Below, piece by piece: positions 1 to 64,000 of a stretch of DNA of 64,000 nt (position 1 is the stretch's first letter; every line of letters starts with the position of its first letter). The position numbers and the translations under genes were made by a program. The notes beneath the pieces were generated by a model. That model was not told where the DNA came from. It ran no database searches and worked only from the letters and a program-made list of their open reading frames with translations. The stretch is from an uncultured Chloroflexia bacterium (GTDB lineage: Bacteria > Chloroflexota > Anaerolineae > CG2-30-64-16): contig CAWEMM010000012.1 of assembly GCA_963810095.1 (NCBI GenBank), forward strand, positions 96,001-160,000, given 5' to 3'.

Positions 1-569
1 CACTTGTCGAGAACAAACATCGCGACCAGGATGCCCACCATCGACAGCACGCTCGCGATCAGCGACGTGACGTTCTGCGAGACGGCCTGGTTGATGGCCT
101 CGATGTCGTTCGTCAGGCGGCTCATCAGGTCGCCCGAAGGGTTACGGTCGAAGAAGGCGAGCGGCATCGTCTGCAGGTGCTCGAACAGGTCTTTCCGCAG
201 CCCCTTCAGGCCCCGCTGCGACACGCCGGCCATCAGCCATGCGGACACTGCCTGAAAGAACGTGTTGAGGATGTAGGTGGCGGTCATCAGCAGCGCAATT
301 CGCGGCAGGCCGGCCGCGTTCCGCGGTACGATATACCGGTCGATCGCGACGCCCAACAGGAACGGCCCGACCAGCCCGAGCAACGTGTAAATGGCAACGG
401 CGATCAGCACGAAGACCAGCGTGACCTTGAATGGGCTCAGGTAGTGGAAAAGACCGCGCAGCGCCCGGCGCGGGTCGCGTGCCTTCTCAATCGTCGCGCC
501 CATGCCGGCGGGCCGCGGTGCCTGGAACGCGCCCCGGGGTCCGCCTCCGCCTGGAGCAGAGAAGCTCAC
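1..569 (-). CDS. ABC exporter ATP-binding/permease subunit (N-terminal part; runs off the window edge)
   Basis: GTG at 569 overlaps the TGA of the upstream ABC gene. Translation IEKARDPRRALRGLFHYLSPFK...FDRNPSGDLMSRLTND is a typical ABC_membrane segment of heterodimeric exporters. Confidence 0.85.
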   Translation of the reverse strand, partial: MSFSAPGGGGPRGAFQAPRPAGMGATIEKARDPRRALRGLFHYLSPFKVTLVFVLIAVAIYTLLGLVGPFLLGVAIDRYIVPRNAAGLPRIALLMTATYILNTFFQAVSAWLMAGVSQRGLKGLRKDLFEHLQTMPLAFFDRNPSGDLMSRLTNDIEAINQAVSQNVTSLIASVLSMVGILVAMFVLDK

Positions 570-2426
570 TGGGCCCTCCCTTCCGGCGTGGCGCCGAGCG
601 CGTCCTTCGACGCGGCAGCGCCGGTCATGGCGCTGCTCCCCTCGCCGGGACCCCCATCGAAACCGTTCCCATCCGGCAGCCCGCCGCCAAGCTGCGAATC
701 ATAGATCTCCCGGTAAATTGGGCTCGACCGCAGCAGATCGCGATGCGTGCCCTCTGCGACGACCTCCCCCCGGTCGAGCACGACGATCTTGTCGGCCTTG
801 AGCACTGTGCTGATCCGCTGTGCGACCACGAACGTGGTGTGCGCCCGGCCAGGGTGATCCCTCTTCTCCGCCTCGAGCGCGTCCTGGATTTTGGTCTCGG
901 TCTCGACGTCCACCGAGCTAGTCGCATCGTCGAGGATCAGGATCTTGGGTAGCGTGAGCAGCGCGCGGGCAATCGCCAGGCGCTGCTTCTGCCCGCCAGA
1001 GAGATTGGCGCCGCGGGCGGCCACCCGGCTCTCATACCCCTGCGGCATTGCCATGATGAAATCGTGCGCCTGGCTGGCCTTCGCCGCGGCGACGACTTCA
1101 TCGTCGCTGGCCGCGGGCCGGCCATACCGGATGTTGTCGGCCACGCTGCCCGAGAAGAGCACGGTCTCCTGGGGCACGAGCGCCACCGCGCCGAGCAGGC
1201 TGTCCTCCTGCAGCGCGCGCACGTCGGCGCCAGCCACCGCGACGCTCCCGCTCTTCACGTCGTAGAAGCGCGGGATCAAGTTGACGAGTGTGGACTTGCC
1301 CGAACCGGTGGCCCCGAGCACGGCCACGGTCTGGCCGGGCTGTGCGAGCAACGACACGTCATGAAGCACCTGTTCGTTGGCCGAGCCGTTGTAGTAGAAA
1401 CCCACGCCGGTGAGCGCAACCTGCGGCTCGGCGTCGAGCAGCAGGGGCCGGGCGTCTGGGGCGTCCTGCACCTCGGGCTCCGTTTCCAGCACCCCCATGA
1501 CGCGGCCGGTCGACGCCAGGCCCTGCGCCCACGTTTGCGACAGCATGGTCATCATGATCAGCGGCGTCATCGTGGTGAGCAGGTAGTTGGTGAAGGCCAC
1601 AATCTGCCCCACCGACATCTGGCCCTGGATGGCGCTCAGGCCGCCCGCCCAAATGACGACGACCATGCCGAGGTTCACGAACACGGTGAGCACGGGGCCC
1701 ATGGTCGACATGAAGCGCATGACCCGCACGGAGGTATCGGTGTAGTCCTCGTTCGTCTGCTCGAAGCGCCGGTTTTCGTACGGCGCCGCGCACAAACGCC
1801 TTCACCACCCGCACGCCCGCGATGTTCTCCTGGAGCACGGTGTTGAGGCGATCCAGCCGCTGCTGTACGGTCAGGTACAGCGGCTCCATCTTGACGATGA
1901 AGAAGACGATCACAACCATCGTCACCAGGAGGATGGGCGTCAGGATCGAGCGCGAGGCGACTGCTGGTTGTGACCATGAGGATGAAGCTGCCGACCATCA
2001 GCAAGGGCGCCCGCGTGCCGATGCGCAGGGAGATCTGCACGAGCCGCTGCACGTTGCTCGAGTCGCTGGTGAGCCGCACCATGAGCATGCCCGTGCGCTG
2101 GCGGTCCAGGTTGCCGTAAGAGAACTCCTGGATTTTCAGGAAGATGGCGTCGCGGACGTCGCGGCGACGCTCTCGCCCACCCGGACGGATAGATAGTTGT
2201 TGCCAATGGCAATCATCGCGCTGAGCACCGAGATGCCGATCATCAGCGCCGCGGTTTGGAGCACGACGGCCTGATTGTTGGCACGAATGCCCTGGTCGAT
2301 GATGCGCTGAATGAGCCGGGGGATCGACAGGTCGAGAACGACGAGCGTCGTAAGGAGGACGAGCGCGCCCAGGGCCGGCTTCCAGTAAGGCCGGACGAAC
2401 GGCCAGAGTTTGCGAATGTTGGTCAT
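566..2426 (-). CDS. ABC exporter ATP-binding/permease subunit (frameshifted near 1795, 1945 and 2160)
   Basis: ORF pieces 2136-2456, 1675-2493, 1359-1925 and 566-1795 join into a TMD plus NBD with GATGSGKST, LSGGQKQR and LDDATSS. Confidence 0.88.
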
Positions 2427-2580
2427 GTGTTTGCGTGTCCACGCCAGATATAACAAGCGGGCGGCCCGGTACGGCCGGCATTGAGCCGATCATCCTTGGC
2501 CGCCCACACGGAGCAACATTATGCGCCCACGGGAGGGAACAGGCAAGCTCTACGGGCCCGTTTGCCCGCCTGTGCCCACC

Positions 2581-3285
2581 TCACCGGGGAGGATTGTAAC
2601 TCGGCAGCGTCGCCACAAAAGCCCCGTCGACTGCCAGCCGCACTTCCTGCTCCCCGATTTCGCTCACCCATCCCACCGGCACCAGCTTGCGGTCCTTGAA
2701 CAGCAGGCCCTGGGCGACGACGAAGTGCGACACCTCGTCTGCATGCTCGCCCGTCAGCACCTGCTCGACCGCGCCAACCTGCTGCCCGTCGGCCGAGACC
2801 ACCCGCACGCCCGGCCGAATCGCGACATTATCGTCGGGGATCGCGCGCTCGGTCCGCTCGACGACGGGCTCGGGCACGGTCAGCGCACCCAGCGTTGCCC
2901 GGGTGTTCACGTTCCCAAGCCCACCCATCTCGCCGCCCAGGACGGGAGGATAGGGGTAGACCGCGGGCGCGCCAGAAATGCCCGCGGCCGAAGTGGTCAC
3001 GGCTGCTCCCGGCGCCACGCCCGAATTGTCGGCGGGGACGTAATAGCGCTCCTCGAACTCAGGAAGCTGCTCGAGATTACCGGCATCCTCACGTAGCATG
3101 ATGCCCTCATCGTCCGCTCGGGCAACCAGCGTCAACGGCACTACCTTGTCCGTCGTGAAGAAAGCGCCCTTGCGCACCACGATGTAGTTCACTTCCTTCG
3201 TGCGCGGATCGACCACTACCCGATCCAGCTGTCCCACAGATTTCCCATCGCTTGTTCGAACGCCCGCACCCTGTTTGAACTGCAT
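2581..3285 (-). CDS. PRC-barrel domain protein (two PRC barrels)
   Basis: GAGVRTSDGKSVGQLDRVVVDP and GVRVVSADGQQVGAVEQV repeats; GAGGAG RBS. Confidence 0.85.
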   Translation of the reverse strand: MQFKQGAGVRTSDGKSVGQLDRVVVDPRTKEVNYIVVRKGAFFTTDKVVPLTLVARADDEGIMLREDAGNLEQLPEFEERYYVPADNSGVAPGAAVTTSAAGISGAPAVYPYPPVLGGEMGGLGNVNTRATLGALTVPEPVVERTERAIPDDNVAIRPGVRVVSADGQQVGAVEQVLTGEHADEVSHFVVAQGLLFKDRKLVPVGWVSEIGEQEVRLAVDGAFVATLPSYNPPR

Positions 3286-3420
3286 TTCTCACTCCTCGTT
3301 TCATTTGTCCGGCACAACCCAAAGCAGACTCGCGCCCTGGCTCTCAGCGGAAACGGCAGGCCGCCGCCACCGAAATCGGGCTGAGATCGACCGGGAAAAC
3401 CGCTACGTCCGGCCTTGGCG

Positions 3421-4377
3421 TCAGCTGTCCGGCTCGAGCCGCGCTCGCTGCGCAGGCCCGGCCAACTCGGCCACCACGCTCTGCGCCGACACCGGCAGCA
3501 TCTCGCCCGCATCTCGCAGGTTCCAGACGAGCACGTCCCATAGATCAGGCGCGGCATCCCGGATGTAGACCAGGTCTTCGCGCAAGCGATCCGGGCTAAG
3601 CGCCTGGGCTTTCTGCAGCTGCTGCTCCACCCTCCGCAGGTGATCCTGCAGCCGGCCACGGTCGCGGTCGCCAATCTCGGGGTTGCCTTCGAGCGCCATC
3701 TCGACCGGTTGAATCAGGCTCCGGATGTCGCCCGTCGTCATCGCGGCGACGCTCGCTGCACTCTCGACCGGCGAGTCGTACAGGCTGCCCGGACGTTTGG
3801 CCGAGTCCTCCAGGTCCTCGTCGGGGAGGAACTGATCGTACACGTAGGTGCTGCCGCCCCACGTCTCGCCTTGCGTCAGCGGCGACGCATCCGCGCCCTG
3901 GCCGATCATGGTCTCGCCGTCCATATCGCCCTGGCTCGCCAGCAGCACGCCGCCCAGGTCGTCGGCCGCCTCGCTGCTCGTGATCACCGACCCATCGGTG
4001 CCGACAATGGCCGTGCCGTCCTCGAAGTGACCGGCGACGACCACACCCTGATCATCGTCATCCTGCGGTCCCGGTCCGTCGCTGGCGACGAGTTCGTCGT
4101 ACTGTTCTTCCAGGCTCTGCAGACGGACGCCGAACTCCGTGTCGCCCTCGACGGCGGCCTCGATCGCGCCGATCAATTCTGCCCGGTTGCTGTCCGGGTC
4201 CTGATCGAACTCGTCCCAGAGGGAGAAGTACATATCGCTCTGGCGGAGCCGTTCCCGTATGACCCCGTCCATCTCTTCGACTACCGTTATGGCTTCTGGT
4301 CCTGCTGCTTGCTCGAGCTCGGCGCCGGCGCCCCGGCGCAACATGCGCAGCAGGTCCACCACGTCGTTCACTGCCAC
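3421..4377 (-). CDS. Acidic hypothetical protein
   Basis: 318 aa D/E-rich ORF with natural composition and a GAGGAGG RBS upstream. Confidence 0.75.
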   Translation of the reverse strand: MAVNDVVDLLRMLRRGAGAELEQAAGPEAITVVEEMDGVIRERLRQSDMYFSLWDEFDQDPDSNRAELIGAIEAAVEGDTEFGVRLQSLEEQYDELVASDGPGPQDDDDQGVVVAGHFEDGTAIVGTDGSVITSSEAADDLGGVLLASQGDMDGETMIGQGADASPLTQGETWGGSTYVYDQFLPDEDLEDSAKRPGSLYDSPVESAASVAAMTTGDIRSLIQPVEMALEGNPEIGDRDRGRLQDHLRRVEQQLQKAQALSPDRLREDLVYIRDAAPDLWDVLVWNLRDAGEMLPVSAQSVVAELAGPAQRARLEPDS

Positions 4378-4598
4378 ATGATCCTCCTCACGTGCTCACG
4401 CACACGTGCTCACGCGTCGTCTCAAGCCTGACGGTTGATCGCGCCTCCACAGGTGCGCGACGAGAGGCATGAGGCCACCCGCCTCGCAACATAGAACGAC
4501 GGGGACGGAAGAAGTGATCCATTTGCCGCCGGTGAGCAGGCGTGCGTCGCGGCGACATGGGCCGTGCGCGCCGGCGAGATCGGGACGATTGAAGCCGG

Positions 4599-4769
4599 CT
4601 AACGGGTGGCGGAGAGGCTGAGCCTGAGTTCGTGCGGCGGCGCGGCGGAGCTGAGGACTCGCGGCCGCACATCGCCTGGGGGCAGCGGGATCAGCAGCAC
4701 CAGGCCCAGAAGCACGATAACCAGCACCCATCTCAGGACGAGATGCTCGGTCAGACCCTTTTCAGTCAT
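4599..4769 (-). CDS. Small single-pass membrane protein (56 aa, not in ORF track)
   Basis: MTEKGLTEHLVLRWVLVIVLLGLVLLIPLPPG...; the ATG overlaps the stop of the ABC ATPase gene (ATGACTGA). Confidence 0.55.
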   Translation of the reverse strand: MTEKGLTEHLVLRWVLVIVLLGLVLLIPLPPGDVRPRVLSSAAPPHELRLSLSATR

Positions 4770-5478
4770 GGGAGGGTTCTCCGATGGGAGGGAGTTCGAT
4801 GAGCCGGCCCGCAGCCAGCGTCAGCGTGCGCCCCTCGTGGCGGATGGGCGTGTCCTTAGCTGTAGCCAGCACGACGGTCAAGCTTGCGCTGCGCTGATAA
4901 TGGCGCAGCAGCGCTAAGATCTCGTCGACGCCCTGTTCGCAGAGGCCGGCCGTTGGCTCGTCGGCCAGAAGCACCTCCGGACGCCGGACGAGCGCCCGTG
5001 CGATGACGAGCCGCTGCTGGTCGACGCCAGCCAGCTGGCGCGGGTATGCCCCGAGCCTCTCGCCGAGCCCGACTTCGCCGAGCAACTCCATGGCCCACCG
5101 GGTGCGCTCGCCCGCGTCCTCGTTCATCCGGTGAAGCGTCATCGACAACAGGACGTTCTCCAGCGCCGTCAATGACGGCATGAGTGTGGGAAACTGAAAC
5201 ACGAAGCCGACGTGCGCGGTCCGGAAAAGCGACCGCTGCGGATCGGGAAGCCGCCAAACTTCCACGCCGTCATACAGCACCTTGCCCTCGCTGGGCAGGG
5301 TCAGGCCGGCAATGAGGTTTAGCAAGGTCGTTTTGCCAGAGCCAGGATGTGCCGCGATCACCACGAATTCACCCCGGTCGACGACCAGGTGTGCGTCACA
5401 CACTGCGTTCACTACACTCGAGGCCGACACATAGCTTTTGCTGACATGGCGCAGTTCAATGAATGGGGCTGTTGCCAT
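4762..5478 (-). CDS. LolD/MacB-type ABC ATPase with degenerate motifs
   Basis: AAHPGSGKTT Walker A, VGFVFQ Q-loop, LAGVDQQR signature, LLADEPT Walker B; H-switch replaced (LATAKD). Confidence 0.8.
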   Translation of the reverse strand: MATAPFIELRHVSKSYVSASSVVNAVCDAHLVVDRGEFVVIAAHPGSGKTTLLNLIAGLTLPSEGKVLYDGVEVWRLPDPQRSLFRTAHVGFVFQFPTLMPSLTALENVLLSMTLHRMNEDAGERTRWAMELLGEVGLGERLGAYPRQLAGVDQQRLVIARALVRRPEVLLADEPTAGLCEQGVDEILALLRHYQRSASLTVVLATAKDTPIRHEGRTLTLAAGRLIELPPIGEPSHD

Positions 5479-5773
5479 GCATAACTCCCTTCAGGTGCGT
5501 AGCGCAGAGTGCTACACCCGGCAGCGACCCAGTCCATCGCGCGGACCGAAGAATCGCGAGCCCGGGCAGAGAGGGTGGACGCCCGCAGTCAGAGACAGTA
5601 TATGACTTCTGCTTGCACCCGGTAACCGTGGATTCCACCCATTCTCAGAGCGCCGGAAAGCCGTACTAAGTACCGATGCGGGAGCGACATTTGGCAGGGG
5701 CGCCGATAGGACATTTCGCCTCGCCTTTGATATGATTGCGCAAACATGCCGAAAGGAGCCGCCGCAGCCTCCC

Positions 5774-7174
5774 ATGGACGAGTTCCAGCCCCAAACCATC
5801 ATCGAGCCGTTTCGCGTCCGCTCAGTCGAGCCGATACGCTTCACCACGCGCGGCGAACGCGAGCAGTTGCTCGCCGCCGCAGGCTACAATCCCTTCCTGC
5901 TGAAGGCCGAGCACGTGCTCATCGACCTGCTGACCGACAGCGGCACGGGTGCGATGTCTTCCCGGCAGTGGTCGGGCATGATCGCATCCGACGAATCGTA
6001 CGCGGGCGCCGCGTCGTTCTATCGCTTCGAGGCCGCGGTCCGGGATATCACGGGCTTCAAGCACGTGATCCCCACGCACCAAGGCCGCGCGGCCGAGCAC
6101 ATCCTCTTCAGCGTGATTGCAAAGCCCGGCGACGTCGTGCTCAACAATACGCACTTCGACACGACCCGCGCACACGTGGAGAACCGGGGCGCGGAAGCGC
6201 GCGACCTGGTGACCGCCGAGGGCCGCCAGCCGCACCTGCGCCTGCCCTTCAAGGGTAACATCGACCTGGACGCACTGCGCCGGACGATCGACGAGGTCGG
6301 CCCGTCACGCATCCCCGCCGTCATGATCACCGTGACCAACAACTCGGGTGGCGGCCAGCCGGTCAGCATGGCCAACATCCGCGCGGCGAGTGAAATCAGC
6401 CACGCCGCGGGGCTGCCCTTCCTGATCGACGCCTGCCGCTTCGCAGAGAACAGCTGGTTCATCAAGACGCGCGAGGACGGCTACGCGGACAAAACGCCCA
6501 TCGAGATCGCCCGCGAGATGTTCAGCTACGCGGACGGCTGTACGATGAGCGCAAAGAAGGACGGCATGGCCAACATCGGCGGCTTCCTCGCCGTCAACGA
6601 CGATGTACCGGGCCACCCGGGGCTGGCAGCCGCCTGCCGTAACGTCGAGATCCTGACCGAGGGGTTCCCCACTTATGGCGGCATGGCCGGCTATGACTTG
6701 GAAGCCATCGCGGTGGGCCTGTACGAGGCGCTGGACGAAGGGTACCTGCGCTACCGCATCCGCTCGATGGAGTACCTCGGCGACAAGCTGACCGGGGCAG
6801 GGGTGCCCATCGTGCTGCCCACCGGTGGGCATGCCGTCTACCTGGACGCGGGCGCGATGCTGCCCCACATACCGGCGCTCCAGTACCCCGCCTGGTCGCT
6901 CAACAACGCGCTCTACCTGGTGGGCGGGGTGCGGGGGGTCGAGATCGGGACGGTGATGTTCGGGCTGCAGCCGGACGGGACCGAAAAACCGGCGACGAAC
7001 GACCTGGTGCGGCTTGCATTTCCCCGCCGGGTCTATACGCAGAGCCACGTCGACTACCTGGCCGAAGTGATCCTGGCCGTCTTTGCCGCCCGCTCCGAGC
7101 TACCCGGCTACCGCATCGTGGAGCAGGCGGCCGTCTTGCGCCACTTCACCGCTCGGCTGGCGCCTCTCGGCTAG
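5774..7174 (+). CDS. tnaA: Tryptophanase (beta-eliminating PLP lyase; tyrosine phenol-lyase not excluded)
   Basis: IIEPFRVRSVEP, IDLLTDSGT, HQGRAAE, PLP-lysine motif MSAKKDG, C-terminal LRHFTA. Confidence 0.88.
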   Translation: MDEFQPQTIIEPFRVRSVEPIRFTTRGEREQLLAAAGYNPFLLKAEHVLIDLLTDSGTGAMSSRQWSGMIASDESYAGAASFYRFEAAVRDITGFKHVIPTHQGRAAEHILFSVIAKPGDVVLNNTHFDTTRAHVENRGAEARDLVTAEGRQPHLRLPFKGNIDLDALRRTIDEVGPSRIPAVMITVTNNSGGGQPVSMANIRAASEISHAAGLPFLIDACRFAENSWFIKTREDGYADKTPIEIAREMFSYADGCTMSAKKDGMANIGGFLAVNDDVPGHPGLAAACRNVEILTEGFPTYGGMAGYDLEAIAVGLYEALDEGYLRYRIRSMEYLGDKLTGAGVPIVLPTGGHAVYLDAGAMLPHIPALQYPAWSLNNALYLVGGVRGVEIGTVMFGLQPDGTEKPATNDLVRLAFPRRVYTQSHVDYLAEVILAVFAARSELPGYRIVEQAAVLRHFTARLAPLG

Positions 7175-7192
7175 GCGTGTCGAACAACACCT

Positions 7193-7220
7193 GAAGGGGC
7201 GAGCCTGCACTCGCCCCTTC
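7193..7220 (+). terminator. GC-rich hairpin downstream of tnaA
   Basis: gaaggggcgag-cctgca-ctcgccccttc, an 11-bp perfect stem. Confidence 0.55.
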
Positions 7221-7533
7221 AGCAAGGTTTTCTGGCCTTCCAAGCACGACGCGCGTGAAATAGCCGGACAGAGCGGACGATAGGCGGGTGAAGCGCTCGC
7301 GCGCCCGTCCTCATCCGCTGTGCGGCAACCCTGTCACCCTCGGAGTCTCGCCCTGCCCCACTGCCCGCCACACGACTCACCGTCCATACGTGTGCGCGAA
7401 GGCACAAAACCCTTTTCGGTCTTTTGTCGGATGAATGCGTCCATGTTGTATGTTAACCTGCCACAGTTGCGTAAGTGCATTTTGCCGATGGTTTGGCGCG
7501 CCTTGCATTTGGCGGACGCCGGGAAGGACAATC

Positions 7534-8970
7534 ATGCGCTGGACCCGAGTGCGCATTTTGAGCATCATCGCCCCGCTGTTGGTCGGCGGGCTTATCGTGG
7601 CCGGATGCGGGAGTGCGGCGCCCCAGCCCTCGGTTGCCACGCCTGCCCCGGCCGCCACCGCAGCGAGCCCCACCCTCGCGCCGGCAGCGGCCTCGGCTAA
7701 ATTGGCCGTTAACGCCGCGGCGGTCCCTGCGCCCGGCGACGAGCCCGTACTCCATCCGGACGTTTCCGGCCAGATCGAGTTGTGGCACTTCTGGGGGTCG
7801 CCGGTGCGCCGGAATGCCCTGCGCCGCGTCATTGCGCTCTGTCAGCAGCAGCTGCCCAATATCCAGGTGAACGACTCGGTTAAGCCGGTCGGCGATATCT
7901 GGACGGCAAACGTTGCCGCGGTAGCCGCGGGCGCCGGTATGCCCGACGTGATCGTCTCCGATCGGCGCACGCTGCCCGAAGACGCGGCCGACGGCGTGTA
8001 CATGTCCTTGCAGGAGTGGGCAGACCGCGACAACGTCCGTCGCGAGCAGTTCTATAACTGGGCCTGGGATCAGGCGCTCTACGAGGGCCAGGTTTACGGT
8101 ATCCCGCACGAGACCGACGTAACGGTGCTGTTCTACAACAAGACCTTGTTCGCACAGGCCGGGCTCGACCCGAACAAGCCGCCCAAGACGTGGGCCGATC
8201 TCGAGGCGTACGCGGACAAGCTGGACAAGATCGGGGCCGGGGGCAAGCTCGAGCGGGTGGGCTTCTTCCCGCTGTGGAATCGCGGGGTCGACGTCTGGCA
8301 GTACACGAATAGCGCCGACATGATTCGACAGGACGGCACGCCGCAGGTCAACAACCCAAAGATGGTCGAGACGGTCGACTGGCTTAAGAAATGGGTCGAT
8401 CGCTACGGCGGTTTCGATAAGCTGCAGGCATTTCGCAATCAGTACGACGCGGCGCCCAACGACCTCTTCATGTCGTCGGCCGTCGCGATGTACGTCGACA
8501 TATTTGGGTACAATAGCCAGCTGCAGTTCTACCGCCCGATGGTGAAGCTCGACGACGGGGAGGAACAGCGGCTCGACTGGGGCATCGCCCTGCTGCCCTA
8601 CAACACGAAGCCCGGCACCTGGAGCGGCGGCTTTGCCATGTCGATTCCCACAGGCGCCAGGAATCCCGCAGCCGCCTGGGAGTTCATCAAGTGCGCCACC
8701 TCGAGCGCGGGCCAGGCGTCGTGGGCGCGCGACACGCAGGCACAGCCGACGAACCTGAAGGCCGCCACCGACCCCGCGCTGCTCGCCGATCCGGCCTGGG
8801 CCATCGTCGACCGGGCGCTGCAAACCAGCACGGGGGGCGTCTACGTGCCGCGCTATCCGAATTGGACCGAACAGCTGACACAGCGCTGGGAGACGGTTTG
8901 GCGCGGCGACCTGACGCCGGCGCAGATGCTGAACGAGGCACAGGCAGCCGTCCAGGAGGCGTTGCAATGA
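7534..8970 (+). CDS. ABC sugar-binding lipoprotein (SBP family 1)
   Basis: Lipobox IVAGC, Pro/Ala linker, LFYNKTLFAQAGLDPNKPPKTW, AAWEFIK. Confidence 0.9.
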   Translation: MRWTRVRILSIIAPLLVGGLIVAGCGSAAPQPSVATPAPAATAASPTLAPAAASAKLAVNAAAVPAPGDEPVLHPDVSGQIELWHFWGSPVRRNALRRVIALCQQQLPNIQVNDSVKPVGDIWTANVAAVAAGAGMPDVIVSDRRTLPEDAADGVYMSLQEWADRDNVRREQFYNWAWDQALYEGQVYGIPHETDVTVLFYNKTLFAQAGLDPNKPPKTWADLEAYADKLDKIGAGGKLERVGFFPLWNRGVDVWQYTNSADMIRQDGTPQVNNPKMVETVDWLKKWVDRYGGFDKLQAFRNQYDAAPNDLFMSSAVAMYVDIFGYNSQLQFYRPMVKLDDGEEQRLDWGIALLPYNTKPGTWSGGFAMSIPTGARNPAAAWEFIKCATSSAGQASWARDTQAQPTNLKAATDPALLADPAWAIVDRALQTSTGGVYVPRYPNWTEQLTQRWETVWRGDLTPAQMLNEAQAAVQEALQ

Positions 8971-9028
8971 TCCTGAGCCTCAGCTATCCATGTGACCGCG
9001 CACGGCCAGGCTCGATCGGCCGTGAACT

Positions 9029-10619
9029 GTGACGAGTCCGAGCGGCGAACCCGTGCTGTTGGGCATTGATGCCGGTTCCACGAACGCCAAGGCCGGCCTG
9101 TTTACGACCGGTGGCGGCCTCGTCGCGCTCGCCTCGCGGCCGATGCCGCTGCGCCGGAGCAACGACGGAAGCTCGTGGTTCGATCCCGACCAGGTCTGGT
9201 CGGTGGTCAGCGACGCGATCCGGGAAGTCGTCGCGGCGGCCGGCAGCCCAAATGTGGCGGCGGTCGGCGTGGCGAGCATGGCGGAAACCGGAATCCTGCT
9301 CGACGCCTCGACCGGCATCGCCCGCAGCTACCTGATCCCCTGGTTTGACACCGGCGCGGCCCGGGACGCCGAGATGCTCGGCCGCCTCGCCAGTCCCCTC
9401 GACCGCTTCTGCCACACGGGACTCACGCTGAACTACAAGGCAGGGCTCGCCAAGATTCTCTCCCAGGTGCGCCAGCGCGGTGCGGCAGTGGCCGTTGGGG
9501 CCAGGTGGCTATCTACGGCCGACTACCTCGTCCACCGGCTTACCGGCGCCTTGGCGACCGATCCGACGCTTGCCGCCAGGACCCATGCATTCGACATCCG
9601 GCAGCAGCAATGGGATGGCGAGTGGGTGCAACGGGCCGGCGTTTGTGGCGAGATCTTCCCGCAAGTCCTGCCCTCCGGCGCGCCCGCGGGGACGCTCTCA
9701 CTTGCCGCAAGCGAGGACACGGGGCTGTCGGCAGGGACGCCGGTCGCGGTGGCCGGCCACGATCACGTGGTCGCCGCGTATGCGCTCGGTGTCGTCGCAC
9801 CCGGCCGCGTGCTCGATTCGATGGGGACTGCGGAGTCTATCGTGGGCGCCGCGCCGCCGCGCGAGTTGACGAGGGGCGACCTCGAAGCCGGCCTCGTCTT
9901 TGGCCCGCATGTTTTGCCGGATACGTTCTGCTGGATGGGCGCGCTGGCCGCGTCGGGCGGCTCAATCGAGTGGATGCGCACCATGCTGGCAGACCCGCAC
10001 GTCTCGTACGAGCACCTGCTGAACCTGTTAGCCCGTGCGCCGGCCGGCCCCTCGCCGATCTTGTACTTCCCGTATCTGGCCGGCGCGCAGGCGCCCCGGC
10101 CCGACGGCGCGGCCCGCGGCGGCGTTCGTGGGGCTGCGGGCCAACCACAGTGCGAGCGACCTCGCGCTTGCTGTGCTCCAGGGCGCGGCGTACGAGGTGG
10201 AGCGCATCCGGCAGGTGGCAGAAAGTCTCACGGGACCCATCGAGGAGATCATTGCAGTGGGCGGCGGCAGCCGGATTCGCCGGTGGGTGCAGATCAAGGC
10301 AGACGTGGCGGGCCGGCCCATCTACGTGCCGGCACAGGCCGAGGCTACCGCGCTGGGCGCGGCGTTGCTGGCAGGCGTGGGCGCGGGCGTCTTCACGGGT
10401 CACGACGAGGTACAGGGATTGCTACGTCAGGCGACGTCTCGCGAGGCGGACGAGACAGACGCGCGCGCGGGCCGGCGCACGGGGGTGGTGAAGCCTGACC
10501 CGGTCGAGCACCGCCTGCACACTCGGCTGCTCGACGGCCCCTACGCGGCCCTGCAAGAGCCACTGCGAGCGGCCAGCCGCGCCATCTCGGCCGCGCTGCG
10601 CGAAGATGAAGGCAACTGA
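9029..10619 (+). CDS. FGGY-family carbohydrate kinase (frameshift near 10120)
   Basis: LLGIDAGSTNAK, AGHDH, MGTAE in the first frame; VGGGSR, QIKADV, EATALGAA in the second. Confidence 0.88.
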
Positions 10620-13078
10620 TGACAGATCACGTCATGCACATGATCGGCAACGCGCACGTCGACCCGGTGTGGCTGTGGCACTGCGAGGAAGGGTGCCACG
10701 AGGTCATGGCCTCCTTCCGCTCCGCGCTCGACCGGATGAACGAGGACCCGGACTTCATCTTCTCGGCCTCGTCGGCCGCGTTCTATGCCTGGGTCGAGCA
10801 GATCAGCCCCGCCATGTTCGAGGAAATCCGCCGCCGCGTCGCAGAAGGCCGCTGGGAGCTGGTCGGTGGGTGGTGGGTGGAGCCGGACTGCAACATCCCA
10901 CACGGCGAGTCGTTTTGCCGGCAGGGGCTCTACGGGCAGCGTTACTTCCAGGAGAAATTCGGCCGGATCGCCCGGGCCGGTTACAACCCCGACAGCTTCG
11001 GCCATGCAGGCTCGCTGCCGCAAATCCTGAAGAAGAGCGGGCTCGACTACTACGTCTTCATGCGGCCCAGCCGCCAGGAGAAGGGCCTCCCCGATTTCCT
11101 CTTCTGGTGGGAGTCGGACGACGGCACCCGCGTCCTCACCTACCGCATTCCCTACGAGTACGGCACGAAGCCCGAGGGCATCGACCTCCACGTGAAGCGG
11201 GTGGCCGCAGAGATGCGGCCGCCGCACACGCACATCATGGCCTTCTACGGCGTGGGTAACCACGGCGGCGGGCCCACACAACAAAACATCGCCTCCATCC
11301 GGCGGCTGGACGGGGCGCCCGGTCTGCCCCACCTGATCTTCAGCCGGGTCGAAGATTACTTTGCCCAGGTCGAGCGCGAGAACCGCGCCCTGCCCGTGAT
11401 CCACGACGACCTGCAGCATCACGCCAGTGGCGCCTACTCGGCCCACTCGGGGATCAAGGCATGGAACCGCCGCGCGGAGCGACTCCTGATGACGGCGGAG
11501 CGGTTCGCCAGCCTGGCCGCGGTGCTGACGGGCGCGCCCTACCCGGCCGAGGAGTTACGCCGTGCGTGGCGCCAGGTGCTGTTCAACCAGTTTCACGATA
11601 TCCTGGCTGGCACCAGTGTGGAGAGCGCTTACGACGACGCCCGGGACATGCTGGGCGAAGCGACCTCCATCGCGGCGCGCGCCCTGAACACTGCTACCCA
11701 GTCGTTGGCGTGGAACATCGTCGTGCCGAGGGTGGACGGCACGAACCCGCTCGTCGTGTTCAATCCCCATGCATGGCCCAGCCGGGGCGTGGTCGATATG
11801 GAGTATGGCATCCTGGCAGAAGACCAGGTGCTTGTCGACGACCAGGGCCGCCTCGTGCCGTTCCAGCGCACGCCGTCTGAGGCCGCGGTGCGCCGCCGCG
11901 ACCGGCTCAACTTCCTGGCGGACCTGCCCTCGCTGGGTTACCGGGTGTACCGTGTGGTTCCGAAAGCCTCCTTGCCCGAACAGGCCATCGAGAACTCCGA
12001 GAGCCTACCGTCCTACGTGGCTGCGGGCGAGAACTGGCTGGAGAACGGGCGCTTCCGCCTCGAGTTTGACACGGAGACGGGGCAGCTGAAGAGCCTGTAC
12101 GACAAGGAGGCAGGCGTCGAGGCGCTGGCGGGCCCTGCGGCAGTGCCGGTCGCCATCGAGGATCGCAGCGACACCTGGAGCCACAACGTCTTTCGCTTCA
12201 CGGGCCCGGCCGAACGCTTCGCGCTGGTATCGCTGACCGTGCTCGCCAACGGCCCCGTGAAAGCGGTCTTGCGCGTCGTCAGCGAGTGTGGGCGCTCACG
12301 GCTGGTGCAGGACTTCACCTTGTACGCGGCGCTGGATCACATCGACGTCTTCTGCACGCTCGACTGGCACGAGCAGTTCAAGATGCTTAAGCTGCTCTTT
12401 CCCATCAACGTCCACTTCCAGACGGCCACGTCGCAGATCCCATACGGGCATATCGTGCGGGAGGTCGACGGCGACGAAGAGCCCGGCGGGGCCTGGCTCG
12501 ATCTTTCGGGTGCGTCCCGGCAGACCGACGAGCCGTACGGCGTCAGCATTCTCAATGACAGCAAGCACAGCTACAGCGTTCACCTGCGCGAGATTGGACT
12601 GACCGTGCTGCGCAGCCCTATCTACGCACACCACGATCCGATGATCCCCGACCCGGACCGCCTCTATTCCTTCGTCGACCAGGGCATCCAGCGCTTTCGC
12701 TACGCGCTCCTGCCACACCGGGGGAGCTGGCAGGAAGCGGAGACGGTGCACCGGGCCGCAGAGATCAACGACCCGCCAGTCCCGCTTGCCGGGAACATGG
12801 GACCGGAGGGTTTTCTCCCGCTCGCCGGCGCGTTCCTCGAGGTGGAGCCGGGCAATGTGGTTGCGCAGGTGCTCAAGCAGGCCGAGGACGGGGACGGGCT
12901 CGTGGTCCGGCTCTACGAGACGGCGGGCGAAACCGCCCGGGCAACGGTCCGCCTCTCTCACCTCGGGCGGGAGTTCGAGGCGGACTTCGCGCCCAGCGAG
13001 ATCAAGACGTTTCTGCTGCCGCACGACGCTGCCCTGCCCGTACGCGAGGTCAACATCCTCGAATGGGAAATGAGATAG
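10619..13078 (+). CDS. GH38 alpha-mannosidase
   Basis: HMIGNAHVDPVWLW, YNPDSFGH, GVGNHGGGPT, NQFHDILAG. Confidence 0.92.
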   Translation: MTDHVMHMIGNAHVDPVWLWHCEEGCHEVMASFRSALDRMNEDPDFIFSASSAAFYAWVEQISPAMFEEIRRRVAEGRWELVGGWWVEPDCNIPHGESFCRQGLYGQRYFQEKFGRIARAGYNPDSFGHAGSLPQILKKSGLDYYVFMRPSRQEKGLPDFLFWWESDDGTRVLTYRIPYEYGTKPEGIDLHVKRVAAEMRPPHTHIMAFYGVGNHGGGPTQQNIASIRRLDGAPGLPHLIFSRVEDYFAQVERENRALPVIHDDLQHHASGAYSAHSGIKAWNRRAERLLMTAERFASLAAVLTGAPYPAEELRRAWRQVLFNQFHDILAGTSVESAYDDARDMLGEATSIAARALNTATQSLAWNIVVPRVDGTNPLVVFNPHAWPSRGVVDMEYGILAEDQVLVDDQGRLVPFQRTPSEAAVRRRDRLNFLADLPSLGYRVYRVVPKASLPEQAIENSESLPSYVAAGENWLENGRFRLEFDTETGQLKSLYDKEAGVEALAGPAAVPVAIEDRSDTWSHNVFRFTGPAERFALVSLTVLANGPVKAVLRVVSECGRSRLVQDFTLYAALDHIDVFCTLDWHEQFKMLKLLFPINVHFQTATSQIPYGHIVREVDGDEEPGGAWLDLSGASRQTDEPYGVSILNDSKHSYSVHLREIGLTVLRSPIYAHHDPMIPDPDRLYSFVDQGIQRFRYALLPHRGSWQEAETVHRAAEINDPPVPLAGNMGPEGFLPLAGAFLEVEPGNVVAQVLKQAEDGDGLVVRLYETAGETARATVRLSHLGREFEADFAPSEIKTFLLPHDAALPVREVNILEWEMR

Positions 13079-13079
13079 A

Positions 13080-13166
13080 GACCAAACATGAAGGACCAAA
13101 GAACCAAAGGTTCGGGAAGTTCTCCGCAAGCTTTGTGAAACTTGGTGTCCTTTGGTTCTTGCTGTG
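13080..13166. repeat. Periodic palindromic intergenic element (CAAAG/CTTTG type)
   Basis: Left arm aaggaccaaagaaccaaag, right arm ctttgtg..cttggtgtcctttggttctt; 8-10 nt period; directly after a stop codon. Confidence 0.6.
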
Positions 13167-13183
13167 ATAGGGAATCGCATCCC

Positions 13184-16100
13184 ATGAAGTTCTTTACGGT
13201 GCAGAAGATCGAGCGGCTGCTGCGCGAGGTGCAGGCCGCGGTCTACCGGGGCGTCCTCAACATCCCCAACTGGAAAGCGATCGAAGTCGACGTGACGGGC
13301 GCGGAAGCCCCGGATTTTGACGACAGCGGCTGGCGCGACTTCCGGCTGGGGGATGCGTGGGGCGGATATGACGTCGTGGCCTGGTTTCGCACCCGGGTGC
13401 CGATTCCCCACGATTGGCGCCCGAGCGGGGGTCAGGGCCGCAAGCTGGCACTCTCCTTTCTGGTGGGCCCGCGGGAAGAAGGCAACTCGACCGCCGAGAC
13501 CCTGCTTTATGTCAACGGACAGCCCCTACAGGCCATCGACCGGTGGCACGAGGAAGCCTGGCTGCCACCCGAGCTGACCGGCGACGGCGAGCTGTGCCTG
13601 GCGCTGCGGGCTTGGAGCGGCGTGCTCGAGGTGCCCCCCGTGCGCCACTTCCGCCGCGCCCAGCTCGTCTGGATCGACGAGAACGCGGAGCGGCTGGCCG
13701 GCCTGACCGACATCCTGCTCCGGGCGATACGAGATCTGCCGGAGAACGACCTGCGCCGGCACATGTTCCTGGCAGCTCTGCACCGGGTTTACCTCGACAT
13801 CGACTTCGCGGCCTCTCGCCCCGACCAACAGGCGCCCGGCCTTGCGGTGACGTACACGGAACGGTTCTACGACACCGTACGTGCGGCGGTCCGCGTCCTC
13901 TCCGCGGAGCTGGAAGTGTGGCACGGCACGCGCGAGCTCAAGCCGGTGATCACGGCCATCGGGCACGCCCACATCGACCTGGCGTGGCTGTGGCGGCTGA
14001 AGCACTCGCGAGAAGGCCAGCCGCACCTTCAGCACCGCGCTGCACCTCATGCGCCAGTTTCCCGAATACCGTTTCATGCACTCGGCGCCGCAAGCGTACA
14101 AGTTTCTGAAACAAGACTACCCGGACATTTTCGAGCGGGTGAAGGCGCGCATCGCCGAGGGCCGCTGGGAGGTGACGGGCGGCATGTGGGTGGAAGCCGA
14201 CACGAACCTGATCGGCAGCGAGTCGCTGGTGCGCCAGTTCCTGTACGGCATGCGCTACGTGCAAGACGAGTTCGGCGTCGACATGCGGGTGCTGTGGCTG
14301 CCCGACGCGTTCGGCTACTCCTACGCCCTGCCCCAGGTCGCCAGCCAGAGCGGCATCCGCTATTTCGTCACGAGCAAGATCAGCTGGAGCCAGTTCAACC
14401 GCTTCCCCAATGACACGTTCCGGTGGCGCGGGCTCGACGGCACGGAGCTGCTGTCGCACTTCATCACCACGCCCGAGATCGAGAGCCCGGGCAGCGCACA
14501 CACCTACAACGGCCAGATCACCCCGCGTGAGGTCAAGGGCATCTGGGAGAACTACCGGCAGAAGGACATCAACGAAGAACTGCTGATGCTGTTCGGCTGG
14601 GGCGACGGCGGCGGCGGCCCGACCCGGGAAATGCTGGAGCGCGCCGGGGTGCTGCGCAACCTGCCGGGCTACCCCGCGGTCGAGCTGGGGAAGGCCGAGC
14701 CCTTCTTCGACCGGCTGGCCGACCGGCTGCGGGGTGAGGACGTGCCGGTGTGGGACGGCGAACTGTACCTCGAGATCCACCGCGGCACTTACACCTCGCA
14801 GGCGTTCCTGAAGCGTGCGAACCGCAAGGCCGAGATCCTCTACCACGACGCGGAATGGCTCAGCAGCCTGGCCGACGTGCTGCTGGGCCAATCCGAGTAC
14901 CCGATGGACGCGCTGCGCGAGGGCTGGGAAGCCATCCTGCTCCACCAGTTCCACGATATCCTGCCCGGCTCCTCCATCCGGCAGGTCTACGAAGACGCGG
15001 CGCGGGCGTACGAGCGGATCGAGTCGATCGGGTGGCAGACGCAGACCGCGGCGCTCGACCGGATCGCGTGGAGCGTCGGGACCGCAGGCGAGTCGTTGAT
15101 TGCGTTCAACCCGCTTTCCTGGACCCGCGACGACGTCGCTGGCGCTGCCTTGGGATGCGGAACGGCCGGCGATGACCGTTAGGGGCAATGACGGGCTTCC
15201 GGCGCGATGCCAGGTTGTGAAAGAGGGCAGCGAAACCCGCCTCCTGGTCGAGGTCGAAGGCGTGCCCTCGCTCGGCTACCGTGCCTACCCACTGGTCGAA
15301 CCCGCCGGCGGTCCCGCTGCACCGGCGGGGCGCCCCGAGCCGAGTCACGCGGGGGGTTCCGGGGTGGCCGGAGTCGAACGATGCCCAGGGGCACGCTGCC
15401 GCCGTTTCAGTTACCCCGGAGCGACTCGAGAATGCGTTTTGGCGCATCCAGCTCAACCGGGCGGGCCAGATCAGCTCGCTTTACGACAAGCAGGCGGGGC
15501 GCGAGGTGCTGGCGCCGTTCGGCCGGCCGGCCGACCGCGGCGAGCCGGGCGAAGCTCGCGGCAACGTCTTCCAGGCCTTCGAAGACAAGCCGATGAACTT
15601 CGACGCGTGGGACATCGATATCTATTACCAGGAGAAGATGTCGGAAATCAACAGCTTGCAGGAGGCCGTGGTCGAAGAGAACGGCCCGGTGCGCGGGGTT
15701 CTCCGGCTGACCTGGCGCTACGGGAGCTCCACCATCCGGCAGCGCCTGACGATCTATCGCCGCTCGCCGCGGATCGACTTCCGCACGGAGGTGGACTGGT
15801 GGGAGCAGCAGGTCCTGCTTAAGGTCGCCTTCCCGGTCGCGGTGCGTTCGACCCGCGCCACCTACGAGATCCAGTGGGGCTCGATCGAGCGGCCGACACA
15901 CTGGAACACGTCATGGGACTACGCCCGGTTCGAGGTGGTCGGCCACAAGTGGGCCGACCTGTCAGAAGGCGGCTACGGCGTAAGCCTGCTGAACGACTGC
16001 AAGTACGGGCATGATATCAGGGGCAACACGCTGCGGCTGACCCTGCTCAAGTCGGCGCTGCGACCGGATGCGGCGGCGGACAAGGGCCGCCACACCTTCA

Positions 16101-16533
16101 CGTACTGCCTGCTGCCGCATGGGGGCGACTGGCGCGAGGGGGGACAGTTCACGAGGCGTATGCGCTCAACCATCCCCTGTTGGCTGCGCTAACGGGCCCT
16201 CAGGACGGCCCCTTGTCTCCCCAGCACAGCTTCGTCTCCGTCAGCGCCGACCACGTCATCGTCGAGACGGTCAAGCGGGCGGAGGATCGCGCACCGAGCG
16301 GCGGGCCGGGCAACGGGGATGGCTCAGAAGTGAACGCGTGGATCGTGCGAGTCTACGACTGGCAGCAGCGGCGCAGCAGCGGCGTCCGCCTGAAATTCGG
16401 CAGCACCGTGCGCCATGCGGTAGCGTGCAACCTCATCGAGAAGGCCGAAGCGCCGGCCCGCTATGAGGGCAACGACATCATCTTCGACATCAAGCCGTTC
16501 GAGATCAAGACGTTCAAGGTTTGGCTCAGTTAG
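13184..16533 (+). CDS. Second, longer GH38 alpha-mannosidase (frameshifts near 14010, 15140, 15370 and 16140)
   Basis: HAHIDLAWLW, WLPDAFGYS, GWGDGGGGPT, ELYLEIHRGTYTS, HQFHDILPGS, RPTHWNTSWD spread over successive frames. Confidence 0.9.
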
Positions 16534-16562
16534 GAACGGCGGAGGTCCGATTTCTAGCCCGG

Positions 16563-16665
16563 AATGGGACACTGATTGAACTGATGAGACTGATCTGCCT
16601 GATCTGTTCAGAAAGACGGCGCAAATCGGTTCAATCAGTTCAATCAGTTCTATCTGCGTCCCATT
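16563..16665. repeat. 9-nt-periodic palindromic element (CTGAT/ATCAG type)
   Basis: Termini aatgggac...gtcccatt; CTGAT at 16572/81/90/99; ATCNG at 16625/34/43/52. Confidence 0.85.
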
Positions 16666-16678
16666 TCACCTCTCGTGG

Positions 16679-16742
16679 CTCGCCGAGCGGGGGCCCGCCA
16701 AGCGGGGGCCCGCCAAGCGGGGTGCCCGCCGGGCGGGGGCCC
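16679..16742. repeat. 15-bp tandem repeat, ~4 copies (cccgccaagcggggg)
   Basis: Units visible at 16679, 16694, 16709 and 16725; each unit is self-complementary (cccgc-caa-gcggg). Confidence 0.85.
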
Positions 16743-16776
16743 AGATGCCGGGACGAAGCTGGTTTCTCGAGCTCAC

Positions 16777-17658
16777 TCATCCGCGCTCGAACACCAGCAC
16801 GTCTTCCTTCCCGTCCTGCCAGGCCTCAAAGCCGGCCGACTGGAGCAGGCCCAGCGTCGGGAGCGCCGCGCCGTCCCGGCAGGGGACCATCGCCTCCACG
16901 TTCTTCTCGTCCGTGAGCAACGTCAGCCCGTGCCCGATCAGCTCGGCCAGCGCCGCCGGCTCTCCATCGACGAAATCAAAGCTGAGAGACGCCGGACCGT
17001 GCGGCGTGGGGTCGCCGAGGCAAACCAGCCCGACTAACCGGCCGTCGACGCGGATGCCCAGCCGGTGCGCCATTCTGTGAATCGCAAGCTCGGGCCCTCT
17101 GCCGAAAGGATAGAAGCGCCACGAATGCGGCAGGAAGCCTTTGCCGGCTGCCAGCGCATCGGAGCGGGCCACAAACGCGATCGCTTCGGCCATCGGAACG
17201 GACTCGGCGCGGGGCGACCGGACGGCGAACGGCCGCACCGCTTCTGCAGCGGCACTGCACGCGGCAAACCCGGCGGCCTTGCGGAACCCGTAGCCGGCCG
17301 ACACACGCTGCGAGGCGTCGTTATCCAGGTAGGTCGATAGCCCCATCCGTTCGACGCCGTCCGCTTCGGCCAGCTCGACCAGGTAGCCGGTGATGGCCTT
17401 GGCAATTCCACGACCCTGCAGCCCCGCATCGACGCGCAGACCCTCGAACCAGGCGTAGCCGGGGAACGTCCGGTCGTAGCGGGCGAGGCCGGCGACGCGG
17501 CCCTCCAGCACCGCGACGATGAGGCGGGCCTCAGGGGCGGTCAGCCACTGGTCGATGACGTCGGGAATGTAGTCATCCCCCTCCCAGGTCTGGGCAGCAA
17601 TTTCGAGGATGCGGGCCCGGTCCGCGGGGGTGGCAGTGCGAAATACAAGCTGGTCCAT
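16777..17658 (-). CDS. GNAT family N-acetyltransferase
   Basis: FRTATPADR, WEGDDYIP, WFEGLRVD..QGRGIA acetyl-CoA motif. Confidence 0.85.
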   Translation of the reverse strand: MDQLVFRTATPADRARILEIAAQTWEGDDYIPDVIDQWLTAPEARLIVAVLEGRVAGLARYDRTFPGYAWFEGLRVDAGLQGRGIAKAITGYLVELAEADGVERMGLSTYLDNDASQRVSAGYGFRKAAGFAACSAAAEAVRPFAVRSPRAESVPMAEAIAFVARSDALAAGKGFLPHSWRFYPFGRGPELAIHRMAHRLGIRVDGRLVGLVCLGDPTPHGPASLSFDFVDGEPAALAELIGHGLTLLTDEKNVEAMVPCRDGAALPTLGLLQSAGFEAWQDGKEDVLVFERG

Positions 17659-17695
17659 GGCCTGTAGTATACTATCCTTGTGACCACGCGCAACG

Positions 17696-19887
17696 ATGCC
17701 GAACTCAACACCCTCATTCGCACTACCCGCGACCTGGTACGCGGACGCGCTGCGCCCCGATCTTGACCTGGACGCATTCCTCGCCGAAGTGCTGCGCCGC
17801 ACACGTGAAATCACCCCGTTTGACGTCGGTTGGCTCCTCCTGCGGGAAGGGGATCGGGTTCGCATCCGCGCCGCGGACGAGGCGCACCTGGGCGACGTCG
17901 GCATGTCCTTTCCCGTGGGCGACTGCGTCAGTGGGCAAAGCATGCTGCGCCGCGCGCCGATCTTCATCCCCGACCTGGCCGAAATGCCCGCGGACCTGCG
18001 CCGCGTGTACAAGCCCTCGCGCAGCACCGCCCGCGACATGCGCAGCGAACTGGTGGTGCCCCTTCTGATCAATGATGGCGCCGAGGAACGCGCGCTGGGC
18101 GCGCTCAACATCGAGAGCCCCGACGTCGGCGCATTTGCAGCCGAGCAGATCGAAGTCCTCCGCCTGTTGGCCGATCACGCCGCGCTGGCCATCGAGCTGG
18201 CCCGCTCGCGGCAGGAAGCCGCCGCGCTGAGCGCGATCAGCCTGCAGCTGGCGCGGCGAGACCGAGCTGGGCGACATCGTGCGAACCGTGCTCGAGCGCG
18301 CCCTCGGGCTGGTGGGCGGCCGGTTCGGCCAAATCCTGCTCACCGAGGGCAGCGCGGAGCTCGGCGGCGACCTGGTCGTCCACTACACGACCAACACCCC
18401 ACCCGCGAGCTCGGGCTGCGCTTTGGCCTGCACGACTCGGTGAGCGGCCTGGCCGTCCACGAGCGCCGGCCCGTCATCGTGCCCGACGTATCGCAGCCGG
18501 CCTACTACGTCGTCGAGCGGGTGGGACAGGGCCGGCCCCCGCGGCTCGCGCCGCGCGCAGCCGCACGGCCCCAGTACCAGCGAGTGCTGGAGCGCGAGAA
18601 GGAACGCATTCGGGCGGAGTTCGCCGCGCCGCTGTGGGACGGCGCCCGGTCGACCATCGTCGGCATCCTCAACGTCGAGACGCCGCGCGAGGAGGGCTTT
18701 TCGGAGGAGCAGCGGGCGAAGCTGGCCGCCCTGGGGAAACGCGCGGCAACGCTTTCTGCGACGCGCTGCTCCACGCCGACCCTGCGTCGCTGCGCACACT
18801 CCTCGACGAGGCGCTGCTGCTCGGCGCGACGACCTTCGGCCAACTGCTCGACCTTGACGGGGAGCAACTGATGATCGTCACGACCACAGGCGGCGAACCG
18901 GTAGGGACCCGCGTTTCCGTGGTCGAGTCGGTCAGCGGCGAGGTGCTGGCGCGACGCGCGCCCTACTACGTGCCCGACGTGGACGCGGAACCCCGCTACT
19001 GCCGCTACCTGGGCGAGGAGATGAAGAGCGAGCTTGCCGTGCCGCTGCTGAGCGGCGACTCGGTATTGGGCGTGCTGAACCTCGAAAGCCCCGCGCCCGG
19101 CTTCTTCACCGCCGAGCATGCCCAAATCCTCCAAGCACTAGCCGGGCAGGCTGCGCTGGCGGTCGAGCGTGCCCGGCGGTTCGAGGTCGAGCGACTGGCC
19201 GCCATCGGCGGGCTGGCGGGCGATATCGTGCACCGGCTGAACAACCCCCTCGGCGCGCTCAGCGGCTGGCTCGACTTGCTCAAGCGCAAGGACTTCTACG
19301 CTAAACTGGTGGCCGAATACCCTTATGTCGAGCAGTACGTGGCGCGCTCGGAACGCGACATCGGCCGTGCGAAGGCCATCGTGCAGGAGCTCCGCACGGA
19401 GCTCAAGCGCCGCGCTCCCACGCCGGTGATCCTGCAGGCGGCGATCGTCGAAGCGCTCACGCGGGCGGGCCTGAGCCAGCCGGGCGAGCCGGGTGCCGGG
19501 CCCGTGCGGGTCGACGCTGCGCTCCCACCCGAGCCGGTACGAGTGCTGGCTGGGCCCAGCCTCGCGGGGATTTTCTGGAACCTGGTGGACAACGCGGCAA
19601 AGGCCATGCGCGACGGCGGCACGCTGACGATTTCCGTCACCCCCGGGCCTGGCGCGGACCGGGTGACCGTGGAAGTGCGCGACACCGGCGTGGGTATCGA
19701 ACCGTGGCGCCTGGCCTCGATCTTTGAGCCCGGCGCGTCGACCACATCAAACAGCTATGCGCCGGCCCACGGGTTGGGCCTGTGGTGGACGAAGGGCCAG
19801 GTCGAAGGCTACGGCGGAACCATCGAGGTAACCAGCCAGCCCGGCGAAGGCACGCGTTTCAGGCTGAGGCTGCGAACAACAGGATAA
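17696..19887 (+). CDS. Multi-GAF sensor histidine kinase (frameshifts near 18260, 18400 and 18740)
   Basis: Repeated SELVVPL..GALNIES GAF ends; H-box GDIVHRLNNPL; NLVDNA, DTGVGI, GLGLW. Confidence 0.85.
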
Positions 19888-19895
19888 AAATTCCT

Positions 19896-19974
19896 GCCAC
19901 AGAGGACAGCGAGGACCGGGAGACCGCCGGAGCGGGACGAAGGTCAGTGTGCGCGCCGGCGAAAACTCTGTGGC
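19896..19974. repeat. Degenerate periodic palindromic element (CAGAG/CTCTG type)
   Basis: Termini gccacagag...ctctgtggc; GAG at 19902/11/20; just after the kinase stop codon. Confidence 0.55.
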
Positions 19975-20011
19975 CGAGACCGTTTTCCAGCGACCGGAGG
20001 AGACCATTTTG

Positions 20012-20839
20012 ATGATACCGAATCGCATTCTCGTCATCGACGACGACCCTTCCTGGCAGGAGCTGCTGGCCGAGAGCATCGAGGCCGCCAACGCCGTCCC
20101 GCCGGGCGAGCTCATGCTCCAGGTGGCCCGCACGTTTGCGGAAGCGGACGCGCTGCTCGACCGGCAGCACTTTCACCTGGCATTCGTCGACCTGCGCCTC
20201 AAGGAAGATGAGCGCGAGCTGACCGGCAAGCGCATCGCGGAGAAGATCACCCGGAAGGACGAAGGCACGTGTGTGGTGATCGTGACCGGCCATGCAGACG
20301 TCGGCACTGCCATCACCGCGCTGCGCGAGTGGAACGTGCTCGACTTCGTGCTCAAGGACGAGTGGGACGCGGACAAGGTGGCCCACCTGGTGCGGGCGGG
20401 GCTGGCACAGGCGCGGCTGAGTTACCGGAGCAAATACGAGTCGAGCGTCGACCTGCTGCGCGGGCCGCAGGACATCTACTCCTGGCTGGCCGCCACGCTC
20501 AACCTGTTCGCGCCGGCCAACGAGGTGGACCGCCCGGACCGCCGGCTGGCCGATTTCCTGAATAAGCTGCTCGACGGCCTGCACCCGCTGCTGCCCGCAG
20601 AGGGCGCGTCGGGCCTTGAGCTGGACAGCGCCCGGCGCATCGCGACTGCCCGGTTCTGGAGCAAGGCGCTCGGCGCCCCGATCAGCCTCCTCATGAGCCG
20701 GACGCGCGGCTTCGACACGGAGACCGGCGCGAGCATCGGCTTCAACCGGCCCGAGCGCGTGCTCGAAGAGCCGGCGCTTGGCCTGGTCGCCGCAATCAGC
20801 ACGCCGGCGGTCCCGCACTTTGACAGCTTCGCCTGCTGA
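20012..20839 (+). CDS. Response regulator with unrecognised C-terminal domain
   Basis: ILVIDDD, LAFVDLRL, VIVTG, DFVLK receiver motifs; GGAGGA RBS. Confidence 0.85.
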   Translation: MIPNRILVIDDDPSWQELLAESIEAANAVPPGELMLQVARTFAEADALLDRQHFHLAFVDLRLKEDERELTGKRIAEKITRKDEGTCVVIVTGHADVGTAITALREWNVLDFVLKDEWDADKVAHLVRAGLAQARLSYRSKYESSVDLLRGPQDIYSWLAATLNLFAPANEVDRPDRRLADFLNKLLDGLHPLLPAEGASGLELDSARRIATARFWSKALGAPISLLMSRTRGFDTETGASIGFNRPERVLEEPALGLVAAISTPAVPHFDSFAC

Positions 20840-20858
20840 GCGCTAATGGAGACATCCC

Positions 20859-21821
20859 ATGTCATCACTCGATAATCCCCGCATCCTCATCACCGGCGGC
20901 TGCGGTCAAATCGGGACCGAGTTGACCACGGCCCTCCGACGCGCGCTATGGCGACGCCAACGTCGTCGTGACGGACCTTCAGCCCCTGCCCCCCGCCTGG
21001 CCCAGTGCGGCCCCGGCGAGCGCCTGGATGTGACCGACCGCGACGCGCTTGCCGCGCTGGTCGGCAAGTACCACATCGACACCATCTACCACCTCGCCGC
21101 AATCCTCTCGGCCACCGGCGAAGAGAAGCCGCGCCTGGCATGGACGGTCAACATCGGCGGGCTATACAACGTGCTCGAGGTGGCACGCGAGTTGGGCGTC
21201 CGCCGCGTCTATCACCCGTCCTCGATTGCCGCGTTCGGACCCGAGACGCCGAAGGACCAGACGCCCCAGGAGACGGTGCTGCGGCCCACCACCATGTACG
21301 GGGTGACAAAGGTAAGCGGCGAGATGCTAGGGGCTTACTATCACCGGCGTTTCGGGCTCGACGTGCGCGGGATCCGCTACCCGGGCGTGATCTCGAGCGA
21401 GACGCCGCCGGGCGGCGGCACGACCGACTACGCGGTGGCCATCTTCTACGAGGCGATCCTGCATGGGCGCTACACGTGCTTCGTTCGCGAGGACACCGTG
21501 TTGCCCATGATCTACATGCCCGACTGCATCCGGGCGACGTTGGAGCTGATGGAGGCGGACGCGGGGAATCTGAAGCATGCGGCGGAGTACAACCTGGCCG
21601 CGCTCACCTTTTCGGCGGGAGAGTTGGCGGCGGCGATCAAAGCGCGAATGCCGCACTTCGAGGTGGAGTACAAGCCCGACTTCCGCCAGCAGATCGCGGA
21701 CTCGTGGCCGCGGACGATCGATGACTCGGCCGCCCGCGAGGAATGGGGCTGGCAGCCGCAGTACGACCTGGGCGCCATGGTCGATGATATGCTCGAGAAG
21801 TTGGGCCAGAAACTGAAGTAG
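20859..21821 (+). CDS. SDR-type L-threonine 3-dehydrogenase / NAD-dependent epimerase
   Basis: ITGGCGQIG, HLAAILSATGE, PSSIAAFG, MYGVTK, PGGGTTDYAV, RQQIADSWP. Probable compensating frameshifts near 20938 and 20995. Confidence 0.85.
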   Translation: MSSLDNPRILITGGCGQIGTELTTALRRALWRRQRRRDGPSAPAPRLAQCGPGERLDVTDRDALAALVGKYHIDTIYHLAAILSATGEEKPRLAWTVNIGGLYNVLEVARELGVRRVYHPSSIAAFGPETPKDQTPQETVLRPTTMYGVTKVSGEMLGAYYHRRFGLDVRGIRYPGVISSETPPGGGTTDYAVAIFYEAILHGRYTCFVREDTVLPMIYMPDCIRATLELMEADAGNLKHAAEYNLAALTFSAGELAAAIKARMPHFEVEYKPDFRQQIADSWPRTIDDSAAREEWGWQPQYDLGAMVDDMLEKLGQKLK

Positions 21822-21832
21822 ACGACGAGGCC

Positions 21833-21911
21833 GCCACGAATTTCACGAATGACACGAATTCTACACACCGGGGCAATTCGGGTAATTCGTCAAATTCGAG
21901 GAATTCGTGGC
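21833..21911. repeat. 9-nt-periodic palindromic element (CGAAT/ATTCG type)
   Basis: gccacgaatt...aattcgtggc; ACGAAT at 21836/45/54; ATTCG at 21876/85/94/903. Confidence 0.85.
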
Positions 21912-21921
21912 AGCCTCGCAT

Positions 21922-22659
21922 TCACGTCCCGATGACGATGCCTCCGTCCACTCGCAGCACTGCGCCGGAGATGAAGCTGGCCTCGTCGGAGGCGAGGAAC
22001 GCGTAGGCATTCGCGATGTCAATCGGCTGGCCCAGGCGGGCCAGGGGCGTGCGGGCCTTCATGCCGTCCAGCACCTTCTCTGGCATCTTGGCCGTCATAT
22101 CGGTCAGGACGAAACCGGGCGCAATCGCGTTGACCCGGATGTTGTAGCGCCCGAGTTCGCGCGCCCACACCTTCGTCATGCCGATAACCCCGGCTTTGCT
22201 CGCCACGTAGTTGGTCTGCCCGAAATTGCCGTCCAGCCCGACCACGGAAGAGGCATTGAGGATGACCCCGCCGCCGGCCTGGATCATAATCGGCGTGACC
22301 GCCTGTGTGCAGTTGAACACACCCTTGAGGTTGATGTTCATTACCAGGTCGAAATCGGCCTCCGACATCTGCCTGACGAGATATCCGTCCTGCATCTTCA
22401 CGAGATGCCCGTCGCGGGTGATCCCCGCGTTGTTGACCAGCACGTCGATGCGGCCGTACTTCGCCTTCACGTCGTCGACCCACGCCTGCACGGCCTGGCG
22501 GTCGGTCACGTCGACCTTGTACTGGCCCGGCTCGTCCGGGTTGGCCTCCACATCGCAGATCGCGACCCGCGCGCCCTCGGCGGCAAACTTCTCGGCCGTC
22601 GCCTTGCCGATGCCCGCCGCGCCCCCGGTGACCAACACCACCTTATTCTCGAACCGCAT
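21922..22659 (-). CDS. fabG: 3-oxoacyl-ACP/acetoacetyl-CoA reductase (SDR)
   Basis: TGGAAGIG, NNAGITRD, GNFGQTNYVASKAG, VDGG. Confidence 0.85.
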   Translation of the reverse strand: MRFENKVVLVTGGAAGIGKATAEKFAAEGARVAICDVEANPDEPGQYKVDVTDRQAVQAWVDDVKAKYGRIDVLVNNAGITRDGHLVKMQDGYLVRQMSEADFDLVMNINLKGVFNCTQAVTPIMIQAGGGVILNASSVVGLDGNFGQTNYVASKAGVIGMTKVWARELGRYNIRVNAIAPGFVLTDMTAKMPEKVLDGMKARTPLARLGQPIDIANAYAFLASDEASFISGAVLRVDGGIVIGT

Positions 22660-22689
22660 GATTCACTCCCTCTGGAAGAAAACGAGGTG

Positions 22690-22777
22690 GCCACGAATTT
22701 CACGAATTCGACGAATTTGACGGGTTGAACAGACAACGGCAATCCAAGCAATTCGTTCAATTCGTGTAATTCGTGGC
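22690..22777. repeat. 9-nt-periodic palindromic element (CGAAT/ATTCG type)
   Basis: gccacgaatttcacgaatt...aattcgtggc; ACGAAT at 22693/702/711; ATTCG at 22751/60/69. Confidence 0.85.
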
Positions 22778-22785
22778 AGCTTCGT

Positions 22786-23202
22786 CTATTCCGCTTTGAA
22801 CGCGAGGTAATTTTGCTCGCCCCGCCGCACGAAGTCTACGACGACGGGGAGGCCGATCTGAATCCCCTCCGGGTGCTTCGGGTCCACGCCCAGAATCTGG
22901 CCGCTGATCTTCACGCCCTCGTCGAGCTCCACGATACCGGACACATAGGGATTCTCTTTGCCGTAGCCCGCATTGATCATGGGCGTCGGGCCGACGTAGA
23001 TGACGGTGAACGCGGCGAGCTTCCCTCTGCCCGCCAGCTCGACCCATTCCATCCGCTCGCCGAAACAATGCGGACAAATCGCGCGCGGCGGGAGGTGGAG
23101 CCGGCCGCACTCGCTGCAGCGCGATCCCATCAGCTTCTGCTCGTCGAGGAACTGGTTGAACGAAGCGACGGTGAACGGTCTCACAGGTGACGGAGCGGAC
23201 AT
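22786..23202 (-). CDS. DUF35 Zn-ribbon/OB-fold protein
   Basis: GSRCSECGRLHLPPRAICPHC; directly downstream of the thiolase. Confidence 0.9.
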   Translation of the reverse strand: MSAPSPVRPFTVASFNQFLDEQKLMGSRCSECGRLHLPPRAICPHCFGERMEWVELAGRGKLAAFTVIYVGPTPMINAGYGKENPYVSGIVELDEGVKISGQILGVDPKHPEGIQIGLPVVVDFVRRGEQNYLAFKAE

Positions 23203-23204
23203 GG

Positions 23205-24476
23205 CTACCTCCTCTCGAAGAGATGCACGACGCACGTGGAGCCCGTCGCGCCGACATTGTGCGTCAGGCCGACAGACACGTCGCCCGGCACCTGCCGCGG
23301 CCCGGCCTCGCAGCGCATCTGCTTGAACATCTCGATGGCCTGCCCGACACCCGAGGCCCCGACCGGGTGGCCCTTCGACTTGAGCCCGCCGGAAGTGTTG
23401 ATCGGGTGGGCGCCGGTGCGCGCTGTCACCCCGTCCACCGCCGCCTTGTAGCCCTCGCCGGGAGCGAAGAACCCCAGGTCCTCGGTGGCGATCACCTCGG
23501 CAATCGTAAAGCAGTCGTGTACTTCGGCCAGCCGCACGTCGTGATTGTCCATGCCTGCCATCTCGTACGCTTGCTTTGCCGCCAATTGCGCGGCAGGGAT
23601 TTGGGTGAGGTCCTCCCGGTCGTGGAGCGGCACGCCCGACGCTTGCCCCGCGCCGATCACATAGATGGGTTTGTCGGTGAAGTCCTTCGCCCGCTCCTCG
23701 GCGACCAGTAGCACGCACGCGGCACCGTCCGTGATGGGCGAGCAGTCGAACAGGCGCAGCGGCCATGCGATCATCGGGTTCGCCCCGTCGTCATGCAGGA
23801 AGTCCATTTCCGTCTGCCACGTGGGGACCGGCCTGCCCTTCTTCGCAGCCGCATCCTTGCGGCCCTGCATCCACGCCGGGATGGTGCCGAACTGGGCCTT
23901 GGGGTTCAAGCCGCCGTTCTCGTGGTTCTTGATGGCCACCTGCATCAAGTCTTCCGCGGTCATGCCGTAGCGCGCCATGTAGGCGGTCGCCATGGCTGCG
24001 TAGAAGCCGGGAAAGGTGAAGCCCGCGGGGATTTCGTACTGGGCGTCGGCGGCGGCCCCGAGCGTGTCGGTGACCTCGGCCGTGGGCAGCTTGGTCATGC
24101 GCTCGACGCCGCCGACCAGCACGACGTCGGCCATGCCCGACGCGATGGCCATCACACCCTGGCGCAGCGCCACGCCGCCCGAGGCACACGCATCCTCCAC
24201 CCGCACGGCGGGCCGCGGCACGAGGCCCACGGCATCGGCCATGATGGGCGCGACATGAGCCTGGCGCTCGAAGAGGTCGCTCGAGAAGTTGCCGATATAG
24301 ATTGTTTCGATTTGTGCCGGGTCGAATCCGTTGTCCACCGAGGCGCGCAACTCCTTGAACGCCTCGACAAACAGGTCACGGCTGGTCTTGTCGGGAAATG
24401 CGCCGAACTTGCTCATCCCCGCGCCCACCATCGCCACGCCCCGGCCTAATTTGCGGGTTGCCATAGGCAGTGCCAT
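23205..24476 (-). CDS. Thiolase (archaeal/SCP2-like)
   Basis: EDACASGG catalytic Cys, DCSPITDGAA, EVHDCF, GHPVGASG. Confidence 0.92.
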   Translation of the reverse strand: MALPMATRKLGRGVAMVGAGMSKFGAFPDKTSRDLFVEAFKELRASVDNGFDPAQIETIYIGNFSSDLFERQAHVAPIMADAVGLVPRPAVRVEDACASGGVALRQGVMAIASGMADVVLVGGVERMTKLPTAEVTDTLGAAADAQYEIPAGFTFPGFYAAMATAYMARYGMTAEDLMQVAIKNHENGGLNPKAQFGTIPAWMQGRKDAAAKKGRPVPTWQTEMDFLHDDGANPMIAWPLRLFDCSPITDGAACVLLVAEERAKDFTDKPIYVIGAGQASGVPLHDREDLTQIPAAQLAAKQAYEMAGMDNHDVRLAEVHDCFTIAEVIATEDLGFFAPGEGYKAAVDGVTARTGAHPINTSGGLKSKGHPVGASGVGQAIEMFKQMRCEAGPRQVPGDVSVGLTHNVGATGSTCVVHLFERR

Positions 24477-24550
24477 CCGTTCCTCCTTGAACAGCTTTCG
24501 CCTTCGAAATACTACCAGCCCGACGTTACGCGCCAGTTACAGGCGGAGCA

Positions 24551-24639
24551 GGACGCAGACCCAACAGATCGAACTGATTCAAGTAGCGTCTGATTAAGAT
24601 CGTGTGAATCAGTCTGATCTGTTCACCCTGTGTCCCATT
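24551..24639. repeat. 9-nt-periodic palindromic element (CAGAT/ATCTG type)
   Basis: ggacgcagac-ccaacagat-cgaactgat ... atcag-tctgatctg-ttcaccctgtgtcc(catt); abuts the stop codon at 24642. Confidence 0.8.
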
Positions 24640-24641
24640 CT

Positions 24642-25691
24642 CTATGGCACGAGCACGACCTTCCCGAACTGCTCGCCCTTTTCCAGGTACTCGTGCGCGG
24701 CCCGGCCTTCGCTCAGGGGAAAGACCTTGTCGACGACCGGCGCGAGCTTGCGCTGCCAGATCAGGTCCATCACGTTGCGGAAGTCGTCGTGGCTGCCCAT
24801 GGTGCTGCCGAGAATGCTGATCTGCTTGCGGAACACAAGCCGCAGGTCCATCTCCACCACGGGGCCGCCGGTCCCGCCGACGGTGACGAGCCGGCCCCCG
24901 CGGGCCAGGGCCCGGATGCTCTGCGTCCAGGTCGGCGCGCCCACGTTGTCGACGACGACGTCGACCCCGCGCTTGCCCGTCGCGAGGAACACCGCCTTCG
25001 ACCAATCTTCGGCCTTGTAGTTGATCGTCACGTCCGCGCCGAGGGAGTGTGCGCGGGCCATCTTCTCGGGCGTCGACGTGATCGCGTAGACGGTGGCGCC
25101 CAGGTGCTTGGCGATTTGGATCGCCGCGCTGTTGACGCCCCCGCCCGCACCGACGATGGCAACCGTTTCGCCGGGCTTGAGCTGCGCTCGCTTGACCAGC
25201 ATGCGCCAGGCGGTCAGGTAGACGAGCAGCGGCGCCGCCGCCGCCACGAAGTCAAAGTCGTCGGGCATGGGCAGCAGGTTGACCGCCGGCACGACCAGCA
25301 GCTCGGCACAGCCGCCCCAACCGTCTTCGCCGAGGATGTGATAGTAGGGGCTGAGGCTGTCCTCGCCCCGCCGCGTCCACTCGTCTTGGCCGGCGGCTCC
25401 GCCAGGGCCGGTCATCACCCCCGGGTCGACCACAACCCGCGTGCCCTCGGCGGGGCCGGTGGCGCCCTCGCCGTAGCCGAGCACGATGCCGGCGACGTCT
25501 GCCCCGCCCACGTGCGGCTTCGGCAGCTTGTCGAACGCGGGGCCGCCCCGGCGGACCCACAGGTCGACATGGTTCAAGGCGACTGCTTTCACCTGGACGA
25601 GGGCCTGGCCCGGCCCGGGTCTGACGTCGTCGAGGTCGCCATACTGCATCACTTCGGGACCGCCATGGTGCGTGAAGTACAGTGCTTTCAT
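24642..25691 (-). CDS. MDR-superfamily oxidoreductase (quinone/enoyl reductase-like)
   Basis: MKALYFTHHGGPEV, ALNHVDLW, GAGGGV, GVDVVVDNVG, GKVVL. Confidence 0.88.
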   Translation of the reverse strand: MKALYFTHHGGPEVMQYGDLDDVRPGPGQALVQVKAVALNHVDLWVRRGGPAFDKLPKPHVGGADVAGIVLGYGEGATGPAEGTRVVVDPGVMTGPGGAAGQDEWTRRGEDSLSPYYHILGEDGWGGCAELLVVPAVNLLPMPDDFDFVAAAAPLLVYLTAWRMLVKRAQLKPGETVAIVGAGGGVNSAAIQIAKHLGATVYAITSTPEKMARAHSLGADVTINYKAEDWSKAVFLATGKRGVDVVVDNVGAPTWTQSIRALARGGRLVTVGGTGGPVVEMDLRLVFRKQISILGSTMGSHDDFRNVMDLIWQRKLAPVVDKVFPLSEGRAAHEYLEKGEQFGKVVLVP

Positions 25692-25758
25692 CGGCATCCT
25701 TTCGGCACGGCTCGATACGCGTTTGTGTGAAGTATAACACGCCGGACGCGGGGCAAGA

Positions 25759-26950
25759 TCACATCCTGGCAAGCACTTCTCGCAGGATGACGACCTCTTC
25801 GTCCGTCGGCACCACCCAGATCTCGGTCCGCGAGCCATCGGCGTTGACCTTCGTGGCCCGATCGAGGGGCGCGTTTCGATTGGCCACAGGATCGAGCAGG
25901 ACGCCCAGGTTCGCCACGCCGGCGCACACCTTCTCACGCAGTTCCCAGGATTTCAAACCGACGTCGTCCGTAAAGACGATGGCATCCGGGCCGTCAAGCA
26001 GCCAGGTGTACGCGCCGAGATAGGTTCTGAGGCGGTGCGCGTAAACGTCGTAGGCAAGCGCACAGCGCGCATTGCCCTTCTCGGCCTCCCGGATGATCTC
26101 CTGCAGGTTAGAGGAGAAGCCCGAGAGGCCGATGAGGCCGGACTGGTTGTTAAGGATGGCGCTCACCTCGTCGGGCGAGTGGCCCGCGCGCACCAGTTCC
26201 AGCACCACCTCGGCGTCGATGTCGCCGCAGCGGGTGGACATGACCAGGCCCGGCAGCGGCGAAAAGCCCATCGAAGTATCGAGCGACCGGCCCTCCTTCA
26301 CGGCCACTACGCTGGACCCACCCGTGCCCAGGTGGCACAGGATCAGCTTGAGGGCGTCCAGGGGCCGGCCCATCAGCTCGGCAACGCGGGCCGACACGTA
26401 CTGGTAGGACAGCCCGTGGAAACCGTACTTGCGGAACCCATACTGTTCGGCGAGGTCACGCGGGATCGCATAGGTTCGTGCCTCGGGGGGCATGCGCCGA
26501 GTGGAAGGACGTGTCGAAGACGGCATACTGCGGCACGTCGGGCAACAGGTCGCGGCAGACCTCGATCACGCTTAAGGAATTCGGGTTGTGAATCGGTGCA
26601 AAATGGAGGCACCGCCGCAGCTTTGCCAGGGCGGCCGGATCGATCCGGGCGGTCTGCGTGAAGAGGTCGCCGCCGTGAACAAAGCGATGCCCGACCGCGT
26701 CGACCCGGACATGGTGCCCCTCGAGAAGCGCCAGGATCTCGCGCGCGGCCAGGGCGTGCAACGAGAGGTCGGCCGCACGCGATCCTGCTTCGCCCCGGAT
26801 GTGCCACTCGACGACGGACGCCGCCTGCGTCTTCGTCGCGACGTTTCTCGCCTTGCCCCAGGCAACGGCGACGGGAGTGCCGTCGGGCGAAATACGATAC
26901 ACCTTGAAGCCCTGTGATGAGCTGCCGCAATTGAAAATGAGGATGTCCAA
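25759..26950 (-). CDS. ackA: Acetate/propionate kinase (frameshift near 26495)
   Basis: ILIFNCGSSS, GHRFVHGG, APIHN, AVFDTSFH, RKYGFHGLSY, DTSMGFSPL, PTDEE. Confidence 0.88.
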
Positions 26951-27038
26951 GCCGTCTCTCCAGCCCGTGGTGTTGGATCGTGGGGAGAGGATAGCACTTT
27001 CGAGGTTACGGCCCAAGCGGCGAAGGAGCACGCGCAAG

Positions 27039-27074
27039 AAAAGGCCCCCGGCTTCGTCGTGAAGCCAGGGGCCG
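27039..27074 (-). terminator. Rho-independent terminator after the ECF sigma gene
   Basis: ggcccccggcttc-gtcgt-gaagccaggggcc stem next to an A-run (U-tract on the minus strand). Confidence 0.75.
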
Positions 27075-27095
27075 CAATTGTTCGCTTGCAGGCCC

Positions 27096-27728
27096 TTACG
27101 ACACTGCCACCCGCTGGGCCTCGCCTGCGTGGAACTCCTGCCGCTGCACGGCCGCCTGTGGCACGATGCCGTTCTTGGTCAACGCGTCGCGCATCTTCGC
27201 GCGCGCCCGGCTGAGCCGTGACTTAACCGTGCCCAGGTTCGAGCCGGTGACCGCGGCCGCCTCGTGATACGCCAGGCCTTCGACATCGCAGAGCAGGAGC
27301 ACTTGCTGCTGCTCCTTGGGCAGCTTGCGAATCTCCGCCATCATCATGCGCATCAGCTCGCTCGACTCCGCACGGTCGTGGGGGGTCGGCTTGGCGTCAA
27401 TCAGGCGATAGTCGTGCTCGGGCAGAATGTCATCACCGTCGAGCAGCTTCGCCCGCCGGCGCCGGTCCCCGCGCATCCGGTCATAACACGTGTTGATGAC
27501 CACCCGGAACAGCCACGCCTTGAACGAGCCGCCCCGGAACTGATGAATACGATTGTAGATTTTGATGAAGCTGTCCTGCATCGCGTCCGACGCGCTGTCT
27601 GAGTCGCCGAGAATGCGGTATGCGATGCTGTAGGCCTGCTGCTGATAGGCCGAAATCAAGGCGTTGAAAGCCGAAAGCTCTCCACACTGGGCCGCCTCGA
27701 CCAATGCGTTCTCATCCTGCTGCGTCAT
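27096..27728 (-). CDS. ECF sigma-70 factor
   Basis: Region 2 DAMQDSFIK..FKAWLFRVVIN; region 4 GLAYHEAA..GTVKSRLSRAR. Confidence 0.92.
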   Translation of the reverse strand: MTQQDENALVEAAQCGELSAFNALISAYQQQAYSIAYRILGDSDSASDAMQDSFIKIYNRIHQFRGGSFKAWLFRVVINTCYDRMRGDRRRRAKLLDGDDILPEHDYRLIDAKPTPHDRAESSELMRMMMAEIRKLPKEQQQVLLLCDVEGLAYHEAAAVTGSNLGTVKSRLSRARAKMRDALTKNGIVPQAAVQRQEFHAGEAQRVAVS

Positions 27729-27759
27729 CTCACTTCCTCCCACTCATTCTCTACTCAAA

Positions 27760-28983
27760 TCACCTGGCGGAACCGGCGCCGATCTTCGCCAATATTCGTC
27801 GCTTCACCTGTCCGTCATACACTTGCCACTTCAGGTCCCTATACTCGTCGGTGCCGTTCCCCGCCAGAAACCCAATTGGAACCTCAAACCCCCCCGCCAA
27901 CGCCTTGCCACCGCCAATGTATCGTCCTGCCGCATCTTTGCCGAAGACCGACTTGATAAACTCGTCGGGGTCCAGCGTCAGCTTGGTCGTGCGGAGCGAA
28001 CCCACCAGGCGCTCGGCCGACGCATCATCCCCCTGGATAATGCCGTACACGATCGCCGTGTGGATATTCTCTTCGGTCAGCAGAAAATCGGCTGCCTGGG
28101 GAATCGCATCGCGGTCTTCGAGCCGGATATAACCGATCCCGCTGAGCGAGTAATTGTCGACGATCACCCGGTTCCCCAAGGCCCGCTGGATCGTTTCCAT
28201 GGCCTGCTTCGAACGGGCCTGGCTCATGATTTGCTCGAGCAAGTCGGCATCCCGGTAGCGGCTCAAAAATGCGGCCGCCGTAAAGTCGTCGGGGCCGGCT
28301 CGCAGCAGGCCGTGGGTGTCGGTCAGCAGGCCGTGCATCAGGGCTGTCGCCGCAAGCACGTGCTCCCTGCGGGCCTTGTCCATCGGCAGCAAGCCCTGGG
28401 CCAGATACTCGGCATATAGGGTCGCCGTCGCGCCCACCCGGCGAATGTCGCTGAACTGCGGTTGGACCCTCTCTTGCAGTTCATGATGGTCGATCACGGC
28501 AAGGGCCGGCACGCCCGCCTTTTCCAGCGCTTCCACCAGCCGCATCGCGGTTGTGCCCTGGTTATCCACGAACACTGCCGCCTGATACTTGCGCAGGTCG
28601 CTCGCCGGGTTCCACCGGGCCACATTCATCCCAATGAGCCGAACCAGGGCCACGTTCTGCACATGGCTGATTTGCTCTCCGTATACGACGTCCGCCTGGA
28701 TCTCGTGCGCCGCGCTGATGAGTTGGTGTGCGTACGCCGACGCCAGCGCGTCCGGGTCCGGAAAGTCCTGCAGGACGATGATGTGACGCTCGCCCCGATG
28801 CGCCGCCAACATCTCGCCCAGCCCCTGTGCCACGGTCATGATGGTGTGCACCCCGTGCGCCCGCACCCCGTGCGAGCGCACCAAAGGGGTGTGCTCGCCC
28901 TCTGCGGCCAGCGCCTCCGGCGGCACGTCCTGCGCACCTGCTTGCGTGTCCACTACCGGCTTGTTCGGGTCTTGAGCTGGCAT
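27760..28983 (-). CDS. DHH-family phosphoesterase (NrnA-like)
   Basis: QDFPDPDALAS, FVDNQ, IDHH, GATAT, LTDT, GGGK..AGG. Confidence 0.88.
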   Translation of the reverse strand: MPAQDPNKPVVDTQAGAQDVPPEALAAEGEHTPLVRSHGVRAHGVHTIMTVAQGLGEMLAAHRGERHIIVLQDFPDPDALASAYAHQLISAAHEIQADVVYGEQISHVQNVALVRLIGMNVARWNPASDLRKYQAAVFVDNQGTTAMRLVEALEKAGVPALAVIDHHELQERVQPQFSDIRRVGATATLYAEYLAQGLLPMDKARREHVLAATALMHGLLTDTHGLLRAGPDDFTAAAFLSRYRDADLLEQIMSQARSKQAMETIQRALGNRVIVDNYSLSGIGYIRLEDRDAIPQAADFLLTEENIHTAIVYGIIQGDDASAERLVGSLRTTKLTLDPDEFIKSVFGKDAAGRYIGGGKALAGGFEVPIGFLAGNGTDEYRDLKWQVYDGQVKRRILAKIGAGSAR

Positions 28984-29015
28984 TTCTATTCAGCCTTCGC
29001 TTGCGTTAGCGGGCC

Positions 29016-29174
29016 CTACTGGCGGAAAGCTGACTTGCGGGGCAGGCGTGTCTGCGGCAGCCTGGCCGGGACACGAACGGGCGCCGGCTTCGGGGCCTTC
29101 TGTTTGGACTTGCCCGTAAAGGCAACAAAGGTAAGCGCAAACGCCCAGGCCAGCAGCAATGCAACTATTTCCAT
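29016..29174 (-). CDS. Small membrane protein (52 aa, not in ORF track)
   Basis: MEIVALLLAWAFALTFVAFTG followed by a K/P/R-rich tail; GAGGTG RBS. Confidence 0.6.
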   Translation of the reverse strand: MEIVALLLAWAFALTFVAFTGKSKQKAPKPAPVRVPARLPQTRLPRKSAFRQ

Positions 29175-29349
29175 GCTACACCTCTATACTCCCACGTCAG
29201 CTCGATTTGCATCGGGCCCCCTTCGCACGCTGTGCCTGGCGGGACTCCGACAGTCACCACGGTAAGAGACGCCGTTTCGATTCAATTCGTTAAGGTGTCA
29301 CCCGAGACGCTTGTGCGTCTTGTTTGCCATATCAAACAGTGACGCCACA

Positions 29350-29416
29350 AGCTTACTTGATGCAAGCCTGTGGCGTCTTTAGCGTACACTTACGGGGAAC
29401 TTAAGAGGCCATTAAG
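29350..29416 (-). promoter_or_regulatory. 11-bp-phased TTAAG array plus -10 box
   Basis: Hexamers (+ strand) tttagc 29378, cttacg 29389, cttaag 29400, attaag 29411; TAAGCT on the minus strand 22 bp downstream. Confidence 0.7.
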
Positions 29417-29443
29417 ACGTTACCCTATTCTTAGCAGCGGCGC

Positions 29444-31310
29444 CTACGCCTCCCGGTCCTGCGACAGGATGACGACAGCGTAAGGCCCCAGGCTGATTTC
29501 ACCGTAGAATGGCAGCCCGTCATACTCGCCCTCTTTGGCCTCCACGTCGAACACGTCCTGAAGCCCGAAATCAGGGTCGTAACCCTGCCAGTCGCTGTTG
29601 AACCGCACCCGCCACCAGCCAGCGGCCGGGAAGCCGATTTTGTACATCCCGCGCTGGGTATTTGCGAAGCTGGCGGCCACAACCACGCTGTCTCCGGGTC
29701 CGCCGTCCTTCCACCGGTGGAATGCGATCACGTTCTCCGTGTTGTTGACGTGGTGCACCTCGACGTTATAGCCGGTCAGCCCCTCGGTGTTGTTCTGCCA
29801 GTTCCGGCGCAGCTTGAAGAGGTCCGTGTACATCTGGAGAATGCCCTTGTGGTCCTCGAAGCGCGACCAGTCCAGCGGGTCCTGCTCGTGGAACCAGCGG
29901 TCCTCCAGCATCTCCTGGCCCTGGAAAATCATCGGCACACCGGGTGAGGTCACCACCAGCGCGGCTCCCAGGGTCGAACGCTTCTTCGGGTACCAGCTCT
30001 CGGCTTCGCCGGGCGAAATCTCCTCAGGCACGCGGGCCTTCCCATTTGCGTCCTCGTCGTGTGACTCCGTAAAGATGATGCGATCGAAGACGTCGTCGCC
30101 CAGCACTGCCTGGATTGCGCCCGCGACGACGTGCATGTCGCGGTGCTCGTCGGCCATGCCCACGATGGCGCCCCGGACGATGCCGACGAATTGGGGGTCC
30201 CATTGCGCGCTCGAAGCCACCGCCGCCGGCGCCCAAGTCCTTGGTCAGCCAGCCGTCGCCCTTCAGGTCTTCCGCGATGGTGAACTTCCACGGCTGTCGC
30301 GCCTGGATCTCCTCGTTGATCCACCGCAGGAAGCCCCACCCCTCGGGCAGCTCGCCGCCCTTGTCGCTGCGCGGGTCATTCCCGTGCACGTGGCGTATGA
30401 AAGCCGTCGCGTCGAAGCGGAGGCCGTCACAGTGGTACTCTTCCAGCCACATCAGCGCATTGTCGCGGAAGTACTGGCGCACCTCGCCGCGGTTGTAGTC
30501 GGGCCGCGTCTCGCCCCACGGCGTCTCCGCGCGCCAATCGTTGTAGAAATAAATCCCGCCCTTGCCGTTCTCGCTCCAGCCGTCGAACTGCCAAAGCGCG
30601 TTGTCGTTCGGACCGACATGGTTATAAACCACGTCCAGCAGCACCGCGATCCCTCGCTTGTGCGCCTCGTTTACGAACTGCTTGAGCGCCTGCGGCCCGC
30701 CATACGCGCCCTCGACTGCAAACGGATGGCCCGGGTTGTACCCCCACGAGAAGTCGCCGGGGAACTCCGTGGGCGGCATGACCTCGATGGCGTTAATGCC
30801 CAGCCCCGCGAGATAGTCCAGCTTTTCGAGCGCGGTCAGGAAGGTGCCCGGCTTCCCCTTCTCCTTGACGTGGAAGGTGCCGACATGCATCTCGTAGATC
30901 GCCAGTTCGTTCCACGCCGGCATTTTGAAGTCGCCGTCTTCCCAATCGAACGCCGGATCGACGATGACGCTGTTGCCGACCGAACTGGTCAGCGCGCGTG
31001 CGTAGGGATCGAGCCGCCACAGCTCGTTCTTGCCATTCAGAAGCCAGTAACGGTATTCCTGCCCCGGCCGAGCGCCAGGGACATCAGTCGACCAGAACCC
31101 GTTCCCCTCGTTCGCCAGGGGATTGGCTTTCGACGACCACTCGTTGAAGTCGCCCACCACGGACACCTTGTTGGCGTTAGGCGCCCAAACCCGAAACGAG
31201 ACGCAATCGTCATGGACGATCGCCCCCATGCCCGGCACGCTCGCGGGGTGCGTCGACTTCGCGGACGCCGCCCGAGACGGCGCCTGATCCTTCTTCCTCG
31301 TTGCTGCCAT
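29444..31310 (-). CDS. GH13 enzyme with CBM48 (glucan branching enzyme/TreZ-like; frameshift near 30215)
   Basis: FRVWAPNA, YEMHVGTF, SWGYNP, LDVVYNH, DGLRFD, TIAED, TESHDE, MIFQGQE. Confidence 0.88.
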
Positions 31311-31421
31311 GCCTTCCTCACACAACTTCAAAACATGCGGCGAATAATGCGGCGGGGCCTCCTGCCGCCTCCCGGGTGGGCGCGCACCCGCGAGGCGACC
31401 ACAGGCAACCCCTGGTCCGAG

Positions 31422-31513
31422 ATAGGACACCGATGCAACTGATTGAACTAATCGCACTGTCCTTCCGGAAAAGATCATGACAATCAGTCGAATCCGTTCA
31501 GTCCGTGTCCTAT
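31422..31513. repeat. 9-nt-periodic palindromic element (CTGAT/ATCAG type)
   Basis: Termini ataggacac...gtgtcctat; units at 31430/39/48/57 and 31474/83/92/501. Confidence 0.8.
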
Positions 31514-31558
31514 TGCAGCCCTCGTTGTCCAACAGCGCGTGGCGAGGGCCCAAGTACA

Positions 31559-31726
31559 AGCACACTCAATCTGTTGGGTCGCATCCTTCGACTGCGGCAC
31601 ACCAGCTGCGCTGGCGCCTCCGCTCAGGATGCTTCAAGCGCAGGCACCCTGAGCGGAGGGCGGTCCGCAGGAGCGCCCGCAGTCGAAGGGCGCCGAGCGC
31701 CATGATTCAACAGATTCGCTGTGGCT
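31559..31726. mobile_element. 168-bp MITE/REP-like branched palindrome, copy 1
   Basis: Highly similar to 56705-56872; imperfect terminal IR agcacactcaatctgttg...caacagattcgctgtggct; internal ccttcgactgcgg / ccgcagtcgaagg arms. Confidence 0.75.
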
Positions 31727-31757
31727 GCACCTAAACTCGCTTATCCAGCTGCAACGC

Positions 31758-32081
31758 CTACTTCTTGCCCCGGCCGCCCCCATCGCCCGCGCCCTCACGC
31801 TGCACGAACTTGAAGAACCGGCTCTGCTCGCCGCTCTTGAGCGTGTCCTGGTAGAGGAACGCAAGGCCCGAGTCGTCGAACTTCTTGAAAAAGTCGTCCC
31901 ACTCGATGGGTTCGAGCCGGGCATCGCGATCGTCGGGGTTGGGCTCGTCGAAATCAATACGCAGGAGACCCGCGTCGTTCTTCCCGCCGGTGTCGCGTAC
32001 GCGCGCCGGGTGTCCCTGGCGCTCTTCGACCCAGCGACGAATTACCTCATGGTCCGTGGTTGTATCCGAACTGCCTGCCAT
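31758..32081 (-). CDS. Conserved hypothetical protein
   Basis: TTTDHEVIRRWVEERQGHPA..LRIDF..IEWDDFFKKFD..LAFLYQ; good RBS. Confidence 0.8.
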   Translation of the reverse strand: MAGSSDTTTDHEVIRRWVEERQGHPARVRDTGGKNDAGLLRIDFDEPNPDDRDARLEPIEWDDFFKKFDDSGLAFLYQDTLKSGEQSRFFKFVQREGAGDGGGRGKK

Positions 32082-32115
32082 CTCAAACCTCTCACTCTGC
32101 TCTCGTTACAGTTGC

Positions 32116-32983
32116 CTACACGTTGACGACTTCGCCGCCGTTCGGGTGAATGACCTGGCCCGTGATGTACGATGCGTCCTCGGAGGCCAGGAAGAGAAAT
32201 GCCGGCGCCACCTCTTCCGGTTGGCCCGGCCGGCCGAGCGGCACGTCGGCCCCGAAAGACTTCACCTTCTCCTCCGGGAAAGTCGAAGGGATCAGGGGTG
32301 TCCAGATCGGTCCGGGTGCCACGGCGTTCACACGGATGCCCCGCTCGGCCAGGTTGATCGACAGCGAGCGCGTAAATGAAACGATGGCGCCCTTCGTCGA
32401 AGAGTAGTCGAGCAGCTGTGGGCTGCCGCGGTAGGCGGTCACGGATGTCGTGTTGACGATCGCGCCGCCTTTCTTCATGTGCGCCAGCGCCGCCTTGGTC
32501 AGGAAGAACATCCCAAAAATGTTGGTCCGGAAGGTGCGCTCGAGTTGCTGCGCGCTGATGTCCTCCAGGCGCTTCTGTGGGTGCTGTTCGGCCGCGTTGT
32601 TGATCAGGATGTCGAGCTTTCCGAACTCCTGCACCGTGCGCTGCACCAACTGCTGGCAGAAGTTCTCGTCGCCGATGTCCCCGGCATGGGCGAGGCAGCG
32701 GCGCCCCTCCGCCTCGACCAGGCGCTTTGTCTCCTGCGCGTCGCCGTGTTCGTTGAGGTAGGAGATGGCTACGTCCGCGCCTTCGCGGGCAAACAAGGCC
32801 GCGACTGCACGGCCGATCCCGCTGTCGCCGCCGGTCACCGAGCGCGACCTTCCCCTTGAGCCGGCCCGAGCCCGGCCGCTCCTCGCGGACTGCATCAGGC
32901 TTGGGCGTCATCTCGCTCTCTAAACCGGGGCGCTGGTCCTGCGTTTGCGCCGGCAGCGTCTGCTTCTGTTGTTCCTGGCTCAT
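32116..32983 (-). CDS. YhdF/YghA-like general-stress SDR (frameshift near 32842)
   Basis: N-terminal PAQTQDQRPGLESEMTPKP, TGGDSGIGRAVA, DYSSTKG, VAPGPIWTPLIP, HPNGG. Confidence 0.88.
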
Positions 32984-32992
32984 CAGCTCACC

Positions 32993-33361
32993 TCAGGGCA
33001 GGGGCGACGTCGTCGCGCCGGGCGGAACGATATCGCTGCTGTCCGAGTCCTGCTGGCCCGCGTGTAGCTTCTGGAGCAGGCGGGTCACGATCGTCCGGGA
33101 TTCAGCGTCTTCCGTATCGAAGCGGCCCGCGAGTGCGGTCACCGCGCCCTGCTGCCCGGCAACAGCCGCGTTATCGAAACGCGGGACGACGGGGAAAAGC
33201 CGGTCCTCCCCGCCCAGGTCCTCCAGGTCGGGGATTGAAATCTTGTGATCCCGCTTCAGGCGTTCCTGCACGCCGGTCCACACATCGCCCGGCGTCGCGC
33301 CTTCGATCACTGTGTTGTCGTTCGCGACACCCAGTTCCGCAATGGATACACGGTACGCCAT
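32993..33361 (-). CDS. Hypothetical protein
   Basis: GGAGG RBS; sits within the operon. Confidence 0.65.
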   Translation of the reverse strand: MAYRVSIAELGVANDNTVIEGATPGDVWTGVQERLKRDHKISIPDLEDLGGEDRLFPVVPRFDNAAVAGQQGAVTALAGRFDTEDAESRTIVTRLLQKLHAGQQDSDSSDIVPPGATTSPLP

Positions 33362-33400
33362 GATCAACCTCCTGCCTCGTCTCGAAATCGCCGGTTCCCT

Positions 33401-33988
33401 TTAGCGGTAGCCCGGCCGGCTTCCACTCGATTCGCCGCGGGTGCCGTCCGCATCGCGGCTCCCGCCGTGATCCTCGTAGCCCTCGCGCGCGTTGTCTTCA
33501 TCGTTGCCGTCTGCAGCCTGATTCCCCGGGCGGCCCTCTTTCGTCGACGGCTTGCCCGATCCGCTGCGAATGGGCCCGCTGTGGCCCTCGCCTTCCTTTT
33601 CCAGGCCCCCCGTCATCCCGCGCTGGCCGCTCACACCGGGCTCGCGCCCGCCCTTGGTGCTCCCCGATCCGGCGTCGTCGTCCTCACCCGTGCGGCCCTC
33701 GTCCCTGCTATTCTGGCCCTGTCCGCCGGCGTCGCCGACCAGGAGGCTGCCCGTGCCTTCGTTCTCCATCCCGCCCCCGGCCGTCCCCGAGCCGCCGCTG
33801 GAGCCCTCGCCGGTCTGCCCGACCCCGCGATCCTGCAGACCGCGCCCCTGGGAATCGTCACGGTCTTCGGCGCCGTCGCGGTTCTGCGTTTCGCCGCGGT
33901 CGCCGCGCATCAGTTCGTCTTCCGCCGTCCGCCGGGTTGTCAGGTCCTCTTCGGGGCGGTTGCGGTACTTGTCGCCTTGTGCACTCAC
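33401..33988 (-). CDS. Gly/Asp/Glu/Arg-rich hydrophilin-like disordered protein
   Basis: Almost no hydrophobic residues; AGGAGG RBS. Confidence 0.7.
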   Translation of the reverse strand: MSAQGDKYRNRPEEDLTTRRTAEDELMRGDRGETQNRDGAEDRDDSQGRGLQDRGVGQTGEGSSGGSGTAGGGMENEGTGSLLVGDAGGQGQNSRDEGRTGEDDDAGSGSTKGGREPGVSGQRGMTGGLEKEGEGHSGPIRSGSGKPSTKEGRPGNQAADGNDEDNAREGYEDHGGSRDADGTRGESSGSRPGYR

Positions 33989-34022
33989 GATTCTGCCTCC
34001 TGCCTTTCAACCCGGGCCGGGC

Positions 34023-34523
34023 TCACGCCTCGCTGAAGTAGCGCCGGCCGACCGAGAATCCGAGGGCCAGCAGCAGCAGGCTTGCTGCGGCTGCGAAGAC
34101 CCACGGCTTCTGGCGCACCCGCGCCCCGGCCTGAGCCCGCACCGTGCCCACCTGCTCGCCGAGCTTACCGGCTTGCAGCGCGACGCTGTCGCCGGCTTCG
34201 CCGGCCTTTTCCGAAGCTTTTTCGGCAGCTTCTGAGACCGCCGTCGTCAACTCTTCCGCTTTGGCCGCAGCCGCCGCAGTCACCGCGGCGAAGCGCTGCG
34301 CCGCCTTGTCGAGCATGCGCATCTGCTTCTGGTGCATCGCAGCTTCGGCCCGCCGGGCCGTCTCCGCGCCCTCGTCGATCCCGACCATCTTCTTCTCGTG
34401 CATCGACGCTTCGCTGACCTTGGCTTGCTCTGCGCCCTGGTCGATCGCTTTCATCTTCTTTTCGTGAGCCAGCGTCAGTTTTTCCTTCGCTTGCTCGATT
34501 CGCATCTCGGCCTTCTTCGCCAT
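34023..34523 (-). CDS. Ala/Lys/Glu-rich protein with ElaB/YqjD (DUF883)-like tail anchor
   Basis: Repeats of H(E/Q)KxM; C-terminal VRQKPW + TM helix + GRR. Confidence 0.75.
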   Translation of the reverse strand: MAKKAEMRIEQAKEKLTLAHEKKMKAIDQGAEQAKVSEASMHEKKMVGIDEGAETARRAEAAMHQKQMRMLDKAAQRFAAVTAAAAAKAEELTTAVSEAAEKASEKAGEAGDSVALQAGKLGEQVGTVRAQAGARVRQKPWVFAAAASLLLLALGFSVGRRYFSEA

Positions 34524-34603
34524 CTCAGTCTCCTTTTGCTACAGCAACCTTCCCTGATTTCACTGGCGCCTGCGGCACGGGCGCGCCCGCGCCGTCGAGC
34601 TTG

Positions 34604-34670
34604 ACGATAACATGGCTCGTCTTAAGCTGACTTTAAGGTCGGCTACGCACTCGCTTAAGGCTTCCTCAAG
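34604..34670 (-). promoter_or_regulatory. 11-bp-phased TTAAG array plus -10 box
   Basis: cttaag 34621, tttaag 34632, (ctacgc 34643), cttaag 34654, ctcaag 34665; TGtTATCGT on the minus strand at 34609-34604. Confidence 0.7.
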
Positions 34671-34683
34671 GTCGATCCCCTGG

Positions 34684-35100
34684 TTAGTGCGCTCCGTTCT
34701 CCGGAACAAGCTCATACGCCTCGGGCGAATCAGGACCCCCGGGCACCTCGTCCGCGCCCAACTGCTTGAACTCGTCGGCCAGTGCCTTTAGTTCCTCTTC
34801 CGGTCGTTCTTCGAGGTTGACCATATCGGTGCGCGCCTCCGACACCGCCCGGATCAGTTCGTCGATCTTCAGGTGCAGCGCCTTGGAGTCCCGGTTCTGC
34901 GACGCCTGGATGATAAAGACCATCAGAAATGTCACGACGCTCGTGCCGGTGTTGATCACCAGCTGCCACGTGTCTGAGAAGTGGAACAGCGGGCCGGTGA
35001 TGAGCCACACGACGAGCACGCCAATTGCCGCTATGAACGCCCAGGGCGAACCGACGACGTCTGCGGCCCGGCGTGAGAACTTACGAAAGTACTCGTTCAC
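34684..35100 (-). CDS. Low-affinity iron permease (Fet4-like) family membrane protein
   Basis: GSPWAF, FSDTWQLVINTGT, FIIQASQNRD, LKIDELI. Confidence 0.85.
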   Translation of the reverse strand: MNEYFRKFSRRAADVVGSPWAFIAAIGVLVVWLITGPLFHFSDTWQLVINTGTSVVTFLMVFIIQASQNRDSKALHLKIDELIRAVSEARTDMVNLEERPEEELKALADEFKQLGADEVPGGPDSPEAYELVPENGAH

Positions 35101-36388
35101 CCTCGGCCTCTTCCACCTGATCGAACGGCGGCACGGTATCAGCCCGAAGCTGGGGCGCGTACTCGTAGCGCTCCGCGGGCGGCGTTCGTGCCGGGCGTGC
35201 ACGACCTGTGCTCGCGTTATCGGGCTTGGCCTGGAAGACCAGGCCGGCGAGTCCCACGCCCAGCATCGTGATCGCCTTCGGGATGAGCCGCAGCGCCAAC
35301 CCAAGCGGCGTGGCGGGGATGCGCTCGGAGCCGAGTTGATTTGCGTTGGCCTCTGCAGGCTCACGCAGCCTGTCGACGAGGCCGGCCTGGAGCTGCAGGA
35401 TGCCGCGCTCCACCAGCAACTTCTCGCGGAACAGCACGTCCCATTCCTCGTGCTGCACCTCCGCCGAACGGAGGTCGCGCTCGATGGTTTTCAGCCGCTG
35501 AACCAGGTCGGAATTGGCGTTCGCCGGCGTACGCTTCTTGGCATCTTTCCAGAGCGCGCGCAGCCGGTCCTCCAGCTCGTTGGCCTCTTTCGTCCACGTC
35601 AGGTACGCCTTGGAGAAAGACAGCTGCTCGACGACGATCGCGCGGGCGTGCGCTGCATCGTACTTCCGGCCGCTGATCGCCAGGTCCGACGGGTAGAGGA
35701 TCAGTTCGAGCTTGTTCGAGCGCAGCGTCGTGAGCTGGTCGGCAACCAGGTTGGACTGACCCTGGCCCGCCACTACGGTTAGCACCTTGATCGGCAGCCG
35801 CATCAGGATACTCGCCTGCGTCCGCGTGACCGGCAGGTCCGCTTTGTCGAGCGCCCGCTCGATCTCGCTCACCATCGAGAGGTAATCCGGCTCTTCGACT
35901 ACAATGGGCAGATGCTCGGTGGTCCAGCGCTTGGCCAGCGTCCGCACCTTAAGGAGCGGAACAAACACCACCATCATGAGCAGGGCCAGCGAGGTCGCGA
36001 CCGTGTACGGGTAACCGTGCAGGATGCGCTGGAAGATCGCCTTGCCGCCCTTCGGCTGGTCTTCCTTGGCGGTCACCTTTGTCGCCAGGAAACCCATTAT
36101 CGCCGGCAGAACCAATGCGATGGCCAGCATAGCCAGTCGAATCCACCAATCCTGCACGAAGGATGGCAGCTTGACGAAGCTGAGCAGAAACACCCCAACC
36201 TTTGGGACGATAACGCCAAACACCACGACAATCCAGATGACCGACCCAAACGCGATCACCGACAGGAGTGTCTGCCGCTCCTGCGGCACCTTACCGAACA
36301 GGGTCGTCGTGGCCCAGCTAAAGATCGTATTCAACAGCCGCCCGACCTGCCGGCCGAGGGCTGCGAAAAGCGCCTGAAGAATCGCCAT
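35081..36388 (-). CDS. Hypothetical membrane protein
   Basis: Several N-terminal TM helices; in operon context. Confidence 0.75.
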   Translation of the reverse strand: MAILQALFAALGRQVGRLLNTIFSWATTTLFGKVPQERQTLLSVIAFGSVIWIVVVFGVIVPKVGVFLLSFVKLPSFVQDWWIRLAMLAIALVLPAIMGFLATKVTAKEDQPKGGKAIFQRILHGYPYTVATSLALLMMVVFVPLLKVRTLAKRWTTEHLPIVVEEPDYLSMVSEIERALDKADLPVTRTQASILMRLPIKVLTVVAGQGQSNLVADQLTTLRSNKLELILYPSDLAISGRKYDAAHARAIVVEQLSFSKAYLTWTKEANELEDRLRALWKDAKKRTPANANSDLVQRLKTIERDLRSAEVQHEEWDVLFREKLLVERGILQLQAGLVDRLREPAEANANQLGSERIPATPLGLALRLIPKAITMLGVGLAGLVFQAKPDNASTGRARPARTPPAERYEYAPQLRADTVPPFDQVEEAEGERVLS

Positions 36389-36443
36389 AATTGTCTCTCC
36401 CCCGCGCCCCTCCGCCTGTGGCTGCAGGAGGAGGGGCCAGGAA

Positions 36444-37916
36444 TTACGCGCGCACCATGGAGCGCCGGTAGCGCCACCACGAGAACACAAACAACACCAA
36501 GCCCATCACACCCAGCGCCACCAGGAAGATCCACGGCGGCGGCACGCCCTTCAGCATCACGTTCTGCAAGCTGATGATGCCGTAGGTGACCGGTAGCAGG
36601 TACCCGATGTAGCGAACCGGTACCAGAATCTGCATCAGCGGAAACACGAACCCGCTGAAGAACATGGACGCCAACAGGACCAGCATCGAAGCCTGGACGG
36701 CCTGACTGTCGGTGCCCGATGTGGCCGAGATGGCAAAGCCGTATCCCAGCGACGCAAAGATCAGCAGCAGCAGCGAAGCGACGAGCCAGGCCACCGTGCC
36801 CAAAAGCGGCACGCCGAGGATGTAGATCGCCGACGCGGTCAGGATGGCCGCCAGGACGCCGACGAACAGCAGGTACGAGCCATACTTCCCCAGCATGATC
36901 TCGAACGCGGTGATCGGCGCCACCCGGAACAACTCGAGCGCACCGAACACCTTCTCACGCACCAGGGCGAGCGACGCGATGCTGATCGCCACGTGCTGCA
37001 AGATCAAGGCCAGCACGCCCGGCGCATAGAAAATCACGAATGCGGGCGTGAACGGTGCGATGCTCTTCGTCACGGTAGTCAGCGGCGACACCATCACGTC
37101 GGGCGGCACATTCTCAAAGTCCGCCAATTGTTTGTCCATGCGATCCAGGTCGCTGCTCACCGCCTGAGCCCGGGTATCGACCGAAGACTGGTCGTTCGCC
37201 CCCGCGGGCGCAGCGGCCGGGCTTTGAACCGGGCCTGCACCCAAGCCCTGACCCATACCGCCCATGATCAGCGCCGTCGCACCCAGCAGCGCAGTGGCCT
37301 GGTCCAGCGAGCTATTGGCCCGCGCCAGTTCCTCCTGCGCACGGGCATTATCGCCGGCAGCCGCGGCCGAACGAGCGCTGTCGGCCGCCGACCGCGCCTG
37401 GGCCAGGTTACCCTTGGCGTCGCCGCTCTGCTGCTTGGCCTCGGCCGCAAACTGCATCAGGATGCGGCGGTTAATCTCGGCCACGTAGACGCGGCCGAGC
37501 TGGTCCACGTACGCCGCCTGCGTCGGGTCGATCTCGTTGTGATACAGCTCGAGGGTCGCCTGCGAGCCATTCTTGACCGTCTGGTACGCATGTGGCGGAT
37601 AGACCACGACCAGGTCAACCTGGCCGATGCGCAGCCGCTGCAGGGCCTCGTCCTTGCTGACCGTCTGGCCCATGTACTGGAGCTGCGGCCCAAGGTCGGT
37701 CGCGTACTGCTCCACCTGCGGCGCGACTTGCGGCTCGTCCGCGGGAACCACGAAGAGCGCGCGCATCACCCGGGCCTGGTTGTTGAAGCCCAGCCCAACG
37801 AGCAGCAGGATCAGGAACGGGCCGAGAATCAGCCGGACAACCAGCCAGGGTTGGCGCAGGATCTCGCGGATTTCCTTGCCGAGAAATGAAGAGACTCGGA
37901 CGATCGGCTTAAGCAC
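36444..37916 (-). CDS. ABC-2 type permease with large extracytoplasmic domain
   Basis: KEIREILR, FYAPGV, LVREK..GALE, FFSG, LLPVTY. Confidence 0.88.
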   Translation of the reverse strand: MLKPIVRVSSFLGKEIREILRQPWLVVRLILGPFLILLLVGLGFNNQARVMRALFVVPADEPQVAPQVEQYATDLGPQLQYMGQTVSKDEALQRLRIGQVDLVVVYPPHAYQTVKNGSQATLELYHNEIDPTQAAYVDQLGRVYVAEINRRILMQFAAEAKQQSGDAKGNLAQARSAADSARSAAAAGDNARAQEELARANSSLDQATALLGATALIMGGMGQGLGAGPVQSPAAAPAGANDQSSVDTRAQAVSSDLDRMDKQLADFENVPPDVMVSPLTTVTKSIAPFTPAFVIFYAPGVLALILQHVAISIASLALVREKVFGALELFRVAPITAFEIMLGKYGSYLLFVGVLAAILTASAIYILGVPLLGTVAWLVASLLLLIFASLGYGFAISATSGTDSQAVQASMLVLLASMFFSGFVFPLMQILVPVRYIGYLLPVTYGIISLQNVMLKGVPPPWIFLVALGVMGLVLFVFSWWRYRRSMVRA

Positions 37917-38988
37917 GGCGCGCCTCCAACTCCTGGCCCTCGACCTCGGCCTGCGACTTTTCCAGCAAACGCACAAAGACCTCGTCGAAGGTGGGCCGGT
38001 ACTGCTCGATCCCCTCAACCTCCAGGTTCTCCCCCCGCATCAGGTCGAGAATCGCGGGCATGGCCGTCGAGGCGTCCTCGACGACGAGCCGGGCGCGGCC
38101 GGGGATGCTCGTATCGATCGACTGCACGCCGTTCACACGGCCAAACAGCGGACGCGTGGCGTGGCCGATTTGCGCAGAACGCACTTCGACGATTTCGCCG
38201 CCGAACGCGTCGCACCGCAGGTTCTCGGGCGTGTCGATGGCGATGATCCGGCCGTGCCCGATCACAGCCACCTGGTCGCAGTACTCGGCTTCGGTAACGT
38301 ACTGTGTCGTCACGAACAAGGTGCGGCCTTCGCCTTTGAGCCGGTGGAACGCCTCCCAGAACTTGGCGCGCAAGATGGGATCGATGCCCGCGGTGGGCTC
38401 GTCCAGGAAGATCAGGCGCGGGTTATGGATCAGCGACGAGGCCAGCGCCAGCCGCCGCTGCATCCCGCCCGAAATGTCGCGTGCGAGCTTGCCCCGGTGA
38501 TCCCAGAGCTCGACGAAGTCGAGCACCTCCCGGCGACGTTTGCCGCGGTGAAACCAGCTCATACCGTAGAGCGAGGCGGAGAAGTCGATGTTCTCCTTGA
38601 CGGACAGGTTGGGGTACAGGATGAACAGCTGCGGCAGGTAGCCGATACTCTCGCGCACCCGGCTGCTCATGTGGCCGGCGGGCTGGCCAAAGATCTGCAC
38701 GCTCCCGCTGGTCGGCTGATAAGTCCCGTTCATCAGGCGGATGGTCGTCGTCTTCCCGCTGCCCGACGGCCCGATGAAGCCGAAGATCTCGCCCTCGTGA
38801 ACGTTGAAGGTCAAATCCTGGACCGCGACCGAATCGGCAAAGCTCTTTGTTGCGTTCTGCATCTCGATGACTCGGCGCCGAGCTGCCGTGCTAGGCACAC
38901 TCGTGGGCGCGCCCGCAGGCGGTGCGGGCACTGGTTGTGGCGCCCGCGGCGCGGCGGGTTGCCCAGGTGCTTGGTTAGGTCCTTGCAT
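37909..38988 (-). CDS. ABC-2 ATP-binding protein
   Basis: GPSGSGKTT, ISGGMQRR, LDEPTAGID. Confidence 0.92.
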   Translation of the reverse strand: MQGPNQAPGQPAAPRAPQPVPAPPAGAPTSVPSTAARRRVIEMQNATKSFADSVAVQDLTFNVHEGEIFGFIGPSGSGKTTTIRLMNGTYQPTSGSVQIFGQPAGHMSSRVRESIGYLPQLFILYPNLSVKENIDFSASLYGMSWFHRGKRRREVLDFVELWDHRGKLARDISGGMQRRLALASSLIHNPRLIFLDEPTAGIDPILRAKFWEAFHRLKGEGRTLFVTTQYVTEAEYCDQVAVIGHGRIIAIDTPENLRCDAFGGEIVEVRSAQIGHATRPLFGRVNGVQSIDTSIPGRARLVVEDASTAMPAILDLMRGENLEVEGIEQYRPTFDEVFVRLLEKSQAEVEGQELEARRA

Positions 38989-39006
38989 TCGTACTTCCTG
39001 CGCTGC

Positions 39007-39840
39007 TTAGCGCTTGAGCCCGTCGGGCACGCCATTCGGGTATAACTTGTCGATCGCCTGCTGGATGTTTTGGATGCGATTCCCGGGGTCCGGGTGCGTG
39101 CTCATGAACTCGGCGGGCCGCGGTCCCGAGTTGGCCTGCTCCAGAATCGTCATCACGTCGATCATACTGCGCGGGTCGTAGCCGGCCTGCGCCATGTATT
39201 TCACGCCGAAGGTGTCGGCTTGGGTCTCGTCCGTGCGGCTGAACTTCAGGTTCACCATCTGGTTCACCAGCATGGCAAACTGGGCATTGCGGTACGTCCG
39301 TGGGTCGTTTGGATCGACGGCAGCAATGACCGCTGCGCCGGTGAGGCCCTGTGTCAGCTGGCTCTTCGCCAACTGCTCGGCCGAGTGGCGCAGGATAACG
39401 TGCGAGGTCTCGTGTGCCAGGACGCCGGCAAGCTGGCCCTCGGTCTGCAGGTGCGACAACAACCCTTCGGTGATGAAGACCTGGCCGCCCGGGAGGGCGA
39501 ACGCGTTGATCGTCTCGGGGTCGGCCAGCAGGTGATACTCAAACTGATACGGCCCCTTGGCCGCATCGCTGTTCTCCCAAATCTTGTTGCCCACCTGTGC
39601 GACGAGCGCCGTCGCTTTCTGGTTGGAGGATAGACCCCCGTATTGCGCTTCCATCTCTGGCGCAGCCTGCAGCCCCATCGCGGTTTCCTGCTCCGGCGAC
39701 ATATTTACGTGCTGCGTCTGGCCCGTAACGGGGTTAACCTGGCTGGACCCGAAGTAGCCAATCAGCGCGATGACAATCATGATTACCGCGATGATCAGGC
39801 GACCCCCGCCGAACGAGCGCCGTCCAACATTTCCGAACAT
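39007..39840 (-). CDS. M48 family zinc metallopeptidase
   Basis: INAFALPGG, HETSH zinc motif, FSRTDETQAD, STHP. Confidence 0.9.
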   Translation of the reverse strand: MFGNVGRRSFGGGRLIIAVIMIVIALIGYFGSSQVNPVTGQTQHVNMSPEQETAMGLQAAPEMEAQYGGLSSNQKATALVAQVGNKIWENSDAAKGPYQFEYHLLADPETINAFALPGGQVFITEGLLSHLQTEGQLAGVLAHETSHVILRHSAEQLAKSQLTQGLTGAAVIAAVDPNDPRTYRNAQFAMLVNQMVNLKFSRTDETQADTFGVKYMAQAGYDPRSMIDVMTILEQANSGPRPAEFMSTHPDPGNRIQNIQQAIDKLYPNGVPDGLKR

Positions 39841-39980
39841 GCTTACTTCCTCTCACTCACAACACACAAACTAACTCAATACACGCTCTGACGCGATTAA
39901 ACGCAGCCGGCAAGACGGCTGTTCCGATTCACGGGCCGGCCCCTCTCCCCTTCCACGCACGCGCCCGGAACATCGAGCAC

Positions 39981-40758
39981 TTAGCCCTGCAGCAGCGACT
40001 GCGCACCGTCGATCCAGATCTCGGTGCCCGAGATGTGGCTGGACGCGTCCGAGAACAAGAACTTGACAAGCTCGGCCACCTGCTCGGGCCGCCCGGGCGC
40101 ACCCTTCGTGAGCGGCACGGGTCCCTCCGGGTACTCGGCCAGTTTCGGCTCGCCCTCGAGCTTGCTTTTGTCGGTAGACTCCTCGATGTTGGTCGTAATC
40201 CAGCCGGGGCAGATGACGTTCACGCGGATCTTGTCCTGGCCCAGCTCGAGCGCAAGCATCTTCGCCAGGGCCACCTGGCCGGCCTTTGTCGTCGCGTAGG
40301 CAGATGCGCCCACGTTGCTGAACATGCGGGTGCCGTTGACCGACGACGTGATCACAATGCTGCCGCCCTGCTTGCGCAGGTGGGGTACCGCGTAGTGAAC
40401 CGTCAGGTACGTCCCCTTCAGGTTGACATCCATGACCTGATCCCATTCGTCCACGGTAATCTGGTCGATTGGCGCCCAGGTCCCGTTGATGCCCGCGTTC
40501 GCGAAGACCATGTCCAGCCGCCCCCAGCGCTCCAGCGCCTGGCGAATCGCGGCCTCCACGTCTTGCGGCTCTGAGACGTCGCACACGATCACCAAAGCCT
40601 CGCCGCCGGCACCGCCGGATGCCTTGCTCCACCTCTCGCAACTCCGCTTCGTCGCGGCTGACCAGCGCGACGCGCACGCCTTCGCGTGCCAACAATTCGG
40701 CGGCCGCCCGGCCAAGGCCCGAGCCCGCGCCCGTGATGAATGCTACTTTACCCTTCAT
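39981..40758 (-). CDS. SDR oxidoreductase (frameshift near 40615)
   Basis: TGAGSGLG, ANAGING, YATTK, IDGAQSL. Confidence 0.85.
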
Positions 40759-40834
40759 TGGCTCCATCCCTTTGCGTTTGAGTAGACCCTCTTTCGGGAC
40801 CTGTCTGGCGCTTGGCCGCACCAGCGATTCTTGC

Positions 40835-40900
40835 ACTCTAAATGTAGCCCGCGCATACGTCTTTACGGCCATCTCATACCGACCTTAAGGTGGGCTTAAA
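40835..40900 (-). promoter_or_regulatory. 11-bp-phased TTAAG array plus -10 box
   Basis: tttacg 40862, ctcata 40873, cttaag 40884, cttaaa 40895; TAGAGT on the minus strand 21 bp downstream. Confidence 0.6.
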
Positions 40901-40964
40901 GACCGATGTGGTTCGAGGGGCCGCAAGCTATAATGACAGGGTGCAAGAATGGACGGATACAGGC

Positions 40965-42865
40965 ATGAGGGAAGCGGTCGAAGTGGGAAATAAGACTCGC
41001 AAGCAGTTGCTCGAAGAGCTTGCCGCGGCGCAGAGCCGCCTTAACGAACTCGAGGCGTTCGAGGATACCCCGAATCGCGTCGAGAACCGGGCCCCCGGGG
41101 GAGAGAGCCACTTTGCGCACCTCTTCCGTGACGCCCGGGTGGCCAACCTGCTGTTTGATCCACTCGGCAACCTGGTGTCTGCAAACGCGGGCAACGGTAT
41201 GCTGAGCGCGGGCGAATACCAGCGGGCCGTCCGCGAAAGTCTGTTCGAGAGCGCCGCCTGGACGCCGGAGATACGCAGCCGGCTGGCAAACGGGGAGGTG
41301 CTGCGGTTGCGCATCACCGTCGATCTGGGCGGGGGTCAGAACGGCGATCTGCAGGGTCGAACCGCCCCGAAAGGCGTGGCGCACCTCGAATCCACCGTGT
41401 CTTCGCTGGGCATGCAAGGCTACCTGGTGCAGGTACAAGACATCACGCAGGAGGTCGAGTCGAAGGCTGCGCTGCGCGAGCGCGAGACGTTCTTCCGCTC
41501 GGTCTTCCAGGCCATCCCTTCCCCGACAATCGTGTGGCGCCACGCCGGCAACAACCACTTCGTCCTGCACTTCTACAACACGTCGGCCAACCTTGCGACG
41601 GACGCGCATCTCGGCGAGTACGAAGGCGCGGACTTGGACCGCTTTTACGCACACGAGCCGGAGTTTGCGGCGCGTGTCCGCCGCACGTTCGAGACCGGGC
41701 GAAGCGGTGACCGTCGAGCAGGAGTACGTCTTCCGGACCACCGGCAAGAAACGCTACATCCGCGTTACCAGCGCTAAAGTCGGCCGGGAGTACGTGATCG
41801 ACTCGGTCACGGACCTGACCGAGCTCAAGGAGACCCAGGAGGCTCTCGTCGAGAACGAAGCGCGCTTCCGGCGCTTGCTCGACAACGCACCGGATATCGT
41901 GTATCGCATTGCCCTGCAGCCCGAACCGCACTACGAGTACATCAGTCCGGCCGCCGAGGCCGTGACAGGCTTCACCCCAGATGAGCTGATGTCGGACCTC
42001 ACCCTGGCCGGCGAGCGGGTCTATCCGGAGGACCGCCGGGAACCGCCGCCGAACGTGGAGGCGCTGCCTCCGGTGGGTGCGCCACAGCTGTTTCGCTGGA
42101 TCCGCAAGGACGGGCAGGTCGTCTGGCTCGAGCACCGCTACGTTGTGGTGTATGAGGACGGCGTGCCGGTGGCGCTGGAGGGGATCGGCCGGGAGGTGAG
42201 CGCCGAGGTCGAGGCCCGCCGTGTGCTCGAGCGGTCGCTGACCGAGAAGCAACTCCTGCTCCAGGAAGTCCACCACCGGGTGAAAAACAACTTAAGCATC
42301 CTGAGCAGCCTGATCGAGCTGCAGGCTGCCACACTGACCGAGCCGAAGCTGCGGGAGATCCTGCGCGACACGCAAGGGCGCATCCTGTCGGTGGCGCGTG
42401 TCCACGAGGCGCTGTACAGCTCGGGCGACAGCACGACACACATCGACCTTGCGGAATACGTGAGCCGGCTCGGCGCAGAGCTGCGCGATGCGTACGGCGG
42501 GCAAGGCACGGAGATAGACTACGAGATGGTGCACTACGCGCTGTCGCAGCAGCGGGCCATCCACTTTGGCCTCCTGGTCAACGAGCTGATCTCGAATGCG
42601 CTGAAGCATGCCTTCCCCGCCGAGCGTACCCGCCCGGCCCGCGTCGAGGTCTGCATGCGGGAGGTCGATGACCGGTTGAGCTTGGTCGTGCAGGACAACG
42701 GCGTGGGATTGCCAGACATCCTTCGACCCTCGCGCGACCGGCTCGCTGGGCGTGCAGGTGATCGACATGCTCGTGGACCAGATGGATGGCAAGGTCGAGT
42801 ACGTCTCGCGGCCGGGCGCGGGCACCGAGGTTCGGGTCCTCATTCCAAAGTCGCAGCTGAACTAA
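40965..42865 (+). CDS. PAS sensor kinase, HisKA_2/HWE-like (frameshifts near 41700 and 42725)
   Basis: LLQEVHHRVKNNL, NELISNALKH, DNGVGL, then GSLGVQVI in a shifted frame. Confidence 0.85.
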
Positions 42866-42991
42866 CCGGTGCCAAAAATGCCCTGGGCTCACCTGCGACC
42901 CTTCGCAGGTGAGCCCAGGGCGTTCTCCGTACTTTGCTGCGCACCTGTGCGCTGGCACGGCACAGGTGCGTGACTGGATCTGCCTGTTCAA

Positions 42992-43249
42992 TCAGGCATA
43001 GGCTGCGATTAACCGCCATCGCCGGGTCGCGGGGTCCTGCCGGTACTTGGACCGGACGGCAGCCCACGCCGAGCGGCTCACGGCCTCCTCAATGGCGGCC
43101 GGACCGGCCAAGGCAGCGGGAGAGTCGGCATATCGCTCCCAAGCTGCGTTGAATGCTTCGCGATAGATTTCCTGGGCCCGCAGGGGCAGCCATGTTCTCA
43201 AGGAAATCGGCAGCATCTGCAGGCTCTCATAAGGTCCCAAACCGGGCAT
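42992..43249 (-). CDS. chaB: ChaB family protein
   Basis: PY..LP..LP..AQEIYREAFNAAW...AWAAVRSKY. Confidence 0.8.
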   Translation of the reverse strand: MPGLGPYESLQMLPISLRTWLPLRAQEIYREAFNAAWERYADSPAALAGPAAIEEAVSRSAWAAVRSKYRQDPATRRWRLIAAYA

Positions 43250-43284
43250 CTTTGCCCTCCTCGAATGATCGGCCTTTTGCACCC

Positions 43285-43384
43285 ATCATAGCCTCTCGTG
43301 TGACAAAAGGTCTTTAACCGGCACTAAAACCGACCTTAAGGCGAGCTTAAGGCCGGTCTGATCTGTAAGGTAGACAAGATTAAG
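43285..43384. promoter_or_regulatory. 11-bp-phased TTAAG array between divergent chaB and the OmpR-type regulator
   Basis: tttaac 43313, ctaaaa 43324, cttaag 43335, cttaag 43346, in-phase attaag 43379; TATGAT on the minus strand 22 bp from the array. Confidence 0.72.
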
Positions 43385-43450
43385 CAAACACGGAAGATGC
43401 TATCCTGGAACTATACGCGCACCAGTCAGTTTGGAGCAGAGACGAAAGAC

Positions 43451-44194
43451 ATGAGCACGCATTTGATTGTGGTCGACGATGAAGCCCTTCTACGGCGCAG
43501 CCTGGTCTATAATCTGGAGCAGGCGGGCTATCGAGTCAGTTCGGCGAGCCGGGCAGAGGACGCCCTTGCGCTCGCGCGGCGCGATCCACCCGACCTGGTC
43601 CTCCTCGACATCGGTCTGCCTGGCATGGACGGGCTGCAGGCCCTGCGGGTTTTCCGCCAGGAAGTGGGCTGCCCCGTGATTTTCGTGACCGCCCGGCGTC
43701 GCGAGTTGGACGAGCAGCTGGGGCTGGAGCTGGGGGCCGACGACTATGTGACGAAGCCCTTTGATTTTGGCGTACTGCTTGCCCGTGTCAAGGCCGTGCT
43801 GCGCCGGGGCCAGCTGAGCCGGCCGGCCGGCCAGAGCGCAGACGCCCCGAGCAACCCGACGCTGCGCGTGGGCGACCTGTCGATTAATCCCTCCGCAGTC
43901 GAAGTGATGCTGAAGGATCGCTCGCTCCAGCTGTCACCCCGTGAGTTTGACCTGCTCCACGTGCTGGCACTCAATGCGGGCAAGGTGCTGTCGGTCGAGG
44001 ACATCCTGGCGCAAGTCTGGGGCGCAGAGTACCTGGGTGAACCGCAGGTCGTCTACGTGCACATCCGGTGGCTGCGCGAAAAAATCGAGGATGAGCCCAG
44101 CCGGCCAACCCGCGTTCTCACCGTACGCGGCAAGGGGTATAAGCTCGTCGATCCCCAGGAAGAGGCGATTGTTACCACTCCTGCGAATCCTTAA
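43451..44194 (+). CDS. OmpR/PhoB-family response regulator
   Basis: VVDDE, LLDIGLPGMDG, GADDYVTKPF; winged helix LSPREFDLL..VYVHIRWLREKIE..TVRGKGY. Confidence 0.95.
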   Translation: MSTHLIVVDDEALLRRSLVYNLEQAGYRVSSASRAEDALALARRDPPDLVLLDIGLPGMDGLQALRVFRQEVGCPVIFVTARRRELDEQLGLELGADDYVTKPFDFGVLLARVKAVLRRGQLSRPAGQSADAPSNPTLRVGDLSINPSAVEVMLKDRSLQLSPREFDLLHVLALNAGKVLSVEDILAQVWGAEYLGEPQVVYVHIRWLREKIEDEPSRPTRVLTVRGKGYKLVDPQEEAIVTTPANP

Positions 44195-44256
44195 GCTAGG
44201 CTTAAAGTCACTGACAACTCGCGTTAAGGCCCGGCAGACCCGCCCAGGCGTATGAT
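44190..44256 (+). promoter_or_regulatory. 11-bp-phased TTAAG array plus -10 box
   Basis: cttaag 44190, cttaaa 44201, (tgacaa 44212), gttaag 44223; TATGAT at 44251, 22 bp downstream. Confidence 0.72.
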
Positions 44257-44289
44257 CGTGCTCGCCAGTCTAGTATCGCGAGAACCAGA

Positions 44290-45180
44290 ATGAATCTGAC
44301 GACGCATAGGTATGCCGGAGTGAGCCAGCCACAACAGAAAGAGATCAGCGAGGAGTTGCTGACCCGCCTCATCCACAGGATGGCGCGAAGCACCGGTGCG
44401 TTCCGATCGACCGCACAAGCGCTTCTTAATGGGGCCGACGAGGACCCCGTGCTTCGCCGCGAACTCCTTCACGATATGGAGTTCGAGCTCGGCGAGCTGC
44501 AGCGAATGCTGGAGAACGTGACGCAGTTCAAGGCGCTAGAAAAAGGTACCTTCGTTCTGAGCCGGCGCGAGGTGCTGACTGCAGCGTGGCTGCGGCAGCT
44601 TGTGGGTCGCTGGCAGCGTGCGGTGCCCGACAAAGCCCTCGCCTGGATCGTCGAAATACCCGACAATTTGCCGGTCTTCCGCGTCGACGTCGACAAGCTC
44701 GAGCAGGCCTTGGGCAACCTGCTGGGCAATGCCGTAAAGCACACGCTGCCGGGTGCACCGGTCGCATTCAGGGCATGGTCGAGCGGCGGCAACCTCAGGC
44801 TTCGTATTGCGAGCGGCCGGCCGCGACTGGTGGACGAGGAATATGATCGCCTGTCCGAGTTGTTCTACACCGGTGGAGTGCAGGGCCGCTTCCCCACGGG
44901 CGTCGGCCTAGGTCTGTATGTCACCCGGCAGCTGATCGAAAAGCACGGCGGCCTGCTCGTCGTGACTCGCCCGACGGTCGAAGACGATGCCATCGGATTT
45001 GAGGTAAGCGTCCCGGCTGCGTTCGACGGCAACGGGTACAACGGGCTGGGTAGGCCGGAAGACGGCGCGCAAAGCACCCGCACCCCGAGCAACGGCTCGC
45101 AAAGCGACGACGAACAAAACACGATCATCGAGCGCGATTTCGGCGGCCAGAGCGAACGGCAGCATACCAAAACGTCATAA
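44290..45180 (+). CDS. Sensor-less degenerate histidine kinase-like protein
   Basis: N box EQALGNLLGNAVKH and G2 GVGLGL present; H-box aberrant (LIHRMARST); G1 DxGxG replaced by ASGRP. Confidence 0.75.
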   Translation: MNLTTHRYAGVSQPQQKEISEELLTRLIHRMARSTGAFRSTAQALLNGADEDPVLRRELLHDMEFELGELQRMLENVTQFKALEKGTFVLSRREVLTAAWLRQLVGRWQRAVPDKALAWIVEIPDNLPVFRVDVDKLEQALGNLLGNAVKHTLPGAPVAFRAWSSGGNLRLRIASGRPRLVDEEYDRLSELFYTGGVQGRFPTGVGLGLYVTRQLIEKHGGLLVVTRPTVEDDAIGFEVSVPAAFDGNGYNGLGRPEDGAQSTRTPSNGSQSDDEQNTIIERDFGGQSERQHTKTS

Positions 45181-45228
45181 GCGCAGGGGCCCAGCCGCCG
45201 GCGGCGGCAAGCGGGCTCGTAGCGAAGA

Positions 45229-45288
45229 AATCAGGACCTCCGGCGGCAGGACAGGCGAAAATGCCCTGTGGCCCGGAGGTCCTGTTTG
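45229..45288. terminator. Hairpin between convergent genes
   Basis: aaatcaggacctccgg...ccggaggtcctgttt. Confidence 0.55.
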
Positions 45289-45308
45289 TTGTCGGTCGGC
45301 CTCTGGGC

Positions 45309-45593
45309 CTAAATCCTGCGGTAGCGGGGCCGGGCAACCAGTCCCACGAGCAGCGCGATAATCAACGCGCCGACGATGGACCAGACCACGGGAAATGGTT
45401 CGCCCGCCACGTTAAGCGTCAGCAGTTCCGGCAGGCCCAGTTGGCGTGCCAGCCAACTGCCGAACAGCGCGCCGAGGAACCCCAGCACGAGCGAAGCAAG
45501 AAAGCCTCCTAGCGAATAGCCCGCCAGCGCCTGCCCAATCGCGCCGGCGACCGCCGCAATGATCGCCAGTAAAATGATTTGAATGAGCGTCAT
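45309..45593 (-). CDS. GlsB/YeaQ/YmgE (transglycosylase-associated) membrane protein
   Basis: Three Gly-rich TM segments, LGFLGALFGSWL, WSIVGA. Confidence 0.85.
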   Translation of the reverse strand: MTLIQIILLAIIAAVAGAIGQALAGYSLGGFLASLVLGFLGALFGSWLARQLGLPELLTLNVAGEPFPVVWSIVGALIIALLVGLVARPRYRRI

Positions 45594-45658
45594 GCTGCGC
45601 ACCCCTTTCCACGGACCGGCAGCCTGCTGCGCCTGCCCGTCGGTTCTTCTGACGCTCA

Positions 45659-45725
45659 CTCATATCACCCCACGTCCCCACCGGTCCTTAAGCGGACTTC
45701 AAGCGCCGTTCAAGGCCGCGTTAAG
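45659..45725 (-). promoter_or_regulatory. 11-bp-phased TTAAG array plus -10 box
   Basis: cttaag 45687, ttcaag 45698, ttcaag 45709, gttaag 45720; TGaTATGAG on the minus strand 22 bp downstream. Confidence 0.72.
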
Positions 45726-46374
45726 GCGTTTCCATCAGACCGTGCGCCTGGGCGTAGCGGACGAGCTCGACCCGGCTGCGCACGTTCAGCTTGTTCATCA
45801 GGTTGGCCCGGTGGCTTTCGACGGTGCGGACGCTGATACTCAGCTCGTCTGCCATCTGGTGATTGGTGTACCCCTGCACGATGAGCTTCAGGATCTCCAT
45901 CTCCCGGGGCGACACGCCCTCGACTTCCGGCTTGTGGGGCGCAGCCGAACCCGCGCCGTCTGCAATCAGCGCGCGCACCAGGCTGGGGTGGATATACAAC
46001 TCTCCGTGCGCCACGGTGTCGAGCGCGCTCTTCAGCTCGGCTTCGGCCGCCCGCTTTAGGATGTAGCCGGATGCGCCCGCCCGAATGGCCTCGCGGAGGA
46101 GCCCTTTGTCCTCGTGCATGCTGAGGATCAGCACGCGGGCCTCGGGCACGGCCGCACGCAGGCGCCTCGTCGCTTCGATGCCGTTCCCAACCGATCCCGG
46201 CATGCTGATATCCATGAGCACGACGTCGGGAGTGAGATGGGCCGCGTAGCGCAGCGCGTCGTCCGTGGTCGAGGCCTCACCGACGACCTCCAAATCCGGC
46301 TCCGCGTTTAGCAGGGCGCGCAGCCCTGCCCGCATCACGCCGTGGTCATCGGCGATCAGTATTCGCAACGTCAT
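45721..46374 (-). CDS. NarL/FixJ-family response regulator
   Basis: ILIADDH, LMDISMPG, GYILK; LuxR HTH SVRTVESHRANLMNKL. Confidence 0.93.
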   Translation of the reverse strand: MTLRILIADDHGVMRAGLRALLNAEPDLEVVGEASTTDDALRYAAHLTPDVVLMDISMPGSVGNGIEATRRLRAAVPEARVLILSMHEDKGLLREAIRAGASGYILKRAAEAELKSALDTVAHGELYIHPSLVRALIADGAGSAAPHKPEVEGVSPREMEILKLIVQGYTNHQMADELSISVRTVESHRANLMNKLNVRSRVELVRYAQAHGLMETP

Positions 46375-48760
46375 TGGGCGCCTCCACAAAGATAGTCGTG
46401 CCCCGCCCGGGTTCGCTCTCAATCACCAGCGATCCGCCCAACATCTCGGCCCGTTCTCGGATGCCAACCAGCCCCAACCTGCCGGTGTCGCTGAATCGCT
46501 GCTCCTCAGGCTCGAAGCCCTTACCATCGTCCTCGATCATCAGGATGATCTTGTCGCGGCGCTGCTCGAGCAGCACGTCGATGTGCATTGGCCGAGCGTG
46601 ATTGACCGCATTCGCCACCGCCTCCTGCACGATCCGGTAGAGCGCGTTCTCCGTGTTCGGCGCTAGCCGTTCGTTCAAGCCGACCGCTTCAAACTCGACC
46701 GCGATACCGTGCTTGTCGGTAATGGTTTCGGCGTATTGCTGGACGGCCTGGCTGAGCCCGAGATGCTCGAGGCTGGCCGGCCGCAGGTCCATGGCCAGCG
46801 CGTGGAGCGTCGTGAGCACACCGTTCGCCATGTCCCGCAGCGCCTGGACCTGTGCGACCACGAAGTCGGGGTCGCCGGCGTGGCGCTCGAGCTGACCCAA
46901 CCCGAGCTTGAGCCCCATCAACACCTGGCCGGCCTCGTCGTGCAGCTCACGCGAGATATGGCGGCGCTCGGCCTCCTGGATCTCCACCAGCCGCCGCGAG
47001 AGGTGCTGGAGCCGTCCGCGGGCGGCGGCGACCTCTTCAAACAGCACCGCATTCTGGATCGCCGCGCCGACCTCGCGGCCCAGCGCTTCGTAGAAACTCA
47101 AATCGGGCGGGGGCTCGCCCATCCCGAAGGGATGCAGGAGGACCAGCACGCCATGCAGCCGGCCCTGCGCCAACAGCGGCACGCAGAGCCGCTCTCCGCA
47201 CACGGCCACCTCGTGTGAGGCTAGCACCCCGGCGAGGCACTCGCAGGTGTCCTGCACGGCCGCGGGGAGGCCGTCCAGGCAAATCCCCGTCTTCTCGGGC
47301 GCCTCTTTCGCGGCCTCGCCCCATGACGTCTCAAGTCGCAGCGAGCCCTCCTCGGCCTCGTAGAGATAGACGGCTCCCCCCGCATCTTCCAGCTTGGCGG
47401 CCAGCAGCCCCCGGCATGTGGCAAGCACGTCGGCCAGGGCCAGCGAACGGTTGAGCGCCGAGCCGAGGAGGTTCAACGTAGCCAGTTCCTGATGCCGCCG
47501 TCGCAGCGCTTCCTCCGCGGCCTTGCGCGCAGTAATATCGTCCTTAATTGCAATGAAGTGGGCCAGGTTGTCGTCGGATCCATACACCGGTGTGATCGTC
47601 TGCTCTTCCACGTAGAGCGTCCCGTCCTTCCGGCGGTTGACGATCTCGCCGCGCCACACATTCCCCGCCAGGATGGTCTCCCACAACCCTTGATAGACTT
47701 CGGTCCCGTGCACGCCCGACTTCAAGAAGCGCGGCCGCTGACCGAGCACTTCCGCAGTCGTAAAGCCTGTCATCGTCGTGAATGCCGGATTGGCCCATTC
47801 GATCCGTCCCGCCTGGTCGGTAATGATGATGCCGTTTGCCGCGGCCAGCAGCGCCTGCGTCTGCAGTTCAACCCGCGCCTGCGCGCGCTGCCGCTCCGCG
47901 ATCTCGCTCTGCAGCGAGTCGATCACCGCACGCAGCTCGCTCGTGCGCTCGTCCACCTGCCTGCTGAGCGCGTCGCGCGACGCCTGCAAGAGTCGCTCGG
48001 CGGCCACCGCGTCTGACACGTCCGCGGCCATCCCGTAGAGCTTCACCAGCGTCCCTGCCTCGTCGAACTCGCCCCGGGCCGACTCTTCCAGCACCACCGG
48101 GTCGCCGCGGCCCCGCACGACCCGGTAGCGGATGCGGTAGGTGTCGTTCTCGGGGGTCAGGCCGAGCACCGTCTGCACGAAGCGGGCCCGGTCTTCCGGG
48201 TGAACCCGCTCGAAGTAACTGGCGCCGGATTCCTGGAGGGCTTTCTCGCTGCCTTCGAGGCCGAGGATCGCCGCGCATTCGTGCGAGCGCCGGACCTGGT
48301 CGGTGCCGGGCAGCCACTGGAAGGCAAAGCTGCGGCCCACCAGCATGGCCTGGCGCAGCATGTCGTACTCCTGCGCCAGCAGCCGCTCTGCGCTCACCTC
48401 GCGGTTGACACTGATATACCCCAGGGTTTCGCCGGCCGCGTCGCGCAGCACGAACGTGTCGGCGACGACGTGTAGGGGGTGGCCCTGCCGGTGGTGGTGC
48501 ACGTACTCGGCGCAGATCTCGCCCTCGTGACGGACCTCCGACAGCGCGCGGGCGCGCTGGCTTCTCGTCAGCTCAGAACGCAGCACCGCCGATACAGGCT
48601 TACCGGCCACCTCTTCTGCAGTCCAGCCGTACAGACGCTCGGCCCCCGCGTTCCAGCCGGTGATGCGCAGCGCCGCGTCGGTAACCACAAGCGCGTCGTC
48701 GGAGGCGGCCCGCCGCGCAAATAGCCCTGCAAACGTATCTGTGTCCGCTGGGAGGTTCAT
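46346..48760 (-). CDS. PAS/GAF sensor kinase, HisKA_3 (NarX-like)
   Basis: Three PAS domains, GAF, ERRHISRELHDEAGQ, QEAVANA, DDGKGF, GLVGIRER. Confidence 0.92.
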   Translation of the reverse strand: MNLPADTDTFAGLFARRAASDDALVVTDAALRITGWNAGAERLYGWTAEEVAGKPVSAVLRSELTRSQRARALSEVRHEGEICAEYVHHHRQGHPLHVVADTFVLRDAAGETLGYISVNREVSAERLLAQEYDMLRQAMLVGRSFAFQWLPGTDQVRRSHECAAILGLEGSEKALQESGASYFERVHPEDRARFVQTVLGLTPENDTYRIRYRVVRGRGDPVVLEESARGEFDEAGTLVKLYGMAADVSDAVAAERLLQASRDALSRQVDERTSELRAVIDSLQSEIAERQRAQARVELQTQALLAAANGIIITDQAGRIEWANPAFTTMTGFTTAEVLGQRPRFLKSGVHGTEVYQGLWETILAGNVWRGEIVNRRKDGTLYVEEQTITPVYGSDDNLAHFIAIKDDITARKAAEEALRRRHQELATLNLLGSALNRSLALADVLATCRGLLAAKLEDAGGAVYLYEAEEGSLRLETSWGEAAKEAPEKTGICLDGLPAAVQDTCECLAGVLASHEVAVCGERLCVPLLAQGRLHGVLVLLHPFGMGEPPPDLSFYEALGREVGAAIQNAVLFEEVAAARGRLQHLSRRLVEIQEAERRHISRELHDEAGQVLMGLKLGLGQLERHAGDPDFVVAQVQALRDMANGVLTTLHALAMDLRPASLEHLGLSQAVQQYAETITDKHGIAVEFEAVGLNERLAPNTENALYRIVQEAVANAVNHARPMHIDVLLEQRRDKIILMIEDDGKGFEPEEQRFSDTGRLGLVGIRERAEMLGGSLVIESEPGRGTTIFVEAPNDVANTDRR

Positions 48761-48897
48761 GGTTCTGCTTTCACGAACTGGCGGAAAGGTTAGCGCTACA
48801 AGACCCCGGTCACATGAGTCACGCGTTGCCACGCGGCCCGGACAAACGGAAGACAGGATCGATCACACCGCCAAATAGCGGGAGTCGCGCGGGTCGC

Positions 48898-49287
48898 TCA
48901 GGCAGCCGCCAGGCGCGCCGCCGCGGGCCAGAGAAGTTGCTCGACTTGTGCGAAGAGCCGCGCCGGGGGCTCGCCCTTCAGGGGCGCACTGTCCGTGCCC
49001 GCGCGCAACGCAGCCGCCTGCTGCACGACCGTGTCGACGAGGATCAAGCAGCGAGGCCGTGGCCTCAGGTTCTGGATGGTTACCACAAGTTCCATCGAGT
49101 GGTTGCCGGGAATGGCGCTGTCGATAATCACCAGGCTGGACGGGTGCTCGCGCAGCATGGCGTCTGCCTCGGCCGTGTCGTTTGCCTCCAGAATCATCAC
49201 GTCCGGCATCGAGACAAGCATTGCCCGCAGAGCGTCGCGCAGACAACTCTCCCCCGCTGCGATCAGAACCGTCAAGCACTGCGCCAT
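48898..49287 (-). CDS. Atypical single-domain receiver protein
   Basis: Receiver fold pattern (VLIA.., LVIID, LKG) lacking the N-terminal acidic pair. Confidence 0.7.
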   Translation of the reverse strand: MAQCLTVLIAAGESCLRDALRAMLVSMPDVMILEANDTAEADAMLREHPSSLVIIDSAIPGNHSMELVVTIQNLRPRPRCLILVDTVVQQAAALRAGTDSAPLKGEPPARLFAQVEQLLWPAAARLAAA

Positions 49288-49556
49288 CTCTGTCTCCACC
49301 CAACACAATAATCTCGGCTGCCTGCTCCCGTACCCCCCGGCTAACCATCTCGAAGCATGTTAACACAACAACGACGCCCCGTCATCGGCCCGGCGACTGT
49401 ACATCAACAAGACTTGCGTCCCGCTTCCTTAACGGATTTGTAGTCCTTATGACGTATTGACGAATGAGCCGGCATAAGATACCAATATGCGTATGTTTCC
49501 TATCATAGGCGTTTTGTCTCCCCTTCATTATATGCACGATATGCACGAGGATTCAG

Positions 49557-52500
49557 ATGCGTACTAACAATAGCGAGTCGGCCTTACGCGTTACGCTGCT
49601 GTTCGCCGTAATGCTCATCGGCGCCGACCTTTTGATGGATATCGTCATTTCGAACCTGCGGCTCGATCAGAATGCTGCGCTGTGGTTGATGGTCTTTGTC
49701 GACTTTCTCCTTGGCATCGCCTATCTCGCGTACCTTTACTTTGTCGTGCGGCGCCAGCTGGAGGTGCGGGCGGCCGCAGAAAGCGAGCGAAGTATCGCAG
49801 CGGACCGGCTCGGAGTTCTCCTGGATGTCGCGCCGGTGGCACTGGTCGGCGCCGACGCGGAGTTGCGGGTGACGTTGTGGAACCCAGCCGCAGAAAAGCT
49901 TTACGGCTGGTCTGCGGTCGAGGCGGTGGGCCGCCCGGTGTCAGACGTGCTGGGCTCAGAAGTGACTGCGGAGGAGCGTGAGCGTGCCCTGGCCACCGTG
50001 CATGCCGAGGGTGAATACGTCAAGGAGTTCGTCCACCACGACCGCAACGGCTCCGCGCTGACGGTACTGGGCGACACGATCGTGATCCGCGACCAGGCGG
50101 GTGCAATCACCGGCTACCTGAGCGCAAACCGCGATGTGACGGCCGAACGCCGAGTCGAGCGACGGCTGCAGGAGAGCGAGGCGCGCCTGCGGCTCATCAT
50201 GGACAACCTGCCGGCCGCCATTTCGCGCCTCGACCGCGAGCAGTGCTACACGTTCGTCAATGCCGGGTATGAGCGGCTGCTCGGCATCGACCCCGGACGA
50301 ATTATCGGCAAGAACTGGCGCGACGTCCTGCCGGGCGAGGCATACGAGGTCGGCCGCCCGCACCTGGAGGCAGCGCTGGCGGGCCAGACGCAAGTCTTCG
50401 AGAACCTGCTCCCGCGCCGCGGCGGCGGCACCCTCACCGCACAGGTCCAGTTTGTTCCCGAACGACAGGGCGACGAAGTGTGCGGCGTCCACGTGCTGCT
50501 CACCGATATCAGCGAATTGCGCGAGGCCCAGGCGGCCCTGGGGCGTGAGCACCGGGAAGCCGTCGCCCGTGCAGAAGAGATGGAAGCCGTGCTCGAAGCC
50601 GTGCCGGTCCCAATCTATATTGCACACGACCGCGAGTGCACGGTGATCACAGGCAACCGGCTTGCCGCGGAGACACTTGGCGCAGAGCCGGGCTCCAACC
50701 TGTCACGCAGCGCGCCAGACGGCGTTGGGCCGCGGCACACGGTTGAGGCCGCAGGCGTGGAGATTGAGAACGACGAGCTGCCGGTCCAGCGCGTGGGCCG
50801 GACCGGCGAGGCGGTCCGCAACTACGAGTTCGTCCTGACGCTGCCCGACGGGACGCGCCGCGACATGTTCGGCCATGCGGTTCCCTTGCTCGACACGGAC
50901 GGCCAGCCGCGGGGCGTGGTAGCCGCGTTCAGCGACGTGACCGCGCTGAAGCTGGCGGGTGAAGAGCTGCGGCAGAGCCGCGAACAGTTCAGGCGTATGG
51001 CCGAGCTGGCAGAAATGCGCCGCCTCGAGTGGCAGCTCCTGTTTGACAATATCAGCATTGGTGTCGCGCTCTACGACGCGCAGGGCAAGGCCCTGGCCGC
51101 AAACAGCCGGTTGCTCGAACAGCACGGGTTTGCCGACCTGGCCCAAATGGACACCCCCAGCGAAATGGCCGCTCGATTTGAGGTTCGCAGGCCCGACGGC
51201 TCCCCGGTCGCGCCCGATCGCTGGCCCTTGGCGCGTGCGATTGCGGGCGAGAAAGCCAGCGAGGAATACATCGTCCGGGTGCTGGATAGCGAAACCGTGA
51301 TGCACGCCCGGTACACCTGCGCCCCCATCCGTGACGCATCCGGACAGGTCATCCGCATCTTTCAGACGGTTGAAGATGTGACGGATCAGCGGGTAGCAGA
51401 GGCCGCGGCTAGCGCACATGCGTACGAACTGCAGACCTTGCTGGACGCGGTGCCCACGGCCATCTTCATCGCCCGCGACCCCGCCTGCGAGGTTATGGTT
51501 GGGAGCGACCTGACGTATCAGCTGCTGAGGCGGCCGAAGGGCAGTAACCTGTCAGAATCCGCGCCGCAGGATCAAAGGCCGGTGAGTTTCCGCGCACTGC
51601 ACGATGGCCGTGAGATCGACCCCGCCGAATTACCCGTACAAGTGGCTGCAGCCACCGGCAAAGCTGTTCGTAACTACGAGTTCGACTTTGCGTTTGAAGA
51701 CGGCGAGGTCGTCAGCATGATCGGCAACGCCGCCCCGCTCCTTGACGAGCAGGGCCGGTCCCGGGGTGCGATCGGCGCGTTCGCGGATGTGACTGCGCTC
51801 AAGCGGATCGAATCGGCGCTGCGCTCGAGCGAGTCCGTGGTGCGCCAGCAGCTGTCCGAAATCGAGGCCATGTACAACACGCTGCCGGTGGGGCTTGCCG
51901 TCCTGGACCCGGGGCTGCGCTACCGGCGCGTCAACGAACAGATGGCCGACATCAACGGCATTCCCGCGTCACAGCACCTGGGCAAGACGGTCCGGGAACT
52001 GCTGCCTCAACTTGCCGATTTCGGAGAGGCAACCGCTGCGCGGGTGCTCGAAAGCGGCGAACCCGTCATGGGCCTCGAAGTCAAGGGTGTCACCCCGGCG
52101 GACCCGTCGAGGGAGCATACCTGGGTCGAACACTGGGTGCCCTTCCTCGATCCGGGCGGCAAGATCGCCGGCATCAACATCGTCGTCGAGGATGTCACCG
52201 AGCAGCGCCGGGTGCAAGCCGATCTCCTGGAAAGCCAGGAATTGATGCACCGGGCGCTCGACGTCGGACGGGGCTTCGCCTTCCAGTACCGCATGCGCTC
52301 TGACCAGGTCATGCGCTCGCCCGAGTCGGCGGCAATCCTTGGGCTATCCGAAGGGCCCGCTGCGACCAGCGACACAGGCCCGGCTTACTTCCAGCGCGTC
52401 CATCCACAGGATCGCCAGCAGTACGTCGCGCGCATGCTGGGCCTGACGCCCGCGGCCGACACCTACCGCACGACCTACCGGATCGTTCGCCCGGACGGCC

Positions 52501-55085
52501 GGATCGTCGCAGTCGAGGAGTCGGCCCGCGGCGTCTTTGACGACGAGGGCACCCTGATCCAGATCTTCGGCATCACCCAGGACGTGACCGAACGGGTGCA
52601 AGTCGACCAGGAGCGTGAGCGGCTGCTCGAACAGGTGCAGGCGCAGCAGGCCCGACTGGCAGGGCTGGCGCGCGACCTGCAGTCTGAACGCGACGTGCTG
52701 GCGACGATCATGGAGAACACCCATACGCAGCTGGCCTACCTCGATGCCGACTTCCGCTTCATCAAGGTCAACAGCGCTTATGCGGCGGGCGCAGGCCACG
52801 CACCGCAGTCGCTGCTCGGGAAAGATCATTTTGCGCTCTTTCCCAGCGACGAGAACCACGCGATCTTCGAGAGCGTGCGCGATAACGGCCTGCCCGTCGA
52901 GTACCGGGCCAAGCCGTTTCAGTTTGCCGACCAACCGGAGCGCGGCACCACCTACTGGGACTGGACGCTCGTGCCCGTCAAGAGCTCCAACGGCGCGGTC
53001 CGGGGCATGGTGTTCTCCCTCTTCGACGTGACCGAACAGAAGCGTGCGGAGGAAGTGCTGCGGACGGCCCGCGACGAACTTCAGTCGCGAGTTTCCGAGG
53101 CAACCGCCGAGCTGCGCGCCGTGGTGCTCTCGCTCGAGGCGGAAATTGGCGAACGCGAGCGGGCCGAGGCGCTGCTGCGCGAAAGTGAGGCCCGGCTGCG
53201 CATTCTCGTCGGGCAAGTGCCCGCCGTCCTATGGACGACCGATAGGGATTTAAGGTATACTTCCCTGGAAGGTGCCGGGCTCGCCAGCATCGGCGTTCGG
53301 CCGGGCCAACTGGTGGGCAATCGGGTGGCGAGCACGGGCGATGGAGAGAGTGCGGGGAGCCGGTCGGTAATAGACGCACATGAGCGGGCGTTGGCCGGTG
53401 AAGGCGTCACATACCGGTCGGAATGGTCCGGCGCATACTTCGAGGGGTATGTCGAACCGTTGCGCGACGACGACGGTTCCATCGCCGGGTGCATTGGCGT
53501 TGCACTCGACATCACCGAACGCATCCGGTCTGAAGAGGCCCAGCGCGAGCGGGAACAGCAGTACCGCAACATCTTCGAGTCGACCAGTGACGGGATGGTG
53601 ATCATCGACACGCATGGCGCGATCGTCGACGCCAATCCCGCGGCCTGCGAGATGAGCGGGTATCCGTACGAAGAGCTTATCCGTCTCAGTCCCATCGACT
53701 TCATTCGCTCTGAGCAGCGCGAGTCGCTCGAACGCTTCTACCAGGACGTGCTCACTGGGCGGCGCAGCGAACGGCAAGCCGTCGGAGCACGCAAAGACGG
53801 CTCGGAGTTCGACCTGGAGATCCGTGCCAGCCGGTTCCAGCATGCGGGCGAGCCCCACGTGCTCACCGTGTTACGCGACGTCACCGAGCGGGTTCATTCG
53901 TTCCAACTGCTCGAACAACGAGTGCGCGAGCGCACGCGCGAGCTCTCGGCACTGCTTGCATTCTCCAGGCAGGCGTCTGCAACGCTTGAAGTGCGACCCC
54001 TGATGGAGCTGGTTGTTGACGAGGTGTCGCGCCTCGTGGAGAGCACCGGGGTGAGCCTGCTGATGCTTGAGGGCGAAACGCTCAAGATGGCCGCCCACCG
54101 GGGGCCACTGCCCGCCAGCACGGCGGAACAGGTGCGCCTGGCCGTTAACGATCCCGGCATGCGCAAGATGCTGTTGGCGAACCCGAAACCGATCGTTCTG
54201 GCAGATGTCCAGCTCGAAGGGCAGCAGGCGGAAGCGGTCCGGCGGGCCGGCGGGGACCTCTTCGGACGGGACAATCCACTCCGCAGCATCATGTGGATCC
54301 CGCTGGTCGTCAAGGGCAAGCTCATCGGCGGCCTGGGCATCGGCCACCACGAGACCGGCAGGTACACGGAGCGGGACGCGGGCCTGGTCCAGGCGATTGC
54401 CAGCCAGGCCGCCGTGGCGCTGGAAAATGCGCAGCTGTACGAGCAGGCACACGAGCTGGCGGTCATGCACGAGCGGCAGCGCCTGGCGCGTGAGCTGCAC
54501 GACTCGGTGACGCAGTCGCTTTACAGCCTTTCCCTGATGGCCGAGGCCGCCCGGCGGCTGGTCGCGGTGGGCAACCTGGAACGCGGGATGGGCTACCTCG
54601 GGCGGATCGGCGAATCCGCGCAGCAGGTGCTCAAGGAAATGCGGCTGCTGGTGTACGAACTGCGGCCGTTGATGCTCGAGCGCGACGGGCTGGCCAGCGC
54701 ACTCAAGCAGCGGCTGGAGACGGTCGAGGGCCGGGCCGGCGTCGAGACCAAGCTGGTGGTCGAGGGCTCGGGGCTGCTGCCCGAGCACATCGAGACCGAA
54801 CTGTACCGCATCGCGCAGGAGGCGCTGAACAACTCGCTGAAGCACTCAAGCGCGTCCTCGGTAGCCATCTCGCTGCAGACGGGGCACGACCCGATCACAA
54901 TGACGGTGATCGACAACGGCCGGGGGTTTGCAGCGGAGGAAATTGCCGATCGAGGCGGGCTTGGCCTCGTCAGTATGCAGGAACGCGCACAGCGCTTGGG
55001 CGGCCGTGTCGAAGTGCAGTCCGCCCCGGGCGAGGGCGTAACGATTAAGGTAACGATCCCACTCAGCGGTGACCCGCGGAAATGA
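49557..55085 (+). CDS. Giant multi-PAS/GAF sensor kinase, HisKA_3 (1842 aa)
   Basis: Two N-terminal TM helices, ~10 PAS/PAC units (D(V/I)T ends), GAF, ERQRLARELHDSVTQ, DNGRGF. Confidence 0.93.
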   Translation: MRTNNSESALRVTLLFAVMLIGADLLMDIVISNLRLDQNAALWLMVFVDFLLGIAYLAYLYFVVRRQLEVRAAAESERSIAADRLGVLLDVAPVALVGADAELRVTLWNPAAEKLYGWSAVEAVGRPVSDVLGSEVTAEERERALATVHAEGEYVKEFVHHDRNGSALTVLGDTIVIRDQAGAITGYLSANRDVTAERRVERRLQESEARLRLIMDNLPAAISRLDREQCYTFVNAGYERLLGIDPGRIIGKNWRDVLPGEAYEVGRPHLEAALAGQTQVFENLLPRRGGGTLTAQVQFVPERQGDEVCGVHVLLTDISELREAQAALGREHREAVARAEEMEAVLEAVPVPIYIAHDRECTVITGNRLAAETLGAEPGSNLSRSAPDGVGPRHTVEAAGVEIENDELPVQRVGRTGEAVRNYEFVLTLPDGTRRDMFGHAVPLLDTDGQPRGVVAAFSDVTALKLAGEELRQSREQFRRMAELAEMRRLEWQLLFDNISIGVALYDAQGKALAANSRLLEQHGFADLAQMDTPSEMAARFEVRRPDGSPVAPDRWPLARAIAGEKASEEYIVRVLDSETVMHARYTCAPIRDASGQVIRIFQTVEDVTDQRVAEAAASAHAYELQTLLDAVPTAIFIARDPACEVMVGSDLTYQLLRRPKGSNLSESAPQDQRPVSFRALHDGREIDPAELPVQVAAATGKAVRNYEFDFAFEDGEVVSMIGNAAPLLDEQGRSRGAIGAFADVTALKRIESALRSSESVVRQQLSEIEAMYNTLPVGLAVLDPGLRYRRVNEQMADINGIPASQHLGKTVRELLPQLADFGEATAARVLESGEPVMGLEVKGVTPADPSREHTWVEHWVPFLDPGGKIAGINIVVEDVTEQRRVQADLLESQELMHRALDVGRGFAFQYRMRSDQVMRSPESAAILGLSEGPAATSDTGPAYFQRVHPQDRQQYVARMLGLTPAADTYRTTYRIVRPDGRIVAVEESARGVFDDEGTLIQIFGITQDVTERVQVDQERERLLEQVQAQQARLAGLARDLQSERDVLATIMENTHTQLAYLDADFRFIKVNSAYAAGAGHAPQSLLGKDHFALFPSDENHAIFESVRDNGLPVEYRAKPFQFADQPERGTTYWDWTLVPVKSSNGAVRGMVFSLFDVTEQKRAEEVLRTARDELQSRVSEATAELRAVVLSLEAEIGERERAEALLRESEARLRILVGQVPAVLWTTDRDLRYTSLEGAGLASIGVRPGQLVGNRVASTGDGESAGSRSVIDAHERALAGEGVTYRSEWSGAYFEGYVEPLRDDDGSIAGCIGVALDITERIRSEEAQREREQQYRNIFESTSDGMVIIDTHGAIVDANPAACEMSGYPYEELIRLSPIDFIRSEQRESLERFYQDVLTGRRSERQAVGARKDGSEFDLEIRASRFQHAGEPHVLTVLRDVTERVHSFQLLEQRVRERTRELSALLAFSRQASATLEVRPLMELVVDEVSRLVESTGVSLLMLEGETLKMAAHRGPLPASTAEQVRLAVNDPGMRKMLLANPKPIVLADVQLEGQQAEAVRRAGGDLFGRDNPLRSIMWIPLVVKGKLIGGLGIGHHETGRYTERDAGLVQAIASQAAVALENAQLYEQAHELAVMHERQRLARELHDSVTQSLYSLSLMAEAARRLVAVGNLERGMGYLGRIGESAQQVLKEMRLLVYELRPLMLERDGLASALKQRLETVEGRAGVETKLVVEGSGLLPEHIETELYRIAQEALNNSLKHSSASSVAISLQTGHDPITMTVIDNGRGFAAEEIADRGGLGLVSMQERAQRLGGRVEVQSAPGEGVTIKVTIPLSGDPRK

Positions 55086-55091
55086 GGCAGT

Positions 55092-55754
55092 ATGTCGGAA
55101 GGTGAAACCATTCGAATCCTGATCGCGGATGACCATGCGATCGTGCGCGAGGGGCTGCGTGCGCTTATCGAGACCGAGCCCGGCATGGAACTTGTCGGCG
55201 AGGCCCAGGACGGCATCGAAGCCGTTCGCAAGCATCAGGCCCTCCACCCGGATGTCACCCTCCTTGACCTGGTGATGCCGCGCCAGGACGGGCTTGCCGC
55301 ACTGACCGAGATCCGGCAGAAGGAGCCCCAGGCCCGCATCCTCGTCCTTACCAGCTTTGCCGAGGACGAGCGGGTCTTCCCCGCGATTATGGCCGGCGCG
55401 CTGGGCTACCTCCTCAAAGACGCGACGCCCCAGGAACTGCTGAAGGCGATCCGGGACGTAGCCCGCGGCGAGGCGTCCTTGCACCCGGCCATTGCCCGCC
55501 GCGTCATCAAAGAACTGCACCGGCCGCAAGAATCCGGGCCGACGGTCGAGCCGCTGACTGAACGCGAGACGCAGGTGCTGAGCCTGGTGGCGCAGGGCCT
55601 GTCCAACCAGGAAATCGCGACGAAGCTGGTCATCAGCGAACGCACGGTGCGCACCCACGTCAGCAACATTCTGGGCAAGCTGCACCTGGCGAACCGCACG
55701 CAGGCCGCCCGGTACGCGCTCCGCGAGGGCCTGGCCAAACTCGACGGCGACTGA
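55092..55754 (+). CDS. NarL/LiaR-family response regulator
   Basis: ILIADDH, LLDLVMP, GYLLKD, LTERE..SERTVRTHVSNIL. Confidence 0.95.
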   Translation: MSEGETIRILIADDHAIVREGLRALIETEPGMELVGEAQDGIEAVRKHQALHPDVTLLDLVMPRQDGLAALTEIRQKEPQARILVLTSFAEDERVFPAIMAGALGYLLKDATPQELLKAIRDVARGEASLHPAIARRVIKELHRPQESGPTVEPLTERETQVLSLVAQGLSNQEIATKLVISERTVRTHVSNILGKLHLANRTQAARYALREGLAKLDGD

Positions 55755-55804
55755 CCGGTTGCCCAGTTGTCTGGTAGCCGCATCCTTCGTCTTTATGTCA
55801 TGTT

Positions 55805-55834
55805 AAGGGGCCGTCTCGAACGCGGCCCTTTTTT
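55805..55834 (+). terminator. Rho-independent terminator
   Basis: aaggggccg...cggccctttttt. Confidence 0.65.
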
Positions 55835-55869
55835 GTTCGCACCCAGCCAGCCATGCTACAATCCCGGCC

Positions 55870-56658
55870 ATGCGCATCGAGAACACCCGGATCGTCCTGA
55901 CAGGCGCCGCATCCGGCATCGGCGCGGCCACGCTGGCGCTGCTCGGCCAGCGGCCTTGTGCGGTGCTGGCCGTCGACTGCAATGAGGCCGCGCTGGTGCA
56001 GACCGTCAAGCGGCTGCACTCGCCCGCCGCGTCGATTACGCCCTATGTCGCCGACCTGGGCCAGCACGAAGCGGTCGAGGCGATGTTCGAGCACGCGCTC
56101 GCGCACCTCGGGTGCATCGACCTGTTCATCGCAAACGCGGGCTTCGCCTATTACGAGCGGCTGTCACATGCCGATTGGCGCCGCATGGCCGCGCTGCTCC
56201 ACGTGAACGTCCTCTCGCCGTTGTTTGCCGCCGTTAAAATGGGCGAAATCAACGCGGGCCGTCCCCACCGGACCGTCGTGGTGGCATCGGCCATGGGACG
56301 GCTCGGCATCCCCGGTTACGCGGTTTACAGCGGGTCGAAGGCTGCGCTGCATCGCTTCGCCGAAGCGTACCGCTTCGAACTGGCCGACCCGACAAGCCTC
56401 ACGCTCGTCTATCCCATCGGCACCCGTACGCGCTTCTTCCACCGGGATAAGGAGCGGCCGGCGCCGCACCCCTGGCCCACGCAGTCGGCCGAACAGGTGG
56501 CGAGGGCCATCGTCCGCGGGATCGAGCGGGACCAGAAAGACATCTACCCCTCGGCGCTGTTCCGCCTGGTCCTCGTCGCCGATCGCTTCCTGCCGTTCGT
56601 CCGCCGCGTCGAGCAGACCATCGAAGGGCGGCGCTTTCGCCGCTGGCTGGAGGGATAA
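55870..56658 (+). CDS. SDR oxidoreductase
   Basis: TGAASGIG, ANAG, YSGSK. Confidence 0.88.
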   Translation: MRIENTRIVLTGAASGIGAATLALLGQRPCAVLAVDCNEAALVQTVKRLHSPAASITPYVADLGQHEAVEAMFEHALAHLGCIDLFIANAGFAYYERLSHADWRRMAALLHVNVLSPLFAAVKMGEINAGRPHRTVVVASAMGRLGIPGYAVYSGSKAALHRFAEAYRFELADPTSLTLVYPIGTRTRFFHRDKERPAPHPWPTQSAEQVARAIVRGIERDQKDIYPSALFRLVLVADRFLPFVRRVEQTIEGRRFRRWLEG

Positions 56659-56704
56659 CCGCTGCTCCCCGCAGCGCACCAGGTTTCCCGGCACTCTGGG
56701 TATG

Positions 56705-56872
56705 AGCACACTCATTCTGTCGGGTCGCATCCTTCGACTGCGGCACGCCAGCTGCGCTGGCGCCTCCGCTCAGGATGCTTCAAGCGCAGGCAGCCTGAGC
56801 GGATGAGCGTCCCGAAGGGACGCACGCAGTCGAAGGGTGCCGAGCGTCACGGTTCAACAGATTCCGTGTGCT
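56705..56872. mobile_element. 168-bp MITE/REP-like branched palindrome, copy 2
   Basis: agcacactcattctgtcgg...caacagattccgtgtgct; same length as and highly similar to 31559-31726; lies between convergent genes. Confidence 0.75.
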
Positions 56873-56877
56873 TGAAC

Positions 56878-57306
56878 TCAACTCTCCCGGCACTCTCCGC
56901 ATAGCCCGACCAACTCCACCTGCGACTGTGTGAGCTCAAAGTCGTACTGCCGCGCCACGCCTGCCTTGAACTGGTCGATCAACTCGCCGCCGATCTCGAC
57001 GACCCGCCCGCAGTTGGCGCAGACCAGGTGGAAGTGCTCGCTCGGCGGCCGCAGCTCGTAGTGATGGTGCTCTTCGCCCAGGTGGACTTCGTTGACGAGC
57101 CCCAAGTCGCGCAGCAGGTTCATCGTGCGGTAGACGGTCGAAAGGCTCAGCCTGGGATTCTGCTCGCTGGCCAGCCGGAACAGTTCGTGTGCGTCGAGAT
57201 GCCCCCCGTGCTCCTCGATAAGCTGGAGCAGGAGTTTGCGCTGCCCTGTCACCCGGCGTCCCGTGGTGCGCAGCCGGCTCTTGAGTGGATCAGGCGCGGT
57301 CGCCAT
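56878..57306 (-). CDS. Fur-family transcriptional regulator
   Basis: RVTGQR, HLDAHEL, SLSTVYRT, HFHLVCANCG, GLCGEC. Confidence 0.92.
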   Translation of the reverse strand: MATAPDPLKSRLRTTGRRVTGQRKLLLQLIEEHGGHLDAHELFRLASEQNPRLSLSTVYRTMNLLRDLGLVNEVHLGEEHHHYELRPPSEHFHLVCANCGRVVEIGGELIDQFKAGVARQYDFELTQSQVELVGLCGECRES

Positions 57307-58576
57307 TATTCCCGTCCTGCGCCCGCCGTAGCTGGCGGGCCACGTGTTCCCGGAGCGCGGCCGGCTGCATCTCGCCCACGTCCACCCGTTCCGCGCCCAG
57401 CATGGCCGCAAAACGGGCCAACCCGCGGCCCAACGCATCCGCGAACTGCGCCTCGCCCACGGGCGCGTCTGGCTCCGTCCAGAAGCCCAGCAGCCGCAAG
57501 GTCTTGGTCTGCCGCTCGAAGCGCGGATCGACGCGGGCCACAAGCCGGTCGCCGTACAGGATGGGGAGGGTGTAGTAGCCCCACCGTCGCTGCTCGGCCG
57601 GCTTGTACACCTCCCAGACGTAGTCGAAATCGAACAGGAACTTCGCCCGCCCCCGGGCGCTGACGATGTCGAGCGGTGCGAGGAGGACGGCTTCTTCTTC
57701 CGTCGTCGTTTCGAGCGGCTGCCACGCAGCGGGCGCCGTCCCTGCGTCGACCGCTTCAAGCAAGTGCAGGTCTTCGCCAAGCACAAGCCAATCGTCCTTC
57801 GAGCCTTCGATCCGCAGCGCCTGCACCGTTCCGCTTTCCTTCATCTCGGCCAGCAGCCGTGCCGCCTCCTCCGCGCTGGGCTTGCGGCGGATGTCGCCGG
57901 CCCACACGTTGCGCCAGAGACGCTCCGTGATCAGCCCGTACAAGGCGATCTCCTTGCGCGCGAAATACTGCTCGGCCGCCTGCGCAGGCGCCTCCCACCG
58001 GTGTTCCTCGGGCGCAATCCGCTCCGTCAGGTCGTACATCCGTTGAAAATTAACCCGGTGGTGGAGCAGCACTTCGCCGGTCAGCCAGAGGTAGTACAGC
58101 GCGAGCGCGGTGTCCTTCCGCCCCCGGTAGTTGCCCACGATACGAGCCGTGCCCTCGAAGTCGCGGTTGCCCAGGGGGCCGCGCGCCGCCAGAGTCGATC
58201 GCACGTCGTCGACCAGCGCTGGATGCTCGGCCGCAAACGTGGCGAACCTGCCCTCGACGCGCCGCCGGGCCATGGGCAGGCGCCAGTAAGGCAGTTCGCT
58301 CATGGGGTACGCGAAGAGTGCGCCCCCGTACTCAAATGCCTGTCGCTTGCCGTAGATCAATTCGTCCAGCTGACTCGGCGCATATCCAAGCACCCGGCTG
58401 GCCAGCACGATGTCGTGGCTGCGCGCCACGACGTTCAGCGGGTCTTCCTGCAGCGCCTCCATGGCGGTGAGGGCGGCAAGCAAGTCTTCCTTGCCGCGCC
58501 AGCGCCGGCCGGGCCACAGCCCCTGCCTGCCAAGCACAAAACGCCGAGCGGTGGTCTTCGAAATCGTTCCGATCAT
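57290..58576 (-). CDS. YcaQ/AlkZ-like winged-helix DNA glycosylase (HTH_42)
   Basis: LQEDPLNVVARSH (QxD motif), LLAPLD, FDFDYVWEVYKPAEQRRWGYYTLPIL. Confidence 0.88.
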   Translation of the reverse strand: MIGTISKTTARRFVLGRQGLWPGRRWRGKEDLLAALTAMEALQEDPLNVVARSHDIVLASRVLGYAPSQLDELIYGKRQAFEYGGALFAYPMSELPYWRLPMARRRVEGRFATFAAEHPALVDDVRSTLAARGPLGNRDFEGTARIVGNYRGRKDTALALYYLWLTGEVLLHHRVNFQRMYDLTERIAPEEHRWEAPAQAAEQYFARKEIALYGLITERLWRNVWAGDIRRKPSAEEAARLLAEMKESGTVQALRIEGSKDDWLVLGEDLHLLEAVDAGTAPAAWQPLETTTEEEAVLLAPLDIVSARGRAKFLFDFDYVWEVYKPAEQRRWGYYTLPILYGDRLVARVDPRFERQTKTLRLLGFWTEPDAPVGEAQFADALGRGLARFAAMLGAERVDVGEMQPAALREHVARQLRRAQDGNNGDRA

Positions 58577-58754
58577 GCGGGCAAGTATAGTTCACACCCG
58601 CAACCGCACCAAAGCAGCCTGCGTAACTACAGGTAGCCGCGCGCGTTCTCGACGACTGAAGGGGGCGCGCGGCTTGCAATCAGCGTGGATCATAAAGCCT
58701 GCCTACTGCGTCCCAGAAGCATCCAAATCACCCTTGTGCTCGGAGGATCCCGCC

Positions 58755-60374
58755 ATGCATCGCCGGATCATTTTAGCGTCGCTCCTGATCGTGCTCGCGT
58801 TGGCCCTGTCGGCCTGCGTCCCCGCCACGCTCACCCCTGGCGGGGTGCCCACGACTAGCCCAGTCCTCACGCCTGGCGCAGTCAGCACTTCCAGCGCGGT
58901 GAGCACCACTCAACCCGCGGCTACGTCCGCTATCGTGTCGCGCACCCCCGCGCCGGCGGGCGGCCCGGGAAGGCTCTTCGCCGGAACGGTCAAGCACGCG
59001 GGGCAACCCGTGCCGGGCGCCCGGGTCGAGCTGCGCGAGGTGGGGTGGGCGACCAACCGCACGGCGCCGGTCGCGACGGCCGTGGCAGGCGCAGACGGCG
59101 CCTTCAGCATCGCAAGCCCGCCCGCGGGCGACTTCAGCGTGCTGGGCCTCTTCCCTGACGGCGAGATGGACGCGGGCGGCTGGCCGCCGGTGAGCATTGC
59201 ACCCGGCCAGGAGATAACCGGGTTTGTTGTGCCGCTCGAACGCCGCCTAACCTTGCTCTCGCCCATCGCCGACGCGCCGGTCGCTCCGTCGCCGGCGCTG
59301 ACCTGGAAGGCTTCGCCCGAGGCGACGCACTATCGTGTCTGGGTGATCGACGCGGGCACGACGGCGATGATGCTCGACCAGGAGACGACGGGCACGAGCA
59401 TCGCCCTGTCCAAGAGCCTCAAGCCAGGCATGTATCAGTGGGTGGTCAACGGTTTGAACCCGAAGGGCGACATGGTCGCGACGGCCAGCGAGACGTTCGT
59501 CGTGCGGGCCCCGTCGACCTCGGCGACCGGCGTCCCGACGGCCCCGGCGACGCCCGCTGCGACGAGCGAAGCGGATGGGCTGCCGCCGCCATGTCAACCG
59601 CGCACCGAGCAGACCGCCGTCTACGCAGACAGAGCGCTCGGCTTCTGCTTCCTGTATCCGTCGGGGTTCGAAAAGAACCCGTATGATGCGGGCCAGATCA
59701 ACGTGGTGGGTCTTGTCGCAGGCCCGGCCCTGGACAGCTCTGCTGACCCCCTGCGGGCCACGGTATTGCTCGAAGTCATCCCGTCCGCCAGCCCAGACTT
59801 AGCCGCGGCGGTCACAGAGATCACACGGGAGTTTCAGGGCCAGCCGGGTGTGACCATTAAGCAGCAGCCCATCGACCTGGGCGGCGTGCCCGCAGTGCTG
59901 CTGACCGGCGTTCCCGGCCGCGGCGGCTCACGGGATGTTGTGGCCGTGCAGAACGGACTGCGTTACCGGCTGCTGTTTATGCCCGAGCCGCAGATGTTCC
60001 CGAAGGCCGCGCCCGACTTCCAGGCGCTGTACGATGCGGTGACGCAGTCGTTCACGTTCTTCCAGCCCGCAGTGACCGAGAGTGAAGGCCCGAACAGCGG
60101 TCCCGGCGGTATGCCGCGCTTGCCCGACGACGAGCGGGCGTTCGACGGTGCGCGCGAAGCGCTGGCACAGCGCTTGGGCGTCGACCCGCTCTCGATCCGG
60201 CGAGTGGAGCAGACGCCCACCGAATGGCAGGACGGGTGCCTCGGCCTCACCTCGCCGGGCGAGGCCTGTCCGCAGGCGATTACCTCGGGTTGGGTGATCG
60301 TGCTCGATGCGGCCGGCCAGCGCTACGAGGCGCACACCGACCAGGAGGGCCGCGCTGTGCGGTTCGTACAGTAA
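58755..60374 (+). CDS. Multidomain lipoprotein
   Basis: Lipobox LSAC, P/T linker, beta-sandwich segments, C-terminal WQDGCLG..CPQAITSG..YEAHTD domain. Confidence 0.85.
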   Translation: MHRRIILASLLIVLALALSACVPATLTPGGVPTTSPVLTPGAVSTSSAVSTTQPAATSAIVSRTPAPAGGPGRLFAGTVKHAGQPVPGARVELREVGWATNRTAPVATAVAGADGAFSIASPPAGDFSVLGLFPDGEMDAGGWPPVSIAPGQEITGFVVPLERRLTLLSPIADAPVAPSPALTWKASPEATHYRVWVIDAGTTAMMLDQETTGTSIALSKSLKPGMYQWVVNGLNPKGDMVATASETFVVRAPSTSATGVPTAPATPAATSEADGLPPPCQPRTEQTAVYADRALGFCFLYPSGFEKNPYDAGQINVVGLVAGPALDSSADPLRATVLLEVIPSASPDLAAAVTEITREFQGQPGVTIKQQPIDLGGVPAVLLTGVPGRGGSRDVVAVQNGLRYRLLFMPEPQMFPKAAPDFQALYDAVTQSFTFFQPAVTESEGPNSGPGGMPRLPDDERAFDGAREALAQRLGVDPLSIRRVEQTPTEWQDGCLGLTSPGEACPQAITSGWVIVLDAAGQRYEAHTDQEGRAVRFVQ

Positions 60375-60424
60375 GGCCCGGGATTTCGCACACACCCCGG
60401 CTGTGCCAAGGGGCACAGGATGGA

Positions 60425-60490
60425 CTTAAGCACGAGTTAAGCTTCTCTACAGGAGGGGTTAAGGACCCTCTCAGAATAGCGTGATAAGCT
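60425..60490 (+). promoter_or_regulatory. 11-bp-phased TTAAG array plus -10 box
   Basis: cttaag 60425, gttaag 60436, (ctacag 60447), gttaag 60458; TGaTAAGCT at 60485, 21 bp downstream. Confidence 0.72.
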
Positions 60491-60667
60491 GTTGCCATCA
60501 GTTACAGAAACACAGACGACGGCGACACGGTGCGGCAGGCGGTAAGCGGAAGATGTAGGGCGGCGGAACTGCTGCATCATCACGAATGACGGCGACCGGG
60601 TCGCCGATGTGAGCGGACAGCCCGGATAGCAAGGGTCCGCTCACTATGAGTTTAACGGAGGTTTTCC

Positions 60668-61213
60668 GTGGATTACCAAACGCATGCGAGCTCCCAGCCC
60701 GACGATTCTCAGGCCGATCAGCAGCACATTCAGGATTTAGTGAAGGTCTTCATGAAGGGCAGCGGCCGTGAGCGGCAGGCTGCGCGCGAGCAGTTGTGTG
60801 AGATCGGCCACCCGGCGGTTCCGGCGCTTGTCGATGCACTTAACAATCCCGAAGACCAGGTCCGCTGGGAGGCCGCCAAGTCTCTCACGCAGATTCCCGA
60901 TCCCCGCGCCGCGCCGGCGCTGGTCGAGGCGATGAAGGACTCATTCAGCATCCGCTGGCTCGCCAGCGAGGCCCTGATCAATATCGGAGAGCCGGCGCTG
61001 GTGCCGCTCATTCGCGGGCTCCTTGCGAATCCGGATGCGCCCCGGCTGCGCGAGGGCGCGCATCACGTGCTCACCGGCCTTCGCCGCACCCACCCGAACA
61101 ATCCGTATATTACCGAAATGCTGAGCGCGCTGACGGGCCAGGCGCAGACCGAAACGGTGCCGTGGGTCGCGCGCGACATCCTGCAGAAGATGGGCCTTGT
61201 CGCTCCCATCTAA
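60668..61213 (+). CDS. HEAT/PBS-lyase repeat protein
   Basis: IGHPAVPALVDAL..VRWEAAKSL and IRWLASEAL..IGEPALVPL repeats; GGAGG RBS. Confidence 0.85.
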   Translation: MDYQTHASSQPDDSQADQQHIQDLVKVFMKGSGRERQAAREQLCEIGHPAVPALVDALNNPEDQVRWEAAKSLTQIPDPRAAPALVEAMKDSFSIRWLASEALINIGEPALVPLIRGLLANPDAPRLREGAHHVLTGLRRTHPNNPYITEMLSALTGQAQTETVPWVARDILQKMGLVAPI

Positions 61214-61285
61214 GCGGCACTTAATGAAGGCTTAATGTCCTCTTGATCCCCTTGTAAGGCAAGCCGGGCCGCGCTAGTGTATCAT
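61209..61285 (+). promoter_or_regulatory. 11-bp-phased TTAAG array plus -10 box
   Basis: tctaag 61209, cttaat 61220, cttaat 61231, cttgat 61242, tgtaag 61253; TATCAT at 61280, 21 bp downstream. Confidence 0.68.
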
Positions 61286-61371
61286 AAGTCACAAAACACC
61301 TGCGCGGCAACGGGCTGGCCCGAGACACCAGCACGAGTCAGGTCGTTGCCCCGCGGTATGAGGAGGTCGGT

Positions 61372-62001
61372 ATGACCACTAATAGCACTCGGCAGACCAC
61401 GCGGCGAGAAGTGATCCGTCTGGAAGACCCGCCGGTGGCGAAGCTGCTGTTCGAGGATGTACGGCTTTCGCCCTTGTGGCTGATCCTGCGGCTCTGGCTG
61501 GCCTGGAAATGGATTGAGGCCGGATGGGCCAAGGTACAGAACCCGGCCTGGACCGGCGCCAACTCCGGCGCACCGATCCAGGGCTTCGTAAAGGGCGCGG
61601 TGGCAAAGGCGACCGGCGAGCACCCGGATGTGCCGGGATGGTACGCCTCTTTCCTGCAGAACGTCGTTGCGCCCAACGCAGGGCTCTGGTCGAAGCTGGT
61701 AGCCTACGGCGAGCTGCTCGTCGGCATCGCGCTCGTTCTCGGCATCTTCACAGGTATCGCCGCTTTCTTTGGCGGATTCATGAACTTCAACTACTTACTG
61801 TCGGGCACGGTCAGCACGAACCCGATGATGTTCCTGGTGGCCGGCCTCCTGGTGCTGGCCTGGAAGACGGCCGGCTGGCTCGGCGTCGACCGGGTCCTGC
61901 TGCCCTTGTTGGGCACCCCGTGGGCACCCGGCCGAGTATTCCGGGGTGACACACCCCTGGCTCCGCCGGTAACCCAAGAAGCGGACCGGTCCGAAGTCTA
62001 G
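61372..62001 (+). CDS. DoxX/DoxD-like membrane protein
   Basis: LRLWLAWKWIEAGWAK, WYASFL, YGELLVG, MNFNYLLSGTVSTNP, GWLGVD. Confidence 0.88.
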   Translation: MTTNSTRQTTRREVIRLEDPPVAKLLFEDVRLSPLWLILRLWLAWKWIEAGWAKVQNPAWTGANSGAPIQGFVKGAVAKATGEHPDVPGWYASFLQNVVAPNAGLWSKLVAYGELLVGIALVLGIFTGIAAFFGGFMNFNYLLSGTVSTNPMMFLVAGLLVLAWKTAGWLGVDRVLLPLLGTPWAPGRVFRGDTPLAPPVTQEADRSEV

Positions 62002-62168
62002 CCCGCAAAGTGGGCCCATCCGCTGCAGGGGCGGGCAGTACCCGTCCCTGCAGCACGCCGATCCAGTTCCATCCCTTTCGAGCCCCTAAGCCGGGTCCTT
62101 TGCGCAAGTGGTATAATGGCGACGCGTTTGATCCGGCGCCGTGCAAATCTCCCCATCGAGGCCCATTG

Positions 62169-63869
62169 ATGTCTCCCAGCCACCGCTTTACCGTCCGAGC
62201 GGCATCCCTTGTCATTGCCCTGGCGATCCTGGCCGGCTGTTCGGCTCTTCCTTCGGCGCCAGTCGCACCCGTGCAAAGTCCTGCTACCGCGATCCCAACG
62301 GTGGAAGCCGTTCCCTCGGATACGCCGCGCCCTGCGCCAACGCGAGTTGGCGCGCCGACCAGCGTTGGCGCGCCAACCGACGCGCCGTCGCCTATGGCAC
62401 CCAAGGTGGAAGCGACGGCCCCCGCCGGCAACCCTGACACGCCTACCCCCACGCAAGCCAGCGGCCCGCTTTTCGGGCCCGCTTGGGGCGACCGCACAGT
62501 CTATCAGCCCGGCCTGATCACGTCCGAGCGAAAAATCCTGGAAGGGCTGCCGGGTGCGAGCGAGTATCGCATCGATCTCACCATTGACGACTCCCTCGCC
62601 AAGGTGTCAGGCGAGCAGCAGGTCCGCTATACCAACCGCGAGCAGGCGCCGCTGAACGAGATCTACCTCAGGCTCTTCCCGAACGCGCTGGGGGGGAAGA
62701 TGCGGGTGTCCGATACGACGGTCGATGGCGTCAGTGTCACCCCGGGGTACGAGTACCAGGACACCGCCGTACGGGTGCCGCTGCCCCAACCCCTGCCGGT
62801 TGGCGCGAGCACCGTGTTGGGGCTAAAGTACGACATCGACGTCCCGCAGTCGCTCGACACCGGCTACGGCTTGATCAGCTACACGAACGGCATTCTGGCG
62901 CTTGACACACCCTATGCACCCATTCCGGTGTACAACGAGCAGGGGTGGAACGTGGAGACGCCACCCGAAAACGCCGACACGAGCTTCAACGATGCGAGCT
63001 TCTATCTCACCCGCGTTACCGCGCCCGGCGGGCTCGAGCTGGTAACGACGGGCGTCGAGGTGGCCCGCGAGTCGGCGGATGGCCGGCAGGTGGTCACCTA
63101 CGAGCAAGGGCCGGCACGCGACTTCTTTGTCGCAGCCAGTCCCGAGTACGTGGTGAAGACGCAGCGGGCCGGTGAGACGCGCATCAATGCCTTTGCCATG
63201 CCCGGCGAGGAGGATGCCCAGGCCCTTGCACTCTCTGCGGCAGCCAAGGCGCTGTCGGCCTACAGCAAGCGGTTCGGCCCTTATCCGTATACCGAGCTCG
63301 ACGTCGCAGCAACCCCCATGCTCGCCCTGGGCATCGAGTACCCCGGTACGGTCGGCATTGCGGAGCGCATTTACGAGCCCGATTTCAAGCCGAGCTCAGG
63401 CTCGCAAGACGCGATCGTCGAGAGCACCGTGGCGCACGAGCTGGCGCACCAGTGGTTCTACAACCTCGTGGGCAGCGACCAGATCGACGAGCCTTGGCTG
63501 GACGAAGCCCTAACCCAATACAGCACCTACCTCTATTTCCTGGACAACTATGGACAGGCTGCGGGCGATAGCTGGGTTTCGACCTGGGGCTCGCGGTGGG
63601 ACCGCACGGACCGGAAGGAGAAGCCCGTGGGGCTGCCGGCGCGCGACTACGACACGCGCGAGTACAGCTCGATTGTGTACGGTCGGGGACCGATGTTCCT
63701 GGCCGCGCTGGCCGAGCGCATGGGCCAGGCGAAGTTCGATCAGTTACTGGCGGACTACACCGCCCGCTTCCGCTGGGGCATCGCCACCGCGGCAGACTTC
63801 ACTGCAATGGCCAACGAGGCGTGCGGGTGCGATCTCGGCGATCTCTACCGGGAGTGGCTCAACCCGTAA
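62169..63869 (+). CDS. M1 family aminopeptidase lipoprotein
   Basis: Lipobox LAGC, GIEYPG, VAHELAHQWFYNLVG..WLDEAL, VYGRG. Confidence 0.9.
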   Translation: MSPSHRFTVRAASLVIALAILAGCSALPSAPVAPVQSPATAIPTVEAVPSDTPRPAPTRVGAPTSVGAPTDAPSPMAPKVEATAPAGNPDTPTPTQASGPLFGPAWGDRTVYQPGLITSERKILEGLPGASEYRIDLTIDDSLAKVSGEQQVRYTNREQAPLNEIYLRLFPNALGGKMRVSDTTVDGVSVTPGYEYQDTAVRVPLPQPLPVGASTVLGLKYDIDVPQSLDTGYGLISYTNGILALDTPYAPIPVYNEQGWNVETPPENADTSFNDASFYLTRVTAPGGLELVTTGVEVARESADGRQVVTYEQGPARDFFVAASPEYVVKTQRAGETRINAFAMPGEEDAQALALSAAAKALSAYSKRFGPYPYTELDVAATPMLALGIEYPGTVGIAERIYEPDFKPSSGSQDAIVESTVAHELAHQWFYNLVGSDQIDEPWLDEALTQYSTYLYFLDNYGQAAGDSWVSTWGSRWDRTDRKEKPVGLPARDYDTREYSSIVYGRGPMFLAALAERMGQAKFDQLLADYTARFRWGIATAADFTAMANEACGCDLGDLYREWLNP

Positions 63870-64000
63870 CCTCGCCCACCACCCGGCAACGGGATCGAAC
63901 CGGGGAAGGATGGGCACAGACCCAGGCAGGTGGGACGAAGTATAAAGACGTAACGCAAGCCGGTGCGCGGATGGCTCTGAGCGCGGCTTGCCAATTGGTT

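What the first reader, a model, noticed from the sequence alone, without database searches (positions are those of the whole stretch)
29350..61285. Hidden regulon: eight promoters share an 11-bp-phased (NTTAAG-N5)x4-5 array with a fixed distance to the -10 box
Seen in sequence: eight intergenic regions carry 4-5 TTAAG-like hexamers starting exactly 11 bp apart, at 29378/89/400/411; 34621/32/43/54/65; 40862/73/84/95; 43313/24/35/46 (plus 43379); 44190/201/212/223; 45687/98/709/720; 60425/36/47/58; 61209/20/31/42/53. Toward the downstream gene, a TAnnnT-like -10 box follows 21-22 bp after the last hexamer in seven cases (TAAGCT, TAGAGT, TATGAT, TATGAT, TATGAG, TAAGCT, TATCAT). At 34.6 kb it is 11 bp from the last hexamer, i.e. 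22 bp from the penultimate one. Established: helical-turn tandem repeats overlapping the -35 are the OmpR/PhoB binding mode, and NTTAAG-N5-TTTAAG is the streptococcal CiaR box. Inference: this is an apparently undescribed activator regulon in a probable Chloroflexota genome. The OmpR-type regulator at 43451-44194 is flanked on both sides by arrays and is the obvious candidate. Targets are stress and envelope genes: small protein-DHH-ECF sigma, ElaB-like/hydrophilin/YhdF operon, SDR-M48-ABC operon, chaB, pseudo-kinase, glsB/yeaQ, HEAT protein, doxX.
Basis: partly seen in the sequence, partly recalled or inferred. Interest (0 to 1): 0.88.

Follow-up and report, generated by a model that had tools for sequence, protein, structure and literature searches.

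The report
Phased TTAAG activator sites, eight stress promoters
Eight promoters in a 32-kb stretch of a probable Chloroflexota genome carry the same four-unit, 11-bp-phased CTTAAG array at a fixed distance from a -10 box, which looks like a compact stress regulon switched on by an OmpR-type response regulator; this is a familiar mechanism in a little-studied phylum.

Summary
All eight arrays sit at the stated coordinates. With CTTAAG scored over four units at period 11, 14 positions reach 17 or more of 24, all inside the eight arrays. Periods 6-10 and 12-16 give none, and 200 dinucleotide shuffles never exceed 17.

Read in the direction of transcription, every promoter has the same anatomy:
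- units 1 and 2 are CTTAAG;
- unit 3 is degenerate;
- unit 4 is nnTAA(A/G) followed by GAC;
- a TAnnnT-like -10 follows 21-22 bp later;
- no -35 candidate matches better than 3 of 6.

All eight face a gene.

The best reading is two dimers of an OmpR/PhoB-family regulator activating primary-sigma promoters. The regulator at 43451-44194 is the leading candidate but is unproven. It belongs to a large subfamily with a distinctive recognition helix. One distant member (L028) sits beside an identically built array in front of an HtrA-like protease. Three other members show no array nearby.

The box itself (NTTAAG-N5-NTTAAG) is already known for PmrA, CiaR and HP1043. I rate it a new member of a known kind, of moderate interest.

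The parts
29350..29416 (-). Promoter A. Units read CTTAAT, CTTAAG, CGTAAG, GCTAAA, then 22 bp, then TAAGCT. It faces a 52-aa membrane protein (29016-29174), a DHH protein (27760-28983) and an ECF sigma (27096-27743).
   Evidence: Pfam. A 16-bp-stem hairpin at 29341-29377 overlaps the spacer and the -10.
34604..34670 (-). Promoter B. Units read CTTGAG, CTTAAG, GCGTAG, CTTAAA, plus an extra CTTAAG in the spacer. TATCGT lies 22 bp after unit 4. It faces 34023-34523 (coiled-coil protein with a C-terminal membrane anchor), 33401-33988 (highly hydrophilic G/D/E/R-rich protein), 32993-33367, an SDR at 32116-32895 and 31758-32081. The transcript may run on into the GlgB-like gene at 29444-31565.
   Evidence: Pfam. 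Atlas leads only.
40835..40900 (-). Promoter C. Units read TTTAAG, CTTAAG, TATGAG, CGTAAA, then 21 bp, then TAGAGT. It faces an SDR (about 40767 to 39981, frameshifted), an M48 peptidase (39007-39840), an ABC ATPase (37909-38988), an ABC-2 permease (36444-38018), 35081-36490 and an iron permease (34684-35364). All are on the - strand.
43285..43351 (-). Promoter D. Units read CTTAAG, CTTAAG, TTTTAG, GTTAAA, then 22 bp, then TATGAT. It faces the ChaB-family gene (the likely start is ATG 43249, end 42992). Its two strong units lie 49 bp upstream of a TATCCT (43401-43406) in front of the divergent regulator gene.
43451..44194 (+). OmpR/PhoB-family response regulator, 247 aa. The receiver domain keeps the usual acidic pocket, D, T and K. 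The winged-helix domain carries the recognition helix PQVVYVHIRWLREKI. This is the candidate binder of the arrays.
   Evidence: Pfam. Translation. Homologs. NCBIfam: below the cut-off of every named equivalog.
44190..44256 (+). Promoter E. Units read CTTAAG, CTTAAA, TGACAA, GTTAAG, then 22 bp, then TATGAT. It faces 44290-45180. The regulator's TAA stop codon lies inside unit 1.
44290..45180 (+). Kinase-like protein of 296 aa with no sensor domain. It has an HATPase_c domain. By eye, the H-box is degenerate (IHRMARST) and the G1 box is degenerate (ASGRP). It may be a feedback component of the system.
   Evidence: Pfam (HATPase_c only). NCBIfam (aligns to the C-terminal halves of WalK, CreC and PhoR, all far below cut-off). 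Translation.
40890..42912 (+). PAS-PAS-HisKA_2 histidine kinase, read here as two overlapping ORFs (40890-41777 and 41593-42912) that join through a one-base frameshift near 41700. It is divergent from promoter C. It is a candidate sensor for the regulator.
   Evidence: Pfam. NCBIfam (best match PhyK, 94.6 bits against a cut-off of 750, so not a member). Three-frame reading.
45659..45725 (-). Promoter F. Units read CTTAAC, CTTGAA, CTTGAA, CTTAAG, then 22 bp, then TATGAG. It faces the Transgly_assoc (GlsB/YeaQ-type) membrane protein (the likely start is ATG 45593, end 45309). Unit 1 overlaps the stop codon of the NarL-type regulator gene at 45721-46422.
60425..60490 (+). Promoter G. Units read CTTAAG, GTTAAG, CTACAG, GTTAAG, then 21 bp, then TAAGCT with TG before it. 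It faces the HEAT-repeat protein at 60668-61213 across a leader of about 170 nt.
   Evidence: No Rfam family matches the leader.
61209..61285 (+). Promoter H. An extra TCTAAG is followed by CTTAAT, CTTAAT, CTTGAT, TGTAAG, then 21 bp, then TATCAT. It faces DoxX (61372-62001) and possibly the M1 peptidase (62010-63869).

Best explanation
The eight arrays are tandem binding sites for an OmpR/PhoB-family winged-helix response regulator. That regulator activates primary-sigma-type promoters that lack a usable -35.

**Proposed geometry** (positions assume a start site about 7 nt after the -10):
- Each site holds two head-to-tail dimers.
- A high-affinity dimer sits on units 1 and 2 (CTTAAG-N5-CTTAAG, about -73 to -57).
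- A second dimer is recruited cooperatively to units 3 and 4. Only unit 4 (TAA(A/G)GAC, about -40 to -32) is conserved there.
- Unit 4 abuts the -35 position, and its trailing GAC supplies a partial -35 spaced 17-18 bp from the -10.
- The proximal dimer would contact RNA polymerase.

**Most likely regulator.** This is the one encoded at 43451-44194, between arrays D and E. Its input would come from the adjacent PAS-PAS-HisKA_2 kinase (40890-42912). The kinase-like gene behind promoter E could provide feedback.

**Output.** About eight transcription units and roughly 20-25 genes of a stress and envelope kind:
- a hydrophilic LEA-like protein and a membrane-anchored coiled-coil protein;
- two SDRs;
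- an M48 protease with an ABC-2 exporter;
- ChaB, a GlsB/YeaQ-type protein, DoxX and a HEAT protein;
- a DHH protein;
- an ECF sigma factor, which would extend the response.

**Shown:** the sequence anatomy, its significance, the orientation, the gene content, and one conserved example in another genome.

**Inferred:** protein binding, which protein binds, dimer stoichiometry, activation, start sites and the signal.
For: 1. **Phasing.** Period-11 phasing is exclusive and far beyond chance.
2. **Shared anatomy in the direction of transcription**:
   - TT and AA of units 1 and 2 are kept in 7-8 of 8.
   - In unit 3 only one A is kept, in 8 of 8.
   - In unit 4, TAA is kept in 8 of 8, followed by G 8/8, A 5/8 and C 7/8.
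   - Unit 2 is followed by g-T(6/8)-C(5/8). The downstream half of each pair therefore carries an asymmetric extension, which fits head-to-tail dimers.
3. **Core promoter.** The -10 lies 21-22 bp after unit 4 in 8 of 8 and matches TATAAT at 3-5 of 6. The best -35 candidate at 16-18 bp spacing is 3 of 6 or less in 8 of 8.
4. **Orientation.** All 8 arrays face a gene on the right strand, with plausible leaders.
5. **Not duplicates.** The promoters are alike only at the motif positions.
6. **Known binding mode.** NTTAAG-N5-NTTAAG is a proven binding site of three OmpR-family regulators. I saw passages of PMC3973317 (PmrA), PMC3091779 (CiaR) and PMC5253667 (HP1043).
7. **Candidate regulator.**
   - It is the only OmpR-type regulator found among the genes scanned in the window.
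   - Arrays C, D, E and F all lie within about 3 kb of it.
   - 118 of its 120 best homologs share the helix G(E/Q)xQxxYVH(I/V)RWLR.
   - In L028 a subfamily member (57% identical) is followed by a kinase gene. Then comes CTTAAG-N5-CTTAAG-N5-GAAAAG-N5-TTTAAAGAC, then 21 bp, then TATCTT, in front of an HtrA-like protease.
Against: - No binding, expression or start-site data exist.
- Of 4 fetched loci with a same-helix regulator, only L028 has an array. L001 (67% identical, 20.7 kb), L002 (6.9 kb) and L003 (4.6 kb) have none scoring 16 or more over four units, and none scoring 10 or more of 12 over two units. In L001 the regulator is followed by the same HtrA-like gene, but the spacer is a hairpin, not an array.
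- The recognition helix is not that of the known TTAAG binders. Against E. coli BasR it reads TNTLEVHIHNLR versus PQVVYVHIRWLR. Against CiaR it reads VVEVYVSKVRKKL (PMC3091779). Sequence therefore does not predict the specificity.
- Phased TTAA-type arrays also lie near unrelated regulators that are 43% identical (L010, L014). Adjacency alone is weak evidence.
- The regulator's own promoter does not have the canonical geometry.
- HisKA_2 kinases are not the usual partners of OmpR-type regulators (recalled, not tested).
- At promoter A the spacer and -10 lie inside a terminator-like hairpin.
Confidence: 0.6

Rival explanations
1. The mechanism is the same, but the owner is different. The arrays would be bound by another winged-helix activator encoded outside the window. 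Candidates are a paralog of the same QVVYVHIRWLR subfamily (for example the HtrA-linked copy seen in L001 and L028), another OmpR-type regulator, or a SARP- or ToxR-like protein.
For: - Only 64 kb of the genome is visible.
- The subfamily is large and shares one helix, so paralogs could not be told apart by sequence.
- The closest fetched relatives lack arrays nearby.
- Arrays of similar type occur next to other regulators (L010, L014).
Against: - The 43451 gene lies between two arrays, and four arrays lie within about 3 kb of it.
- It is the only OmpR-type regulator among the window genes scanned.
- L028 links this subfamily to an identically built array.
Confidence: 0.25
2. The arrays are operators, and the bound regulator represses or acts both ways. 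Occupying unit 4, and the extra spacer unit at promoter B, would block RNA polymerase.
For: - Unit 4 adjoins the -35 position.
- At promoter B a fifth CTTAAG sits between the -35 and -10 positions.
- OmpR-family proteins can repress from such positions (general knowledge).
Against: - No promoter has a -35 better than 3 of 6. They should therefore be weak without help.
- The best-conserved units lie far upstream (-73 to -57), where a repressor would not be needed.
- The same box activates in the CiaR and PmrA systems (PMC3091779, PMC3973317).
Confidence: 0.08
3. Unit 4 plus GAC is the -35 element of an alternative sigma factor (the ECF sigma at 27096-27743 or a sigma-B-like factor). The upstream units would be an UP-like enhancer.
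For: - The gene set resembles general-stress regulons.
- GTTAAA/GTTAAG resembles the sigma-B -35 GTTTAA (recalled).
- An ECF sigma gene lies in operon A.
Against: - The conserved downstream element is TAnnnT, which is primary-sigma-like. It lies 21-22 bp away, not the 12-14 bp followed by GGGTAT of sigma-B (recalled) nor an ECF-type -10.
- Units 1 and 2 are the best-conserved part and lie beyond any sigma contact.
Confidence: 0.05
4. It is chance, or remnants of a repeated or mobile element with no regulatory role.
For: None found.
Against: - The shuffles and other-period controls argue against chance.
- There is no similarity outside the motif positions.
- Orientation and distance to the -10 are fixed in 8 of 8.
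- The same anatomy appears in a 48%-GC genome (L028).
Confidence: 0.01

Closest known systems
PmrA (BasR) box of enterobacteria
   Same: The hexamer and spacing are the same: CTTAAG-N5-NTTAAT, bound head-to-tail by a phosphorylated OmpR-family dimer that activates envelope genes (passages of PMC3973317).
   Different: - The PmrA box is one dimer site, not four phased units.
- The regulator here is only 36% identical to E. coli BasR and scores 133 bits against a cut-off of 330 on the PmrA model.
- The recognition helices differ at the positions the paper names as base-specific (His195 aligns with Arg, Asn196 with Trp).
CiaR box of streptococci (CiaRH regulon, includes htrA by recall)
   Same: - The box is NTTAAG-N5-TTTAAG, a direct repeat at a fixed distance from a -10, and it activates (PMC3091779).
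- A relative of the regulator here sits next to an array-driven HtrA-like gene (L028). This recalls CiaR control of htrA (recalled, not seen in the passages).
   Different: - The CiaR repeat ends 10 bp before the -10. Here unit 4 ends 21-22 bp before it and units 1-2 end 43-44 bp before it. Only promoter B has a pair ending 11 bp before the -10.
- The CiaR helix VVEVYVSKVRKKL is not the helix found here.
- The phylum differs.
HP1043 (HsrA) of Helicobacter pylori
   Same: TTTAAG-N5-TTTAAG, with one strong and one weaker hexamer, centres 11 bp apart (PMC5253667).
   Different: HP1043 is an orphan, phosphorylation-independent regulator with a single dimer site as a rule. The receiver domain here looks canonical.
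PhoB/PhoP-type multi-box promoters (pho boxes; B. subtilis PhoP four-repeat sites)
   Same: Several 11-bp-phased direct repeats bind two or more dimers. They replace the -35, with cooperative filling of weaker proximal units (general knowledge, recalled).
   Different: - The half-site sequence differs.
- No phosphate genes are among the targets or elsewhere in the window.
- The regulator is below the PhoB cut-offs.
WalR/YycF
   Same: It is the closest characterised relative by sequence: the best NCBIfam match, and 46% identity to annotated walR/yycF genes.
   Different: - It scores 212 bits against a cut-off of 340, so it is not an equivalog.
- The WalR box TGTWAH-N5-TGTWAH (recalled) is not what the arrays show.

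Membership tests
OmpR/PhoB-family response-regulator tandem binding site | Direct repeats of a 6-7 bp half-site with centres one helical turn (10-11 bp) apart | tested here: met
   Period 11 only. There are 14 positions scoring 17 or more at period 11 and none at periods 6-10 or 12-16. CTTAAG is itself palindromic. The direct orientation rests on the asymmetric G(T/A)C extension after units 2 and 4.
OmpR/PhoB-family response-regulator tandem binding site | The promoter-proximal unit adjoins or replaces a poor -35, at a fixed distance from the -10 | tested here: met
   The spacing is 21-22 bp in 8 of 8. The best -35 candidate is 3 of 6 or less in 8 of 8. Start sites are not mapped, so positions are inferred.
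OmpR/PhoB-family response-regulator tandem binding site | Bound by a phosphorylated winged-helix regulator dimer | not testable with these tools
   No protein-DNA tool was available. Only adjacency in the window and the L028 example bear on this.
CiaR regulon (streptococci) | NTTAAG-N5-TTTAAG repeat | tested here: met
   Units 1-2 match with 0-1 mismatch per hexamer in 7 of 8 arrays. Array F has 1 and 2 mismatches.
CiaR regulon (streptococci) | The repeat ends 10 bp upstream of the -10 | tested here: not met
   Unit 4 ends 21-22 bp upstream in 8 of 8. Only promoter B has an extra unit ending 11 bp upstream. The 10 bp figure is from PMC3091779.
CiaR regulon (streptococci) | The regulator carries the CiaR recognition helix VVEVYVSKVRKKL | tested here: not met
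   The window regulator has VVYVHIRWLREKI, against Table 1 of PMC3091779.
PmrA/BasR regulon | CTTAAG-N5-NTTAAT box | tested here: met
   Units 1-2 of arrays A, D, E, G and H fit with 0-1 mismatch. The box definition is from PMC3973317.
PmrA/BasR regulon | The regulator is a PmrA equivalog | tested here: not met
   NCBIfam PmrA model: 133 bits against a cut-off of 330. Identity to E. coli BasR is 36%.
WalR/YycF | The regulator reaches the equivalog cut-off | tested here: not met
   212.3 bits against a cut-off of 340.
Pho regulon (PhoB/SphR type) | The regulator is a PhoB equivalog and the targets are phosphate-acquisition genes | tested here: not met
   The PhoB models give 179, 163 and 143 bits against cut-offs of 296, 270 and 471. 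No pst, pho or phn genes are among the window genes scanned.
Sigma-B-type general stress promoter | GTTTAA, then 12-14 bp, then GGGTAT (consensus recalled) | tested here: not met
   By eye in the alignment there is no GGGTAT-like element 12-14 bp after unit 4. The conserved element is TAnnnT at 21-22 bp.

The most novel reading that the evidence does not exclude
Chloroflexota of this lineage may run a general-stress or desiccation-type response through a two-component system rather than an alternative sigma factor. A PAS-HisKA_2 kinase would feed an OmpR-type regulator of the widespread 'QVVYVHIRWLR' subfamily. That subfamily would read CTTAAG half-sites as two cooperating dimers. Across the phylum it would control protein-quality-control and stress genes (HtrA in L028; M48 protease, LEA-like, SDR, GlsB, ChaB and DoxX genes and an ECF sigma here). 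This would be a functional analogue of the sigma-B and EcfG responses, and a deep relative of the CiaRH-HtrA logic.
Probability: 0.3. Interest if true: 0.6.

Novelty: new member of a known kind. Interest (0 to 1): 0.45.

Why it matters
Almost nothing is known about transcriptional control in Chloroflexota, most of which are uncultured.

This finding offers:
- a regulon that can be read straight from sequence;
- a precise promoter grammar (four phased units, a fixed 21-22 bp to the -10, no -35);
- a named candidate regulator subfamily.

Together these give a testable entry point:
- a PWM to scan genomes;
- predicted start sites;
- a protein to purify.

If the subfamily-to-motif link holds, stress regulons could be predicted in the many genomes and metagenomes that encode subfamily members. 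118 of the best 120 homologs listed carry the helix.

The mechanism itself would not surprise a specialist.

Tried and rejected
- **Cross-genome footprinting.** It returned only four close relatives of the regulator (57-67% identical). The other 76 loci are 39-47% paralogs. The 81-91% relatives seen were not fetched, so conservation of arrays C-F in true orthologous loci stayed unchecked. The taxon is therefore only 'probable Chloroflexota'.\n- **Plasmid search.** A tblastn of the regulator against the plasmid collection found only WalR/YycF-type and other regulators at 47% identity or less, and no Chloroflexota replicon.\n- **Recognition-helix comparison.** Comparison with BasR and with the CiaR helix from PMC3091779 neither supports nor excludes TTAAG specificity.\n- **Named regulator families.** NCBIfam placed the regulator below the cut-off of every named equivalog.\n- **RNA families.** Rfam at gathering thresholds gave 0 matches in the window. 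The 170-nt leader of promoter G is therefore unexplained.\n- **Unknown target proteins.** Atlas searches gave only leads: LEA/DUF883/CsbD-like at 0.85-0.88, and a small 'branching enzyme family' protein at 0.93.\n- **Readings considered and rejected:**\n - the sigma-B/ECF promoter reading and the NarL-type regulators of the window (a 6-bp palindrome is too short for such dimers, and the phasing fits winged-helix tandem binding);\n - the recent-duplication reading.\n- **Literature.** Searches listed no paper describing this motif or regulon in Chloroflexota. Only the top rows of each listing were seen, and subscription journals are not covered.

Full report
**1. The observation**

- TTAAG is rare: 32 occurrences on the + strand, and 26 of CTTAA. 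Every one of the 17 same-strand pairs lying 60 bp or less apart is spaced 11, 22, 33 or 44 bp.
- I summed matches to CTTAAG over four units at a given period. At period 11, 14 positions reach 17 or more of 24, and all fall in the eight reported arrays. At each of periods 6-10 and 12-16, no position does.
- In 200 dinucleotide-preserving shuffles of the window the maximum averaged 14.7 and never exceeded 17, against an observed 20. Positions scoring 15 or more averaged 0.97, against an observed 25.
- No array lies in the first 29 kb.
- Of the 34 listed hexamers, 19 match NTTAAG exactly on one strand or the other. Ten have one mismatch. Five have 2-4 mismatches: four of these are the third unit and one is array A's unit 4.

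**2. Anatomy**

I oriented each array toward the gene it faces: A, B, C, D and F on the - strand, and E, G and H on the + strand. The eight then align without gaps.

- Units 1 and 2 are C-T-T-A-A-G. TT is kept in 8/8 and AA in 7-8/8.
- Unit 3 keeps only one A (8/8) and a G (5/8).
- Unit 4 is nnTAA(A/G) (TAA in 8/8), followed by G (8/8), A (5/8) and C (7/8).
- Unit 2 is followed by g-T(6/8)-C(5/8).

The second member of each pair therefore carries an asymmetric extension, TTAAG-G(T/A)C. This gives the otherwise palindromic hexamer a direction and suggests two pairs, 1+2 and 3+4.

A -10-like hexamer follows 21 or 22 bp after unit 4 in all eight. It matches TATAAT at 3-5 of 6 and has TG before it in B, F and G. 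No -35 candidate at 16-18 bp spacing exceeds 3 of 6. The best ones are the nnGACn formed by the end of unit 4 plus GAC.

TAnnnT occurs at 0.00275 per position in the window. The relaxed pattern nnTAA(A/G)-N21-22-TAnnnT occurs 9 times on both strands, and 7 of these are arrays.

Array B has an extra CTTAAG inside the spacer, 11 bp before the -10. Arrays B and H have an extra upstream unit.

Outside the motif positions the promoters are no more alike than composition predicts, 29.1% against 27.7%. They are kept by selection on the motif, not by recent copying.

**3. Genes**

I used a GC3-based gene call, Pfam and NCBIfam. The transcription units are:

| Promoter | Genes it faces |
|---|---|
| A | 52-aa membrane protein, DHH protein, ECF sigma |
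| B | membrane-anchored coiled-coil protein, very hydrophilic G/D/E/R-rich protein, an unknown, an SDR, a small protein; possibly the GlgB-like gene |
| C | SDR, M48 peptidase, ABC ATPase, ABC-2 permease, an unknown, a low-affinity iron permease |
| D | ChaB |
| E | kinase-like protein with only an HATPase_c domain |
| F | Transgly_assoc (GlsB/YeaQ-type) protein |
| G | HEAT-repeat protein |
| H | DoxX, perhaps an M1 peptidase |

- 'ElaB-like' and 'hydrophilin' rest on composition and on weak Atlas leads.
- Likely true starts for chaB (ATG 43249) and the GlsB-type gene (ATG 45593) leave short leaders after the predicted start sites.

**4. The regulator**

- The gene at 43451-44194 encodes a canonical OmpR-family regulator. 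It is the only one of that type found among the window genes scanned.
- It lies between arrays D and E. A PAS-PAS-HisKA_2 kinase lies upstream; it is read as two ORFs but joins across a one-base frameshift. The kinase-like gene lies downstream.
- It reaches no named NCBIfam equivalog. The best is YycF, at 212 bits against a cut-off of 340. Its closest annotated relatives in the plasmid collection are walR/yycF genes at about 46%.
- It has many homologs at 65-91% identity, and the named ones are from Anaerolineae. Of the best 120, 118 share the helix G(E/Q)xQxxYVH(I/V)RWLR. This differs from the common RTVDVH type.

**5. Other genomes**

It returned only four close relatives: L001 at 67%, L002 and L003 at 58%, and L028 at 57%. 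The other 76 loci are paralogs at 39-47%.

Scanning all 80 loci, 4 have positions scoring 17 or more at period 11:
- **L028.** The array sits right after the regulator-kinase pair and before an HtrA-like protease. It has the full anatomy: CTTAAG-N5-CTTAAG-N5-GAAAAG-N5-TTTAAAGAC, then 21 bp, then TATCTT. This is in a 48%-GC genome.
- **L010.** An unclassified MAG with a 43% regulator. The array lies before an ABC ATPase.
- **L014.** A Caldilineaceae MAG with a 43% regulator and TTAAC-type arrays.
- **L006.** Enterococcus, with one borderline hit.

L001, L002 and L003 have none, even with a two-unit test. In L001 the regulator is followed by the same kind of HtrA-like gene, but the spacer holds a hairpin.

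The link between the subfamily and the motif therefore rests on 1 of 4 relatives plus the window itself.

**6. What is known**

- PmrA boxes are CTTAAG-N5-NTTAAT, bound head-to-tail (passages of PMC3973317).
- The CiaR box is NTTAAG-N5-TTTAAG, placed 10 bp before the -10. The CiaR helix is VVEVYVSKVRKKL (passages of PMC3091779).
- HP1043 binds TTTAAG-N5-TTTAAG (passages of PMC5253667).
- A C. difficile regulator paper (PMC6222199) and a B. anthracis one (PMC4938410) also turned up, in search listings only.

The half-site and spacing are therefore a known specificity class reached by regulators with different helices. The alignment with E. coli BasR (36% identity) shows that sequence does not predict it.

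Searches listed nothing on such a regulon in Chloroflexota.

**7. Mechanism and verdict**

The most likely mechanism is activation of primary-sigma promoters by two cooperating dimers. One is a strong distal site on units 1-2. The other is a weak proximal site whose unit 4 abuts the -35.

I put about 0.85 on a winged-helix tandem-binding regulator of this kind. I put about 0.6 on the whole statement, including the 43451 protein as the binder.

Rivals are another regulator with the same mode, repression, an alternative sigma, or chance. The last is excluded by the controls.

It is a new member of a known kind. It is a clean, testable regulon in a poorly studied phylum, but not a new principle.

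Noticed in passing
window 14049-16533; 25759-27037; 29444-31565; 39981-40767; 40890-42912: Several genes are split into overlapping or adjacent ORFs. They are a GH38 alpha-mannosidase in three pieces, acetate kinase in two, the GlgB-like enzyme in two, the SDR of operon C (its N-terminus is in another frame) and the PAS-HisKA_2 kinase. This points to indel errors in the assembly or to many pseudogenes.
   Followed up: partly
window 29341-29377 (- strand): A 16-bp-stem hairpin followed by a T-containing tail covers the spacer and the -10 of promoter A, just after the GlgB-like gene's stop. It looks like a terminator overlapping a promoter, or possibly an operator.
   Followed up: partly
window 44192-44194; 45721-45723; 61211-61213: The TAA stop codons of three upstream genes (the OmpR-type regulator, the NarL-type regulator and the HEAT protein) lie inside TTAA cores of array units. 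The arrays are packed into very short intergenic gaps.
   Followed up: no
L001 10001-12459 and L028 10001-13927: Regulators of the same recognition-helix subfamily are linked to an HtrA-like protease (Trypsin_2 plus PDZ, 552-553 aa) in two distant Chloroflexota. Only L028 has the array. L001 has a long hairpin in the spacer.
   Followed up: partly
L014 5689-5745 and 6278-6340; L010 13612-13660: Other 11-bp-phased TTAA-type arrays lie near regulators only 43% identical to the one here. L014 (Caldilineaceae) has TTAAC/TTAAA units. In L010 the units are CTTAAT, CTTAAT, GTTAAG, then 22 bp, then TACGAT, before an ABC ATPase.
   Followed up: partly
L028 9792-9891: A masked run of N lies just upstream of the regulator gene, and a CTTAAG follows it directly. 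Whether an array lies there could not be seen.
   Followed up: no
window 46346-55754: There is a dense signalling cluster: a PAS/GAF HisKA_3 kinase (828 aa), a lone receiver, a 1842-aa kinase with at least eight PAS domains, and two NarL-type regulators. No array lies in front of them. A plain nnTAAG-N22-TATCAT promoter-like site lies at 49473.
   Followed up: no
window 60497-60667: Promoter G is followed by a leader of about 170 nt before the HEAT-protein gene. No Rfam family matches it at gathering thresholds.
   Followed up: partly
window 43379-43406 and 40929-40934: The regulator gene and the kinase gene have their own -10-like boxes: TATCCT 16 bp after an ATTAAG, and a perfect TATAAT 28 bp after the last C unit. 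Both are out of the canonical geometry. The strong palindromic units of C and D might serve both divergent promoters.
   Followed up: no
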